A DNA stretch of 56,900 nucleotides from Prorocentrum cordatum (Eukaryota). The stretch covers positions 62,001 to 118,900 of the forward strand of contig CAUYUJ010000056.1 in the NCBI GenBank assembly GCA_963575745.1, written 5' to 3'. Under the pieces are notes generated by a model. It ran no database searches and was not told where the DNA came from. It saw nothing but the letters and a program-made list of their open reading frames with translations. Position numbers and translations under genes: made by a program. Position 1 is the first letter of the stretch, and the number at the start of each line of letters is the position of its first letter. Shown piece after piece: positions 1-56,900 of the stretch.

Positions 1-420
1 GGAGGGCTCCAAAAGGATCTCCACGAGGGTCCCAAAAGGCGAAACTCGTCTCAATGCCTACAGACAGCGTGCATTATTTGCATGTTGCCCTCCTCGTCTT
101 CACAGCGTCCTAGGCGTCTCAAGAAGTCAGCAAGATCATTCCACAGCGAGCTAACAAACCCCCTTGATGGTCCCAAGACCGCCCAGGAGGGCCCCAATAC
201 GGCCCAAGAGGCGCACAAGACGGCCCAAGGGGACCCCAGCAGGGCCCTCAAACAGGGCCCAAAAAGGTAAGCCGCTCACTTTTCAAATCTTCCGCCCCAA
301 TGGAGCCCCCGAAACCGCAGGCAAGTGCCCAAGGGCCCCCCAAATAGGCCACAAGAAAACCCGCACATGCCCAACAGAAGTATCCATATTCCCTCGAAAT
401 GTCCCCATGAAGCTCCAAAA
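1..420 (+). repeat. Dispersed degenerate GGCCCCAAGA-rich repeat family (related tracts at ~13660-14030, ~29740-29900, ~34320-34770)
   Basis: Recurrent ggcccaag/gggccccaaga/ccaagacggccc words in all four tracts; minus-strand frames give spurious ASWAVLGPSW-type peptides. Confidence 0.6.
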
Positions 421-939
421 GGCATTACTGGTGAACATTTTACCTCTCCTGGTGGACATTCAATGCTTGCGTTCACCTCATAATCCGCCTCTTCCTGCTC
501 CAGTCCTCATCCTGTTCCTCCTCCTCCGCCGCCTCCTCCCCCTCGTCCTCCTCCATCTCTCACTTCTGCCTAGTCCTCGTGGTCTTGAGAGCGCCATGGC
601 TGTCGCATTCGTCGGGCATTTGTCGGACTCCTGGCCCCATGGTCGGGTGCTCATACGTTTCCAAGAACACGCTGCGTAGACTCTGCACTGCTTTTCAACT
701 AGTTACGACAACCACGCAAACTGCCCAAACATTGCGTTCAAGTACTTTTGTGCCAGTGTCGACCTCTTCCATGCGCGGCGACTGCGCTATTGGCCCTCGC
801 CCTCCCAAACATGTATCAACCCAACACGGCTGCAACCCATGTCGTCATGCACGCCCGTATAAACAACAGCTCGCCCTACCAATTCCTATGGGCTCCTCAC
901 CTCGTCTGGTGCTAGCGGAGTGGCGTAAGCCTCTGTAAC

Positions 940-2120
940 AAAAAACGCCACATCACTTTTGCACTCCCGCCCAGAAACACGTTTTCTCATGTCACCACGC
1001 GGTGCATCTGCGATGACCCGGCATGCGCCCAATGCACGAGCCCGTATGAAAGAACACAGTGCGGGCCACAGGCGCGCGCCGCCACGCGCACGTGCCGAGG
1101 CCCGTACCAAACGATTGGTTCTCGAAGCATTTCAAGATCGAGCTCTTTCAAACAGATATCAAAATCACCTTTGCCGAACCATCAACATTCCATGTGTATT
1201 GGACTCCTGAGCGCGCGCAGCTCTTCACCATCACCCCCATGAACGTCATCGCATCACCACCGTCATCGTCATCGCCTGTTGCCACCACCATCAGCACAAT
1301 CACCTTCATCCGACACGTGGACATCATCATCATCGTCATCGCCGTCACCAGCATCGCCGTCAGTGGCCTTGCCGTCATCATCGCCATCATCGCCACCACC
1401 ATCGCTATCATTATAATCATCGTTGCTGGCATTGTCGACATCATCATGATACCGCGCCCGCCCGCCCCACCGACCTGCACTGAAACGCCCGCGCGCCAGC
1501 GTGGCCTTTGAGACGCGCTGGGGATTCCCATAGGAAAGCGCCATCTCGGCCTCCCTTGCTGTGCCAAACCAGCTGGTCGCTCTGCGCGCGAGGGTGCGCG
1601 CGCCAGCACGGCCGCAGAAGTGAACCAGCCAGTGCCACGCAATCACTGCAATCGCGGCCGCGTGGATCGAGGGCCGGTATCGACCCGCCCACGCCATCCC
1701 TCTCAACTCACACAGCGCGCCCACGCCGGTTTATCTCAAGATACATTGTTTCGATCACCTTTGCAAAACATACCGCGAAGTCCACGCGCGCGCAAATCTC
1801 GAAATCACACCAAACACATTAGTTGTGCAAGCATTTCAATATAAAAGCCATGGGCTTCTCATCAGCCATCTTGCCGATGTTCTGCTCGCGCGCGCTGGCT
1901 GAATCATCGGAAAACCATATGAATTTCAAAATCTCGCCCAGAACCTTCATTCTCATCCCCTCAGTCGGTGCATCCGCGTTGATCGAGCATGCGCCCAGTG
2001 CACGAACCCGTATCGAATAAACCATGCGGGCCACATGCGCACGCCGCCACGCGCGCGCGTCGAAATCCGTCCAAACCCGAGCCTTTTCGAAGCATGCCAA
2101 TGTAGAGCTCGTCAATTCTC
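940..2120 (+). repeat. Degenerate interspersed repeat with internal duplication (~995-1140 vs ~1960-2105); segment ~1440-1660 related to ~13050-13190
   Basis: cggtgcatc..gcatgcgccca.tgcacga.cccgtat..gcgggccaca.gcgc.cgccgccacgcgc occurs twice; catgataccgc.cccgccc and cgcaga..tg.ac.agccag.gcca are shared with the 13.1 kb region. Confidence 0.6.
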
Positions 2121-2189
2121 CTGGCGAAGGGCCGAGCCAGAGGCAGGCCTGAGCATCGCAGGGCAGGCGGGGGCGAAGGAGGGAGGGCT

Positions 2190-2830
2190 GCCTATTCGGC
2201 CACGAAGCGTGGGACGGGTGTGCCAAAATGGGGCGGGGCCGCCATGCCGGCGCTGTCGTCGGGGCCTTCGGTGGAACTCCCTCTGGGGCCACGAAGCGTG
2301 GGCAGCCATGCTCACGCCGCCGTTGGAGCCTTCGCTGGAGCTCCAATGAGGCCACGGAAAACATGCGATATGTGTGCCAAAACAGGGCGGGGATGCCATG
2401 CGGGCCCTGTCATCGGGGCCTTCGGTGGAGTTCCCTCTGGTGCCACGACACGTGTGATGGGTGTGCCGAAATGGGGCGGGGGCACCATCCGGGCACTGCC
2501 ACCAAGACCTTTAAATGAGCTCCCAATGGGGCCACGAAGCGCGTAAAAAGGGTGTGCTGGAATGGGGCGGGACCGCCATGCGAACGCAGCTACTGGGGCC
2601 TTCGGTGGGAATTTTCATGAAGCCACGAAACGTGAGAGAGGTGTGCGGACAGGGGGCGGGACCGCCATGCAGGCGCTGCCTCTGGAACCTTCGGTGAGGA
2701 TCCTTATGGGGTCGCGAAGCGTGTGAACGGTGCGCCGACATGGGGCGGGGCCGCCATGCGAATGTAACCGCTGGGGCCTTCAAGGGGCACCCCCGTGGGG
2801 CCACGAAACGGGCGGGTGGCGTGCCAGGAT
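2190..2830 (+). repeat. Degenerate ~90-bp tandem satellite (GGGGCCACGAAGCG...GCCGAAATGGGGCGG...GGGGCCTTCGGTGGAGCTCCC family)
   Basis: ggccacgaa-like anchor recurs at about 2198, 2287, 2350, 2441, 2529, 2621, 2710, 2799; same family at 32720-33220(-) and 46540-47270(+). Confidence 0.8.
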
Positions 2831-2974
2831 GGACACGCGGACGACTGAGGTAGGGATGGGAGGAGGGGAGAAAAGAAACACAATAATAACAATAAAATAA
2901 GAAGGAATATAAGAAGACTAACACTAATACTATTCAGGAGAAGAAAAGAAACATAAACACATTCGAATACTTAG

Positions 2975-3520
2975 AGCACCGCAGATGCGGATAAGAGTGA
3001 GGGGGCGGTGGGGACGTCGGCAGTCTGCGAGACTTTGTAAAAGCCCGCCGCAGGCGCCACAATTTCACAAATCATGCAACGGGCCCGCCGCAAGTGCTTA
3101 ATATTTTCGTTAAACCAATGTGGGTAGATCGCGGGTGGGTCGCGGGTGGGTCCCGGGTGGGTCGCGGGTGGGTCGCTGGGTGGGTCGCTGGTGGGTTGCC
3201 GGGTGGGTTGCCGGGTGGGTCGCGGGTGGGTCGCGGGGTGGGTCGCGGGTGGGTCGCGGGTGGGTCGTGGGGTGGCTCGTGAGGTGGCTCGCGAGGTGGG
3301 TCGCGAGGTGGGTCGCGAGGTGGGTCGCGGGTGGGTCGCGGGTGGGTTGCGGGTGGGTCGCAGGGTGGGTCGCGGGCGGGTCGCGGGTGGGACGACGACA
3401 ACAAACAACAACAACGCAATAACGCAACAACGCAACAAGCAGACTCCTCACCACGGATCCCCACTTCAGCCACGCACCCAGGGACAATGAATGACCGCTC
3501 GGCCCCCTCACTCTGACTAG
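2975..3520 (-). mobile_element. Non-autonomous Helentron/DINE-1-like (HINE) element carrying an 11-bp satellite
   Basis: Perfect 13-bp subterminal inverted repeats AGAGTGAGGGGGC (2994-3006) / GCCCCCTCACTCT (3502-3514); palindrome CCGCAGATGCGG (2979-2990) outside one subTIR; short inner IR (agggac ~3480) near the other; central (GGGTCGCGGGT)n and an AAC microsatellite. Confidence 0.6.
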
Positions 3521-3589
3521 TAATAATATGAGTCATAATGCTAATAATTCAAAAGCACTGTTTTATAACAGTGATTGTGAAGAACGTAA

Positions 3590-4037
3590 CACCCCGCATA
3601 TGCGGATGAGAGTGATGGGGGCGGGGGGGAAGTCGGCAGTCTGCGAGACTTTGTACAAGCCCGCCGCAGGCGCCACACTTTCACAAATCATACAACGAGC
3701 CCGCCGCAGGTGCCGATTTTTCCGTTAAAACAATGTGGGTTGGTGGCAGGTGGGTCGCGGGTGGGTCCCGGGTGGGTCGCGGGTGGGTCGCGGGTGGGTC
3801 GCGGGGTGGGTCGCGGGTGGGTCGGCGGGTGGGTCGAGGGTGGGTCGCGGGGGTCGCTGGGTGGGTCGCGGGTGGATCGCGGGTTGGTCGCGGGTGGGTC
3901 GCGGGTGGGTCGCGGGTGGGTCGCGGGTTGGGTCGCGGGTGGGTCGCGGGGTGGGTCGCGGGGTGGGTCGCGGGGTGGGTCGCGGAATGGATCGCGGGGC
4001 GGGTCGCGGGCGGGTCGCGGGTGGGACGACGACAACG

Positions 4038-4076
<39 letters not shown>

Positions 4077-4165
4077 CATTTTACCCGAACGCGTGGTGTT
4101 CTCCCCAGTGCCAGGGTTTTCATACGACACCAGGCAATACCCCCACTTCGTGGGGGGGCATTACA
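3590..4165 (-). mobile_element. Second tandem copy of the same element body with a different opposite terminus
   Basis: 3594-3740 is near-identical to 2979-3125 (palindrome CCGCATATGCGG, AGAGTGATGGGGGC); 11-bp satellite 3750-4025; (AAC)n; ends in hairpin CCCCCAC-TTC-GTGGGGG (4140-4156). Confidence 0.6.
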
Positions 4166-5035
4166 AGCTCTACCAAATATCCAAACGACTCTTCGCGACC
4201 ACCCAAACCCAGCTTCCCGCCCTATGACGTTGGGACACTTCACTTCGTGGCGTGCGGACGACCGTGGCTACTACACTGGCGTGGGGTACACACCCACAGA
4301 ACTTGGTCACTTATTCGGGGCGCGCATGTGCCCAGCATGGTGCAATTGTGCCATACAATACATAATACAGAGAGACAGAGAGAGAGACAGAGAGCAGACA
4401 GAGAGAGAGACAGAGAGAGCGGAGTTGGTCACATTTTTGGGTCATTCGTGGATTTTATGATGGGAATAAAATCTGTTACAGAACCCAATGGTTTTTGGAG
4501 ATTTCGGCGTGCGCGCGCGAAGAAAAAACGAATGTGTCCCGCATGGTATTATTTGACAGGGATGATGGCCCTGGCAGGTGCGCAACCGTTGTCGCAGAAG
4601 TTCGAAAAAGTTGCTCGCAAAAGCCCGTTTGACAGAAATGTTTAAAAAGTGTTGGGTTTCCTACGAATCCGCAAGAGCGCGCGGGATGAGATTTTGACAT
4701 TTTTTTGTTGAAAAACCATTGGTTTTTTGATGTTTTTATGTTAAAATCGCTCCGAACACTAAGCTTTTGGAAGGATTTCGTCTTGCGCGCGCGAATGTCC
4801 ACTTTACCTTATTTTTTGCAAGGGATTCTTGAAATTTGATTATAGTAGAACAAGAAATGTCATGTATAGTGTTTTTTGCAAGGGAAAACGGATTACAACA
4901 AAACAACCTGATCTGGATGACATCGAATTACCTGAGGCTTCCTCACGAAAATGATGAAAACGTGGCTGCGGCCTAGGCGCGGCGGGGGGGGCGCGCACCA
5001 GGGGGCCCAACAATAATTATTCTTTAGAATTAATA

Positions 5036-5140
5036 ATGTTCAACAACAGCAACAACAACAACAACAACAGCAACAGCAACAGCAACAACAACAGCAACAG
5101 CAACCGCAACCGCAACCGCAACCGCAACCGCAACAACAAC

Positions 5141-5171
<31 letters not shown>

Positions 5172-5210
5172 CCAATACCAACACCAACACCACCACCAAC
5201 AACAACAATC
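5036..5210 (+). repeat. (AAC)n/(AACCGC)n/(ACC)n compound microsatellite
   Basis: Direct reading. Confidence 0.95.
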
Positions 5211-5539
5211 ATCGTAATATTGTTCGCTCTTACTTGCCCGTGTGTCATTCAAAACGAGTTCCCCACACCCTCGATACCCAGCCTTTTTGTCTTCGATCAC
5301 GCACCCTTTGGGGGGATTATTTCTCTTTGCGGGGTGCGGCGGGTTTAGACAGGCGGGCAAACCTGAACGGGCGGACGGTCCTTCGTGGGCGCACATGCGC
5401 CCGCCATTGGAATTGGTGTGGGCCCTGCAAAAAAGGGGGGAAAACGAGGGAGAGTGGGAGGAAGGGAGTGGGAGGGACGAAGGAAGAGGTAAAACGCCAG
5501 GAGAAAAGGAGCGAAGAGGAGGCCGGTTGATTAAAGGCA

Positions 5540-5576
5540 GAGAGAGAGAGAACAAAGATATGTATATATATATAGA

Positions 5577-5654
<78 letters not shown>

Positions 5655-5870
5655 AAGGAACACAAAACATATAAGTGAGGTAGAAAGAGAGAGAGAGAGA
5701 GGGGGAGAGAGATTAATAAAGAGGGGGGGAGGAGGCAGGAAAGGGGAGGGAGACTGGAGGAGGGAGAGGAGGGAGAGGGGATAGGGCAGAGAGGCATAAG
5801 GATGAGGAAGGAGAGGAAGGAGAGAAAAGGGAGGAGAGGAGGGAGGAGGGAGAGGGAAGAGGAGCAGGCA
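5540..5870 (+). repeat. (GA)n microsatellite and purine-rich tract
   Basis: Direct reading. Confidence 0.95.
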
Positions 5871-6159
5871 GGTGAGAGCGTGAACTTGCGAGGAAGTCCT
5901 AGGCGAAAGCGCCGTTCCTGAAGGAAGCCTCGGGCGGGAACCCACGACGGGCGGGCGATCCCCTGACGGGCGGGTCGGGCGGGTGGGACATTCAAGCGGG
6001 ATGCTTGGGTATGGCGAGAGCGCGATTACAAAGTAAGTTGTAACGGCGTCCTTGGCGCAGCGTGTTTCCTGAGGGTCGAAAGCGCGATTTCTGAATACAT
6101 TGCATGGAAATCACAAGCGAGAGCACAATTCCTGCATAAAACGTAAGGGGTTCTCTGAC

Positions 6160-6390
6160 GGGAGCGAGGGCTTTGATTAAATTGCGAGGGGACCTTGACT
6201 CAAGTGCGAGGAAGTCTCAAGCGGGAGCGCCGTTCCTGAGTAAATTGTGGGGACGTCTCAGATGGGAGCGGGGGCCCTGACTAAATTGCGAGGAAGTCAC
6301 AGGCGGGAGCACCGATCATGAGTAAATTGTGAGGAAATCTCAGGAGCGGTGGTCCTGAGTGAATTTGGAGGAACTCTCAGGCGGAAGCCG
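6160..6390 (+). repeat. Degenerate ~40-bp tandem repeat (aaattgcgaggaagtctcaggcgggagcgccgttcctgagt)
   Basis: About 5-6 imperfect units; a further unit at ~5883-5920. Confidence 0.7.
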
Positions 6391-6544
6391 TTGTTGTTGT
6401 AATACGGGGGGCCGAGGGCCCAGTTTGAGCAGGAAGACTTCCCCTGTCAAAAAACAGGGTGCGAGCGTCGAGGGGCACACTTTGATTGAAAAACAAATAT
6501 GCACCGGTGAGGGGGGATCAACAATAATTATTCTTCAGAATTGG

Positions 6545-6705
6545 AGTTCAACAACAACGACAACCCCAACCCCAACCCCAACAACAACGCAACAACGCAA
6601 CGAAGCAACAATGCAACAACGCAGCAAGCAAAATCCCCACCACGGATCCCCACTTCAGCCACGCACCGAGGGACAATGAATGACCGCTCGTCCCCCTCAC
6701 TCTGA
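6545..6705 (-). mobile_element. Second copy of the subTIR/hairpin terminus seen at 3410-3515
   Basis: caccacggatccccacttcagccacgcacc.agggacaatgaatgaccgctcg.ccccctcactctga is nearly identical to 3449-3516; GAGGGAC...GTCCC hairpin; preceded by an AAC-rich tract. Confidence 0.8.
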
Positions 6706-8499
6706 TTAAATGTAACCAGAATAGTGATCCGCGAAGAAGAGAAAATCCCACGAGACCGCAGATCCTGCCTCGGGCGGGAATGCGCCAGGAGCCGCGGCCC
6801 CCAGCGCGCGCGCCGAGCGGCGGCACGCCACTCCCTCAGGGAACCGAAGTCGTCGATGTGCGTCAGGTCCATTAGATGCAGGCCACGTCCACCAATTACC
6901 TGGAAGCGCCACTACTGCGCCTTCGCACAGTAGAACAGCACCCTTGCCACCGAGGGAGAAGCTGGGGTCAGCGCTGTTGGCGCCTCCGCGCATCGCGGGC
7001 GGCCCGCGAACGCGCGGCTCAACAGCGGCGCCAGACCCGCGAGGACACGCGCAGCGCCAGGCAGCTGTCTCTACACTGCTCAGGCACCGAAGCGCCCGAG
7101 CGATACCAAACCCGCTGCCTGGCCGCGCGCGCCGCCGGGCTGCCCCCGCGCGTTCGCCTCTGGCCTCCTTCCACACGTCTAACATGAGGTGGGGGGCGAA
7201 TTAAATTAATCAACTTGCTGGCGACGACAAAACCGAGACCAAATCGTTCATTGCGAATCCGTGTCCGTGCGAAGTCCCGACCCCCACGCGACGACGAGCT
7301 GGGCGCCCCCGCTGCCCGCTCTCTGGCGATTTCAAGCTCGCCCGGGCAAAGCGCCAAGACGAGGGGCGCCATCTGCGGCGACGAAAGCCCGCTGAGGCCC
7401 AGGGACATATTTGCTCTATCAGCGCGCTCTCGGGCGATCTTCCCTTCTGCTTTGACCCGTTCCTACAGCGCCGCCATCTTCGCGTCGCGCGCGCAGGGGC
7501 CGCTCGGACTGGCTCTCGCGGTAGTTGCGTCGAGCTGCAGCGGGCCCCGCGGGATCTGCAGCTGGCGCTTGAAAGGGGGATCACCCGGGTGACTCCAAAC
7601 TAAGACCCATGGAGGCCCAACCGGAAAGAAAAAAAAAAAAGCGGCGCGCCGAAGAACCCAGGGGGTCCGGTTTCCGCGGAGGAAAGAAAAAAACCCTGGC
7701 GATGGGGTTCGAGCACGGGGGTTACCCCCCCCCTCAAATTCCGGAAGAGGAATGAACTCCCAGCCGCGGGGGTGCCCGCGCGAGGGGTCCCACCCCCCCA
7801 AGCGCAACCAGAGGAAGAAAAGCGTGAGAGCCGAGACTGTAAGTGCAATGCAACAACACCTTAATCGCGGTTGCACTAGGGATTTGTATTAGTACGGGAA
7901 CAACTGAATTACAGCCGGTGAGGTTTGGGTTCGGGTTCGGGCTTATATATTGGGAACCCAGTATATTGGAAACGCAATATATTGGAAACTCAATATATTG
8001 GAAACTCAAGTACGAGTTGTACGGTAGTCGGAGGGGTTCAGGGGTTCCAACGGCAACGCGCGCGGGGAAGAAGGAAAGAAATCCATGCGCCGCCAGGGGT
8101 CCCGGGTTTAACGGGTCGCCGCGAAGGTTGACCCCCCGCGGAAAGAAGAAAAGAAATCCGGCCGGGGGGCTGGGGGGTTGAGGGATGAGTCACGGGGGCG
8201 ATAAAGGGGGCGTGATGGCGTAGATGCGCCGCGCCACCTTCTCGCGCGGCCCGATGACCTTCCCCGGGTCGACGCGGCGCCTCTGGCCCTTTGGTAGTCG
8301 GCCTCGCGCGCGCCCCCCTGAGCTTCAGCTCGCGCCTTTGCCGCGGCCCGAGCTCCGCAGCCCGTGCGCGCGGGCGCGGGCGCGGGCTGGCACGCCGCTC
8401 AAACCGCCTTTCTGGCAGCTGGCACGCGCGCGGCGCCAAAGGCTGCTCGAGAAAAACCCGGAGGAAACCAGGCGCGCCGAGAAACAGCTGAGTTAGTCG

Positions 8500-11313
8500 C
8501 CCCCGTCTTGCCGCCGCCGAAGGCACTTGGAACGCCGCTGCCACATGTCGGCGCCCCGCCAGTCAGGCCAGTTGTCCTTCCTCGTGGCCTCGAAGCGCTT
8601 GAAGACCAGAGAGCGACGCTGCCGCCGTTCCTCCGTCCGGTCGCACGCGGGTAGCCATCAGCTGCGCCAGCCCCCCTCGGAGCTTCTGCCCCACCACCAC
8701 CCCAGGCGTCGCGGGGAGGTTCAAGGTGTCTTGCAGATTCTACCTTGGCACGCTGATCCGCGCGGGGGCTGCCGTCAATTAACGCCTGGGTCGCCCCGTC
8801 TAGCCTCGCTCACTCCTCGGCAGATCGGTGGGTTCAACGTGTCGGACGCCCTGAATGCGACATTGACCTGGCATGCTCTGGACGAAGGCGAAGACTCCGC
8901 CGCGCCTCAAAATGACCGACAACTGCTTTTCTTCACCCATGTTTAAAGCATTCGCCGCGCCAGTGAAATCCGCGCGCGCCACTGCTGGTCTGCTGGCTCA
9001 ATGCCAAGTGAAAGCGACAGAGAAGTCACCCCCGCCATCGCTGATGTCCACTGTAGCGCGCATGGCCCTGGAAGGTGCCCTGCTGCGCGGGCCCGTGAGA
9101 GTGGCCGACCGACCAGCCCATCTGAAACTCCAGTGGGAGAGGTCCGGAGCCAGTCGATCACGAATGCGATCTGCCGCGCGCGACGTTGGCGCCCAGCGCG
9201 GCGATGGCCACGCTGGCAGGGTCGGGCGCAACTTCTCCAGAGCAGTCCACTGCGCGTGCCAGCGGCCCCGGGGCCGTCGGCGGGATGCGATCGCCCGCGC
9301 CAGGTCCGCCGATATTTCTTTCACCAGACTGAAAGCTCCAGAGCTCATCGCTTAGAAGCCGACCACGGTGTTCGCCGATCGGGCCCTGCGCGTCATTGCC
9401 TTGGGCACCGCCGGCGATGCCTGCGCGCGAGCTGCAAAACTGGTTGCGCCCGCCCCTGCTGCCGCCGCGTTCCAGTCGCCGCCTATGATTGCTGATAATT
9501 GCCGCCCTGCTATCGCCAATCCAATAATCGTCGAAATCTTCGCCTTCCTCGAAGACATGCCCTCGCCCGCGCGCAGGCGCAAGTTGAAGCTTTTGAATTG
9601 TTGACCGGGTTCCATCATGGAACTTCGACGCAGGTCTCAAGGGGCCACGCAACACAACTGCCAACCTCGCGAAAAGTGTCAATCCAGCCGAAGGGGTCTT
9701 GCCGGCAGCGGGCGCGCCCAGCGCTGCGATCACTTGTCTCTTGCTGTTGGCCGCCCATGATGGCGGCGCTTCGCATTCCCATTATGGTGCCCAATCTCAT
9801 GCGCCATCGCGACATGCGTCTTTGTCTGACTGAGCCTCTTCTTTAGCGCGAGCTTGCCCTGGCTGGCGTCATATATTTCTACGCAGCGCGCGCCCAGGGC
9901 CTCTGTTGGCGCCGGTGGAACACGCGAGATACCCTGCCGCCCCTGCAGCCCACCTACCAGCGGGCGATGGCCAGCCGCCTGCTTCGAATTACCCGCCAGG
10001 CGGCTCGGCCCCACTGCTCACTCTGCGATGGTGGGTGCTCTGGACGTTCTGCGCCATCCCCTCGCGCTTCTGACGGGCGACGGCAGGCATGTCGGGCCCA
10101 GCGCGCAGCTGTGAGCAGAGCTGATCGGCCTCCACAACCTCCCACAAGAACCCTCTGCTACGCTGCTCTCCAGCTCGCTCATCTTCAGGGGCTGGGACTG
10201 ATTCGGCCTCGACGCCACCCTCGTTCCCAGTGGGTCCATCATCAAGAGTGGCGGCATGCTGCGCAGCAGGAGCAAGGAGCAGGGCCCGCAGACCTCCTGC
10301 ACCACGTCGAACCTAGGATCCGCCATGCCGCCGGTGCAGGAGTTGAAGAGCTGAGGGCGTCCCTTGACGCCATTGCTGCTCTGATCGGGGGCGGGCGCCT
10401 CTTCTGGTAGGTTCGACATATCAGAATTAACACTGCCATGGAACTTGTTCGCCTGCCCGCCGATCTTCGCCGCGAGAGCCCCGGCCTCCCTCTCCTCTGC
10501 CTCGACGAGCGCCGCGCGGCCCGCATGTCCTCCTGAATGTTCGCTCAACGCCGCTAAAAGCTCTCCATCTCCACCTTTGCCTTGCGAAACTGCACTCGGG
10601 CCTTCTCCAACTTCTGGGTGATCCGCTTGCGTGCAACAGCTGGGGCGCACATCTCTCGCGCGTGCAAGCGTGGGCCCTTGACCTTGGGATTGCGCGCCGC
10701 CGCGGCGTCGGTCTCTCCAAAGTCTGCGAAGAAGTCCTCGATGGACCTCTCATAACCGTTGATATTGTTCTGGAGATCGGCGCGCAAGAAGAAGGCCCAC
10801 GGCGCGTCGCGCTACCTTTGGGCCACGCCGTCGACGTCCATGCTGTCTTGCCCCCCACTCTTGAGCTTCGCGATTGCCTCGGCCGCGCGCATGGGCTCAC
10901 CCCGCAGATGCTTGACCTCCTTGGGCCAGGTGCCCCAGGGAGCTGCCCTCTGACGCAAACCCGCTCCACCCGCCGATCTGGGTGCTGGCTGAGCAGCTGC
11001 TGCAGCGCCCTGAGCTGCGAGGCCCTCTCGTTTCGCCCGCGCGAGAGCGCGTGGTGGCGCTCCTTGACCGCGGCGACAGACCACTGTGAACGCCCAGTTC
11101 GTACTTCACACAATGTGGACATCCCCAACGAAGCGGCTTCCCTCCACGCAGCGCCCGCGGAAGCCCCTTCGGCGGCGGCGCTGCGACTGCGAATTGCAAC
11201 TTCCCGAAAGAAAACTCAGCCAGCGCGCGCGGGCGCGAGAACTGGCATTGGATCCGAGGAACCCACGCGCCCCCTCGTGGAGCAGCGCACGTCGAAAGCC
11301 GGGGCGGCCACGG
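8500..11313 (-). pseudogene. Heavily decayed non-LTR (LINE-like) retrotransposon: ORF1-like coiled-coil fragments (~10020-11100) and APE endonuclease fragments (~9160-9900)
   Basis: IIGGDWN (APE GDFN motif) in 9352-9618; THVAMAHE resembles the APE QE motif; helical fragment ITQKLEKARVQFRKAKVEME; many stops and frameshifts; no RT motif recognised; boundaries approximate. Confidence 0.5.
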
Positions 11314-12273
11314 CGGGGGGAGGAGGGGGCGGGGGGGGAAGGCGAGGTGGAACGCAACGTTGCGGGCTCAAACCGAAGACTCAACACAACAGGAACGGGC
11401 GGAAAGAACACAGGTGAGAACCCAGTTCTTGTCGACAAGTCTGTGGCGCTTCTTGAACTTCTGCGCGGGCGCACCTCCTTATCGCCCATATTATGGTCAG
11501 CGTCGCCATTTCCGTCGTCGCCGTCAGAATCATCGCCGTCGTCGGGGTCGGGGCCGCCGCCGTCGCCGCCGCCGTCGGCGGCGGCGGCGTCGCCCTCGTC
11601 CTCGCCGACGTTCTGCGCGCAGGCACTTCGTCATCATCGCCATCGGCATCGCCCTTCGTCTTTATCGCCAGCGTCATCGTTGCCGCCGCCATCATCATCG
11701 CCATCAGTTTCATCGCCTTCAACATGATCGTTGTCGCCATCGCGTATTTCCAGTGTCCACTGCCCTCGTCACTGGCATTGGGATCATCGCCGCTATCATC
11801 TCCATCGTCGCTGGCGTCGTGGTCAGCGCCGTCGCCATCGCCGTTGTGCAACCTGCATCGCGGACTTGTCTGCGCGGTTGAGCCCCCTGCGCCCGCGCGC
11901 CTGTCGAGAGGGGGGCCGCGCTAATTGCGTCGACGAGCTACGGGTGGGGGGCAGGATGTTTTCACGAGCGCTGGAGTTGAAGACTTCAAGTTCTCCATGC
12001 TCAATTGCGCCGCATGGCTGGCATCGCGTAGCTTGCGCCGCATCGGTTCCCCTGTCTACGAGACAATAAATTCTACCCCCCCGCCCTGGGGTTGCGGACT
12101 CACCGGGAACCGATGCAAAACATAGGATTCTGACTCAACGTCCGTCCGACCTGTGAATTCAATGACTATCCCAGCCAGGCCGGCATCGGTCCCCCCGCAA
12201 TCCCTCGCAAAAAACTACGAGCGCACTCGATTATCAAACAGTCATCTGTTTTCGAGAGTCCCCGTCGGAAAAA

Positions 12274-12900
12274 TTGGACGCAGCGCACGCGCGCGCGTCG
12301 TCGCGCGCGCGCCGAAATGATCCAAAGACCTTCGGTTCCGGAAAGATTTCAAAACTGAGCGTCCAAAGAACAAAAACATTTGGTTTCGCAGCGCTGATCC
12401 CCCCAAAAAAAAATGCGCGCGCCCTTGCGTTTTTTTTGTTTAAAAAACCATTCGGTTTTCAAGGTTTTCAGAAAATGCGACCAAACGGGCTTCGCGCGCG
12501 CATGTCGAAATCGTTCGAATGCCCTTGCGCGCGCGCCGTCGCGAGAACCCTTTGCAAAACATCGGGCAAAGTGCACGCGCGCGCGTCGCCGCGCGCGCAT
12601 GCCGAAATCATTCAGAAACCTTCGGTGTGGGAAAGAGTTCAAAATCTAGTGCCCCAAAAACATGCGAAAACACCAGGTTTCGCAACGCGGATGTTCAACA
12701 AAAGCGTGCGCGCGCGCTCTTGTAAATTCAAGACAGCCATCAATTTTTTCATCAAAGAATGCGACCAAACGGGCTTCGCGCGCGCATGTCGAAAACGTTC
12801 GAACGCCCTTGCGCGCGCGTTGCGGTGGCACGATCCGTGTCAAAGAATACTATGCGAGCCACTCTCGCGCGTCTGCCGCGCGCGCATTTCGGATTCCTTT
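12274..12900 (+). repeat. Two ~290-bp diverged tandem units rich in (GC)n and A-tracts; inverted relative at ~4480-4800
   Basis: aatgcgaccaaacgggcttcgcgcgcgcatgtcgaaa at ~12474 and ~12758; cgcgcgcgccgaaatgatccaaagacc matches the reverse complement of ~4490-4520. Confidence 0.7.
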
Positions 12901-15292
12901 CAACACCTTTATCGCCGACGCGAAGACGCCGTCATCGTCGTCGGCGTGATCGGCATCCGCGCCGTCACTGGCCGTGCCGTCGTCGCTGTCAACATCGTCG
13001 CCAACATCGTTACTATCTTCATCACCATCGTGTCTAAAATTGTCGACGTTGCCATGATACCGCACCCGCCCAAGTCGACGACTCGCAGTCAAGTGCCCGC
13101 TGGGATGTGCCGAAAGGTCAACACCACCGCGGCCGCGTCGGTCGCAGAGATGCACGAGCCAGCGCCAAGCACTCATCGCAATCGCTGTCGAATGAGGTTT
13201 GCAAACCAAGTTGCGGGTGGGTGGGTGGGATGTTTGCTCGAGCAGTGGAGTGGACAACTCACTGTGAACAAAAATTAGTTCCACCGCGTAGTTTCCACCG
13301 CATAGCTTACAGCCCGTAGCCTACAGCACATTGTCCGCATCACTTGGCTTACGCCACATCGCTCGCACCGCATCGATTGCATCACACAGCGTACACCACA
13401 TATGTTCTAGCTTCGGCCACTTATATTGCACCAAATGCACGCGTCAACAGCACAATCAATTACTGTTTGGGGTCAACGCTGGCAAACAGACATGTTTCCG
13501 CAACCCTTCCCCGGAGATTGACATGGAGTGTCCTCAGGTCCTTGAGCCGCAACACTTTTTCAATGGGCCCGCAGCCCCCGGGTTCCGGACGTTACTGGGC
13601 CCTCCCAGGACTTGTCGCGAGTCCCCGCGTGTTCCCGCGTGACTTTTCTGGAGGGAAGTGGGCTCCTAAACCTGCCAAGAGGGCCCTACAAGGCTCTCAA
13701 TAGGGCCCCGAGACCGAACAAGACTTTTCCAAGACGCCCCAAATGACCTCAAAACGACCCAGGAGTCCCCCAAGAGCATCCCAACAAGCCCTCAAAGAGG
13801 ACCCCAGGAGGCAGAAAGCATGAGACCCGTTCGATTTTTGAATGATTCTTGCGCTCTCGCCGTTTCGGGTTTCCAACCCAAGAGGGGGGACTCGACCTGA
13901 TATTCCGAGCCCTCCGCCCTCAGATAACCCCCGAGACCACCAGCAGGCACCAAAGAGGGCCCCAAGAAGCCCCCGTATGCCCCCAAGAAACCCCAAAGAG
14001 GCCCCGAGAGCACCCCAGAAAGGCCCCATTGGAAGGTTTAGATGTATTTTGTGCTACCCGTGAAAGGGCCTTGCCGCAGTGCGCCGTCCAACGCGAGCAC
14101 TCCCGCGGCGCACGCAGGCATGGGCCGATGTTGAACCATTGGGGCAATTCACGGTGGCATGCGCATACACACGCGCGCCCCTCGAAAAACGGCATGGGGC
14201 ATCATTGGGCATGGGCGACTGCGACGACGACGACGACGACGACAACGGCGACGACCACGACAAGGATGAGGGGGGAAGAGCGGGCGACGGTATTTTGCAC
14301 TCACGCGCACGCTTGCAGTCACTGGTTTTTTGGCCTCCGACCGCCGACCGGAGATGGGTTGCAGCCACTGGTTATACTATTTCCATGCAGGTATGTATGT
14401 CGCCAAAGAGAAATATCCACATTTGCGGAGACGAAATCCAAGCCTGCAGCTCAGGTGAACGTGGAGCTTATTTAGTCGAACCATGGGCGGCGGAGGCCAG
14501 GTGGTGCGGAAGAGCGGAGGCGGTCGGGCAAAACCAATCGCGCCCGCGCATGCGCGCTACATCTCTCCCGCATCCCGAGCGGACGGCCCACGCTGCGGGC
14601 AATGACCGGCGCAAGCAGATGACTGACCCCAAAGCTGTTTCTACGGTACACAGCTCAAGACGCCGTCTAGTGCATGCGACGCGTTTCAGGAGCTCTTCGC
14701 CCCCTTCGTCAGGGATGGGCCCAAATGGCGGCCCTAAGAAACCCGTTGCCACCAGCGGCTAACCGACCCTACCACCACCACCACCACCACCAATCATCGA
14801 TCCTCTGCAATCGATGAAAGGTGGGGGCAGGGCTCAACTTTCTACACGTGTTCGACGAATTCCGACCATACCCCCGCCGCCAATCGAGTTGCCCGAATCG
14901 TGGATCGGCGAAGGTAGGTTTCGGATTCCGCCGCCGAACCGCGCTCACGTCGCCCGCGACGGCGGTCGGGTCCGCCGTGGAACTCCCGCTCCCCCGGAGC
15001 GGCCCCTTGGACCTCTGCAGGCGGGGGGGCGCCCCGGCCAGCACATCGAGGCGAACCGCCATGGTCGTGGCGAAAGAAGGGCGCCTCGGGAGGCCCAGAA
15101 GGCGCCTCAAGAGAGGGCCCAGAGACCTCGACCCCCCTCGGCCCGCGATCCCGCGACGACGCTCCAGCCCCGGCGCGGAAGGAAGGCGTCCTTGTGGAAA
15201 CGGTCCAGCCTCAGGCGCCTGAAAACGGCGACAGACCTCCAGGACTGCGTTCCTCCAGGCTCCAGGAGGAAGCCTAAACAACTGCTCGAACA

Positions 15293-15438
15293 TAAGCTCC
15301 GAAGGTCCGCACGGGTTTCTTGGATCAGCGCGGGACCGCCCTGGCGGCGCCTCCAGCGCCGCCCCTGGCGCGCTTCGCGCGCCTGGGAGGGGGGACCAGC
15401 GCCGATCCAAGAACTCCGCGAGGACCTCTGAAAGCTTA
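15293..15438. repeat. Fold-back (MITE-like) element, GGTCCGCGCGGATTTCTTGGA family
   Basis: Imperfect inverted arms taagctccgaaggtccgcacgggtttcttggatcagcgc / gcgccgatccaagaactccgcgaggacctctgaaagctta; related to 47448-47589 and 32335-32410. Confidence 0.7.
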
Positions 15439-17849
15439 ACGCTCATGCTGCTCTGCTCTTCTTGAACTTCTTCATGGTGGATGATGGTGAGCCTTCGGGC
15501 TGCGCGCAGACAGCCCCCCTAGGTACTCCCAGCTGGCCTCCACAGGCCCCCCGAGTAGTCCCTGGGGCGCCGAACGCCCAACTGGCGCCGCTGGAGGCGG
15601 CGCCAAAGTGCTGAGACCGCCCCGGGCTACTGGGGGGGGGCCTGTTGAGGCCAGCTGGGACTGCCTGGAGGGGCTGTACAGTGGAGGCCATGCCAGTCCA
15701 CAAGAAACCTTCCACAAGAAGCCCAACCCTGAGACCCCAGGACGTACATGGATGTTTGGTGTGGGAACGTCACGCGTTCCGCTGCAAAACCATAGAAACC
15801 CAAGAAGCCCAGGGCCCAGGGCACCCTGGAGGTGAGCAGGGTGCTTCTTGGCATGGGCCCCCACTGTAGGTCTAGGTGGGGCATGTCCTCCTACAGGCGG
15901 ATGTTGGACGAACCATGAAAAAACATTCCAAAATATTCAAAAAAAAGAAAACATTAGAAACATCGTCCCCAGACTAGTTTTGGACTATTTTTGGATACTC
16001 CTCCTGTCGAGGGGACACGCCCGACTTGACCGTAGGTGCGACCCCACGGCGACTCCGGTCCGCGCGAGGCCGACGAGCGCAGGGCGGCTGCAGTCTCCCG
16101 GCGCGGCCACGGCGTCGAACGCGGCGAGGGCCCTCCGCTCGGCCGCCTCGGACTCCTGCGGGGCGGGAGCTCTTCTCTCGGGGAGACGTAAGACCCGGGT
16201 ACGGGGGACTCGGAAATCCCCGACGAGGTCGTCAAAAAAATGACGAGGCCGAGTCTGCATTTTGACGAGGCCTCCCGCTGCAGACATCCCACGAAACTCC
16301 TCCTCGTCAAAATCCGAGTCGCGGTCGTCAAAAAACGATGGCGAACCCGGGTCCTGGCAAACCCGGGTCTTACGCTCCCCCGATTCTCGACGAGCGCGGC
16401 TTTTGGGCGCCGCGGGGGGACCAAACACAGGCAGGCGCGCAGGACGTTGCTATCGCATCGAGGTCGGCGATCGGGGGACCCCAATGGGCCCGCACCAGAG
16501 GTCACTCCAGCGAAAGTCACTCTTACGTCTGGTCGATTCTTCGGCGGCGCTCGGCCGTCGCCGGCCGTCCGGGCGGCCACGGAGTTGGGGAACGGGCGCA
16601 CGAACGCGCGCGCGCAACGTCCCTGGAGGGGGCGCAAATCATGGCCAGCGGCGCGTGCGCGGCCCAAGAGGGGGCCAGGGACGTATTGAAATAAGAAGGG
16701 GCGCCACGAAATCTGGGGAGATATCATGACCCGCGCCCTGATATCCCCCCCCCTAGTCGTCACCCCCCTCTCGGCCGACCCCGAGTTGGGGAACGGGCGC
16801 ACGAACGCACGCGACGTCCTTGGGGAGAGGCGGGGCGGCCAGCGGCCGGCGCAGAACGGCCGTGGCCGCTCCCTCCCGATCGGCCCGGGGGGCCATGGTA
16901 CTGGGAGCACGAGGGCTGAGCAGGGGCACAGGGGAGGTGCAGGGGCAGGGACTGGGATGCCGGGCAAGAGGCAACGCGTGCAGGGGCTGCAGGGGGGAGG
17001 GAGGAGGGGATGGTGGTGGGGCGAAGGGGGGAGGGGAGAGGGTGGTGGGGGCGGATGGCGGGGTGGGGGAGGGCGGGCGGTTATGTCGGCTGCAGGAGGC
17101 CAGGCGAGTCCGGAGCCCGTTCGCCAGGATGGGCGCCGGTGACTCGTCGGCCCGACGTCCCGCTTCGCGCCTGTGCCCCTCTTGGCCGTGGGGGCGGGGC
17201 TGGGCTGCACCAGCGCCGCGCTCTGGCGCTTCAACCGGCCAAGAAAAAGGCACCCTTCTGCGTTCCATATACATGTAGCTGACAGGGGGAGGAGAAATAA
17301 AGAAAGGGGGACGAGAAAAAGGTGGGAGGATGATCTGGATGAGGAGGAGGAGGAGAGGGGGGAGGAGCAATGAGGGGGAGGAGCAATGAGGGGGAGGAGG
17401 AGGAGGAGGAGGAGGAGGAGGAGGAGGAGGAGGAGGAGGAGCGCTGCCTCCCCTCCATCTCCTCCCCCGCTCCACCTCCCCACCGGCTGCCTGCGTGCCC
17501 CCCACCCCGCGTTCCACTCAAGGTCTCTCCTGCGCTGAAGGGCTCCCTTCTCCCCGGTGCTTCCGAGAGCCCTTCTCCCCTGTGCTTCCGTAGGAGAAGG
17601 GCGGGGAGGAGAGGGAGGCGGCAGGGTTCAGCGGAAATTACCCTGGCGACGTACCCAACCCCTGCGCAAACGCGGGGCGCACATAGGTTAGAACACTTTA
17701 TAAGGGGGGCGATGACGGAGCGAGGGTTACATATGTCTGCAGACGGAATTCGGGAGACTCGCAGGACACTGGCTATAGGACAAGGACTAGATAAAGCTGA
17801 TTAGCTACAATCCCTGAGCATCCTAGCCACTTCGAAAGCGGGGATCTCA

Positions 17850-19300
17850 TATCGCAGCCCCCGAGAGATGGCGAGGTCTAATCACTGTGCTGGGCCCCCC
17901 AGCAGGCCTCGAAAGTAGCGACAGTTTCACAGATCGCAGCCCCCCAGGGATGGCGAGGTCTAATTTCGGTCCGCGCGTGGCGTCACTGTGCTGGGCCCCC
18001 CAGCAGGCCTTGACAGTGGCGACGGTTTCACAGATCGCAGCCCCCAGGGATGGCGAGGTCTAATTTGAATCCGCCCGTGGCGTGCCTGTTCTGGGCCCCC
18101 CAGCAAGCCTCGAAAACGGCGACAGTTTCACAGATCGCAGCCCCCCGCAGGCCTCGACAGTGGCGACAGTTTCACAGATCGCAGCCCCCCAGGGATGGCG
18201 AGGTCTAATTTGAATCCGCCCATGGGGTCACTGTGCTGGGCCCCCAGCAGGCCTCGAAAGTGGTGACAGTTTCACAGATCGCAGCCCCCCAGGGATGGCG
18301 AGGTCTAATTTGAATCCGCCCGTGGCGTCACTGTGCTGGGCCCCCCAGCAAGCCTCGAAAGTGGCGACGGTTTCACAGATCGCAGCCCCCCAGGGATGGC
18401 GAGGTCTAATTTGAATCCGCCCGTGGCGTCACTGTGCTGGGCCCCCCAGCAGGCCTCGAAAGTGGCGACAGTTTCACAGATCGCAGCCCCCCAGGGATGG
18501 CGAGGTCTAATTTGAATCCGCGCGTGGCGTCACTGTGCTGGGCCCCCCAGCAGGCCTCGAAAGTGGCGACAGTTTCACAGATCGCAGCCCCCCAGGGATG
18601 GCGAGGTCTAATTTGAATCCGCCCGTGGCGTCACTGTGCTGGGCCCCCCAGCAGGCCTCGAAAGTGGCGACAGTTTCACAGATCGCAGCCCCCCAGGGAT
18701 GGCGAGGTCTAATTTGAATCCGCCGTGGCGTCACTGTGCTGGGCCCCCCAGCAGGCCTCGAAAGTGGCGACAGTTTCACAGATCGCAGCCCCCCAGGGAT
18801 GGCGAGGTCTAATTTGAATCCGCCCGTGGCGTCACTGTGCTGGGCCCCCCAGCAGGCCTCGAAAGTGGCGACAGTTTCACAGATCGCAGCCCCCCAGGGA
18901 TGGCGAGGTCTAATTTGAATCCGCGCGTGGCGTCACTGTGCTGGGCCCCCCAGCAGGCCTCGAAAGTGGCGACAGTTTCACAGATCGCAGCCCCCCAGGG
19001 ATGGCGAGGTCTAATTTGAATCCGCGCGTGGCGTCACTGTGCTGGGCCCCCCAGCAGGCCTCGAAAGTGGCGACAGTTTCACAGATCGCAGCCCCCCAGG
19101 GATGGCGAGGTCTAATTTGAATCCGCCCGTGGCGTCACTGTGCTGGGCCCCCCAGCAGGCCTCGACAGTGGCGACAGTTTCACAGATCGCAGCCCCCCAG
19201 GGATGGCGAGGTCTAATTTGAATCCGCCCGTGGCGTCACTGTGCTGCCCCCCCCAGCAGGCATCGAAAGTGGCGACAGTTTCACAGATCGCAGCCCCCCG
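17850..19300 (+). repeat. 101-bp tandem satellite, ~14 copies
   Basis: Near-identical ORF starts at 18333, 18434, 18535, 18736, 18837, 18938, 19039, 19140, 19241; each unit contains the hairpin TGCTGGG-CCC-CCCAGCA; no unique spacers. Confidence 0.97.
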
Positions 19301-20804
19301 CAGGCAAGACAGGAGGAGGCAAGAGGGAGGCTGGACGGGAGGCAGGAGGAAAGGAGGAAGTGGAGACCACACTGCTCTATTCAAAACGAATACCCAACCA
19401 AGGAGGGTTGGGAAAAAAGAGACGGATGAGAAGGACGAGAGTCAGGAGGAGGAGGAGGAGGAGGAGGAGGAAGAGGAGGAGGAGGAGGAGGAGGAGGAGG
19501 AGTTGGCGAGAAAGAGAGAAAAACGAGACGGGTGAAGATAACGGAGGGGGATCAGGAGGAGGAGGCGGAGGAAGAGGAGGAGGAAAAGGAGAAGAGAAGG
19601 ACCAACTAAGACCAAGATGCATCAGCGATGCGACAACGCCCGTTCCCGTTTCAAGTCCCTTCGCCGCAGGAACCTGCTTTTCCTTTTCGCTACAAGAAAC
19701 GCCCCCTTGGAAGACCAGCACCATGTGGACCTGCCATTCAGGAGAGAGCTCCACCCTGGAGGAATTCGACTGTCTCCTTCTAGCGCGTCATCGGAAATGC
19801 GGAAAAGGGTATGGGTCATACAGTTCAACGAGGTGTCCAGCGAGGTCTCAATACTTTAAATGACCGTCACCATTCATGTAACAATCGCACGAAGGTGCAC
19901 TCCTGGCCATGAGATCCAACGAAGTCCCAAGCGAAAACCCCATTCTGACCATGAGCCGCCCTCCATCCGTGCAACTACTATATACATTGAAGAGTCGGGT
20001 CAAGTTAAGGGGGTCTGAGGCGAGAGCCAGATCGCGAGAGGGAGCTGTCCTCCCCCCCTGATAAGTGCGTGGCGCTGAAGCTAAAGCCCCATGTCGAAAA
20101 TCCCCCCATGTGCACCCTTGTGATTGTTACAAGCGTTTGAATCGAACGTACGTGGCGCCGCATACAGTAACACCCCCAGTTCCAAAAGAACACGCCCTCC
20201 ATTCCTGCAACGGTTGCAAGATTTTCAGCGGATGTGCACGGTGCTAAGGCTAGAACTGTTGCGAGGAGTGGTGTGCGCGAAGCTGCGGCGAGAGCACCGT
20301 TTTGAGAACCACCTGTGCACCATCCTTGCAACTGTTGCACGCAGTGCGAGGGCGCCATTTTGCAATACACCTGCTCTCCATCCTTCTGATTGTTGCACGA
20401 TTTCAAAAACAACAGTACGCAACACCAAGGCGAGAACTTCATGTTGAAAACTGCATGTACTCCATGCTTGTGACAGTTGTGAAATTCAGACATGAGAATC
20501 CAAAAGGCTGGGGATCTCTCAGACGAAACGCCCGGCCCGCCCTACAGACGCGCCTGGGGGGGAGACAGACAGGAGAATTCTATGATGATAAAACATGGAA
20601 ATGGAAACATGAAGGACGCTGGAGGGTTATATGGAGCAGAAGGGGAAAAAGCAGGATTGAGGAGAGCAGGAATGGATGAGTAGGAAAAGATGCGATGCGA
20701 GAGTAGGGGAGGGGAAAGGGTGGGAAGAAATGGTGTGAACTAAGGCGTTTTTATTAGCGACGATAGCGTGCACGATGGGGGGAAGGGGGGAGGCGGGGGG
20801 GGGC

Positions 20805-20875
<71 letters not shown>

Positions 20876-21680
20876 GGAGGACGAGGATGTTGATGATCAT
20901 GACGATGATGAGGAGGAGGAGGAGGAAGAGGAGGACGAGAAGGAGGAGGAGGAGGAGGAGGAGGAGGAGGAGGAGGAGGAGGAGGAGGAGGAGGAGCGAG
21001 AGGCGGCCGTCCTGGCCGAAGTTCTTCACCAGCCGCGCATTGCTCGTGCTGTCCGGCGTTCTTTTTTTTCTCTGCGCCGCCCCTCCTGGCCAGGCCAGAG
21101 GAGCGGCGCCGAAGTCGCTCCCATCGGCTTCCAGCCCGCACCCCTTCGGGTTGCACCCGAGGAAGAACCCCAATCTCTGATGGTACGATTTTTCAATCCT
21201 GGCGTGTTTCCCCGATTTCGGGCACCAGGGCCTGCGATCGGACCCCGAGATCATCAAACATGGATCTTGGGGGAACGGTCACCCCCTGTAAAGAAGGTCA
21301 AGACTTCTGGGGCCGCGCATTGAAAACTATATCCTCGGACGCCTGGGAAAAGGAAGGGGGATGAAAATGTTGGAGGAAGGAGAAAATTGAGAAAGGGGGC
21401 GGTGGGAAGGATCAGTGAGGAATGAGAGAGAGAGGAGGAGGAGGAGGAGGAGGAGGAGGAGGAGGAGGAGGAGGAGGAGGAGGAGGAGGAGGAGGAGGAG
21501 GAGGAGGAGGAGGAGGAGGAGGGATCAATGAGGAAGGAGAGAGAGAGAGAGGAGGGAGGAGGAGGAGGAGGAGGAGGAGGAGGAGGAGGAGGAGGAGGAG
21601 GACGAAGAGGAGGAGGAGGAGGGGGAGGAGGAGGAGAGGAAGAGGAGCAGGAGGAGGAGGAGGAGGAGGAGGAGGAGTGC
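20805..21680 (+). repeat. (GAT)n and (GAG)n microsatellites (20805-21000; 21430-21680)
   Basis: Direct reading. Confidence 0.95.
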
Positions 21681-21769
21681 ACGGACCCAAAGAGGAAGAG
21701 ACGAGGGCAAGCGGGCAAGACGCGAGATGAGGGCAAATTGTCAGCACGCGTCCGTCCGCTGGTGCCGAC

Positions 21770-24223
21770 CTACTTCCAGAGCGCTGCTTTGGTAGCGCTC
21801 AACCCTTCAGCTATCGTGGCTGGGGTCGGCGTGGCGTGCTTGTTTTTGTTGCGCAGATTGAAGGTCGGCGCTGTCCGCTGGATCGACCGCTGCAGCGAGA
21901 GGTCGCTGTCAGGATCAGACGGATCGGCGGCGGCGGGGCCCAAGCCCCAATGTGTAAGTGCGTTGCGGAGCGGGGGGGAGTCGGGGGACCAGAGGAGGCT
22001 CAGGAAGCCAGGGCAGGAGAGGTAGTGAGTGAACGAGTCGGGTGCCGCCTGGCATCCAAACACGCACTGCTTCTGCTGGAAGACGCGCATGCGGTGGGTG
22101 GTCGTCCATCCTCCAGCAAGCGTCTTGTAAACCGCCCAGCGCCAGCTGGGGCGGACTCTGCGGAGTGCACTGGTGAGAGCGGACCAGCGTGTCGCGAGCT
22201 CTGGGGCTGAGGGCGGCTGATGGATGCTCCATGCTGCGATGCGCTTCTCGAGAGTGGCTGTGAACGGCGACGAAAAAGAGGCGCGCTGTAGCGCGAGCGC
22301 GAGCGCGCGCTGCACCTTAGGGCGGCGCGGTGGCTCGGCGGCTGGGGACTCGCGGAGCTCGCGGGCAACTGCGCGGTTTGCCGCGGCCACGGCAGCTGCA
22401 GAAAACGGCGCGACGCGATTGCCGGAGGACAGGGCATGGTAGAATTGCACGATGGAAGTGTCCGCTTCCCAGAAGGGCGGAGACCGCTGCCTGGCCCCCC
22501 ACCGATGGAAGGAGTGAGCCGCGCTCTCCTCCCACGCGGTGTCTCGCAGACGCGCGTGGAATGGCCCCCATCCCCCACGCAGCGTGCAGGTTGCAGAACG
22601 AATTGCGGCGGCGACGGCAGAAATCTGAGCAGATCGTGGGACAGGAGGCGGGCACCACTCCGCAATTGCGATGAGATCTACTTTGCGAAACGTGTTCGGC
22701 GGCAGGCTGAGCATGTTGTGGAAGATGTAATGTTCACGGCGAGCAATCTTCAGATCAAGCGGAAAGAATTGTGAGACATAGCTGAGCGTCGAAACGACCG
22801 ATGCGTTGCGCAGGCGAACGGTGGCGCCACTGCCGCTCTCGACAAGCTGGAGAGAACTACCACGCTGCCACCATTTCTGCCCATGGGCGAGCCATTGCGA
22901 GACGACAGAGGCCGAGGGCCCGAGGAAGGCCCCGAGGTACTCGGCTCGCCCCGAAACCGAAAAGCCTCCCCAGGAGGGACAGAGGTCGGCCGGGAGGGCC
23001 TTCGTTCGGGCTGTGGTGGCAGGCGCTGCCTTCGTCCAAAGCGGGACGACGACGCACTTACGAGGCTTGAGCGTGAGGAGCGCGAGCTCTTCAGCAGCGC
23101 AAAATGGCTCAGATGTGCGGCGCAGCGTGTCGATCGAGGACGTGAGGAGGCCAGTGTCGTCCGCGCACACACCGAGGTAGCCCTTGTCGTAGTCAGGAGT
23201 GCCATCGACCGTCTCGACGAAAGAAGCGAGGTGCCGCACCACCCGGTCCATCGCGATCGCCCGCGCTGAGCCGCTCGCAGGACAGCCCTGCGCCGCGCTA
23301 GACGCGATCGGGAACATGAAGTGACGGACACCGTCGATCTTTGGGAAGCTGTTCGGGGCGTGGTACAGCTGGCGGAAGAGACTGAGCAGGCCCCCAGGAA
23401 CTCCGAAACGCCCCAGCGATGCGAAGAGCCAGACCCGTCCGCGCGACGGGAACGCCGCTGCGAAGTCGAAGCTGGTGAAGACGGGCTTGTGCAGCTCGGC
23501 GTCGGGGCGCGCCCCGGCACGGCGCATCTCCGCGTCTAGGTTGACGACGTGCTTGGAAAAAATGCGGCCGACGACGAAGCCCTGCTGTGCGTAATGCGTC
23601 CGCTCTGCCACAGCGGACTTGATGAGGAAGATGGCAGCGCCCGCGATGGCCTTGAAATCCGCGTTCTTGAAGGGGAGCGGGCGAGGGTCCTCTGGCAAGC
23701 GGTCCGTCGTGAGCTCGCCCGTGAGGTTGCCGCCCTTTGGGGGGAAGGCGAAGTCGGAGTCGTTCAGATCGTGGATCAAGTCAGCGTTGGAGCAGAGGTG
23801 CCAAGCGAGGTCCTCGAGCAAAACCAAAGACGCGCCGACGGCGAGCCAGGCGCGGTACGGCAAAAGGTCGGGCCCGGGCGCAGACGGCGCAGCGCGCTGC
23901 AAGAAGCCGCGGATCTGCGCCTTGGTGGGCGCGCCAACGTCGACGGTGGGGAAGAGCGGCATGTGCGAGGCGATGTGCTGCTTGACCTTCGCTTCGTCGA
24001 CCTGCTTGCGCTCGAAGACAGGGCGCCAGTGGTCGCGAAGTGCGTCCACCATCGCACAGCTCTCTCTGGCTACCCCAGGAAGGCCCGAAGGGCCGGTGGT
24101 TCTGATGCCCTGGAAGACAAGACGGCGCTTCCACGGGGCCCAAAGGAGGGCTCTGCGCTGGGACGCACGGGCGATCGTTCGGAGCTTCTCAGGCTCGATG
24201 GCCCCCGGCGTGCCCCGCGGCAA
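21770..24223 (-). CDS. LINE reverse transcriptase and C-terminal Cys/His domain (3' part of disrupted ORF2)
   Basis: Motifs APGPDLLPY, RPLPFKNADFK, QQGFVVGR, DFAAAFPS, QGCPASG, CADD, KPRKC, EYLG, and CVFGC...HYLSC. Confidence 0.9.
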   Translation of the reverse strand: MPRGTPGAIEPEKLRTIARASQRRALLWAPWKRRLVFQGIRTTGPSGLPGVARESCAMVDALRDHWRPVFERKQVDEAKVKQHIASHMPLFPTVDVGAPTKAQIRGFLQRAAPSAPGPDLLPYRAWLAVGASLVLLEDLAWHLCSNADLIHDLNDSDFAFPPKGGNLTGELTTDRLPEDPRPLPFKNADFKAIAGAAIFLIKSAVAERTHYAQQGFVVGRIFSKHVVNLDAEMRRAGARPDAELHKPVFTSFDFAAAFPSRGRVWLFASLGRFGVPGGLLSLFRQLYHAPNSFPKIDGVRHFMFPIASSAAQGCPASGSARAIAMDRVVRHLASFVETVDGTPDYDKGYLGVCADDTGLLTSSIDTLRRTSEPFCAAEELALLTLKPRKCVVVPLWTKAAPATTARTKALPADLCPSWGGFSVSGRAEYLGAFLGPSASVVSQWLAHGQKWWQRGSSLQLVESGSGATVRLRNASVVSTLSYVSQFFPLDLKIARREHYIFHNMLSLPPNTFRKVDLIAIAEWCPPPVPRSAQISAVAAAIRSATCTLRGGWGPFHARLRDTAWEESAAHSFHRWGARQRSPPFWEADTSIVQFYHALSSGNRVAPFSAAAVAAANRAVARELRESPAAEPPRRPKVQRALALALQRASFSSPFTATLEKRIAAWSIHQPPSAPELATRWSALTSALRRVRPSWRWAVYKTLAGGWTTTHRMRVFQQKQCVFGCQAAPDSFTHYLSCPGFLSLLWSPDSPPLRNALTHWGLGPAAADPSDPDSDLSLQRSIQRTAPTFNLRNKNKHATPTPATIAEGLSATKAALWK

Positions 24224-25506
24224 CTGGGCCGCTCTTTGTGCCAGGGAGCGTTGCCGAGCCTCGAAGTCGCTGCGCAGAGAGGATGGCGAACTCGGCGGCG
24301 TCCGAGAGCGCGATGACGCCGTCGTCCAGAACGAAGCACTTTGCGCCGGGCTCGGTGGTGGACTGCAGACGGCGTGCCAGATGGATGTCCTGGCGCCAGA
24401 TCGCTCGCGAAATCGAGCGTGCTGTGATCACCTGGCCGTCGGCGTGGTTTGTTTTGCCGATCTCTCCAGCTGCGCGGCTGATCCAATCATCGCGAACAAG
24501 ACGGGCAGCCTCAACCATGAGGCGCTCGTGCATGCGCCAGCGGTTCGCGATCGGCAGGTGGGTCGGGACGGTGTGGTCGAGCATCTGCTGGAGGTACTTG
24601 GCGAACGAGGGGTCGCGGAAGATGGCTGGGGGGATTAGCCTGCTCCACTGGCGGCGTCCTCGGCTTGATACCGATGGCGTAGGAGACGATTGCGCGGTCG
24701 CTGAGGAGGCGGTCCGACAGGATGGCAGGGTCGTGAGCGATGCGGATGACCCATGTGGGCTCAAGCAAGGCGCGCGACGGCAAGCTGATGAAGACCCGAT
24801 CGATGGCGGACGCAGTGAAACCGGACTTGTTGAAGCGCGTCGGTAGGTCGGACCCGACCTCCAGCATGCCGTCAAACAGGGCCTTCCAGAACGGCTGTTG
24901 CTGCCGAGCGCTGTTGTTCAGCGCGAGACGGGCGCGCTGCGGCTGCGGCTGGAAGAAGCTGTTCGGCGGGCGGCTGGCAGTGTGGAAGTCGCCCAGGGCA
25001 AGGAAGGTGCGGTGCACGCAGTTGGGGTCCGCCCACGTGCGGTGTTGGTGCCGGGCACGTTGAATGCGATCACGACCCCTGGCGTCGATCTCGTGATGAT
25101 GAACGTTCATGATGACGAGGGCGTTGCAGGTGACTGCGTTGGTGACGGCGACGATCTGGGCGCGGCCTTTGACGAGCTCCTCGTGGGCGAGGAGCGGGAG
25201 CTGGGACGGCTGCAGCTGTTCCAGCTGCGCGCGCGTGAGCCACGGGACGAGGGTGGCCGCGCCGCCCGTGCCAGCGCGCGCGTCATCGGCGGACTCGTCG
25301 ACGAACTGCGAAAAGAAGAGCTAGCACGGGTAAGGCTGGGTGTCGACCCACGTGCGGAGAAGCTTCTCCGAGCCATGGACCTCCTGTAGGACAATGACAG
25401 CGCGCTGGCGCACGTACTGCTGCAGAGCTACTTGTTTGCGACGGCGCATCGGGCGCTTGTGGCACATGAGCGCGCGGGCGTCCCAGGTGATGAACGAGCA
25501 GGGCAT
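24189..25506 (-). pseudogene. LINE APE-type endonuclease domain split across several frames
   Basis: ITWDARAL (TWN motif), VLQEVH, NVH, LGDFH (GDFN), IDRVF and LSDR (SDH) in ORFs 25321-25935, 24511-25110, 24189-24875. Confidence 0.85.
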
Positions 25507-25543
25507 GTTGTCCTCGACTGGCTTCCACGGTGCCCAGGGGTGG

Positions 25544-27423
25544 CTAAACCCGCCACGTTGCCTCAGCCGTGTCCGCGAAGAGCGCCTGGAAAGGAGTAAG
25601 GACGGCACTGCGACCGATGTCGTGGAAGTGAGCGAGCTCGAAGGCCTTCTCGTTCCACTCCAAGATGGCCGGGCCGGCTTGGCCCTTGACGTCCAGGCGC
25701 ACGACGGGCATGGCGTTGCAGTGGATCTCGCCCTTGGTGCGATAGGCCTTCCAAGCCTTTTGCGGATATCGATGCTGGAGAAGTTGGAGGAGTTCCTTGC
25801 ACTGGATCTCGGTGCGGATCTGCTTGGGGGCTTTGTCGGGGTTGAAGTAGATGGCTGTCGGCGCGCCCGTGGTGTCCGTTGATGTGAATCGCTTCCACTT
25901 CCCTGCGGCGTCACGAAGGGCTCGAGAGAGAGCAAGAGCCCGAGGAACTGCGAGGGCGCGATCTCCTCTCACTTGAAGAATGAAGCAGCGTGCAGGCTCA
26001 TCTTCATATAGCTCGACGGCGTCCGTGTCCAGGTTGGCAGACGCGATCCACTCATGCAGGTCGTTGAGAAGCACGCCAGGCGCGATGGGGCGTTGGGCTC
26101 CGATGGTGAAGATCGTCGGGTCGATCGCGCGGTCCCAGTCGGCGAGCCTGGCGAGGTCCGCGATCGGCGCTTGGGCCTCGGCGAGCGCGAGCGTCTCGCG
26201 CATCTGGTCGATCTGCTGCCACGTCCCTTGCTGGTCTGCAGCTTGTCGGTCCAGTTCGCGGCGGGTTCTAGCGACGACATCATGAAGGGCATCGGCTCGG
26301 CGTTCAGTGGCTTGTACTTGCTGTGTGAGAAGTTGACGAAGGCTTTCTCTGGATTGATGAAGTAGCTGATTGGCTTGCGCTTGGAAGGTGCTTGCTGCAT
26401 GTGCGCCTTGTGATTACATGAGTCTTGTAATGATTTGTCCAGGTCTGGGTCCAGCCCAGGGGGGCGAACAGGCTCAGGCGCAGGGCGTGGCTTGCTCGGC
26501 TTCAGCATGATGCGCGGCGGCGGCTCCTCCAGCGGTTGGTGGTGGTCCATGGCCGCGTGCCGCAGCAGCGTGAGCATATGTGGCTGCGCCTCCTTCGCGC
26601 CAAGGATCTGCTGCTCCTGCCAATGGATCGGGACGAGGTGCTACCGCGGGCTGCTGTGCATGAGGTTCAGTCCAGATACCATCGCGATATTGTTGAGGAG
26701 CAGCGTCGGCGGCAGCGCGTGGAGGATCGCGCGGTTCTTCTTCTCCAGTGCCCATGGCGAAGGTGGGCGTCTGCTGCGACTGGCGGGCTGGAGATCTGCC
26801 TGTTCGAGCTTCCTGTCCCGATGCTCTCCCCGAGCGTGACCCGGCTGGCTGCGAAGGGAAACCGTGGTCACCGTGGGTCGCCGCGGTATCGCGTGCAGCT
26901 GATGCACGGAAACCTTTATCTTCGCGCTCATGGGGTCCTCGAGGTGCGCGGTCAGATTCGCGACGTGGTCTTTCGCGGCGACGGTCTTTTCTTCGGCGGC
27001 TGACTGAGGGGGCTCCGCGTGAGGTAGATCGCTCTTCACTGGGGGACATGGCTGCGAATCGACGGGCGCTGAGCTGTTATGTGCTGCACCACTTACCAAC
27101 CTGAACCCGATGCCACTGCGTAGCTGCTGATGGCGCTGCTGCTGGGGAACGACAACGTCGACGCCCAGCGGGATATGGACCCGGAGCTCGGCGACGGAAG
27201 TCGGGCTGAGGCCCAGCTGTCGCCCGGAGACGGAGGTCTGGCCGATGGGCCGGGCAATGTGGAGGACAGCTTGCAATGCCAAGACTATGGGCAGGAATGG
27301 GCGGCCGCAAGCCCCTGATAGTAGCGGCAGGAAGCGCGAGTGCCAGCTCGCCCCTGGTTGTGGCTGGGAAATGACGGGGTCTGTCCTCGGCTCAGAGGTC
27401 TCCGCGCGGCCGCAAGGCGACAT
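25544..27423 (-). pseudogene. LINE ORF1 region, frameshifted
   Basis: Sits between the SL relic and ORF2; 25544-26203 reads as a globular domain (IYFNPDKAPKQIRTEIQCKEL); upstream pieces are in other frames. Confidence 0.6.
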
Positions 27424-27428
27424 GGTGA

Positions 27429-27450
27429 CTTGAGCCGAAATGGCTGCGGA
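27429..27450 (-). other. Dinoflagellate spliced-leader (DinoSL) relic at the LINE 5' end
   Basis: Minus strand reads TCCGCAGCCATTTCGGCTCAAG versus DinoSL DCCGTAGCCATTTTGGCTCAAG (20/22, both differences T->C); followed by TCACC-ATG (27423). Confidence 0.9.
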
Positions 27451-28027
27451 AGGAGGAGGTGGGGGAGGAAGAGATAGAGGAGGAAGGAGAAGGGGGGGGA
27501 TGAGGCCCCGTTGATGATGATGATGAGGAGGAGGAGGAAGGGGAAGAAGCCACTGGCCCAGGCGGGCTAGCCGTCGTCGTCGGGGCGGGCCAGGGTCGGT
27601 CGTCGTTCCACCCTCCCCCCCCCCCTTCGCGCGGCCTTCCCTTGGGCTGGGGCTCGCGCGCCGCGGCGGGCCATCGCCGCCGCCGCGTCGGCGCCCCCGC
27701 GGCGAGGAGGCGCAGCCGCTGCGTTTCAGGCCTGGCGGCCACGAGGCCTCGCGAGGGGCCTGAGCCTGCCTGGCACCGCAGGCAGCGCAGCAAGAGGGCA
27801 GCAGCGCGCGTGCTGCTCAGAGTGCTGGTTGCCGCCTCGACCTTGGCCGAGCACCACAGCACCATGGCACCTGAGCAGCCCGCTGGCGCTGCGCCTAGTG
27901 CTGGCCAGAGGAAGAAGTCCTCGGGCCCAGCCGTCGGGGAGAGCCCCTGGCCGCGGCGAGCGCAGCGTGCGCGCAGCGCCCAGCGCAACCAGCAGCACCA
28001 GACCAGCACTGGATAAAATCAGCAGCA

Positions 28028-28738
28028 GTGGCAGGGTCTGCTTGGCCCCAAGGCCAGCGGCAGCACAGCAACTGGCAGGAGGACACGCCTGCCGACAGGC
28101 GCAGGCGCAGCCGCCGCCCAACAGGCACCGCGGCCGCAACAGCAGGCCAGCAGGCGCCGCAGCCCCAGCAGCAGAGCGGCTTCACCGAGAAACAGCGCGC
28201 CGTCCTCGACATGGTGCTGCCCATGTCCTACGAGGAGGCGCAAGGGCACGAGTCGTGGAGCTCGCCGCCGCCAGACCCGGAGATGCTCGAGGTCTGGCGG
28301 AGGACCCGCAGCCAGCGCCTCGCCAGGCTGGCGGACAACATCGCGGGAGCGCGGTCCGCAGGTGCTGCGCTCGACAACATGGGATATGAGGCGGCGGCCA
28401 CGGCGGAGAACATCACGCTCGTGATCCCGCCGAAGGAGAGACTGCGCCAGCCGCGCTCCACCTTGGAGCTGGCCGAGGAGGAGCTCGCCAGCCTCCAGGC
28501 CAGGATCGCGGCACAGCTGGACGAGGAGGCGCAGGCCACCAAAGTCGCGCGGATCTACAGGGTGCTGATCCGGGAGACCAAGGACATGATGGCGAGAACC
28601 GCGGCCAGCGGCCCGCCTTCGGAGTCCGAGGCCGAAGGCGACGCGGAAGCCTCTGGCCGAAGCGGAGTCGGAGGCCGAGGCCGAGCGCAGACGCCGCATC
28701 CAGCGGCAGCCAGGCCCTCCAGGCCGCCTCTGGCATAA
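28028..28738 (+). CDS. Hypothetical protein fragment with coiled-coil segment
   Basis: Protein-like helical stretch STLELAEEELASLQARIAAQLDEEAQATKVARIYRVLIRETKDMM with GC-ending codons; no family recognised. Confidence 0.4.
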   Translation: MAGSAWPQGQRQHSNWQEDTPADRRRRSRRPTGTAAATAGQQAPQPQQQSGFTEKQRAVLDMVLPMSYEEAQGHESWSSPPPDPEMLEVWRRTRSQRLARLADNIAGARSAGAALDNMGYEAAATAENITLVIPPKERLRQPRSTLELAEEELASLQARIAAQLDEEAQATKVARIYRVLIRETKDMMARTAASGPPSESEAEGDAEASGRSGVGGRGRAQTPHPAAARPSRPPLA

Positions 28739-28846
28739 GGCCCTGGGCCCCCGCCCAAGGCAGCAGCCCGCCCAAGGCCGCCAGCTGCCCCTCAGCCTGC
28801 CGGCCACCAAGAGGAGGCAGCCAAGCTACGCAGCCGCGAACAGGCC

Positions 28847-29803
28847 ATGGCCCAGAAGACCTTGCGCGCGGTCTCCGAGCAGCTGGAGCGCCAGCAGCGA
28901 GGCCACGAGCGCGAGGTTGAGGCTGTCAGGAGTGCCGCTCACCGCGAGCTCGAGCACGAGCAGGCCGCCTGCCGCAAGTGGCAGAGCGGGAACAAGCAGC
29001 ACCAGCAGGAGGAGGCAGGCGCAGCGCTTCAGCAGCTGCAGCGCCACCTCGCCACGCAGGCCCAGGAGGCGCTCCAGGGGCAGAAGAGGAGCTCCGAGCA
29101 GGAAACGCGTGCCATGATGGAGGCAGCGAACAGGGCTCGGCGAGGCGAGGGGCAGCGCCTGCAGCTGGCGCGCCAGGAGCGCGAGCGCCGCCACCGGACA
29201 CGCGCCGAACTGGAGAGCGAAGCGCTAGCCTTGGCCCAGCAGGCGCGAGCTTCGGAGGCGCGGCGCGCCGTGGAACTGGGCCACCAGGAGGCTCGGGCAG
29301 GTCAGGAGATGATGGCAGCGCACCTCGAGCTCCAGACGAGGCAAGCGGCCATGGGGGCGCACCACTCGCAGCAGGAGAGGCGGCTCGTCGCGTTTGGCAT
29401 GGAGCAGGCCGAGGCCCACCAGCAGGGCAAGCGGCGCCTCGAGGAGGGGGCCTGGCAGGCATTGGCAGGCGTGCGAAGGCCATCGGAGGAGCACCGCGCC
29501 AGCAACCGCCGCCTCGAGCAGCAGGCGGAGCAGGCGCCGCGCGACGCCTTCCAGCACCTGCAGTGGGTCCATCACGACAACGCGAGGATGCACTGGGAGC
29601 TGCAGGCCCGCCACGAGCAGGAGACGGCGGCGCTCAGAAGCGCTCTCAGGCACGCCCTGGGCGAGTTTTGGATGACGGGCGACGCGCCGGAGCTCGGCGC
29701 AGGGGGGGAGCTGAATCCGTCGCCCCTGTCCGTTGAAGCCTCGGGGGCCAAGGCGGCCCCAAGAGGATCCCAAACGCCCCGCAGAGCCCCGAAGGGCCCC
29801 TAG
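28847..29803 (+). CDS. Hypothetical Q/E/A/R-rich coiled-coil protein (same frame as the preceding ORF, possibly one disrupted gene)
   Basis: 318 aa open frame dominated by CAG/GAG/GCG codons with heptad-like composition. Confidence 0.45.
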   Translation: MAQKTLRAVSEQLERQQRGHEREVEAVRSAAHRELEHEQAACRKWQSGNKQHQQEEAGAALQQLQRHLATQAQEALQGQKRSSEQETRAMMEAANRARRGEGQRLQLARQERERRHRTRAELESEALALAQQARASEARRAVELGHQEARAGQEMMAAHLELQTRQAAMGAHHSQQERRLVAFGMEQAEAHQQGKRRLEEGAWQALAGVRRPSEEHRASNRRLEQQAEQAPRDAFQHLQWVHHDNARMHWELQARHEQETAALRSALRHALGEFWMTGDAPELGAGGELNPSPLSVEASGAKAAPRGSQTPRRAPKGP

Positions 29804-30689
29804 ACCCCCAAAGCAGCGACAAGCGGGCTCCAATGGCGCCCCAGCTTGCTCCGTGAGGACACCAAGAGAGACCCGATATGGCCCCTGAGAGACCCCGAGA
29901 AAACGCATTCAGGGCGGCTTTTGCACTGCGCGTGTCTAAACTTCCCTGGCCATGGCAACTCGCCAGACGATATGTTTCTGGGCGGGTTGGCGGGTTGATT
30001 TTTGTTTAATCGGCGGCCGCGGGCGAGCGCGCCAGCGGCGAGCCCAGTCAGAACGGGGCGCGCAAAGACGAATTAGCCTAAAGCGGTGGGCCGAAGCCTC
30101 GCGCTGTACCTCAGCGGCCAGGCCGGCGAGCGGGAAGGGGCTGACAGCACCTGCTGAAGAGCTGCACTGCCAGGGTGCACGCATGCAACGCGCCGCGAGG
30201 AGGGGCTGGCTGCCAGGGTGGACGGCGGCCAGGGCCTGCGAGCTGCCAGGATATTGAATGCAGGGGCGTAGGCGCCCATGGGACTGCGGAGGTACCAGGG
30301 TGGCCGAAGCCAAGAGAACCGACTGCCACAAGCAGAATTGCGCGCCCAGCGGGGGCGCGAGCATCAGCAAGCTGCGGAGCACCAGGGCGGCCGAGGCCAG
30401 GAGGCCCAACAGCAGCGGATCGCAAGAAAGCGAGTGACTTGAGCAACCGAAGCTGCAGCGCGGCCAAAATGGCGCGTAGGGGCGCCACGGGGGGGCCGGG
30501 GAAGCAACTCAGAGAAGCCCGAGCAGCGGGCCGAGGCCTGGCGGGTGCAAGAGGTGGCGCCAGCGAAGTCGCGCAAAAAGGGTTGGAGGGTAGACGCGAA
30601 GCGCCAGCAATTTTTCACTCGAGCCAAGCAAGGTCGACGTCATATCCCAGCGGGAAAAACCATTCCCATGTTCAGCTCACCAGATCCGT

Positions 30690-31200
30690 CCTGCCCCATG
30701 GTTTCACACACATGGCGATGCTTCCCCACTGCGAAGGGGAGAAATCACGCGCAACATCCATGTACCAATCTTCAGAATTGCTGGCTGCATCCCGACTGCC
30801 GTACATTGGTTTCATCAATGTTGCACACATGTTTGCTTCACGATCATCTCGAGTAGTCTGATGAAGGTTTTCTTATTGGACTTGGTGTGAAAAGTTCGCC
30901 CGTCTAACGTCTATAAACGCCAACTCTAGTCCTGTCTCACGCGCCCCACGATCAGCGCGTGGATTTCCAATGGGGGTGTGGCTGCAAAGATGTTCTTCTC
31001 TTTGGAATGTGACTTAACTTGTTGAGCCAAAAGACGGGATCGGTACTCACGTCTCGCCCCCCTTATTGATGTCACCACCTCGTGCCACTGCGGGCTTTGC
31101 CAGCAACCGCCCAACATTCCTCCTCTTTTTATACGTTCGTGAACCTCACGTTTCTTAATGGCTCCATCTCCTCCTCGCGGGTTCTTAACGTGAGTTCTGG
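30690..31200 (-). pseudogene. Ty1/Copia reverse transcriptase remnant
   Basis: YRSRLLAQQVK..IFAATPPLE; then AFIDVRRA (~30895-30922) and LMKPMYGSRDAASN (~30776-30820); broken by stops and frameshifts. Confidence 0.8.
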
Positions 31201-32622
31201 ATTGAGCTTACTCCCGCACACACATCATCCCACGCTTGTGCTTTCCATGTTCGCGATGAACTTCGCATATGTCACCTCTGGTAATTGTTTGCGCCTCATC
31301 AGCACTCTCACGCGCCTCTCACGTCCCGGGGTTTGTAACCACCCTTTGGTGTTGGCACGCCCCACAAATCCATTGGCGCATTTCGTGGCGACGGTGCGCG
31401 CTCCTCCTCTGAATTCTCTCCTCCGCTCTGATCTCGCTAAACCCCCTGTCCTCGACCACCTGGCCAGCGTCCAAAACCCTACGTAGGCAGGCCCTCCATG
31501 TGGGCCCGGAAATCCCTTAAAGCATGGGACACGATGTGCCGTAATCTGTTCTTGCCCAAGCTGAAATGGGTCAGTTTCCACTCGTTTGATTCGTGTCCGA
31601 CCTCGTTAATTTATGCTCCTCCATCTGGTTCATTCCAATTGACCAAATGGACCTCAAGATCACAAGCTCTGAATGAACGCCCTAACCCGTCATCGGCCCT
31701 CATCTGGTTCACTAGGCCCTGAGGTGTAGCTCGACACAGTCGTTCTGGGTACATCTCCTCTGGATATGTCCTCCAGTTAACTCAGTGCGCTGGCGCTGGC
31801 CTTGACATGTCGCGCCGAAGGTGTTCCAATGCATGGGGCTGTTCGCCATGAGCCGCGCGGGTTTCTTCATGACCCCCTCCTCATTTTAACGCTTGTTTCA
31901 GGTCATAACAACGAAAATCGCCATCGCATGTCTGCGCGTGGTCGTGCTCTAACATTGCCTGCATTGGCGACGCGGTCCAACTTGAAGCACCCGAAGAGTG
32001 TTCGAAGAGAAAATAACGCCTACTGATTCTCACGTACTTCCAACGCAAACTTGAAGCGTTCAACCGCATAACCTATCATTTCCCCCATTCGTTCTAGCCC
32101 AAGCCTTTTTCGAATTGAAGGCCTGGAATCTGCGAAAGGCTGCGCTATTCGCACCCGGCGCACCCCGCCCAGGGCTCTCCAGCGCGTCGCGAGGCGAGCG
32201 TTTCCGGCGCGATCGCCCCCGATGGCCGGGGCCGCCCCTGGCAGCCTTCACTGCGCTGCGGCGCGGCGCCCCAATCTCGGGGAAAGCGCAGCGTCTCTAG
32301 AAAAAGAACAAACGCCATAGATATAACCCTTTGACGCTCCGCGCGAATTTCTTGGACTCGTGCTGGACCCCTAGGCCCTAGGCGCGGATTCAGGAAATCC
32401 GCGCGGAGCGCCAACACATTCTGTTTATGTTTACGTGTTTTTTCTTCTTCGACCCATCCCTGGGGAGACGCAACATCTCACAAACATTTCGCTAATTTCC
32501 GGTTGCGGACGCGCGCTCCCTGCTGCCGTCGCAGGGCGCACCGCCAGGTCTTGGCCTTCACGGCCCTCCTGGCCCTCTGGAGCGGCAGGGGCCGGACCGA
32601 GAACTCGAAGGGCAGCAGGAGG

Positions 32623-33285
32623 TTTTTCCCAACCATCCTGTGGTGTTGGGTCCTCGTTTTGAAAAGACAATCCCCGCGTTCCCTCCTTCCTTCCTCCTCC
32701 TCCTCCCTCCTCCCTGCGTTTCACCCACCCAGTACAACGTTTCGTGGCCCCATAGGGAGCTCCGCCGAAGCCCCCAGTGGGACCGTCCGGGACGCATGAA
32801 TTTGTCGCTTTCACCCACCCAGTACAGCGTCTCGTGGCCCCATAGGGAGCTCCACCGAAGCCCCAAGTGGGACCGTCCAGGACGCATGAATTTGTCGCTT
32901 TCACCCACCCAGTACAGCGTCTCGTGGCCCCATAGGGAGCTCCACCGAAGCCCCCAGTGGGACCGTCCGCATGCGTCCCGGAAACCCAATTTGGCATTTT
33001 CAACCACCCAGTACAGCGCTTCGTGGCCCCATAGGGTGTTCCACCGAGGCCCTCAGTGGGACCGCCCGTATGCGCCCCACACACCCAATTTGGCATTTTC
33101 GCCCATCCAGTGCAGCGTTTCGTGGCCCCATAAGGAGCTCCACCGACGGCCTCAGTGCTAGCGCCCGCCTGCGTTCCCCCCCACCCAGTGCAGCGCTTCG
33201 TGGCCCCATGGGGAGCTTCACCGAAGAAGATATTCACAATCGCGGCACCCACAACTGCATATGGTTGGGTCCTTCGCCAGGATAT
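32623..33285 (-). repeat. ~90-99-bp satellite array with purine-rich spacer and TTCAAAACGA-hairpin terminus
   Basis: gtggccccataggg anchors at ~32745, 32835, 32925, 33023, 33122, 33200; terminal motif 32623-32663; CCCAACCAT (32628-32636) is inverted to ATGGTTGGG (33261-33269). Confidence 0.8.
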
Positions 33286-34095
33286 TTTTGTTTGGATTGC
33301 GGGGCTGAGGGAGCATGAAGCCTGTCAGCGGAGAAGTGGCACACACCTAGACAAACAAAAACGTAGCTGAACCCCAAACAATGTAAGAAAGCATCGACTG
33401 AGGAAAACAATACTAGTGAGAATATTCGGCACGGGCCCCAAGGATTCAAATCCAGACAATGCGAAGGGACCCCCGCAACGAAGCGGACGGGACGCGTTGA
33501 ACCGAAGCGCTGAATCCAGAACTCCCTCCCGAATCCTTTCTTGAACCCCCAATATCCACAGCAGGCAGCTTGGCAGGAGGAGTGGGAAGGAGGGTGAAGG
33601 AAGAACGAACTGCAGGAGCAGTGACATGACAATGGTTCAGCGCAGCTCCAAGAAATCCGCGCGGACCGCCACAAGTTTGTGTTTTTTTGCTGCTGATTCT
33701 TCGATGAGAGGAGGAGGAGGAGGAGGAGGAGGAGGAGGAGGAGGAGAAGGAGGAGGAGGAGGAGGAGGAGGACGAGGAGGAGGAGGAGGAAGAGGAGGAG
33801 AAGGAGCAGGAGCAGCAGTGGACTGAGGAGAAGGAGCAGGAGGAGGAGGAGGAATAGGAGGGGAGGAGGAATGACGAGGAAGGGAGAGGAATGATAAGTG
33901 ACGCAGAAGAGCGACACGAGTGCATCGGATTTCTCGGGCTGGTGCTGGATCCCCCCCCCTGGCGCGCGGAGAGCGCCGGGGTCGGTGCCGAGGGCGCCGC
34001 GAGGGGGGGGCCCGGTGCCGTCCCAAGACATCTCCGCGGGCCTCCGAAAGCCTCACCAGCACTCTGGGAGTACATACGTAGATGGTCTAACAAGT

Positions 34096-35146
34096 GGCTG
34101 ATGGGGATACTTTTTAGTCAGCGGCCGCAGGCGAGCGCGCCAGCGGCGAGTCCAGTCAAAGCGGGGCACGCAGCAACAAATTCACCTAACGCAGCGGGGC
34201 GCAGCCACACCGAAAGTTCTTTCTGACATCTTCCAAAACGAAGCTTCCCTTCGGGGAGGGGCCCCCTCCCCCTCCCCTCCCCGGGGGTCTGGACTGGGCG
34301 GGGGGGCGGGCGGGTTGGAGCGCCCAAAATGGCCAGAGATAGGTACAATAGGGCCTCCGATGCTACAAGAGGGGCTCCAAGATGGCTCAAGATAGCCTGA
34401 GGTGGCTCAAGATGGCTTCCGACATGCTCCAATAAGCTCCAAAAGCCGCTCCAAGACGGTTCCAAGTGCTCTCGGAGCCCCCTTTTCAGGACCCCCCAAA
34501 AAAGGGCCAAATCCAAAAAAACAAACTTAGGGGCACATTGATGTGTGTTTTCTCGCTGTGTTGCTTGTCCAAAGCGGCCCCAGGTGCGCCCAATATCGGC
34601 CAAAGAGCGCCACAAGAGGCGAACGATTTTGGTAGTGGCCAGGGGGGAGGCAAATCGAGGAACGCCCTTCTTTCACTGATAGCCTTCAAGATGGCCTCAA
34701 GAGGCCCTCCAGGGCTCCCAAGAGGGCCCAAGACGGCCCCAAGAGCGTCCCACGAGGGCCCCAAGAGGCGGTTACTTCTGCTCCTCCTCCTCCTCCTCCT
34801 CCTCCTCCTCCTCCTCCTCCTCCTCCTCCTCCTCCTCCTCCTCCTCCTCCTCCTCCTCCCCTCGCCCCCCCGCGGGCCCCAGGGATGGCCAGAAGAGACC
34901 CTCCAAGGGCACCCCGTTATTTCCCGAGATCTCTCTGTTTATCCTGATTGCCCGCTCTGTTTCACTATATGTGTCTCTGCGTCCCTTTCCCCGTCAGCTC
35001 TCATGGACAGGATTTCTGCACGACGGGCTGATGGGGATACTTTTTAGTCAGCGGCCGCAGGCGAGCGCGCCAGCGGCGAGTCCAGTCAAAGCGGGGCACG
35101 CAGCGACAAATTCACCTAACGCAGCGGGGCGCAGCCACACCGAAAG
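34096..35146 (+). repeat. 121-bp direct repeats (34096-34216, 35026-35146) flanking ~810 bp; diverged relative at ~30005-30200
   Basis: ggctgatggggatac...cacaccgaaag occurs twice with one mismatch. Confidence 0.9.
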
Positions 35147-35689
35147 CGACTAGGCGGAGCCTCACGCAGCACCTCAGCGGTGGACCGGCGAGTGGAGGGG
35201 GCTGGCTGAAACTGAGTCGTACTGCCAGCGTGCAGGTATGCAAGGCGTCGGAGCTGCTGGGGATACTCGAAGCGTGAAGAAAGTATGCTTGTGCTGTCTC
35301 ATGAGGGGGAACGATATGGGGGGGCTGGCTCAGAGGGGGGGGCCATCGAGCTTGAATCAACGGTGCATCGCAGGTCGACCGACGATAGGCCCCCGATCGC
35401 GAAACCGCACGTTCCTGGGCGGTGTGGGCTGTCGGGCCCCTATCGGCAAGGAAGGGTCGATGCAGGGTCGATGCGCTACCCTCTGAACCTATCCCCCCCG
35501 AACGTTGCTACGGATGCCTGTTCTTCCAGAAAAGACAAAAAGACCTTGTCGCCCAGCTGGCGTGCTCGTCGCGGAAGACCGCGAATCCGTCGCCCAGCGC
35601 CTATCCCCAGGGGCCGAAAGCGGTGCAAGCCCGCGCGGAGGGATAATCGACGAGAGGCATGCGATGTTGCCACCCCCCTGACTCCCTGG

Positions 35690-36917
<1,228 letters not shown>

Positions 36918-37388
36918 CATCGCGACGCTCAACCAGGCCAGGACATTTTGTGTCTCGGGCCAGGCAGGTCGAGCAGGACAGGACGGGCCACGCTCCAAGC
37001 TCGGCGGAGGGGAGGGGGGCGAACGAACGGCACGACGCACACGGCACAAGCACACACCACAACACAACACCACACCGAACGAAAGAGGAAGAGAGAAAAG
37101 AAGGGAGGCAGCGGGCGGGTCCGAAAAAGGCTTGGGCCGGGGCGGTGGCAGATGCAAGCACCGCGCGGCCCTCCCACGCTCTGCGATTACTCTTCTAGAA
37201 CTCCCCATCGCGACGCTCAACCAGGCCAGGACATTCTGTGTGTCTCAGGCCAGGCAGGTCGAGCAGGACAGGACGGGCCACGCTCCAAACTCGGCGGAGG
37301 GGAGGGGGGCGAACGAACGGCACGACGCACACGGCACAAGCACACACCACAACACAACACCACACCGAACGAGAGAGGAAGAGAGAAA
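36918..37388 (-). repeat. 3' split direct repeat block B1-A2-B2
   Basis: Two ~180-bp B copies (catcgcgacgctcaaccagg...gaggaagagagaaa) enclose the ~88-bp A copy (tccgaaaaaggcttggg...ctagaactcc). Confidence 0.95.
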
Positions 37389-37417
37389 CCCAAGTCACCC
37401 CGAATGGGATTCTGGCA

Positions 37418-38227
37418 TTAGCCGCAACTAACTATTTGTCGGAGTCGGCTCAACTTAAGTGACTGGATTGCCTGCTCCAACGCCCGGGCAAACAGGAAAC
37501 AAAAACGACCAGGGTAAGGTTCAGCAGCACTGGTCCAGAGTTTGCCCGAGTTTGGGTCACGGCCAGAAAAGATGATGTGGCGTTTGCCTGTAAAACTGCA
37601 CTGGCCCGAACGCCCGCGACAGGGCCCTGGGAGGGAAATCCGACAACTTGAACTCCAGACCTGAACGCGGGTGCGCTTCCGCCGGCGGGCTCCGAGGGCG
37701 CAAAAATCCACAACACACTGATGGCTATCTGGCCGCCTTGAAAGGCGGGCAAGCTGAGCAGTTTGCCAAATATAACTGCTACTGGGATTCTCCAAAGCCA
37801 CTGGAACATGGTTGCTACGGCAGGCACGAATCAAGGATAGACAGAACTTGAGCTGATAATTGCCCTTCTCACAGGCTAAGCGAGCACGCTGACTGAGGTT
37901 AGGTAAACCCCACAAATGAGAAGGGCTTCTGAGACGGCACCAACTACTGTTTGGGGGCCCATGCCTAGCCTGGGACCAGGAGCAGCAAGGAGTCCCCATC
38001 CAGAGACCGACGACGACGCCCCCCGTAATCCACCCCCGCACCATCTTCTGAATGCAAAGCCTATCCAGATTGAACCAGGTGGGCTTTAAAATGTCGACCG
38101 ACACGACCCCAAAACCGAGGTTTCGCATCGCCTTGGAAACGCCCCCCTGGCCAAAGTAAAGTTCCAGAAAAACTTGCTTCCTAGAGGCCCGAGCAGAGGC
38201 AAGCGCCTTTCTCAGCACTCGCCGCAT
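37418..38227 (-). CDS. C5-cytosine DNA methyltransferase-like protein (~269 aa, frame open)
   Basis: Motif I FLELYFGQGG, catalytic motif IV GTPCCSWS, motif VI LENP, motif VIII RKRT, C-terminal AEPYP; ATG at 38227 overlaps the end of the YR frame. Confidence 0.85.
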   Translation of the reverse strand: MRRVLRKALASARASRKQVFLELYFGQGGVSKAMRNLGFGVVSVDILKPTWFNLDRLCIQKMVRGWITGGVVVGLWMGTPCCSWSQARHGPPNSSWCRLRSPSHLWGLPNLSQRARLACEKGNYQLKFCLSLIRACRSNHVPVALENPSSSYIWQTAQLARLSRRPDSHQCVVDFCALGARRRKRTRVQVWSSSCRISLPGPCRGRSGQCSFTGKRHIIFSGRDPNSGKLWTSAAEPYPGRFCFLFARALEQAIQSLKLSRLRQIVSCG

Positions 38228-39320
38228 CCCCACCCTGACTTCGGCGTCGCTGAGCGAGGTCCCATGGGAAGCGCCGGCAGCGGAGGCAGGCCCTCGCGTT
38301 TGAGGAAGATCGCCTCCAGCCTGGCGGCGACGCGCCGCCCGAACTCGAGCGTCTGGGCTGGGGCCCCGTGCAGCTCTGCCAACGCTCTTGCCTCCTTGCC
38401 GTGCCTTTTCAGCATCGCATCTGAGTGCCACCTTCCCCTGGACTTGACCTCTAGAGCCGAGCGCGCCTTCGTCAACAGGTCGTGAGAGCCTCCGCCGCGC
38501 CGCAGGCCGTAGACGGTCAACCCCATCTGGCCCAGGCCCAGAGCCTCCGCTGACACCTGCGTCTCCATCGACAGGTCGTTGCGTGCAAAGCTCCACAGCC
38601 TGTCTGTCACGCGCTGCCTGCGCCGCTTCAGCACCGAGAGGCACTCGTAGAGATACCCGACCCCGTCCAGCACCACGCTCTCGTCGAAGGCGCCCACCTT
38701 TGTCGGAGCTCCCAGCTCGCTCGGTCCTAGCAGCAGCGCCCAGTGCTGCTGCCCGAACCCTGCGCCTGCATGGGCGTCAAGCGCGTCCAGCTCGCCTGGG
38801 CGGAGGTAAGCGTTGAACGCCAGCAGCAGCGCGACAGCGTGCTCCAGCAAGCCCCGCGACAAGAGGTGCCCCGCCAGCGCCGCCGCCAGGAGCCACGGCA
38901 CAGGCGCCCGCGTTGCCCGCGGAACAACCTTGGCCCAGCCAGCCAGCGCCCTGGTCGCCCTCGGCAAGCCCTGTGGACCGTACCTGCCGACCTCCGGGTA
39001 ATAGAACTTGACCGCAGCAAAGGTCTTGCTGGCCACGTCCCCAGCGCACCCCAGGAATAATGGCCTGTCCATGTACAGAACCAGCGCCAGGTCGAGCTCC
39101 TCGACTGAGGTCCAGCTCAACCCTGCCTGCAGTGCCCATCCCAGAAGGGCCTTGGCTCTCCTCTGGTAGTCCGCGAAGGTCGCCTTCGCCACTGACCTCG
39201 ACTCCAGGAAGGACGGCGGGCACGAACCCGGGAGGGGCGTCGACTCGGGCGATGGCGCGTGGCACCAGGTCCTCCTGGCGGCCGCCGCCGCAGTCGACAT
39301 GATGCCAATCATCTTCATCC
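38212..39320 (-). CDS. Tyrosine recombinase (expected catalytic Tyr appears as His)
   Basis: N-terminal SFLESRSVAKATFADY; box I FNAYLRPGEL; box II YGLRRGG..GRWHSDAMLKRHGK; start position approximate within ORF 38212-39636. Confidence 0.85.
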
Positions 39321-39479
39321 AGTCGTCTTGAGGGGCCTCCAGCTCCGTCCTGCTTCGCGTGCGCGACCGACTGCTCCTGGCCTGCGCCGAAGCTCGGGAA
39401 CTCTGGCACGGCTGGCAGCCCCCCGCGCTCATCACCAGCAGAAGCAGACTCCAGCTTGGCACCCTCCTCCTCCAGCTGC

Positions 39480-40309
39480 GGCTTGAGAAAGTACAGGCCT
39501 CGCGAAGGGTTATCCGCCGGGTTCCTCGCGGACGGGGCCCAGCGGACACGCGCGTGGAGGCGGCGAGCCAGGGCGAGGGCGCTGATCTCCCGAAGGATGC
39601 CCCTGAAATCCGAGGATCGGCCCTTTCCGGCCGCAAGGGCCAGCCCCAGGAGAAGCACGCGATGTCCGAAGGCTTTCTGATCTCGAAGGAGATGCCGAAG
39701 GGCGTTGGACAAAGCGAGACCCTCCAACCTCAGTGTGTTCGCTGGGCCCCGCCAGGGGAACGACTCGACGATATGCCACACCTCTGGGTCCGTGAAGCTC
39801 GCGTCGACCATGTCGAAGGCCCTCGCGTGCTCATCGGCCTGGCGCAGGCTGTCCGGCAGGTCGTCTAGCGCCAGCAACTGCTCCAGCTCGGCGTCCGCCT
39901 CCTCGCCCCCCAAGGCGTGGGCTCGCGCAGCCGTAGCGCCCTGGCGGTGCCGCCGGCGCTCGGCCGTCCGCCCCCAGCGCGCGATCTCGTCCAAGTTCGC
40001 CACCCGCTCGCAGACCCCGCAGCCCCAGTGAGACGCGTCGCTGGCGGTCACCTTGCCGTGCCAGTCGGCGTTCGCGTGGGCCACCATAAGCGGCAGCAAG
40101 CTCCTGACATGCCGGAGCTCCTCCTTCACTGCCGGCCACAGCTCGCCTTCCTTTGTGCCCATGGCACTCATGTGCGCATACACCGAGCTGAACGCCGACA
40201 GGGAGGACCGCTGAACCATCATAATCCAAGTCGCATGCCCTACCACGATCTCGAAAACGTGCCCCGAGCAGGTGCGGCGGCCCAAAAGCTCTTCGATGGC
40301 CAGCCTCAA
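39480..40309 (-). pseudogene. DIRS-type RNase H domain
   Basis: ASDASHWGCG, TLRLEGLAL, KGRSS, RWAPSARNPADNPSR; the expected DN before KGRS is missing (deletion). Confidence 0.85.
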
Positions 40310-40312
40310 CCT

Positions 40313-41660
40313 TCAGATGCGCTCGGTGGAGACCCGAACGGTGCGCCCGCGCCCGTCAAACGCGAGGCCCACGAAGTCGGCCTGGTCCACCGCCCCGTCG
40401 GTCTCCTCATGGATCGTGAAGCCCTGGCTGGAAAGAGCCTCCGCAGCAGCCTGACCTGCGGCGCAGACGTCCTGCATGGGCGAGCCCATCACCATGAAGT
40501 TGTCGGCGCACGCAGCTGCCCCAAGCGCGCGCCCAGGCCCCAGCGGGCGAGAGGCCTCGCGATCCTTCGCCAGGGAATCAGCCCACTGGCCGCCGCGCGA
40601 AAGCCCTTCCTCCGTCACAAGCTGGCAGCCCAGCTCCAGCCCATCGGCAACACCGCCAGTACCGGAACCAAGAGTGTCGAAGCGCTGCGGCCCCGCATGC
40701 CAACGGCGCCCCCGCGGAGCGCAGGACGCCTGAAGCAGGTCCCCAACTCTTCTGGCACCTCGATGGCGTAGAAGGCGTTGCTGATGCCCCCGCTGCTGAA
40801 CCAGACGATGTCGCACTCCTGGGCCTCCAGCTTCGCGAACGCCGCGGCTGGGGGCAAGTGCGTCGACGGCGGCGGCGCGAAGTCGCAGTTCGCCAGCCTG
40901 GCGTCGAAGATGATCCTCTGCATCTGGTTATTTTTCTTAACAAAGAACAGGCCCACCGTTGCATTGATGTCGCCAAGCTTCTCGGCGGGCACTAGGCGAG
41001 CCATGCCGCGACTCACCAGCCCAGTCACAAAATCTCCGTGCACTCTGTGATCCCGAAGCGCTGGGTCGAGATAATGACGTAGAAGTCCGAGCTCAGACCG
41101 AATGCCAGCCGCTGCAGCTGGAAGTCTTCGCTCGTTGGCCGTCAGATCCCTCGACCAGGTAGGGTGCTCGGCTGGCAGCGCATCGCCCGGTGAAACAGGC
41201 CTCGCCCCCTACAGCCGGCCAGGACACAGCGTCCTTGTTGTAGGGCACGACGGTTGTAGCGCAGTCGCCGTGCATGGCGGCGCTCCCGCAGAGCTCACAG
41301 AGGCCCCCGCGGCGACACACATCTGCTGGACAGACGCCCACGGCGCAATAGCTGCGCTCCAGATGCTCGAGGCATCTCCGCTGCACAGCGCTGACGGCAC
41401 CATCACCAGCAAGATCGCGCCCAGCAAGTGAGTTGAGGAACTGGATGCCATCCTTGGCCCAGTCGAGCGAATGACGGCGGCGATGAGCACGACGGGCGAC
41501 GGCGCGGCAGCCTACGCCAGTCGTAGAAGGGACAGGGAGAAGAGGCAAAGGGAAGATGTCGCGCTGGCGCATCGTCACCTCGCGGCCGAAGATGTAAGAG
41601 CCTGCGCGCCCGGGGCCGGGGAGCAGCAGGCAGCCTTGATCGATGAGGTACGGGAGGAAG
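40313..41660 (-). pseudogene. DIRS-type reverse transcriptase, disrupted
   Basis: RDIFPLP, GLFFVKK..QRIIFDAR..N, ISNAFY, LPMGWSWA, CADNF, FVG; frameshifts near 41180 and 40620 and an in-frame TGA at 40313-40315. Confidence 0.88.
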
Positions 41661-43076
41661 TTAGCCACCGTCAGCCCCCTTCGGCCCCTTGGGCCCCTTG
41701 GGCTTGGCAAGCTGTCTCTCCTCCCGCGCTTTGCGCCTCTCCTTGGCGACCGCGCTCTCTCTTGCAATCTGCTCGCTGATCCAAGTGGAGAGCGCTGGGG
41801 CCACCATGGGCCCTCGGGTAGTGGCCATCCCCGTGAAGTAGTACTCCTCGTCCTGGTGCTCATTGGTGTCCTTCCTCGTTCCCAGGACTCGATCTCCGTG
41901 CCTTTCTTCACAGAGTTGAAGTTGGCGAGATACCAAATCGAGGCAGGCCAAATTTGCGAGGTCCAACTGGTCGTAGCACAGCGCCGTCTCGAAGAACTTC
42001 GAGTACTCATGATGAGCCGAAACGATAGCGTCGTCGAGACCCAAGCGCATGATCGACCTCCACTGCACATGATGCCCCAATGCGCTCCCTCCGTTCTCGA
42101 GCATGAAGTTGGCCACCCAGTGTGCTGTCCTCGGGCCTGGCACCGCCCAGTCGCCCCAGTCCACGGACCGTAGCAGAGCCACTCCCGAAGCGAACGCGCG
42201 ATGCCGCTTCCCGTTGACATCGCACAGCACTGAGAGGGTGCGGCAGTCACCTGAGCCCGACCCGCCGTCTCCAGCCCCATCCGCGGCGACCGCCAGCGGT
42301 CCTCCTCCGGCTCCGGCCAGTGCAGCTGCGAGCCCAGCGGCGCCGTCGGCGACCGCGGCTGCGGGCGCGTCGGCGGCTCCAGCCGCGGGGGCCCCTCCAG
42401 CTGCGGGCGCAGGCATGGGGGCGAGCATACCTCCCGCCGGGGCTCCTGCGGCGGCGCCGCCTCCAAGCACCCCGGCAGCCGCTGGGGCGGGTCCCGCCCC
42501 GAGAGCGCCAACGCCGCCTCCTCCTGCAGCCCCGCCCGCCGCGGCGCCCCCGCCTCCTCCGAGCAGAGCGGCCAGCCCGCCGGCAGGTCCTCCTGCCACA
42601 GCGAGTCCGCCGCCGCCAGCTGCGGGCGCGGGAGCACCCGCTGCGCCTCCACCAGCCGCCCCGCCGCCTCCGGCGGCGACCAGCGCCCCGCCACCGCCAC
42701 CTGCACGACGTGCCGCAGCGACAGCGAGAGCAGCATCGTGGCCAGCAAGAAGCACCCCGGCCTGCTGCGTGAAGGCCTGTACTGGCTCCGCGTGCGTGAG
42801 CGGGACGGCGAAGTCGTAGACCCTGAGCCCAGCTACGCCCGCGGCTGGGATGATGTCCCCGTCCTCTCGGATAAGAACACGCCCTGGTCCAACTTTGTAC
42901 CAATGTCGGATGTCGTCATTGTCCTCGCTGAACAGCTCAATGAACAAGTCATGATCAGGAGAAACGACTGCAGCATGCAGCCCCTCGATCCCAGAGACGC
43001 CGACCACGACGCGGGCGTGCAGGAGCGGAGCCCCTGGCAAATCATACTCAACATACAGTTCATCTCCGATGTTCAT
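41661..43076 (-). CDS. Gag-like ORF of the YR retrotransposon (471 aa, open)
   Basis: Upstream of RT; globular N-terminus, G/A/P linker, C-terminal WAVPGPRT...YDQLDLANLACLDLVSRQLQ...KERRKAREER. Confidence 0.7.
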   Translation of the reverse strand: MNIGDELYVEYDLPGAPLLHARVVVGVSGIEGLHAAVVSPDHDLFIELFSEDNDDIRHWYKVGPGRVLIREDGDIIPAAGVAGLRVYDFAVPLTHAEPVQAFTQQAGVLLAGHDAALAVAAARRAGGGGGALVAAGGGGAAGGGAAGAPAPAAGGGGLAVAGGPAGGLAALLGGGGGAAAGGAAGGGGVGALGAGPAPAAAGVLGGGAAAGAPAGGMLAPMPAPAAGGAPAAGAADAPAAAVADGAAGLAAALAGAGGGPLAVAADGAGDGGSGSGDCRTLSVLCDVNGKRHRAFASGVALLRSVDWGDWAVPGPRTAHWVANFMLENGGSALGHHVQWRSIMRLGLDDAIVSAHHEYSKFFETALCYDQLDLANLACLDLVSRQLQLCEERHGDRVLGTRKDTNEHQDEEYYFTGMATTRGPMVAPALSTWISEQIARESAVAKERRKAREERQLAKPKGPKGPKGADGG

Positions 43077-43660
43077 GCCTTAGCTCCAGGCGGAGTCCAG
43101 TCACCGACGATATTGCCGCGCCCTCCTGGCACCCTGCGACCCGACACGCCGACCAGTGGAGCCACCTCGCTGCACGCCTCGACCGCCAGAAGCACCTCGC
43201 GCTTCCGGCCGCACCAGCGGCCCAGCTGGCCGCGCACGGCGGCCCAAAGCCTGGTGGCGAGCTCCCACAGCAGGAGGGTCCCCAAGCCTAAGGAGACCTC
43301 GAAGCCCCAAGAGAACTCCGCCTTGGCCGGCTCGGGGCATGCCGGGCAAGGATCAGGGCACTCCACCAGCGGTGCCGACGCCCCCCGGGCACGCACCTCT
43401 CCAGCTCCGCGCACAGCTCTCCAGCCAGCGCGGGGGTCGGCGGCGCGGCCGCCGGGCAGCTCCGCGCTGGCGGAGCTGGGGCCGGCGCCGCAGCCGGCGG
43501 AAGAGCGGCCGCAGGCCGCGCGGCGGGCGGGCTGGCGGGGCCGCGGCCGGCCCACCACTGCCCCAGCCACGCGGAGCCCACGTAGAACGCCAGGAGCACC
43601 GCGCCGCGGCCCGCCTGGCGCATTCAGGTCGCGGGCTGCCTGCGGGCGGCGCGCGACCTC

Positions 43661-44100
<440 letters not shown>

Positions 44101-44449
44101 AATCCCGCTCCCCGTCCCTCTCTTCCTCATCGTCATCCCCCTCCCCGTTTCCTTTCACGACATTCGGCAACTCGTTTTTCCATCCACGGTCACAAAGCTC
44201 CCAACTACTTCTCCCAGAACGTCTGTTCGCCACGAATCCGCTTTCCATGGCCCCAAGGGGGGGGCAACGCCGCCCGAGAAAATTGAGGAAATTATCCCGG
44301 CAAAGCAACCTAACAGCGATGTGTAGGAGCATATCTGGAAGCATTCCCCTTACGATTCAAATGAGAACCCAGTTGTAGAATTCTGCTGTTCTCGCAGTCG
44401 TAGTCGCATTCGCGATGACAGTCGCAGCGGCAACGGCAGTCGCAGTCAC

Positions 44450-45720
44450 AGCCTCAGCCTAAGTCCTGCCTCAGCCTCAGCCTCAGCCTGCCTCAGCCTC
44501 AGCCTCAGCCTCAGCCTCCTGCCTCAGCCTCAGGCCTCAGCCTCAGCCTGCCTCAGCCTCAGCCTGCATCAGCCTCAGCCTCAGCCTCAGTCTGCCTCAG
44601 CATCAGCCTGCATCAGCCTCAACCTCAGCCTGCCTCTGCCTCAGCCTCAGCCTGCTTCAGCCTCAGCCTCAGTCCAGCCTCAGCCTCAGCCTCAGCCTGC
44701 CTCAGCCTCAGCCTGCCTCAGCCTCAGCCTCAGCCTGCCTCAGCCTCAGCCTGCTTCAGCCTCAGCCTCAGTCTGCCTTCAGCCTCGGCCTCAGCCTCAG
44801 CCTGCCTCAGCCTCAGCCTGCCTCAGCCTCAGCCTGCATCAGCCTCAGCCTCAGCCTCAGCCTCAGCCTGCCTCAGCCTCAGCCTCAGCCTGCTTCAGCC
44901 TCAGCCTCAGTCTGCCTTCAGCCTCGGCCTCAGCCTCAGCCTGCCTCAGCCTCAGCCTGCATCAGCCTCAGCCTCAGCCTCAGCCTGCCTCAGCATCAGC
45001 CTGCCTCAGCCTCAGCCTCAGCCTGCCTCAGCCTCAGCCTCAGCCTGCTTCAGCCTCAGCCTCAGTCTGCCTTCAGCCTCGGCCTCAGCCTCAGCCTGCC
45101 TCAGCCTCAGCCTGCATCAGCCTCAGCCTCAGCCTCAGCCTGCCTCAGCATCAGCCTGCCTCAGCCTCAGCCTCAGCCTGCCTCAGCCTCAGCCTCAGCC
45201 TGCTTCAGCCTCAGCCTCAGTCTGCCTTCAGCCTCGGCCTCAGCCTCAGCCTGCCTCAGCCTCAGCCTGCATCAGCCTCAGCCTCAGCCTCAGCCTGCCT
45301 CAGCATCAGCCTGCCTCAGCCTCAGCCTCAGCCTGCCTCAGCCTCAGCCTCAGCCTGCTTCAGCCTCAGCCTCAGTCTGCCTTCAGCCTCGGCCTCAGCC
45401 TCAGCCTGCCTCAGCCTCAGCCTGCATCAGCCTCAGCCTCAGCCTCAGCCTGCCTCAGCATCAGCCTGCCTCAGCCTCAGCCTCAGCCTGCCTCAGCCTC
45501 AGCCTCAGCCTGCTTCAGCCTCAGCCTCAGTCTGCCTTCAGCCTCGGCCTCAGCCTCAGCCTGCCTCAGCCTCAGCCTGCATCAGCCTCAGCCTCAGCCT
45601 CAGCCTGCCTCAGCATCAGCCTGCCTCAGCCTCAGCCTCAGCCTGCAGCCTCAGCCTCAGCCTCAGCCTTCAGCCTCGGCCTCAGCCTCAGCCTGCCTCA
45701 GCCTCATCAGCCTGCCTCAG
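44450..45720 (+). repeat. (GCCTCA)n hexamer satellite with a 155-bp higher-order repeat
   Basis: Variant tctgccttcagcctcggcc at 44911, 45066, 45221, 45376, 45531. Confidence 0.95.
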
Positions 45721-46210
45721 CATTCAAAATGTTGCCCGGGAATGGAATTCTGGGAACTCGAACAACACGAAGTGGCCTACAGCTGGCCCCGGGCATTCAA
45801 AATCATGCCCAGGAATGGAGTTCTGGGAACTCGAAGACCACGAAGTGGCCTACAGTTGGCTCCGGGCATTCAAAGTGTGGCCGGGGAATGGAGTTCTGGG
45901 AACTCGAAGAATACGAAAAGGCCTACAGTTGGCTCCGGGCATCCAAAATGGGGCCCAGGAATGGAGTTCTGGGAAGTCGAAGAGCACGAAGTGGCCTACA
46001 GTTGGCTCCGAGCATCCAAAATGTGGCCCGGGAATGGAATTCTGGGAAGTCGAAGAGCACGAAGTGGCCTACAGTTGGCTCCGAGCATCCAAAATGTGGC
46101 CCGGGAATGGAGTTCTGGGAAGTCGTAGAGCACGAAGTGGCCTACAGTTGGCTCCGGGCATTCAAAATGTGGCCCGGGAATGGAGTTCTGGGAAGTCGAA
46201 GAGCACGAAA
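45721..46210 (+). repeat. 73-bp tandem repeat, ~6.7 copies
   Basis: atgga(g/a)ttctgggaa at 45742, 45815, 45888, 45961, 46034, 46107, 46180. Confidence 0.95.
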
Positions 46211-46539
46211 TGTGTTACCGTTTGCTTAAAACGAGCCCGGCCCTGAGCCCGGCCCTCGCTGTCCAGATGCCGCCCAGACCCCCCTTCTGAGTCATCAGAT
46301 GCTCTCTTTTGACACCACTAGAAACCTATCAGTCTTCGCTGTTAGGAAAAAAGCAGCGATTGAAGCATTTGACTGGCGAAGAGCACAACCCTTTCTCAAA
46401 ACGAGGCGACTATGAGCAAGACCGCTCAATACACGATAATACTGTAAGGGGCCTGTGGTACCTCTGAACGCTTCGCCAAAGACGTCAAACCACCCTGAAC
46501 GTGTAAGGGGTATGCCCAAATGTAGCAGGGTCCATATGG

Positions 46540-47390
46540 GGCCACGAAGAGGCGATGGCTGTGCAACCGGGGCCTTCAGCGGAGCCCCCTAGGTGGTTAC
46601 GGAGCGCGGGAGGGGTGTGGCGACATGGGGCGGGGCGCCATGCGAACGCAGCCACTGGCCACTAGGGCCTTCGGTGGAGCTCCTATGGGGCCACGAAGCG
46701 TGTGCGGTGCGTGCCGAAAAGGGGCGGGTCACCAAGCGGGCGCAGCTACTGGAGCCGTCGGTGGAGCTCCCTATGGGGCAAATAAACGTGTGAGCTGTGT
46801 GCCGAATGGGTCGGGTCACCATGCGGGCGCAGCCACAGAGGCCGTCGGCGGAGCTCCCTGGTGGGCCACGAAGCGGGCCTTCGGAGTTATTCCCTATGAG
46901 GCCACGAAGCGTGTGAGAGGTATGCCGAAATGGAGCGGGGCACCATGCGGGCCACTGGAGCCTTAGGCGGTGCTCCCTATGAGGCCACGAAATGTGCGAG
47001 GTGTGCCGACATAGGGCGAGTGGATTACCACGCGGGCGCAGCCACTGGGGCCTTGGGTGGAACCTTACGGGGCAACGAAACGTGGTGTGTGTGTGCCGAA
47101 ATGGGGCGAGTTCCCATGCGGGCGCAGCCACTGGGGGCCACGAAGCGTGTGAGAAGTTGGCCGAAATGGGGCGGATCACCATGCGGGTGCAGCCACTTGG
47201 GCCGTAGGCGGTGCTCCCGATGGGGCATGAAGCGTTTGAGGGGCTGTGCCGAAACGGACATGCGGAAGGCAGAGCAACGAGGGGAGGAGAATACCGAGAG
47301 CAGATGAGGGGGAGGAGGAGGAAGGAGGAGGCACGCGGCGCTGCGGATTCAAAACGAGGACCCGACTCACAGGAGGGTTGGGAAGAACAG
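46540..47390 (+). repeat. ~90-bp satellite array with purine-rich spacer and TTCAAAACGA-hairpin terminus
   Basis: Same family as 2190-2830; terminal TTCAAAACGAGGACCCGACTCACAGGAGGGTTGGGAA at 47348-47384. Confidence 0.8.
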
Positions 47391-47447
47391 ACGTTCGGAC
47401 GTCCGGGCCCCCCTCTGGACGAAGAACAATCGGACTAGACATAAACT

Positions 47448-47589
47448 TTCGGAGGTCCGCGCGGATGTCTCGGATCGGCGCTGGAACCTCCCCATCTCGA
47501 CTGGCGCGCGGAGAGCGCCAGTGGCGGCGCCGGAAGCGACGCCAACGGGGGCCCAGCGCCGGTCCGAGAAATCCGCGCGGACCTCTGAA
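47448..47589. repeat. Fold-back element with 37-bp inverted arms
   Basis: 47448-47484 versus reverse complement of 47553-47589: 34/37 identical. Confidence 0.85.
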
Positions 47590-48672
47590 GAATGGTGTTC
47601 ACGCAAGTTTCTCTTCTTCTGGGAGGGCAGAAGAGCGCCCCCACACCCACCTGCCCACCCCCGCCAAAGCAGGCAGGGGGGGCAGGTGGGGGTCTCGCCC
47701 TCTTGGGGGACAACCTCATAATCGGGAGCCGAAGCTCTTTGGCCCAGCCCCAGAAGCAGGCGGGGGGGGGGAGGTGCCATTCCTGTCCCCAATCTAGGGG
47801 AACCAAGAACCAAAAGATATCGCTACCGCTGCTCTCCAGACGTCTCCAGAGGTGCGGTATGACCAGCATTTCGGGGCAAACCCAGACGTGGCGACGATGG
47901 CCCCCGAGGAGGCCCAGCGGGGCGAAAACGAGACCCAGGGTAGCAGTCGCGGTGCCTTCTCCTCCTCGGATCTCCGACCTGGCACCGAACCGATGCCCCT
48001 ACTCTACTCCCCGGACCTCTCCAAGGGCGCGTTCTGACCAGAACCGAGCGGCGGGCTCCCCCGAGAGGCCGAAGAGGGCGAAAACAGTGCGCAGGGTTCG
48101 CGGTATCGGTGCCTTTTCCCTCCTGATCTTCGGCCCTCGGCGCCGCATCGCAGCCGTCCGCCGCCCGCTGGCCGGACTCCTGCTGCGAGGCAAGGATTTG
48201 TCCATATCCACCGCCTTGGAACCGACGTCCTGGTGCCCCAGCGGGCGGTGGATGGATGGATATATATATATAATATATATATATATATAATATATATATA
48301 CCTATATATATTTGGGCCCCTGGGGGCCAGAATAATATCCACATCCACCGCCTGCCGAGGTCTCCAAAAATTGATCCTCCAGGCGGTGGCCATGCATAAA
48401 TTCCCGCCTCGGACCTGCCTCACCAGCTCCGGCGCCAAGGCCTCCGGCGGCACCCGCGCCGCGCCCGGGGCCTCAGGGGAGGCGGCGCCGCACGCGCCGC
48501 CGCCGGCCCGCTCTCCGCCCCGGAGGGAGCCCGCACTCCTCTGCGCCAGCGGCTCCGCTCACGTTGAGCGTTTTCTTATTCGTCGCTTCGACAGTGGGCA
48601 GAACGAGGGGGGGAGGGGGGGTCTGGCTCTGGACCTCTGCTTAATGCGACTCTTCGGAACCGTACGTCCTTG

Positions 48673-48836
48673 ACTACCTACCAGACCACCCCAACCCAAC
48701 CCGAAGACCCGAATTTCGGGTTGGGGGGGGTAAGGGTTCCACGTGTGTTTTTTCGATGTTTCCCGACACCCCCCTCACTGGAAATCGAGGGTAAATCTGA
48801 GCCTTCGGGTTGGGTTGGGGTGGTTTGGTGGGTGGT
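48673..48836. repeat. MITE-like fold-back with 34-bp inverted arms
   Basis: 48673-48706 versus reverse complement of 48803-48836: 31/34 identical. Confidence 0.85.
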
Positions 48837-49424
48837 GACTATGAGGGAGACTCCACCTGGACGAAACAGGCGCCAAAAAGCAGCCAAGATCCACTCCACG
48901 GGGGGGGGGAGGGGAGGTGCGAAGGCCCGCGCCGATTGGCAGAACAATGAAGAACAAAAACGACCACCACACGTCCCCTTGCCTTGACCGTCTGCTTGAG
49001 ATTGCTTTCCCCCCTCCCCTCCTCTTCCCCCTGCTACTCCTCCTCCTCCCTCGTACTCTTCGCCCTTTCTGCTTCCCCTGCCTTCTGCTTGCAGCCTTCC
49101 CTCCATCCCTTCCGCCTGCCCGCCCTCCCGCCTCCTGCCTGCCTGCCCTGGCCGTCCACATCCGTGTCCGTCGTCGTCTGCTGGCGTCTCGCTTCCTCTC
49201 CTGCTCCTCCGCCGGGCTGCCCGGACAGCCGGGAGCCAGCGGCGGCGCTAATCATACTCGTAGATGCCCAGGCAATGCAATAACCTGTATGCATGCGAAT
49301 GCCTGCTCTCCGAGAGAAGAACTCTTGCCAAATCCACTGGCGCACTTTGCGTCGATCTCACGGGGCTTGAGCGGTCCAAGAGTTCCAGCCGGTCCCCGGG
49401 GCCATCGGGGGACATGGCGGCCGC

Positions 49425-49490
49425 CGCGATCCTCCGACCGCACCTGCCCCGCTATGGCCTGGCCAGAGCAGGTGCGGTCGGAGGATCGCG
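49425..49490. repeat. Perfect 23-bp inverted repeat with 20-nt loop
   Basis: CGCGATCCTCCGACCGCACCTGC / GCAGGTGCGGTCGGAGGATCGCG. Confidence 0.95.
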
Positions 49491-50819
49491 CCGCTTCGCC
49501 CGACGCTTTGGCGATGTGTCGGCGACGTCGACCTGGAGACATTCGCTCGACGGCGGCACCGCCCCGTTTTACTCGCGCTGGCATCCGCCAGCCCCGTCGA
49601 CCCCTCGGAAGCGAAGTCGAACCTGGAGCGCCCCCTTCGGGCGTCCTGGGGGGGACAAAACGAAGGCGGGAGGAGAACAATATCGGGACGAGATCGGAAA
49701 CAATGAACCTCCGAGGGTCGGCCGTGTTTGACCGATCCGGGTTCCGAAAGCGGCCCCCGGAAGCCGCAATGAAAGAGAACCCGCGGGATTGAAAAACACT
49801 TACCTGACATCCGCCGATCTGATTGCTTCAATCCGCGGCTCCAAAAGTCACGACCGTTTTCCTGAGTGTAGTCTTTCGTGCCGAATTCGTTTGTAGTGGT
49901 CCAGGGGTTGTAAGCGGCCCTCGAAGGCCGAAATCGAAGGAAAACCGCCGGTTGAAAATTTATATAGTTAGAGATCTGGGTATCGTCGGTAGTGCGGGGA
50001 GTAACGGCGCGATGCGGCATACCTCCTGGCGGGCGGATAATATGCTCGACATGCCGGTTGCAGCCTTGTCGACCTCCCCTCGTCTGGGCTGCAAGCGTCA
50101 CTGGGCCAGCGCGCTCCCTCAACTTTCTGTCCGCCTGCTCCTCCTTCTTCTTTTCCTCCTCCTCCTCCTTCTCCTCTTCCTGAAAATATGACAGGGGCTT
50201 CTCCCTGGATGCAGATAGTACTTGAACCAAACGACGTCGGTCGACACACGCCGGCCGGTCCTAACCAAATCGTGTCCGGTACGTTCCGTGCTGCACTTGT
50301 AAGAACAGCCTGCTCGCCCAATCGGAACGTTCAAATCTAACACCCGCCCCGGCTGATGAATCGACAAGAGGGACGGGCGATATGCAAACGCGACTGGGTA
50401 ACGGAAGAGTTCTGAAGAAATACGCAGCGCAGTGAGGCCAGGACTCCATCCTAGCAGGTCAGAGTATGAATACGAAGCCATTGAAAGCATAACCTGTACA
50501 AGCATAAGGCGGCGATGATTTGGGCGTGAACGCGCAAGGGCCTCCTAACACGCGGTACGCTATTTCAGAATGTCGCAGAGCACCAGATTACGCATAATGG
50601 TTAACACGTTATCTAGTGTGTGTGTGTGTGCGTGAGTGTAGACGAACACCCAGATCTCAACTGAATCCTGAGCCCAAATGCCTAGCAGAGCGGCACGCGA
50701 CACTTCATAGCAGGTTCCAGCTCGTGCCTTCCTCTAGCCAAATGTTTACTGATACCTCGTATCTGCATGGACATGTTGTCGTTGCTTACACATTTAGTCA
50801 ATGCATATGCAAGCTTCTC

Positions 50820-51800
50820 ATGAGTTTCTACTTTGATCACTTTGATGTCTCCTCGTCTTACTTTCTGTTGTAATCAAAGCTGACAGACCTCGACGTGCCT
50901 GACTTTGCTCGATCCCTCGCCGGATAGCAATAGCAACGGCTGCGCTGACATCGCTGTTCACTGAGATGCCACCATCAACGTCGAAGTATCCGAGAACTGC
51001 TTGCAGCCATAGCTTTGAGCCACCGTTCACAATTCCGCGATACTCTGCTTCTCCAGAAGATACCGCCACTACTCTCTGAGCCGAAACCCGCGACTTTATC
51101 AAATGTAATCCCCATATTACTGCTCTTCCATTTGTTGACTCACGTGTTTTCTTGCAACCGGCATAGTCGTCGCCAGTCCACGCAGTTAACCCCATTGGGC
51201 GTCATTGGTACAAATACTGCTACCTAACTTGTCGTGGCTCTTGGGGTGCTCGCCCAATTTCGCATGGCCTTTCCATGCCCCTCGAGTTGGGGCCGACATT
51301 GAGCGCGCACATCTCACTCTGTACTGCTCCATGCCAAGATTTCAAAAATGCAAGATGATTTTGGTGCGCCTCATGCCATAACCCATCCTGGTTAAATTCC
51401 ACAATGCGGTTGAGAATCCTTTTTGAATTCAAATATTTGGAACCATAGATTTTCACTGCAAACTCATCATTTATCCCCCTTCGAGCCAGTCAAGATGAGA
51501 AACACTGTCCAAACGAACGCACAATCATGTCCGTGAGCTATTTGCAAGATTCGCCGAGCCATATGTTTGACCACCTATGGCGATGCTGTTCCCCTAGTCA
51601 AAACCAATGACACGTGCAAAATCCACACGACATAACCAGATACCCAGTTGCTGGCGGCGCCCCGAAGGCCCATGGACTTTAGTAGTCTTCCGCGCATGCC
51701 CTGTTCGCGACCTTCGAGTAACCTCATGAAGATGTTATTCTTGTCCTTGGCGTAAAAGCATGCTCGCGCAGCGTCTAAGCTTGAGCCATCTCTCGCGCCC
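50820..51800 (-). pseudogene. Ty1/Copia RT-RNase H remnant
   Basis: LDAARACFYA..GRLLKSMGLRGAASNW; RILNRIV..GLWHEA; GDDYAGCKKTRESTNG..QRVVAVSSGEAEY..SDVSAAVAIAIRRG. Confidence 0.85.
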
Positions 51801-52104
51801 CCCGGACATGCCTTGTCCCATCGGCAACTGCCATCGAAAATAACGGGTAAGTGGGGAGGCTGCAAATGTCTTCTCTTTGGAACTGTATCTAGCTTGCTGG
51901 GCCGCGATCCGAGATCGGCACTCAGGGTGGGCCTCGTCTCCTCCCCCTCCCTCCTCCTCCCTGGGGCCCGGCCCCTGGGCGCCTGGGAAGCGACGGCCCG
52001 AATGCTTCGCTCTCGCGCGCTGCGCCACCGGCGGCAGCGGCAGCAGCAGCCGCGGCAGCGGCGGCGGCAGCAGACCGGCTGCTGAGCAGCAGCAGCAGCA
52101 GAAG

Positions 52105-52135
<31 letters not shown>

Positions 52136-52314
52136 CAGCAGCAGAGCAGCAGCAGCAGCAAAGCGAGGGCAGCAGCAGTAGCATAGCAGCACAGAGCAGC
52201 AGCAAAGCAGCAGTAAAAGAGGTCGCACACTTTCTTCGACAAGGATAACACAAATGAATATCTGAGGGGGACGCACCCACGTATATAGACATGTGCCTAT
52301 GTATGTATGTATGA

Positions 52315-52352
<38 letters not shown>

Positions 52353-52888
52353 GGGAGGACGCCCTGGTATCATCTGAGTTTACATGTGTCCATCACTACA
52401 CACGCCAAAACTAATTGAAAGCTGCTCGTGGCCGGGAACAGGACGCGCTGCGGCTCGCTGTTCCTCCGTCTTCGGCCCCGTGGTGGTCATAACCCGATGG
52501 GGCGGAAAGTTGCTTGGTTTGCACCTGTGCACCCGCGTGCTTTGCTGCTTCTATAACTCGGGCAAGCGCGGGTCGCTCGCGGACGCCCCGAGACAATCTG
52601 CTTCAAAAGAAACCGGGGGGCCCTCTGTAACGAACAAGGCCACGCTGACCAGTCCGCCCAGCGGTTTCTCAACCACCGAATTGAACACTCAGGGCAGACA
52701 CCAGCGCCATATCCGCCTACGGCATCGAAAGGACGCGGACGCCGTCGGGCAACGCGCGGGCGAAGGATGGCGCTGGGCGCGTCGATGGCACCAGCCGACC
52801 AAACAATTCTGAATCAGGCCGTCAAATTCGAATAATGGATAATAATCAACATGAAATGGAATATCCCAGCCCAGGGGGCTCAACGTTG

Positions 52889-52980
<92 letters not shown>

Positions 52981-53144
52981 TCGCCAGCGCGCGGCCACGG
53001 TCGCGGCGAGGCAGCGCAAAGCCGAACTCGGGGGAGGAGAGGGGGAGGAGGTGGAGGAGGGGGAGAAGACGGAGGAGGCGGTGGAGGCAGAGGGGACGAG
53101 GAGGAGGAGAGATGCTGGAAAAGGCGTTGCACCTCGATCCCGCC

Positions 53145-53627
53145 TCACCCCACGCGTTTCGGATCGCCCCCCTCGAATTTCAAGTCCTTCTCCTCGCCTT
53201 TGGGATCCTGGCAAGGTGGCGGGGGCTGAGAACTCGCCCCCTCGCGCGGGCAGCGCAAAATCATGCGCTTGATGCGATCGGACAAGCACGCCTTCACAAC
53301 CATCTCAAGATAACCCACCCGACATGTTAAATCAAATACAGCTTTCCTCAGCTCACGGTTCTGCCTCGCGGGTTCGCCCATGTCTTTCATTGCCTGCAAC
53401 ACCTCCAAGTTTGAGCGGCTGCATGCTGTGAACGTAGCCTCCAGCGCTGACTGCAAGCAATCCTCAAGACCATCGTCCATGCTCTGGTCCTTGCCTGTGT
53501 CCACGTATGCGCCTTTCTCTGCCTGCACGTTGTCATTGCCTGCGCCTTTCTGCGCTGATGGCGAGCGGGATCGGTCGCGGGGACCATCGGGCATCGATAA
53601 CACTGGTTTCGAACGAGGTCCTGACAT
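53145..53627 (-). CDS. Orphan protein, paralog 1 (coiled-coil core, divergent C-terminus)
   Basis: Shares CLQSALEATFTACSRSN..NREL.KAV.DLTCRVGYLEMVVK with paralog 2. Confidence 0.5.
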   Translation of the reverse strand: MSGPRSKPVLSMPDGPRDRSRSPSAQKGAGNDNVQAEKGAYVDTGKDQSMDDGLEDCLQSALEATFTACSRSNLEVLQAMKDMGEPARQNRELRKAVFDLTCRVGYLEMVVKACLSDRIKRMILRCPREGASSQPPPPCQDPKGEEKDLKFEGGDPKRVG

Positions 53628-55120
53628 GCGCGCTGAGCGCGCGGAAAGTACTCGAGCCAATTCGGCCACTCACGAAAGGGGTCGGAGATCAAGATCACGT
53701 TGATTCTCAGCCCGCGAGGTTCAACGTGGGGGCATCGCCCTCGTTGGATGTTTCCGCTCTCGTTCGGCCCCAGACGCCCACGTTCGCAACTTGTCCGATT
53801 GCTTCAACACGCTTTCGGGCATGAATTCCTCCAGGCCACCCCCGTGATCCCGAATGAAAAATCCGCGGGTGGTTTTTTGTTTGCCCATCTCAAACCTGCC
53901 ACGGCCGATCACTAGCACACCCGCCAGGGGCGAGATTAGTCACGCACCCCCCCCAGGACCGAGGGAAGGAGACAACTCCCCAACACAGGCCGCGAGACGC
54001 GATTATCCTGGCGCAACCTTGGGGTGAACTGCGGGAACGCCGTTGCCATCGATATGTCCACCACAACAGCAATGTAGCAACCCAGCAAATAAAAACAAGT
54101 GGTTTCTGATAAGCGGGAGAGGGGGGCCTCGCTGTCGGAGGGGCAGCCGCCGCGCGAAGCGCGGCCATCCTCTCGCCTCTGGAGCCAGCCGCGCGCCAGA
54201 ACCACACTCGCCAACCCAGACCGCAAGGCGCGATTCTCCGGGCGCAGCCTTGGAGTGGATTCCGGAGAAGCCGCCGCCATCGAAATTTGAAGCCACAGCG
54301 GCACTGAAACATTCCAACGATTTTCGCACGAACGTCCTTTGCGGAGGAAGGTCTGGGTGCCAGGGGATCTACCGCCAACCGCAGAAAGAAAGCACATTCG
54401 ATAACCCAGACCACAACGAACAATTCTGGAGCGGCCGTTGCGGCGTGGACTTCTTTTGGGATTGATCCTCAACCTGTCCACACTCTCCCACGCGCCTCCA
54501 GAGATACACCCTCCAGGAGGCACTCGCGTCGGCGGAAAAAAAGAACCGCGCGTGGTCGTTTGCTGGATTCAAGAGCTCCACCGCCGCGGGCTGGGACATC
54601 CGCCACTGCGAGTTCAGCCTCGCATGACTGTCTTGTCGAATCCCCCTACAATGTTGCGGCCTGGACGAGGCAGCGCTCCGCATCACTAATCCCCCGTCCT
54701 TCTCTAAACCCCCCTCACCCCTCCCCCTCTCCCCCCTGCGTGCGTCGCAGAACGTTTACTCGCGGGCGCGTGATTCCGTGCACGGGGGTGCCTCGCCGCC
54801 GTGCGTCGGCGAAATGCAATGTTTACTTGTGTTTGCAAGACGTTGCACAGTATTTTCGAACAGGATAGCACAAACCAACATATGAGAGGGACGCACGCAC
54901 GCATATGTATATATATACATATATACATATATATATATATATGTATATATTCGTATATATGTATATATGTACATATGTACCTCTACACATATATATATAT
55001 ATATATATATGCAGATATATATTCATGCATAGCCGGGTTATATTGGCATTCACTGCTCGAGGCGACCTTGTATAAAGATAAAGTTCAAGCCAATCCAGCA
55101 TGGCCTTGCGGCAAACACAA

Positions 55121-55782
55121 CTACGAAGTGCCTGCCATGTAGAACCTGTGATCCCAAATCCTGTGGCCATCGATCCCGACGAAGCTCGTCGCATAGGTCG
55201 CCCAAATTGTACTTGGGGTCCAGCCGTGGAATCGGTCGTTGTACTGTAAGTCGCGGATGTATACGAACTCGTCGTTGTTCTCCGCGATGTACATCCAGCG
55301 CTTGACGTAGTAGCTCCAGCACCTTGGGCCCCATTGGGTGTCCTCCAGGTTCTGGCGCCACCACGTTGCGTAGTCCTCTTTCGCACGCGCCCGCTTGGAA
55401 CGCGGGCAATTCAAAACCTTCTGTTTAGTTTGATCGGAAAACAAACTTTCACAACCATCTCAAGGTACCCCACCCGACATGTTAAGTCCAATACAGCTTT
55501 TTTCAGCTCGCGGTTATGCCTCGAGGCTTCGTCCATGTCCTTGATTGCCTGCGCCATCTCAAAATTTGAGCGGCTACATGCTGTGAAGGTGGCCTCCAGC
55601 GCTGACTGCAAGCATTCCTCAAAACCATCGCCCGTGCTCTTGTTCTTGTCTTTCCCCTTGCCTGCGGCGTTCTCTGCCTGCAAGTTGTCCTTGCCCGCGC
55701 CTTTCTCTACTGGTGGCGAGCGGGATCGGTCGCGGAGGCTATCGGGCATCGATACAACTTTCTTCGAGTGCAACCCTGACAT
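55121..55782 (-). pseudogene. Orphan protein, paralog 2 (~220 aa if a 1-nt deletion near 55440 is repaired; W/Y-rich C-terminal domain)
   Basis: Alignment to paralog 1 continues across the frameshift (SDQTKQKVLNCPR vs SDRIKRMILRCPR). Confidence 0.55.
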
Positions 55783-56900
55783 GCGCGCTGGGCGCGCGGA
55801 AAGTACTCGAGCCAATTCGGCCAGTCGCGAGAGAGCTGCGAATCGTCGTTGTCCTCTCCCTCGCCCTCCCCCCCCCTGCCTCCTCCTGCGTCCTCTTTGG
55901 CGCGCGCACGTCCCACTCTCGATGTGTCGCGCTGCCCTGCGAACGCGGATTCTGCCGCCGCGCGACGGAGCGCGACCATCCTCGCGCTCCTAGCGCCAAC
56001 CGCATGGAGAAAGCACACTTACTAACCCAGACCGAAAGGCGCGATTTTCCTGGCGCGGCCGTTGGATGTGGATTTTTTTGGGGCTCGGTGCCCGCCCGGT
56101 CCAAAGGCTCCAACGCGCCTCCGTATGGAAGCCCGCCAGGAGGCGCGCCCGTTGGGCCCGAGAAAAAAAACCGCGTGTGGTTTTTTACGGCCTTCACAAC
56201 CTTCACCGCCGCACGACGAGACATCCGCGCGCTGCGAGTTCGCCCTCGCATGGCCCTTGTCGGCGCCTCCTACAATGTGGCGACTTGGAAGAGAAAGCGA
56301 TCGCATTACGATTCCCTCTCCTTCTCTAAACCCCCCTCGCCCCTCCTCCGTTCCCCATGCGCGCATCGCGGCAGCTCAACTAGCCAGCGCATAATTCCGT
56401 GCACGCGTGGGCCTCGCCGCCGTGCATCGGCGAAGTGCGCTGTTGACCTGTGCAGCAAGACGCTGCGTTATACGTTCGACAAGGATACCATAAGGATGCA
56501 TGCGAGGGGGACGCCCACACGCATTACTGCGACGGGGGGGGGGCGCCCCTGCAGCATCATCGGGATGTGCACAAGTGACGCTGCACACGCAAAAAAAACT
56601 GGAAACCTGCTCATGAAGTGGCAACCGCCACAAGCCGCTGGCCGAGCGCCCGCCACCACTGACGCGCTACAAGAACCCCTCAGTAATCCGTTTTGCCGTC
56701 GCAATCGGCTCCTCCTGGCGCTCGGGACCGCTCGCAACGCTAGAAGTCGAAGCCGCGGCGGCGCCCCTCATCTTGGACAGGCTGCCGGCGATTATCTCGG
56801 GGTCCTCTCAGACCGCTTCGAATGGCAGGATGCAATGGGCAACGCGCAGGATGAACCGCAGGTTCCAATACTGGACATTCACTGCTATTCCGTAATCCCC

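Follow-up and report, generated by a model that had tools for sequence, protein, structure and literature searches.

A dinoflagellate LINE that begins with a spliced-leader relic was probably copied from a trans-spliced RNA

The LINE described here carries a relic of DinoSL, the spliced leader of dinoflagellates, as its first nucleotides, and it very probably derives from reverse transcription of a LINE RNA that had been capped with this leader. Three features argue for such an origin: the junction between leader and element falls exactly on the final base of the SL exon, with the leader on the coding strand, codon-type composition starts right behind the leader, and unrelated LINE families in metagenome contigs have the leader in an equivalent position. 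The original prediction that this LINE was copied from an SL-capped RNA is thus well supported. Its further suggestion, a life cycle that would depend on read-through transcription without an internal promoter, has in our judgement slightly less than an even chance, and the best support for such a read-through and trans-splicing model comes from a distant relative of the element, locus L007, and not from the family found here.

Results

The element lies on the minus strand of the window (the whole 56.9-kb stretch of Prorocentrum cordatum DNA that was analysed), with its 5' end at position 27450 (Table 1), an orientation that the original prediction does not mention. Minus-strand positions 27450-27429 read TCCGCAGCCATTTCGGCTCAAG, which is identical at 20 of 22 positions to the canonical DinoSL, given as DCCGTAGCCATTTTGGCTCAAG in the cited passages (PMC7245778, PMC5585692); both mismatches are T>C changes, at leader positions 5 and 14. 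Nucleotides 1-3 of the leader (TCC) are also the repeat unit of the flank, so that the unambiguous leader amounts to 19 nt (17/19 identical). When the window was searched with the DinoSL 21-mer, allowing up to three mismatches, this site was the single match, and none of 100 dinucleotide-preserving shuffles of the window contained any match at the same threshold; with one site in 56.9 kb and 0/100 shuffles, a chance match was rejected as the origin of the leader. The predicted DinoSL match at the 5' boundary was therefore recovered as the sole one in the window, as were the TCACC spacer leading into the ATG, the pyrimidine-rich simple repeat just upstream and a 3' boundary near 21680, where the ORF2 stop is followed by the 3' UTR and the (TCC)n tail.

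Table 1. Features of the LINE and its flanks, in coordinates of the window.
Feature	Position	Strand	Remarks
5' flank, pyrimidine- and TCC-rich simple sequence	27451..27550	-	outside the element
DinoSL relic TCCGCAGCCATTTCGGCTCAAG	27429..27450	-	20/22; internal AG (nt 6-7) and terminal AG both kept
Spacer TCACC, 5 nt	27424..27428	-	between leader and ATG (27423-27421)
ORF1, disrupted	25544..27423	-	ATG at 27423; stop TAG 25544-25546; ~626 aa if intact
ORF2, disrupted	21770..25506	-	ATG at 25506; stop TAG 21770-21772; ~1245 aa if intact
AP-type endonuclease of ORF2	25497-24625	-	62-63% identity to the P0002 endonuclease over 245-264 residues
RT domain of ORF2	23692-23045	-	RVT_1, P0001 residues 246-461
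C-terminal Cys/His motif CVFGCQAAPDSFTHYLSC	22066-22013	-	in ORF2
3' UTR, 91 nt	21679..21769	-	directly after the ORF2 stop
(TCC)n tail or target microsatellite	21432..21678	-	(GAG)n on the plus strand; ~80 units, two blocks

On the element strand, the 100 nt of the 5' flank (27451-27550) are 86% pyrimidine, and within the window they match only other microsatellites (71-76%) and one 36-nt stretch (89%). This pyrimidine-rich flank could provide the polypyrimidine tract for the AG acceptors of the leader, of which the internal one (nt 6-7) is kept in the context GCAG. The window copy has one leader with no stacked relic behind it, the tandem relics cut after nt 7 being absent here, and this is compatible with membership among the DinoSL-relic retrocopies; the leader is near-complete, on the strand of the coding sequence and directly upstream of it. 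A scan for sigma-70 promoters and terminators near the 5' end of the element gave 0 sites, from models that are inapplicable to this organism.

The sequence behind the leader is a non-LTR retrotransposon (LINE) of the dicistronic, AP-endonuclease kind, which is 5'-complete but dead. Its two ORFs encode the AP-type endonuclease and a reverse transcriptase, and without its tail the element is ~5.77 kb long. The reading frames of the window copy are broken by two premature TAG codons and by no fewer than three frameshifts, so that the predicted 'full-length LINE' is full-length as regards its 5' end, which is complete, but is not intact. No long terminal repeats were found, self-BLAST of the element against the window returning microsatellite matches only. 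The 3' tail was called by TRF with period 3, 80 copies and 89% matches, and TCC-rich simple sequence stands on both flanks, where it would hide the limits of a target-site duplication.

The codon-position GC pattern of ORF1 (GC2 lowest, GC3 highest, as in the known coding parts) begins at the ATG and is absent upstream, and coding-type codon composition runs on in the same frame to ~26500, the frame shifting at ~26400-26500. The premature TAG of ORF1 (26641-26643) is copy-specific: all five of five contigs from DNA run X1 have G instead of A at position 26643, and P0011, a protein 59% identical to ORF1 and in the same frame across 26847-26548, has Q where the window ORF1 has TAG. Further along, the region 26338-25553 is conserved with other LINE ORF1s by tblastn (ORF1 of loci L007, L020 and L004). 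Protein searches with the N-terminal part were aimed at in-frame read-through of the leader in other copies. The N-terminal 260-269 aa found no relative in metagenome contigs, and neither did the N-terminus among proteins of 147-471 aa or residues 1-80 among proteins of 30-146 aa; an all-against-all HMMER comparison returned only P0010 (an identical fragment of 84 aa) and P0011 (59%), neither of which extends to the N-terminus.

In ORF2, a premature TAG falls inside the endonuclease region (25321-25323), and frameshifts occur near 24635 and 24275, with relatives showing indels at 24635 and 24278-24282. The reverse transcriptase domain was recognised by Pfam on P0001 (RVT_1, E 7.2e-8, 32.8 bits versus a cut-off of 29.6), and for the distant relative L007 a PDB comparison of the reverse transcriptase found chains of R2 and of LINE-1 ORF2p. 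The window endonuclease translation (P0009, stop read as X) gave no Pfam match at E<=0.05 and the endonuclease of its homologue P0002 lies above the Pfam cut-off (29.3 bits versus 24.5), so that the assignment to the AP endonucleases is made through that homologue. Alignment of ORF2 against viral contigs and genome contigs returned no relatives.

The family to which the element belongs is multi-copy, since 912 contig pieces of run X1 align to it at 80-100% likeness (61 at >=99%, 104 at 95-99%, 281 at 90-95% and 466 below 90%). The 5' kb of the element is also repeated in this run, at ~82-85% likeness. Among the sequencing runs compared, one DNA run contained a share of 0.19, and two others from its study contained almost nothing. 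Summed contig depth was 8-25 over 26466-27261 versus 30-240 over 21690-26465, the lower depth on the 5' side giving a weak hint of 5' truncation, as contig depth cannot rank parts of the element. One run X1 contig, of depth 17, has an end 31-32 nt from 27415/27416, the side of that end being ambiguous. Within the window, blastn and tblastn found no second copy, Rfam at gathering score gave 0 matches, and Pfam on 32 long ORFs outside the element yielded no upstream host gene for read-through, the sole ORF to pass a Pfam cut-off doing so by 0.1 bit with a low-complexity match.

The original prediction had made the 5' ends of other full-length elements its touchstone, and these were compared in 26 metagenome loci (110.5 kb) holding LINE relatives at 24-36% identity, which only the leader itself links to dinoflagellates. 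Ten of these distant relatives have a visible 5' end, and seven bear the leader there, in full (3/10) or as its 3' part (4/10), in line with the prediction; the other three (L014, L022/L025 and L026) have none, which counts against it, although on our assumption they may be 5'-truncated elements. All five matches to the leader 21-mer with up to six mismatches in the 26 loci (one in L006, three in L007, one in L020) lie on the LINE strand and none on the opposite strand, and the same is true of all 12-mer matches with up to one mismatch. Three matches with up to two mismatches were seen in 110.5 kb, where arithmetic gives an expectation of ~1e-4. For the 8-mer GGCTCAAG the LINE strand has 15 matches and the opposite strand four (expected ~1.6 and 2.1), the LINE-strand maximum over 200 shuffles being 6. 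Four of its matches fall in the 5' zones of L004, L008, L012 and L017 (5,141 nt in 7 loci; 0.08 expected); the partial leaders measure 8-13 nt and these zones were drawn after the matches had been seen, so that the strand asymmetry is the unbiased figure.

Locus L007 is the most informative of these relatives. Its CAT/CAG-rich flank gives way to a flawless 22-nt leader (104-125), after which come a second, 15-nt relic CCATTTTGGCTCAAG (126-140) that is cut after nt 7, 127 nt of further sequence, ORF1 (268-1335) and an open ORF2 with endonuclease and reverse transcriptase that reaches the end of the contig, the coding regions being apparently intact. Judged from its sequence, the cut after nt 7 is the mark known to be left when trans-splicing and retroposition recur, and leader and relic together suggest that transcription of a parent copy began upstream of its own nt 6 and that the transcript underwent a second trans-splicing. 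L020 has a (TA)n flank that leads into a 20/21 leader (113-133), degenerate relic-like repeats that are probably tandem relics, ORF1 (251-1429) and ORF2. The two bases after the AAG that ends the leader are TC in the window copy, CC in L007, CC in L020 and AT in L006, and never GT. Upstream flanks are unalike between the leader-bearing loci, being TCC-rich, CAT/CAG-rich, (TA)n or a 10-nt minisatellite.

Discussion

In the life cycle that we propose, LINE RNA would be trans-spliced to the leader of the host, as happens to other nuclear mRNAs of dinoflagellates, and the element's own reverse transcriptase would copy the SL-capped RNA to its very 5' end. Host trans-splicing, and not a ribozyme or an obligatory internal promoter, would cut the LINE RNA from longer transcripts and cap it. 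Each new copy would bring along two AG acceptors within its relic, at nt 6-7 and nt 21-22, and could be re-spliced in trans wherever it is co-transcribed. The passages cited from Jaeckisch 2011 (PMC3229502, citing Slamovits and Keeling) describe relics cut after nt 7 at an AG and an SL that carries two AG acceptors. Splicing at the internal AG would join the leader to CCATTTCGG and leave 15 nt of the older relic, which is what L007 shows; splicing at the terminal AG would join it to TCACCATG and rebuild an identical 5' end without trace, a course that the single leader of the window copy fits. The original prediction that the terminal AG could serve as the next acceptor is possible, although in recycled dinoflagellate mRNAs it is the internal AG that is documented in this role. 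On a wider and rather more tentative view, dinoflagellate LINEs may be promoter-less riders on host transcription that regenerate their acceptors through the leader, and the same machinery acting in trans may be the source of leader-tagged retrogenes; 5' transduction would then come easily as a side effect, and could account for 5' UTRs and ORF1 extensions that are unrelated from family to family.

The relic could also have come from an SL-capped LINE RNA and then act as, or together with, an internal promoter, with transcripts starting in or just behind it and splicing taking place at a downstream AG; the element would then have no need of read-through transcription. The cited passages of Song et al. 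propose TTT(T/G) of the relics as a dinoflagellate core promoter and report that TTTT/TTTG is preferentially retained in relics and that few genes have several relics (PMC5585692, PMC6050394), and the window copy, L012 and L004 likewise bear a single leader or part of one with no stacked relics. We nevertheless think a promoter role unlikely, as the relic of L007 requires a parent transcript that started upstream of nt 6 and relic-like repeats follow the leader of L020 as well; the window motif is TTTC, which says little, the copy being dead.

The leader and the first ~0.9 kb might instead belong to a retroposed host gene, behind which a 5'-truncated LINE was inserted in a nested or adjacent position. 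The first ~300 codons (27423 to ~26520) do match no LINE ORF1 of the loci, and their only homologues are P0010 and P0011, the C-terminal half of the latter being unrelated to the element. Such a chimera is nonetheless very improbable: from the ATG onwards coding-type composition carries on uninterrupted into the region of ORF1 homology, the 5' kb is itself among the repeated sequence of run X1, and other LINE families with long ORF1s (660 aa in L012) bear the leader directly before ORF1. A host segment, if one had been picked up, would still have moved within a LINE RNA.

LINE reverse transcriptases are known to switch templates on reaching the 5' end of an RNA, which gives rise to the U6-L1 chimeras of mammals; the leader might accordingly be a hitch-hiker, acquired when the enzyme jumped from the end of the LINE RNA onto SL RNA or another capped mRNA. 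A jump onto SL RNA would add the SL intron, yet the leader stops at the exon end with no GT next to it, and L007 bears a splicing signature; on these two grounds template switching was rejected, and we give it scarcely any weight. Least probable of all is insertion of a site-specific LINE into SL RNA genes, as known from other trans-splicing lineages, with the leader as exon of the target gene: this was rejected because the 3' side of the element is (TCC)n without SL intron or other remainder of an SL gene, the window holds no RNA gene known to Rfam, and the upstream flanks differ entirely between leader-bearing loci.

The preferred origin, from an SL-capped LINE RNA, bears on a general problem, since a LINE must recreate its own 5' end in each generation. 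Known means are internal promoters (L1, jockey) and promoters combined with self-cleaving ribozymes (R2, L1Tc); a LINE that begins with the leader points to a third, in which host trans-splicing would define and cap the RNA. About one in five dinoflagellate genes is a leader-tagged retrogene. The retroelement behind these thousands of retrogenes is stated to be unknown in the cited passages of PMC6050394, which lean towards LTR copia elements. Apparently intact LINEs that are full-length, leader-tagged retrocopies suggest that SL-capped RNA is copied by LINE machinery right up to its 5' terminus. If so, transcripts of active LINEs should turn up in cDNA libraries primed on the leader, and stacked relics could serve as a tally of successive retrotransposition cycles. 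DinoSL-primed full-length cDNA (IsoSeq) libraries have been made for Symbiodinium species (PMC8045281). The concept follows from general trans-splicing and the known relic retrogenes, and so should come as only a moderate surprise to a specialist in dinoflagellates. A statement that dinoflagellate LINEs begin with DinoSL was not found in open full text; subscription papers (Slamovits and Keeling 2008) and supplements may bear on the point.

Relation to known systems

LINEs that insert into SL RNA genes are known from trypanosomatids (SLACS, CZAR) and nematodes (NeSL-1). The present element resembles them in that leader sequence adjoins a LINE, and differs in that its flanks are simple repeats with no remainder of an SL gene. 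In Schistosoma mansoni, too, retrotransposon genes containing SL are mentioned in the cited part of PMC5832876, concerning another phylum and another leader; there it is a passing remark, with assembly chimeras as an alternative, and, unlike here, that part holds neither an analysis of the 5' boundary nor one of relic stacking. SymbioLINE of Symbiodinium shares with our element an ORF1 before an ORF2 that bears the reverse transcriptase, many subfamilies and many dead copies (PMC5890265), and the main text of that paper (de Mendoza et al. 2018) uses 'spliced leader' and 'DinoSL' 0 times; in contrast to SymbioLINE, the window ORF1 has no DNMT and no other Pfam domain.

The wider group of LINEs that must define the 5' end of their RNA from longer transcripts, in a co-transcribing or trans-splicing host, includes L1Tc/ingi of trypanosomatids and R2, and our element is alike in this respect. 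L1Tc/ingi carry the Pr77 internal promoter and an HDV-like ribozyme, and R2 is released by a ribozyme from its rRNA co-transcript. For L1Tc, the cited passages of PMC1874656 and PMC3185411 describe the internal promoter, the self-cleaving ribozyme and unspliced transcripts. In the present case, unlike L1Tc and R2, the 5' end is the host leader and host trans-splicing would do the cutting; no HDV-like or other ribozyme was found in the window among those known to Rfam models.

A further parallel is with the DinoSL-relic retrogenes (PMC5585692), in which an intronless coding sequence likewise has a genomic copy of the leader immediately before it and in the same orientation, nt-7-cut tandem relics occur as in L007, and older relics are more degenerate as in L020. 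In the cited passages Song 2017 (PMC5585692) finds the GO term 'RNA-dependent DNA replication' enriched in both bouts of retroposition and reads this as a sign of activity, Song 2018 (PMC6050394) favours LTR copia elements as the mediator, and both treat retrotransposons as the presumed source of the enzyme only. The LINE described here differs from those retrogenes in that the retroposed RNA is the retroelement's own, so that the leader starts the LINE and is inherited with it.

Structure of the window element and its 5' boundary

The window element reads on the minus strand, and the original prediction, which had placed a spliced leader (DinoSL) at its 5' boundary, 5 nt ahead of an ATG and with simple repeat upstream, was borne out: the relic matches the canonical DinoSL given as DCCGTAGCCATTTTGGCTCAAG (PMC7245778, PMC5585692) at 20 of 22 positions, both mismatches being T>C. 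This was the single DinoSL site in the whole window (21-mer, up to 3 mismatches), and 0 of 100 dinucleotide-preserving shuffles of the window held a match. The 100 nt of 5' flank on the element strand are TCC-rich and 86% pyrimidine, and because the leader opens with the same three letters as the flank repeat unit, the unambiguous leader is only 19 nt (17/19). The relic retains both of its AGs, with the pyrimidine tract directly ahead of it.

From 27423 to ~26500 codon-position GC in the ORF1 frame follows the pattern seen where the element is proven to be coding (GC2 lowest, 0.40-0.54; GC3 highest, about 0.74), a pattern absent from the 366 nt ahead of the leader. A frameshift lies near 26400-26500, and past it three distant LINEs (L004, L007 and L020, metagenome loci) align over 26338-25553 with their ORF1. 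The related database protein P0011 (59% identical) aligns in the ORF1 frame over 26847-26548 and has Q at the window's TAG at 26641-26643; position 26643 is G in place of A in five of five contigs from the public DNA run X1, and this stop is therefore private to the window copy. The codon is CAG-like in relatives, so that the TAG arose by a C>T change; all four stops of the element are TAG, two being genuine ORF ends and two premature. P0011 is the only non-identical relative of the N-terminal part of ORF1 (59% over 100 residues), whilst its C-terminal segment (residues 106-184) is unrelated to the window element and may resemble a UBX-type fold; P0011 may be a host gene with an acquired piece of the window LINE, or the reverse.

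Within ORF2 the RVT_1 domain was recognised above the curated cut-off (E 7e-8), followed by a C-terminal Cys/His motif common to relatives. The endonuclease of P0002, a related database protein, passes Pfam; the window's own endonuclease translation gave no Pfam match. Two frameshifts lie near 24635 and 24275, exactly where some X1 contigs carry indels. The element spans about 5.77 kb from leader through 3' UTR, and its description as a full-length LINE holds for 5' completeness, though not for intactness, since the copy is dead (two premature stops and at least three frameshifts). The array behind it (21432-21677) is built of two blocks that resemble each other and both close with (TC)n and a ...CATT...GATCC string, as a duplicated tail might.

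No second copy was found within the window. In X1, 912 contig pieces matched the element at 80% likeness or more (61 at 99% or above, 104 at 95-99%, 281 at 90-95% and 466 below 90%), its 5' kb included, and thus the family is multi-copy and diverged in the X1 organism. The window looks gene-poor and repeat-rich: GC ranges from 0.51 to 0.70 (2-kb steps), GAG/GAT (CTC/ATC) trinucleotide arrays are many (17336-17440, 20805-20996, 21432-21677, 33709-33799 and 35783-36046), Rfam gave no match at gathering score (1-56900), and no convincing Pfam family turned up in 32 ORFs from outside the LINE, each at least 247 aa long.

Leaders in distant LINE relatives

A protein database search with ORF2 returned seven matches, P0002 being close (68%) and the rest 24-30% identical. 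Alignment of these led to 26 metagenome contig loci encoding relatives at 24-36% identity, L022 and L025 being one locus (99% identical, flank included). We scanned 110,520 nt of these loci on both strands for the leader, as a 21-mer with up to 6 mismatches and as its 12-nt 3' part with up to 1. All matches fell on the LINE strand and none on the other, and three had up to 2 mismatches against about 1e-4 expected.

Features of the window element (window coordinates) and 5' ends of its distant relatives (own contig coordinates)
Element	Feature	Position	Strand	Detail
Window	DinoSL relic	27450-27429	minus	TCCGCAGCCATTTCGGCTCAAG
Window	TCACC spacer, then ATG	ATG 27423-27421	minus	directly behind leader
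Window	ORF1 start ATG	27423	minus	
Window	ORF1 end TAG	25544-25546	minus	
Window	ORF2 start ATG	25506	minus	38 nt past ORF1 end
Window	AP-type endonuclease (EN), ORF2	25497-24625	minus	62-63% identical to P0002
Window	Premature TAG, ORF2	25321-25323	minus	
Window	ORF2 stop TAG	21770-21772	minus	
Window	3' end		minus	91-nt 3' UTR, then about 80 units of (TCC)n
L007	Full leader	104-125		perfect, 22 nt; CAT/CAG-rich flank
L007	Relic	126-140		CCATTTTGGCTCAAG
L007	ORF1	268-1335		127 nt after relic; ORF2 with EN and reverse transcriptase open to contig end
L020	Full leader	113-133		20/21; (TA)n flank; two degenerate relic-like pieces
L020	ORF1	251-1429		EN-bearing ORF2 frame open to contig end
L006	Leader			21/22; 152 nt past LINE ORF2 stop, same strand; ATG directly next
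L004	Leader's 3' part	25-32		GGCTCAAG
L012	Leader's 3' part			(TTC)GGCTCAAG, exactly where 10-nt minisatellite ends
L008	Leader's 3' part			GTTTTGGGCTCAAG
L017	Leader's 3' part	60-77		TCCGT...GGCTCAAG, gapped
L014, L022/L025, L026	No leader			

In 16 of the 26 loci the contig breaks off within ORF2, or leaves less than about 130 nt ahead of ORF1 (L001-L003, L005, the first element of L006, L009-L011, L013, L015, L016, L018, L019, L021, L023 and L024), and the tally therefore covers ten elements, the window's and nine distinct loci. Three have a full leader (window, L007, L020), four its 3' part at the boundary and three none. The original prediction had expected other full-length copies to share the leader; seven of ten carry it whole or in part and three do not, a comparison across related families rather than the window's own. 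Similarity of L022 to the L004 5' UTR starts 15-23 nt downstream of the L004 leader remnant, and its lack of a leader would fit slight 5' truncation. Counts of the 8-mer GGCTCAAG in the loci were 15 for the LINE strand (about 1.6 expected; at most 6 in any of 200 shuffles) and 4 for the opposite strand (about 2.1 expected). Where a full leader is lacking (seven elements), the 5' zones total 5,141 nt and contain four of these hits against 0.08 expected; since the hits were known when the zones were drawn, the strand asymmetry is the less biased figure.

The L006 leader and the 238-aa ORF behind it together occupy L006:2791-3526, the ORF being open to the contig end. This ORF has no ORF1 or Pfam family match, and the leader was for that reason left out of the 5'-end count; leader and ORF may be a second retrocopy, of a LINE or host gene, within the tail of the first. 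L012 has both ORFs intact, ORF2 being 99.7% identical to the database protein P0007. The minisatellite (TGGCCTCAGA)n at L012:160-296 adjoins the partial leader of this apparently intact LINE, and its last unit shares a few letters with the remnant, suggestive of a junction at microhomology. The leader-like string of L017 lies 115 nt ahead of the ATG of an ORF (L017:192-1379) in which some 95 codons precede the endonuclease. A long ORF1 is missing there; in L012, a relative, ORF1 is 660 aa long. Speculatively, L017 could be an ORF2-only form that arose when trans-splicing used an acceptor inside the element, between ORF1 and ORF2.

Probable origin from SL-capped RNA

The last base of the exon is also the last base of the leader in the window, L007, L020 and L006, where TC, CC, CC and AT follow, respectively, and never the SL intron; we read this as a signature of splicing. 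Insertion into an SL gene is argued against by this junction, and also by the (TCC)n 3' flank, the lack of an Rfam match in the window and upstream flanks unrelated between loci; the same exact exon end without intron behind it speaks against a template switch to SL RNA. The proposal that the window element was copied from an SL-capped LINE RNA is thus well supported, and this extends to several distant LINE families, apparently intact ones included.

A relic cut after nt 7 behind the leader is a published mark of a second retroposition round (PMC3229502), in which a genomic leader is transcribed from further upstream, trans-spliced at the internal AG and retroposed again. Judged by its sequence, L007 carries this mark, its relic being the leader cut after nt 7 directly behind a full leader; because the acceptor is nt 6-7 of the element, the parent transcript began outside it. 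Read-through transcription and host trans-splicing could then define and cap LINE RNA, and each copy would carry its own acceptors with it. We consider a promoter-less life cycle plausible, with slightly less than an even chance of being correct.

A lineage always using the internal AG would gain 15 nt per cycle, and the single leader of the window element, L012 and L004 therefore suggests one of three things: the terminal AG, originally put forward as a possible acceptor, is often used, which neither DNA nor cDNA would reveal; transcription starts within the relic, as Song et al. proposed in their promoter model; or serial cycles setting out from master copies have been few. The flanks point to simple repeats resembling the element's own tail as the probable insertion target: those of the window element are TCC-rich on both sides, the 5' sides of L020 and L022 are TA/TG repeats, and the tails of L002 (unplaced) and L003 (of L004's family by ORF1) are TA/TG-rich.

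Relation to known systems

It is well established that about a fifth of dinoflagellate genes have leader relics upstream of them (PMC7245778, PMC5585692, PMC6050394, PMC3229502). The idea that a relic's AG serves as acceptor is partly in print already, in the account of two AG acceptor sites in an SL that 'favours its own presence' (PMC3229502). Song et al. (2017) reported enrichment of the GO term 'RNA-dependent DNA replication' in both retroposition bouts and interpreted it as indicating retrotransposon activity (PMC5585692); a 2018 review described the retroposition mediator as unknown and favoured LTR copia elements (PMC6050394). The main text of the Symbiodinium LINE paper (PMC5890265) does not mention the leader, and the openly available main texts searched yielded no description of dinoflagellate LINEs with the leader as first nucleotides. 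For Schistosoma, a passing remark takes SL-containing retrotransposon genes as maybe trans-spliced, retro-transcribed elements (PMC5832876). The finding amounts to the known retroposition that leaves leader relics, the recycled RNA here being that of the retroelement itself, and offers a concrete candidate for the dinoflagellate retrogene machinery. Trypanosomatid L1Tc meets the same 5'-end problem differently, with an internal promoter, an HDV-like ribozyme and unspliced transcripts (PMC1874656, PMC3185411); the leader-bearing elements follow from known rules, yet would represent a third way for LINEs to make a 5' end.

Follow-up and report, generated by a model that had tools for sequence, protein, structure and literature searches.

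A:T-to-G:C changes in dead retroelement copies of Prorocentrum cordatum probably reflect ordinary relaxation to a GC-rich equilibrium seen through AT-rich codons

The analysed stretch of Prorocentrum cordatum DNA (56,900 nt, referred to here as the window) contains three dead retroelement copies in GC-rich surroundings (~61-66% GC), namely a LINE tagged with a spliced leader, a DIRS-like tyrosine-recombinase (YR) element with a predicted DNMT-fold domain, and a Copia-like fragment. The features of these copies, together with the satellite arrays used for comparison, are listed in Table 1.

Table 1. Retroelement features, substituted codons and satellite arrays in the window
Feature	Position	Strand	Basis
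89-99 bp satellite array	2205-2805	+	nhmmer/hmmalign
LINE reverse-transcriptase ORF, P0001, 885 codons open	21770..24427	-	Pfam RVT_1, E=7.2e-8
LINE apurinic-like endonuclease (APE) domain, dead	24685..25491	-	translation; tblastn
APE SDR, H>R (CGC)	24694-24696	-	codon read directly
APE GDFH, N>H (CAC)	24982-24984	-	codon read directly
APE W-D, N>D (GAC)	25480-25482	-	codon read directly
DinoSL (spliced-leader) relic, LINE 5' side	27429..27449	-	pattern search, 2 mismatches
89-99 bp satellite array (non-coding comparator)	32743..33178	-	nhmmer/hmmalign
C-terminal C5 cytosine-methyltransferase-fold domain of YR element (predicted)	37421..38230	-	AlphaFold2 + Foldseek
Tyrosine recombinase domain, separate frame	38215..39240	-	alignment with 5 relatives (4 at 60-73% identity)
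YR nucleophile Y>H (CAC)	38401-38403	-	codon read directly
YR HxxR box H>R	38497-38499	-	alignment with 5 relatives
YR-element RT thumb and RNase H part	38780..40315	-	phmmer homologues, translation
YR-element RT, across two frames	40490..40938	-	translation and homologue comparison
YR-element YVDN>CADN, V>A	40505-40507	-	translation
YR-element YVDN>CADN, Y>C (TGC)	40508-40510	-	codon read directly
YR-element RT motif A D>G (GGC)	40786-40788	-	codon read directly
89-99 bp satellite array	46498-47226	+	nhmmer/hmmalign
Copia-like pol C-terminal (RNase H) fragment	50821..51201	-	translation; protein-atlas lead
Copia-like R (CGG), putative W>R	51088-51090	-	codon read directly
Copia-like G (GGC), putative D>G	51172-51174	-	codon read directly

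In the LINE reverse transcriptase (RT), motif C reads CADD (23156-23167), as it does in all relatives at 63-93% identity, and by this comparison CADD is the family consensus rather than a product of decay. GC at the three codon positions of the RT ORF is 0.64/0.56/0.76, and over the LINE frames GC2 is 0.45-0.56 compared with 0.76-0.84 for GC3. The APE domain has an in-frame stop and lies in a reading frame different from that of the RT ORF. The window's own APE ORF has no Pfam match at E<=1; residues 1-262 of the LINE relative P0002, which carries Pfam Exo_endo_phos (E=8.9e-7), match 25413-24625 at 62% identity in tblastn. Both GDFN and SDH are intact in P0002 (a 68%-identical copy), P0003 and P0004, P0007 keeps GDFN with SAH at the SDH position, and WN is found in P0004 and P0007. 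The DinoSL relic differs by two T>C changes from the consensus printed in PMC6050394, as had been predicted, and the pattern with two mismatches has one match in the window and none in 100 shuffles. Its presence on the LINE indicates that the copy was made from a processed transcript.

In the YR element, the motif-A aspartate and the Y of YVDN that the window has lost are present in 94% and 90%, respectively, of 75 RT homologues. Homologues score below threshold with Pfam RVT_1 (27.2 bits vs a cut-off of 29.6), and a profile built from eight homologues matches a maturase RT (E=8.7e-4). A phmmer search of 1.84 billion representatives with the region spanning the RT thumb and RNase H returned 2282 homologues at E<=1e-3 and 39 at E<=1e-30; the RNase H "VDN" stretch, by eye and from the translation, is absent from the window copy and present in the 75%-identical P0030. 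The recombinase tyrosine is kept in 5/5 relatives, and an R>H change lies close to the HxxR change. The C-terminal domain was assigned by its predicted structure (AlphaFold2 mean pLDDT 85.1, pTM 0.85): the best Foldseek matches listed in the PDB are all C5-MTases (DNMT2, DNMT1, MET1, DNMT3A/B, M.HhaI, M.HaeIII; E 4.8e-6 to 2.8e-4, TM 0.34-0.44), while a PDB profile search gave a weak match and Pfam gave none, DNA_methylase not scoring. The element resembles SymbioDIRS-Dnmt3, a DNMT-bearing DIRS of Symbiodinium (PMC5890265), which likewise combines a divergent RT poorly seen by Pfam with RNase H, a C5-MTase-fold domain (predicted here) and a tyrosine recombinase in its own frame; it differs in that the window copy is dead and its predicted MTase is placed at the level of the fold. 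For the Copia-like fragment, the protein atlas provides no more than a lead (score 0.89-0.90 to "RxLR effector 161-like" clusters, with RVT_2 in 17% of the rank-15 cluster), and this decayed fragment has GC 0.50 and GC3 0.42.

The original prediction listed eight codons at conserved positions, each one A:T-to-G:C step from the expected residue, and all eight are present as written, every one on the minus strand. Six of them (three in the LINE APE, three in the YR element) are derived with respect to relatives and are therefore not the family consensus, and the broken catalytic residues in the dead copies are real. The TGA at 40313-40315, thought to have arisen by G>A, stands where W is the commonest residue (94 of ~138 aligned homologues), in agreement with that origin.

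Systematic counts at formerly constrained positions (here and below AT>GC:GC>AT) are 9:3 in the LINE RT, 7:2 in the YR domain, 9:1 plus one W>TGA in 163 conserved columns of the YR element, and 3:4 in deep LINE columns. Pooling the non-overlapping non-synonymous or conserved changes gives AT>GC in 25/34 compositional changes, or 25/35 with the stop, which departs from equal per-site rates (P=0.0001-0.0002), under which the ratio expected at these codons is 0.63-0.79. With r, the per-site excess of AT>GC over GC>AT, set at 2.44 as obtained from all sites of the same LINE, the pooled set has P=0.12-0.18 (25/34 alone, P=0.12), and the eight out of eight originally noticed has P=0.12-0.26 for r=1.86-3.2, given that N, D, H, Y and W have AT-rich codons. 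Some of the counts weigh against a reading as ordinary drift: 25/34 has P=0.026 at r=1.86, the value matching 65% GC, and the 9:1 of the YR element does so by itself. The same is true of the window-derived amino-acid changes (16:5) compared with changes private to other family copies (36:34, Fisher p=0.049), these comparison copies being drawn from separate data sets that may differ from the window in organism and GC. Taken by themselves, the private changes are near balance (LINE 27:27, YR 9:7) and count in favour of ordinary drift.

For a spectrum over all sites, we used contigs of run X1, which includes a 308-nt contig identical to 30828-31135 and hence represents the same organism. Comparison of 21770-33700 with these contigs (LINE word depth 60-170; family contig depth 60-170 over 21770-26545, dropping to 13-19 over 26546-27341) yielded 1573 variable places, of which 581 have AT in the window and GC in the reads, 697 the converse, and 295 are of other kinds. 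The resulting spectrum is 581:697, or the inverse under reversed polarity, and corresponds to r=1.47 or 2.12 and to GC* of 0.60-0.68, compared with an actual GC of 0.638. The best 40 of the 1573 places, at which every contig differs from the window, were inspected individually and give window-derived changes of 21:16 with 3 other; 23 of the 40 fall in LINE coding frames, with 10:5 non-synonymous and 1:6 synonymous changes (Fisher p=0.063), the silent-site count resting on 7 events.

Polarity in these comparisons was assigned by parsimony, and subfamily structure could flip some calls. The window copies might be older subfamilies, so that some states scored as window-derived are ancestral, for instance through CpG>TpG decay in the compared copies. 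We consider such an artefact improbable: CpG is created in the window at 9/21 AT>GC places among the best 40, and the copies compared are few (between 2 and 14 contigs at each place, or 3-8 proteins), but at catalytic positions the ancestral residue is the same across deep homologues (75-138 sequences at 35-45% identity), which makes polarity safe there. Transitions make up 17/21 of the AT>GC changes among the best 40, and the 7/17 of these that create CpG are, by a rough estimate, about what TG/CA frequencies would yield.

Outside the transposons, the 89-bp satellite (20 copies, nhmmer and hmmalign) gives 27:59 and r=1.17, although concerted evolution may mis-polarise its consensus; satellite word depth in run X1 is 1.15e5-2.6e5. 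Other tandem arrays give 27:27 (r=1.69). Microsatellites, which had been described as drifting toward GC, do not do so: interruptions in 23 trinucleotide arrays give 14:12 when all variant units are counted (r=1.43) and 9:10 for distinct variants. The proposed skew in decay therefore holds at non-synonymous and conserved positions and fails when all sites are counted together, at silent sites, and in satellites and microsatellites.

GC-ward pressure of some kind exists, and its source may be mutation bias or biased gene conversion. Per site, AT>GC exceeds GC>AT ~1.2-2.4 fold, and up to ~3 fold in the transposon (TE) sets; the 1.2-2.4 range implies an equilibrium GC of 0.54-0.71, and the observed GC is 0.61-0.66. 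This much of the proposed GC-biased process stands, and its repeat-inactivating role is not supported. It is probable, in our judgement, that the A:T-to-G:C look reflects ordinary relaxation to a GC-rich equilibrium together with ascertainment. Point-mutational decay of the dead copies would follow the genome's ordinary substitution regime, in which a per-site A:T>G:C rate ~1.5-2.4 times that of G:C>A:T would keep composition near 0.60-0.70 GC, so that the two directions balance over all sites. Selection may have kept first and second codon positions well under silent-site GC, and after the death of a copy these positions would gain GC while third positions would lose it. Moreover, N and Y can be left by transition solely through AT>GC and D and H in one of two ways, while for W the remaining transitions produce stops; codon structure and relaxed constraint would thus make catalytic residues look one-sided. 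We infer that a single stationary process covers all site classes.

The difference in r between TE sets and tandem repeats (3.22 vs 1.38, likelihood-ratio p=0.007) counts against ordinary drift and would fit GC-biased gene conversion that is stronger in dispersed TE copies than in satellites, with dead copies fixing W>S changes at a rate above that expected from the mutation spectrum; the route could be recombination between alleles or ectopic conversion among copies. The per-site W>S excess and the high GC3 of the LINE frames are what such conversion would leave, but the silent sites of the dead LINE run toward AT and TE GC (0.65-0.66) is like that of low-copy flank (0.64), and we regard gene conversion as unlikely. 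It was put forward, as a hypothesis only, for high GC3 in Symbiodiniaceae in PMC7299967, where its effect is assumed to be small.

A transposon-targeted mutator driven by 5-hydroxymethyluracil (5hmU), that is, a repeat-killing mutation system, is not supported. In such a system, the 5hmU enriched on repeats would sometimes be oxidised to 5-formyluracil (5fU), which pairs with G, and the resulting T>C (A>G on the other strand) would be a targeted GC-ward load that contributes to the death of transposons. Lineage and target class are shared with the window elements: 5hmU is reported as enriched on TEs in A. carterae, with LINE, LTR and Ngaro-type elements named as 5hmU-rich (PMC11572971), and on repeats in B. 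minutum (PMC11071213), and ionised 5fU pairs with G, giving T-to-C in a chemical mapping protocol (PMC11071213). The value of r near 3 in TE sets, the occurrence of A>G as well as T>C in the sense orientation and the predominance of transitions are also as expected. However, the all-site spectrum is balanced, silent sites run toward AT, TE GC is not above flank GC, the Copia-like fragment is still at 50% GC, and the genome of Amphidinium carterae has 44.8% GC even though 5hmU makes up 44.6% of its T (PMC11572971). The available text of these two papers treats 5hmU as a mark of transcriptional silencing and chromatin and proposes no mutational role ("mispair" occurs 0 times in both, "mutagen" 0 times in PMC11071213 and "mutation" twice in PMC11572971), and the window shows none either. 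We give this explanation little credence.

The changes could instead date from an RNA or cDNA stage before insertion, through transcript editing or reverse-transcriptase errors. Both main elements go through RNA, the LINE bears its spliced-leader relic, and in dinoflagellate organelles editing tends toward higher GC (according to the available text of PMC11453091). As the original prediction held, a DNA-level process is favoured by the strand symmetry of the changes: on the sense strand T>C changes are about as numerous as A>G changes, a balance not expected from one editing activity, and satellites, with no RNA stage, show the same balanced spectrum. An RNA-stage origin is accordingly very improbable.

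In fungi, RIP acts throughout a duplicated segment at every position, introducing unidirectional C>T changes with a dinucleotide preference and reducing the GC of the segment. The window resembles it in that point mutations inactivate repeated elements, and differs in a bidirectional spectrum, TE GC equal to flank GC, and no sequence context standing out among AT>GC changes. All-site counts that are symmetric or slightly GC>AT-rich speak against the proposed repeat inactivation by a reverse of RIP. Pseudogenes and dead transposon copies decay neutrally toward the compositional equilibrium of the host, and the window behaves similarly, with a balanced all-site spectrum, an implied GC* equal to present GC and LINE codon positions that converge. 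The host differs from other dinoflagellates in being unusually GC-rich, the published range of genome GC given in the available text of PMC11453091 being 45.9%-59.7%.

The minus strand of the window carries the remains of three retroelements: a LINE, a DIRS-like tyrosine-recombinase retroelement (YR element) and a Copia-like fragment. The original prediction held that such copies decay with a skew from A:T to G:C, citing eight codons at conserved positions. All of these codons are present in the sequence as written, and comparison with relatives shows that the six residues in the LINE and the YR element, out of the eight named, are derived rather than family consensus. In the apurinic-like endonuclease (APE) of the LINE, which carries three catalytic-motif replacements, the ancestral GDFN and SDH are kept in a 68%-identical relative (P0002) and in two distant ones (P0003 and P0004); a further relative, P0007, keeps GDFN and has SAH at the SDH position, and WN is kept in P0004 and P0007. 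Of 75 aligned YR-family homologues, 94% have the D of motif A and 90% the Y of YVDN; the recombinase tyrosine is present in five of five relatives. The reading of the TGA at 40313-40315 as a G->A change also holds, the site being W in 94 of ~138 homologues. Motif C of the LINE did not arise by decay, since its CADD matches the family consensus.

Coordinates of the main features, as window positions
Feature	Position	Strand	Remarks
LINE RT ORF	21770-24427	-	open for 885 codons; Pfam RVT_1 E=7.2e-8, 32.8 bits (cut-off 29.6)
LINE APE endonuclease	24685-25491	-	upstream of RT, in a different frame, contains a stop
Spliced-leader relic	27429-27449	-	21-nt dinoflagellate spliced leader; one match in window, 2 mismatches
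DIRS-like element	37421-41578	-	RT + RNase H, putative tyrosine recombinase in second frame, C-terminal domain
C-terminal domain of DIRS-like element	37421-38230	-	predicted model, pLDDT 85
Copia-like fragment	50821-51201	-	protein-atlas lead only
Satellite arrays (89-99 bp)	2205-2805; 32516-33311; 46498-47226	both	three arrays
Direct repeat pair, 183 bp	36918-37098 / 37206-37388		96.7% identity; adjoins 3' end of DIRS-like element
Direct repeat pair, 121 bp	34096-34216 / 35026-35146		99.2% identity; further on

Part of the direction seen at the named sites is built in by the genetic code: all non-synonymous transitions of AAC and TAC are AT>GC, one of two is for GAC and CAC, and the other transitions of TGG lead to stops. 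If per-site rates were equal and kappa were 2, all eight changes would run AT>GC with a probability of 0.002, or 0.035 when only compositional changes are considered; under a GC-ward bias of 1.86-3.2 the probability is 0.12-0.26. Decay direction read from catalytic residues should consequently be treated with caution, being biased by the code. The Copia-like fragment (GC 0.50, GC3 0.42) is so far below equilibrium GC that mostly AT>GC changes are expected there anyway. The fragment together with its surroundings (50300-52400) has a GC of 0.50-0.52 compared to 0.61 in the rest of the window, as might be expected of an insertion that is younger or of foreign origin; a Pfam search of the fragment gave no match at all, Copia pol domains (RVT_2, RNase H) included.

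Site picking is avoided by systematic counts of amino-acid changes, given here as AT>GC:GC>AT. For the LINE (15 closer copies, columns with at least three copies) the window-derived one-step changes number 9:3, with 6 neutral and 3 ambiguous, and the changes private to other copies 27:27. The recombinase domain (four close copies, 250 columns) gives 7:2 for the window and 9:7 for the others, the conserved columns of the YR family (163 columns, each with 15 or more homologues of which no fewer than 80% agree) give 9:1 plus one W>stop, and 99 deeply conserved LINE columns give 3:4. In the pooled non-overlapping sets, 25 of 34 compositional changes are AT>GC, which rejects equal rates (P=0.0001) and does not reject r=2.44 (P=0.12), where r is the per-site AT>GC rate divided by the GC>AT rate. 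The skew is stronger among window-derived changes than among changes in the other copies (16:5 vs 36:34, p=0.049).

The spectrum at the DNA level was obtained from a read set, run X1, which contains a 308-nt contig identical to the low-copy segment 30828-31135 and in which LINE words have a depth of 60-170; the run thus samples paralogous copies from the same organism. The comparison spanned 21770-33700 and, of the three retroelements, covers the LINE. At 1573 variable places there are 581 with AT in the window and GC in the reads, 697 with the inverse and 295 others, yielding r of 1.47-2.12 and an implied equilibrium GC (GC*) of 0.60-0.68 under either polarity, for an actual GC of 0.638. At the 40 of the 1573 places with the best support, each with a window base found in none of the contigs, 21 window-derived changes are AT>GC, 16 GC>AT and 3 other. 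The 23 that fall in LINE reading frames are 10:5 when non-synonymous and 1:6 when synonymous, a contrast with Fisher p=0.063 from 22 compositional events only. The predicted skew therefore stands at non-synonymous and conserved positions, as in the pooled amino-acid changes, but not across all sites or at silent ones, and a one-way spectrum is absent. As to a preferred sequence context, AT>GC transitions create a CpG in 7 of 17 cases, about as expected from TG/CA frequencies by a rough estimate on few sites. Run X2 gave no contigs on 21770-33700, and run X3 gave six short pieces less than 90% alike. A by-product of some value is that these counts give, for a dinoflagellate LINE of high copy number, a first small spectrum of polarized substitutions.

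Tandem repeats within the window serve as non-coding controls. Twenty copies of the 89-bp satellite, polarized on their own consensus, give 27:59 (r=1.17), and the 73-, 101- and 155-bp arrays combined give 27:27 (r=1.69); the 101-bp array alone (5:4) is too uniform to inform, and the 73-bp alignment includes two poorly homologous flank rows that add some noise. Satellite words reach a depth of 1.15e5-2.6e5 in run X1, which marks a hugely abundant repeat, and the arrays occur in both orientations. Microsatellites had been said to drift toward GC-rich units, which the interruptions of 23 trinucleotide arrays do not bear out (14:12, or 9:10 as distinct variants). The tract at 11500-11850, cited as an example, is rich in GTC, GCC and ATC but too imperfect for an ancestral unit to be defined, and cannot be polarized. 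Translation of the reverse complement of 11480-11850 would give a low-complexity peptide, acidic and rich in Asp and Gly, with no Pfam match.

The window is repeat-rich, with a GC of 0.611 overall, 0.654 in the LINE, 0.647 in the YR element and 0.638 in the low-depth flank, which may itself be old repeat. CpG methylation has been reported for dinoflagellates; CpG is nonetheless undepleted across the window (observed/expected 0.89-1.14), and TpA is strongly depleted (0.30-0.51). Pfam finds no host genes in 1-21700 and 51300-56900 except a sub-threshold NOA36 match within a GAG-repeat ORF at 19116-19532. GC* is 0.54 for the satellite, 0.63 for the arrays, 0.59 for the microsatellites, 0.60-0.68 for all variable places and 0.71 for the 40 best, to be compared with 0.61 for the window and 0.65 for the transposable elements (TEs). 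In several sequence classes, then, AT>GC exceeds GC>AT per site and GC* approximates the observed GC, as expected of a stationary GC-rich substitution regime set by mutation bias, GC-biased gene conversion or both.

The more far-reaching part of the prediction, an AT>GC system that inactivates repeats, finds no support; a small residual excess in the TE copies leaves it a low probability. A RIP-like mutator makes one direction dominate the all-site spectrum, acts regardless of codon position and shifts repeats in GC relative to unique DNA; here the spectrum is 581:697 or the inverse, the LINE shows 10:5 at non-synonymous against 1:6 at silent sites, which is not expected from a one-way mutator, and TE GC equals that of the flank, with 0.50 in the Copia-like fragment. 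Relaxation of codon positions (GC2 0.45-0.56 vs GC3 0.76-0.84) predicts that first and second positions gain GC and third positions lose it, and this is the pattern in the dead LINE copy. The direction at the named sites is probably the ordinary GC-rich substitution regime projected onto AT-rich, formerly constrained codon positions. RNA editing was also considered as a source and rejected because of strand symmetry.

The residual excess (r=3.22 in the TE sets vs 1.38 in tandem repeats, p=0.007, the sets differing in site type and polarity inference) and the stronger skew of the window-derived amino-acid changes could reflect site classes, mis-polarization of arrays through concerted evolution, the source organisms of the other copies, or GC-biased gene conversion (gBGC), which the part of PMC7299967 consulted offers for high GC3 purely as a hypothesis; a TE-focused process is the least likely. 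The portions of the literature consulted describe an enrichment of 5hmU on TEs and repeats and connect the base with the silencing of these sequences (PMC11572971; PMC11071213). The 5-formyluracil made from it forms a pair with G and is read in vitro as T-to-C (PMC11071213), giving the prediction a chemical route. In the text covered, 'mispair' is absent from both papers and 'mutagen' from PMC11071213, and 'mutation' occurs twice in PMC11572971, which reports 44.6% replacement of T by hmU in A. carterae at a genome GC of 44.8%. Among the titles and abstract openings listed, neither a polarized dinoflagellate spectrum nor a mutational role of 5hmU was found. We regard it as very improbable that dispersed retroelement copies gain A:T>G:C 2-3x faster per site than tandem repeats through TE-deposited 5hmU oxidized to G-pairing 5-formyluracil, the silencing mark doubling as a slow, GC-ward, repeat-focused mutator. 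If true, this would be a new principle: a genome-defense mutator opposite in direction to RIP and CpG deamination, and tied to the unique dinoflagellate base. The evidence favors a commonplace account, in which dead coding sequences of a GC-rich genome behave in the usual way.

The LINE is of the APE type among non-LTR elements, having an RT domain and an upstream Exo_endo_phos endonuclease. Its APE copy is 62% identical to the APE part of P0002, which scores PF03372 (Exo_endo_phos) at E=8.9e-7, and itself gives no match in a Pfam search. The spliced-leader pattern, taken from the consensus as printed in the consulted part of PMC6050394, had no matches in 100 shuffles; its match marks the window as nuclear DNA of a dinoflagellate. 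The relic lies ~2 kb upstream of the endonuclease, and the depth of LINE family contigs drops toward that end (25500-27450), as in 5'-truncated LINE copies; position and depth together suggest trans-spliced transcripts as the origin of full-length copies. Self-BLAST of the window turned up neither the LINE nor the YR element a second time, and a metagenome contig scan with the LINE ORF returned 91 pattern matches, none confirmed. LINE fragments 63-93% identical to the window RT (P0009, P0011-P0022) carry the EukProt label of the prasinophyte Pyramimonas sp., which may reflect contamination, prey DNA or a mislabel.

A search with the RT/RNase H of the YR element yielded 2282 representatives at E<=1e-3 (50% clustering). 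RVT_1 is sub-threshold in these homologues, there is a profile match to maturase RT (E=8.7e-4), and YVDN and DAS motifs can be read directly from the sequences; on these grounds the element encodes an RT + RNase H polyprotein. The residues R..K..HxxR..Y, which we take to be the recombinase motifs, are conserved in five relatives; Pfam Phage_integrase has no match in the window recombinase ORF or in the related proteins P0025 and P0026. By predicted fold, the element probably ends in a C5 cytosine methyltransferase domain: the top Foldseek PDB matches listed are all C5-MTases (DNMT1/2/3, MET1, M.HhaI), with E down to 4.8e-6 and TM 0.34-0.44. Pfam and sequence searches for a methyltransferase in this domain were weak or negative, and phmmer of the related protein P0039 against PDB sequences found none; Pfam is likewise blind to the APE, YR-element RT, recombinase and Copia parts of the window. 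The architecture is as described for SymbioDIRS-Dnmt3 in the part of PMC5890265 consulted. The 2282 representatives are evidence that DIRS-like elements bearing a DNMT fold form a very large family, another by-product of some value. The 183-bp and 121-bp direct repeats could represent parts of the terminal repeats of the YR element. Visual comparison with P0030, a relative at 75% identity, shows that the RNase H of the element (~39600-39700, minus strand) lacks VDN; the three missing residues include a conserved RNase H aspartate, lost through deletion rather than substitution.
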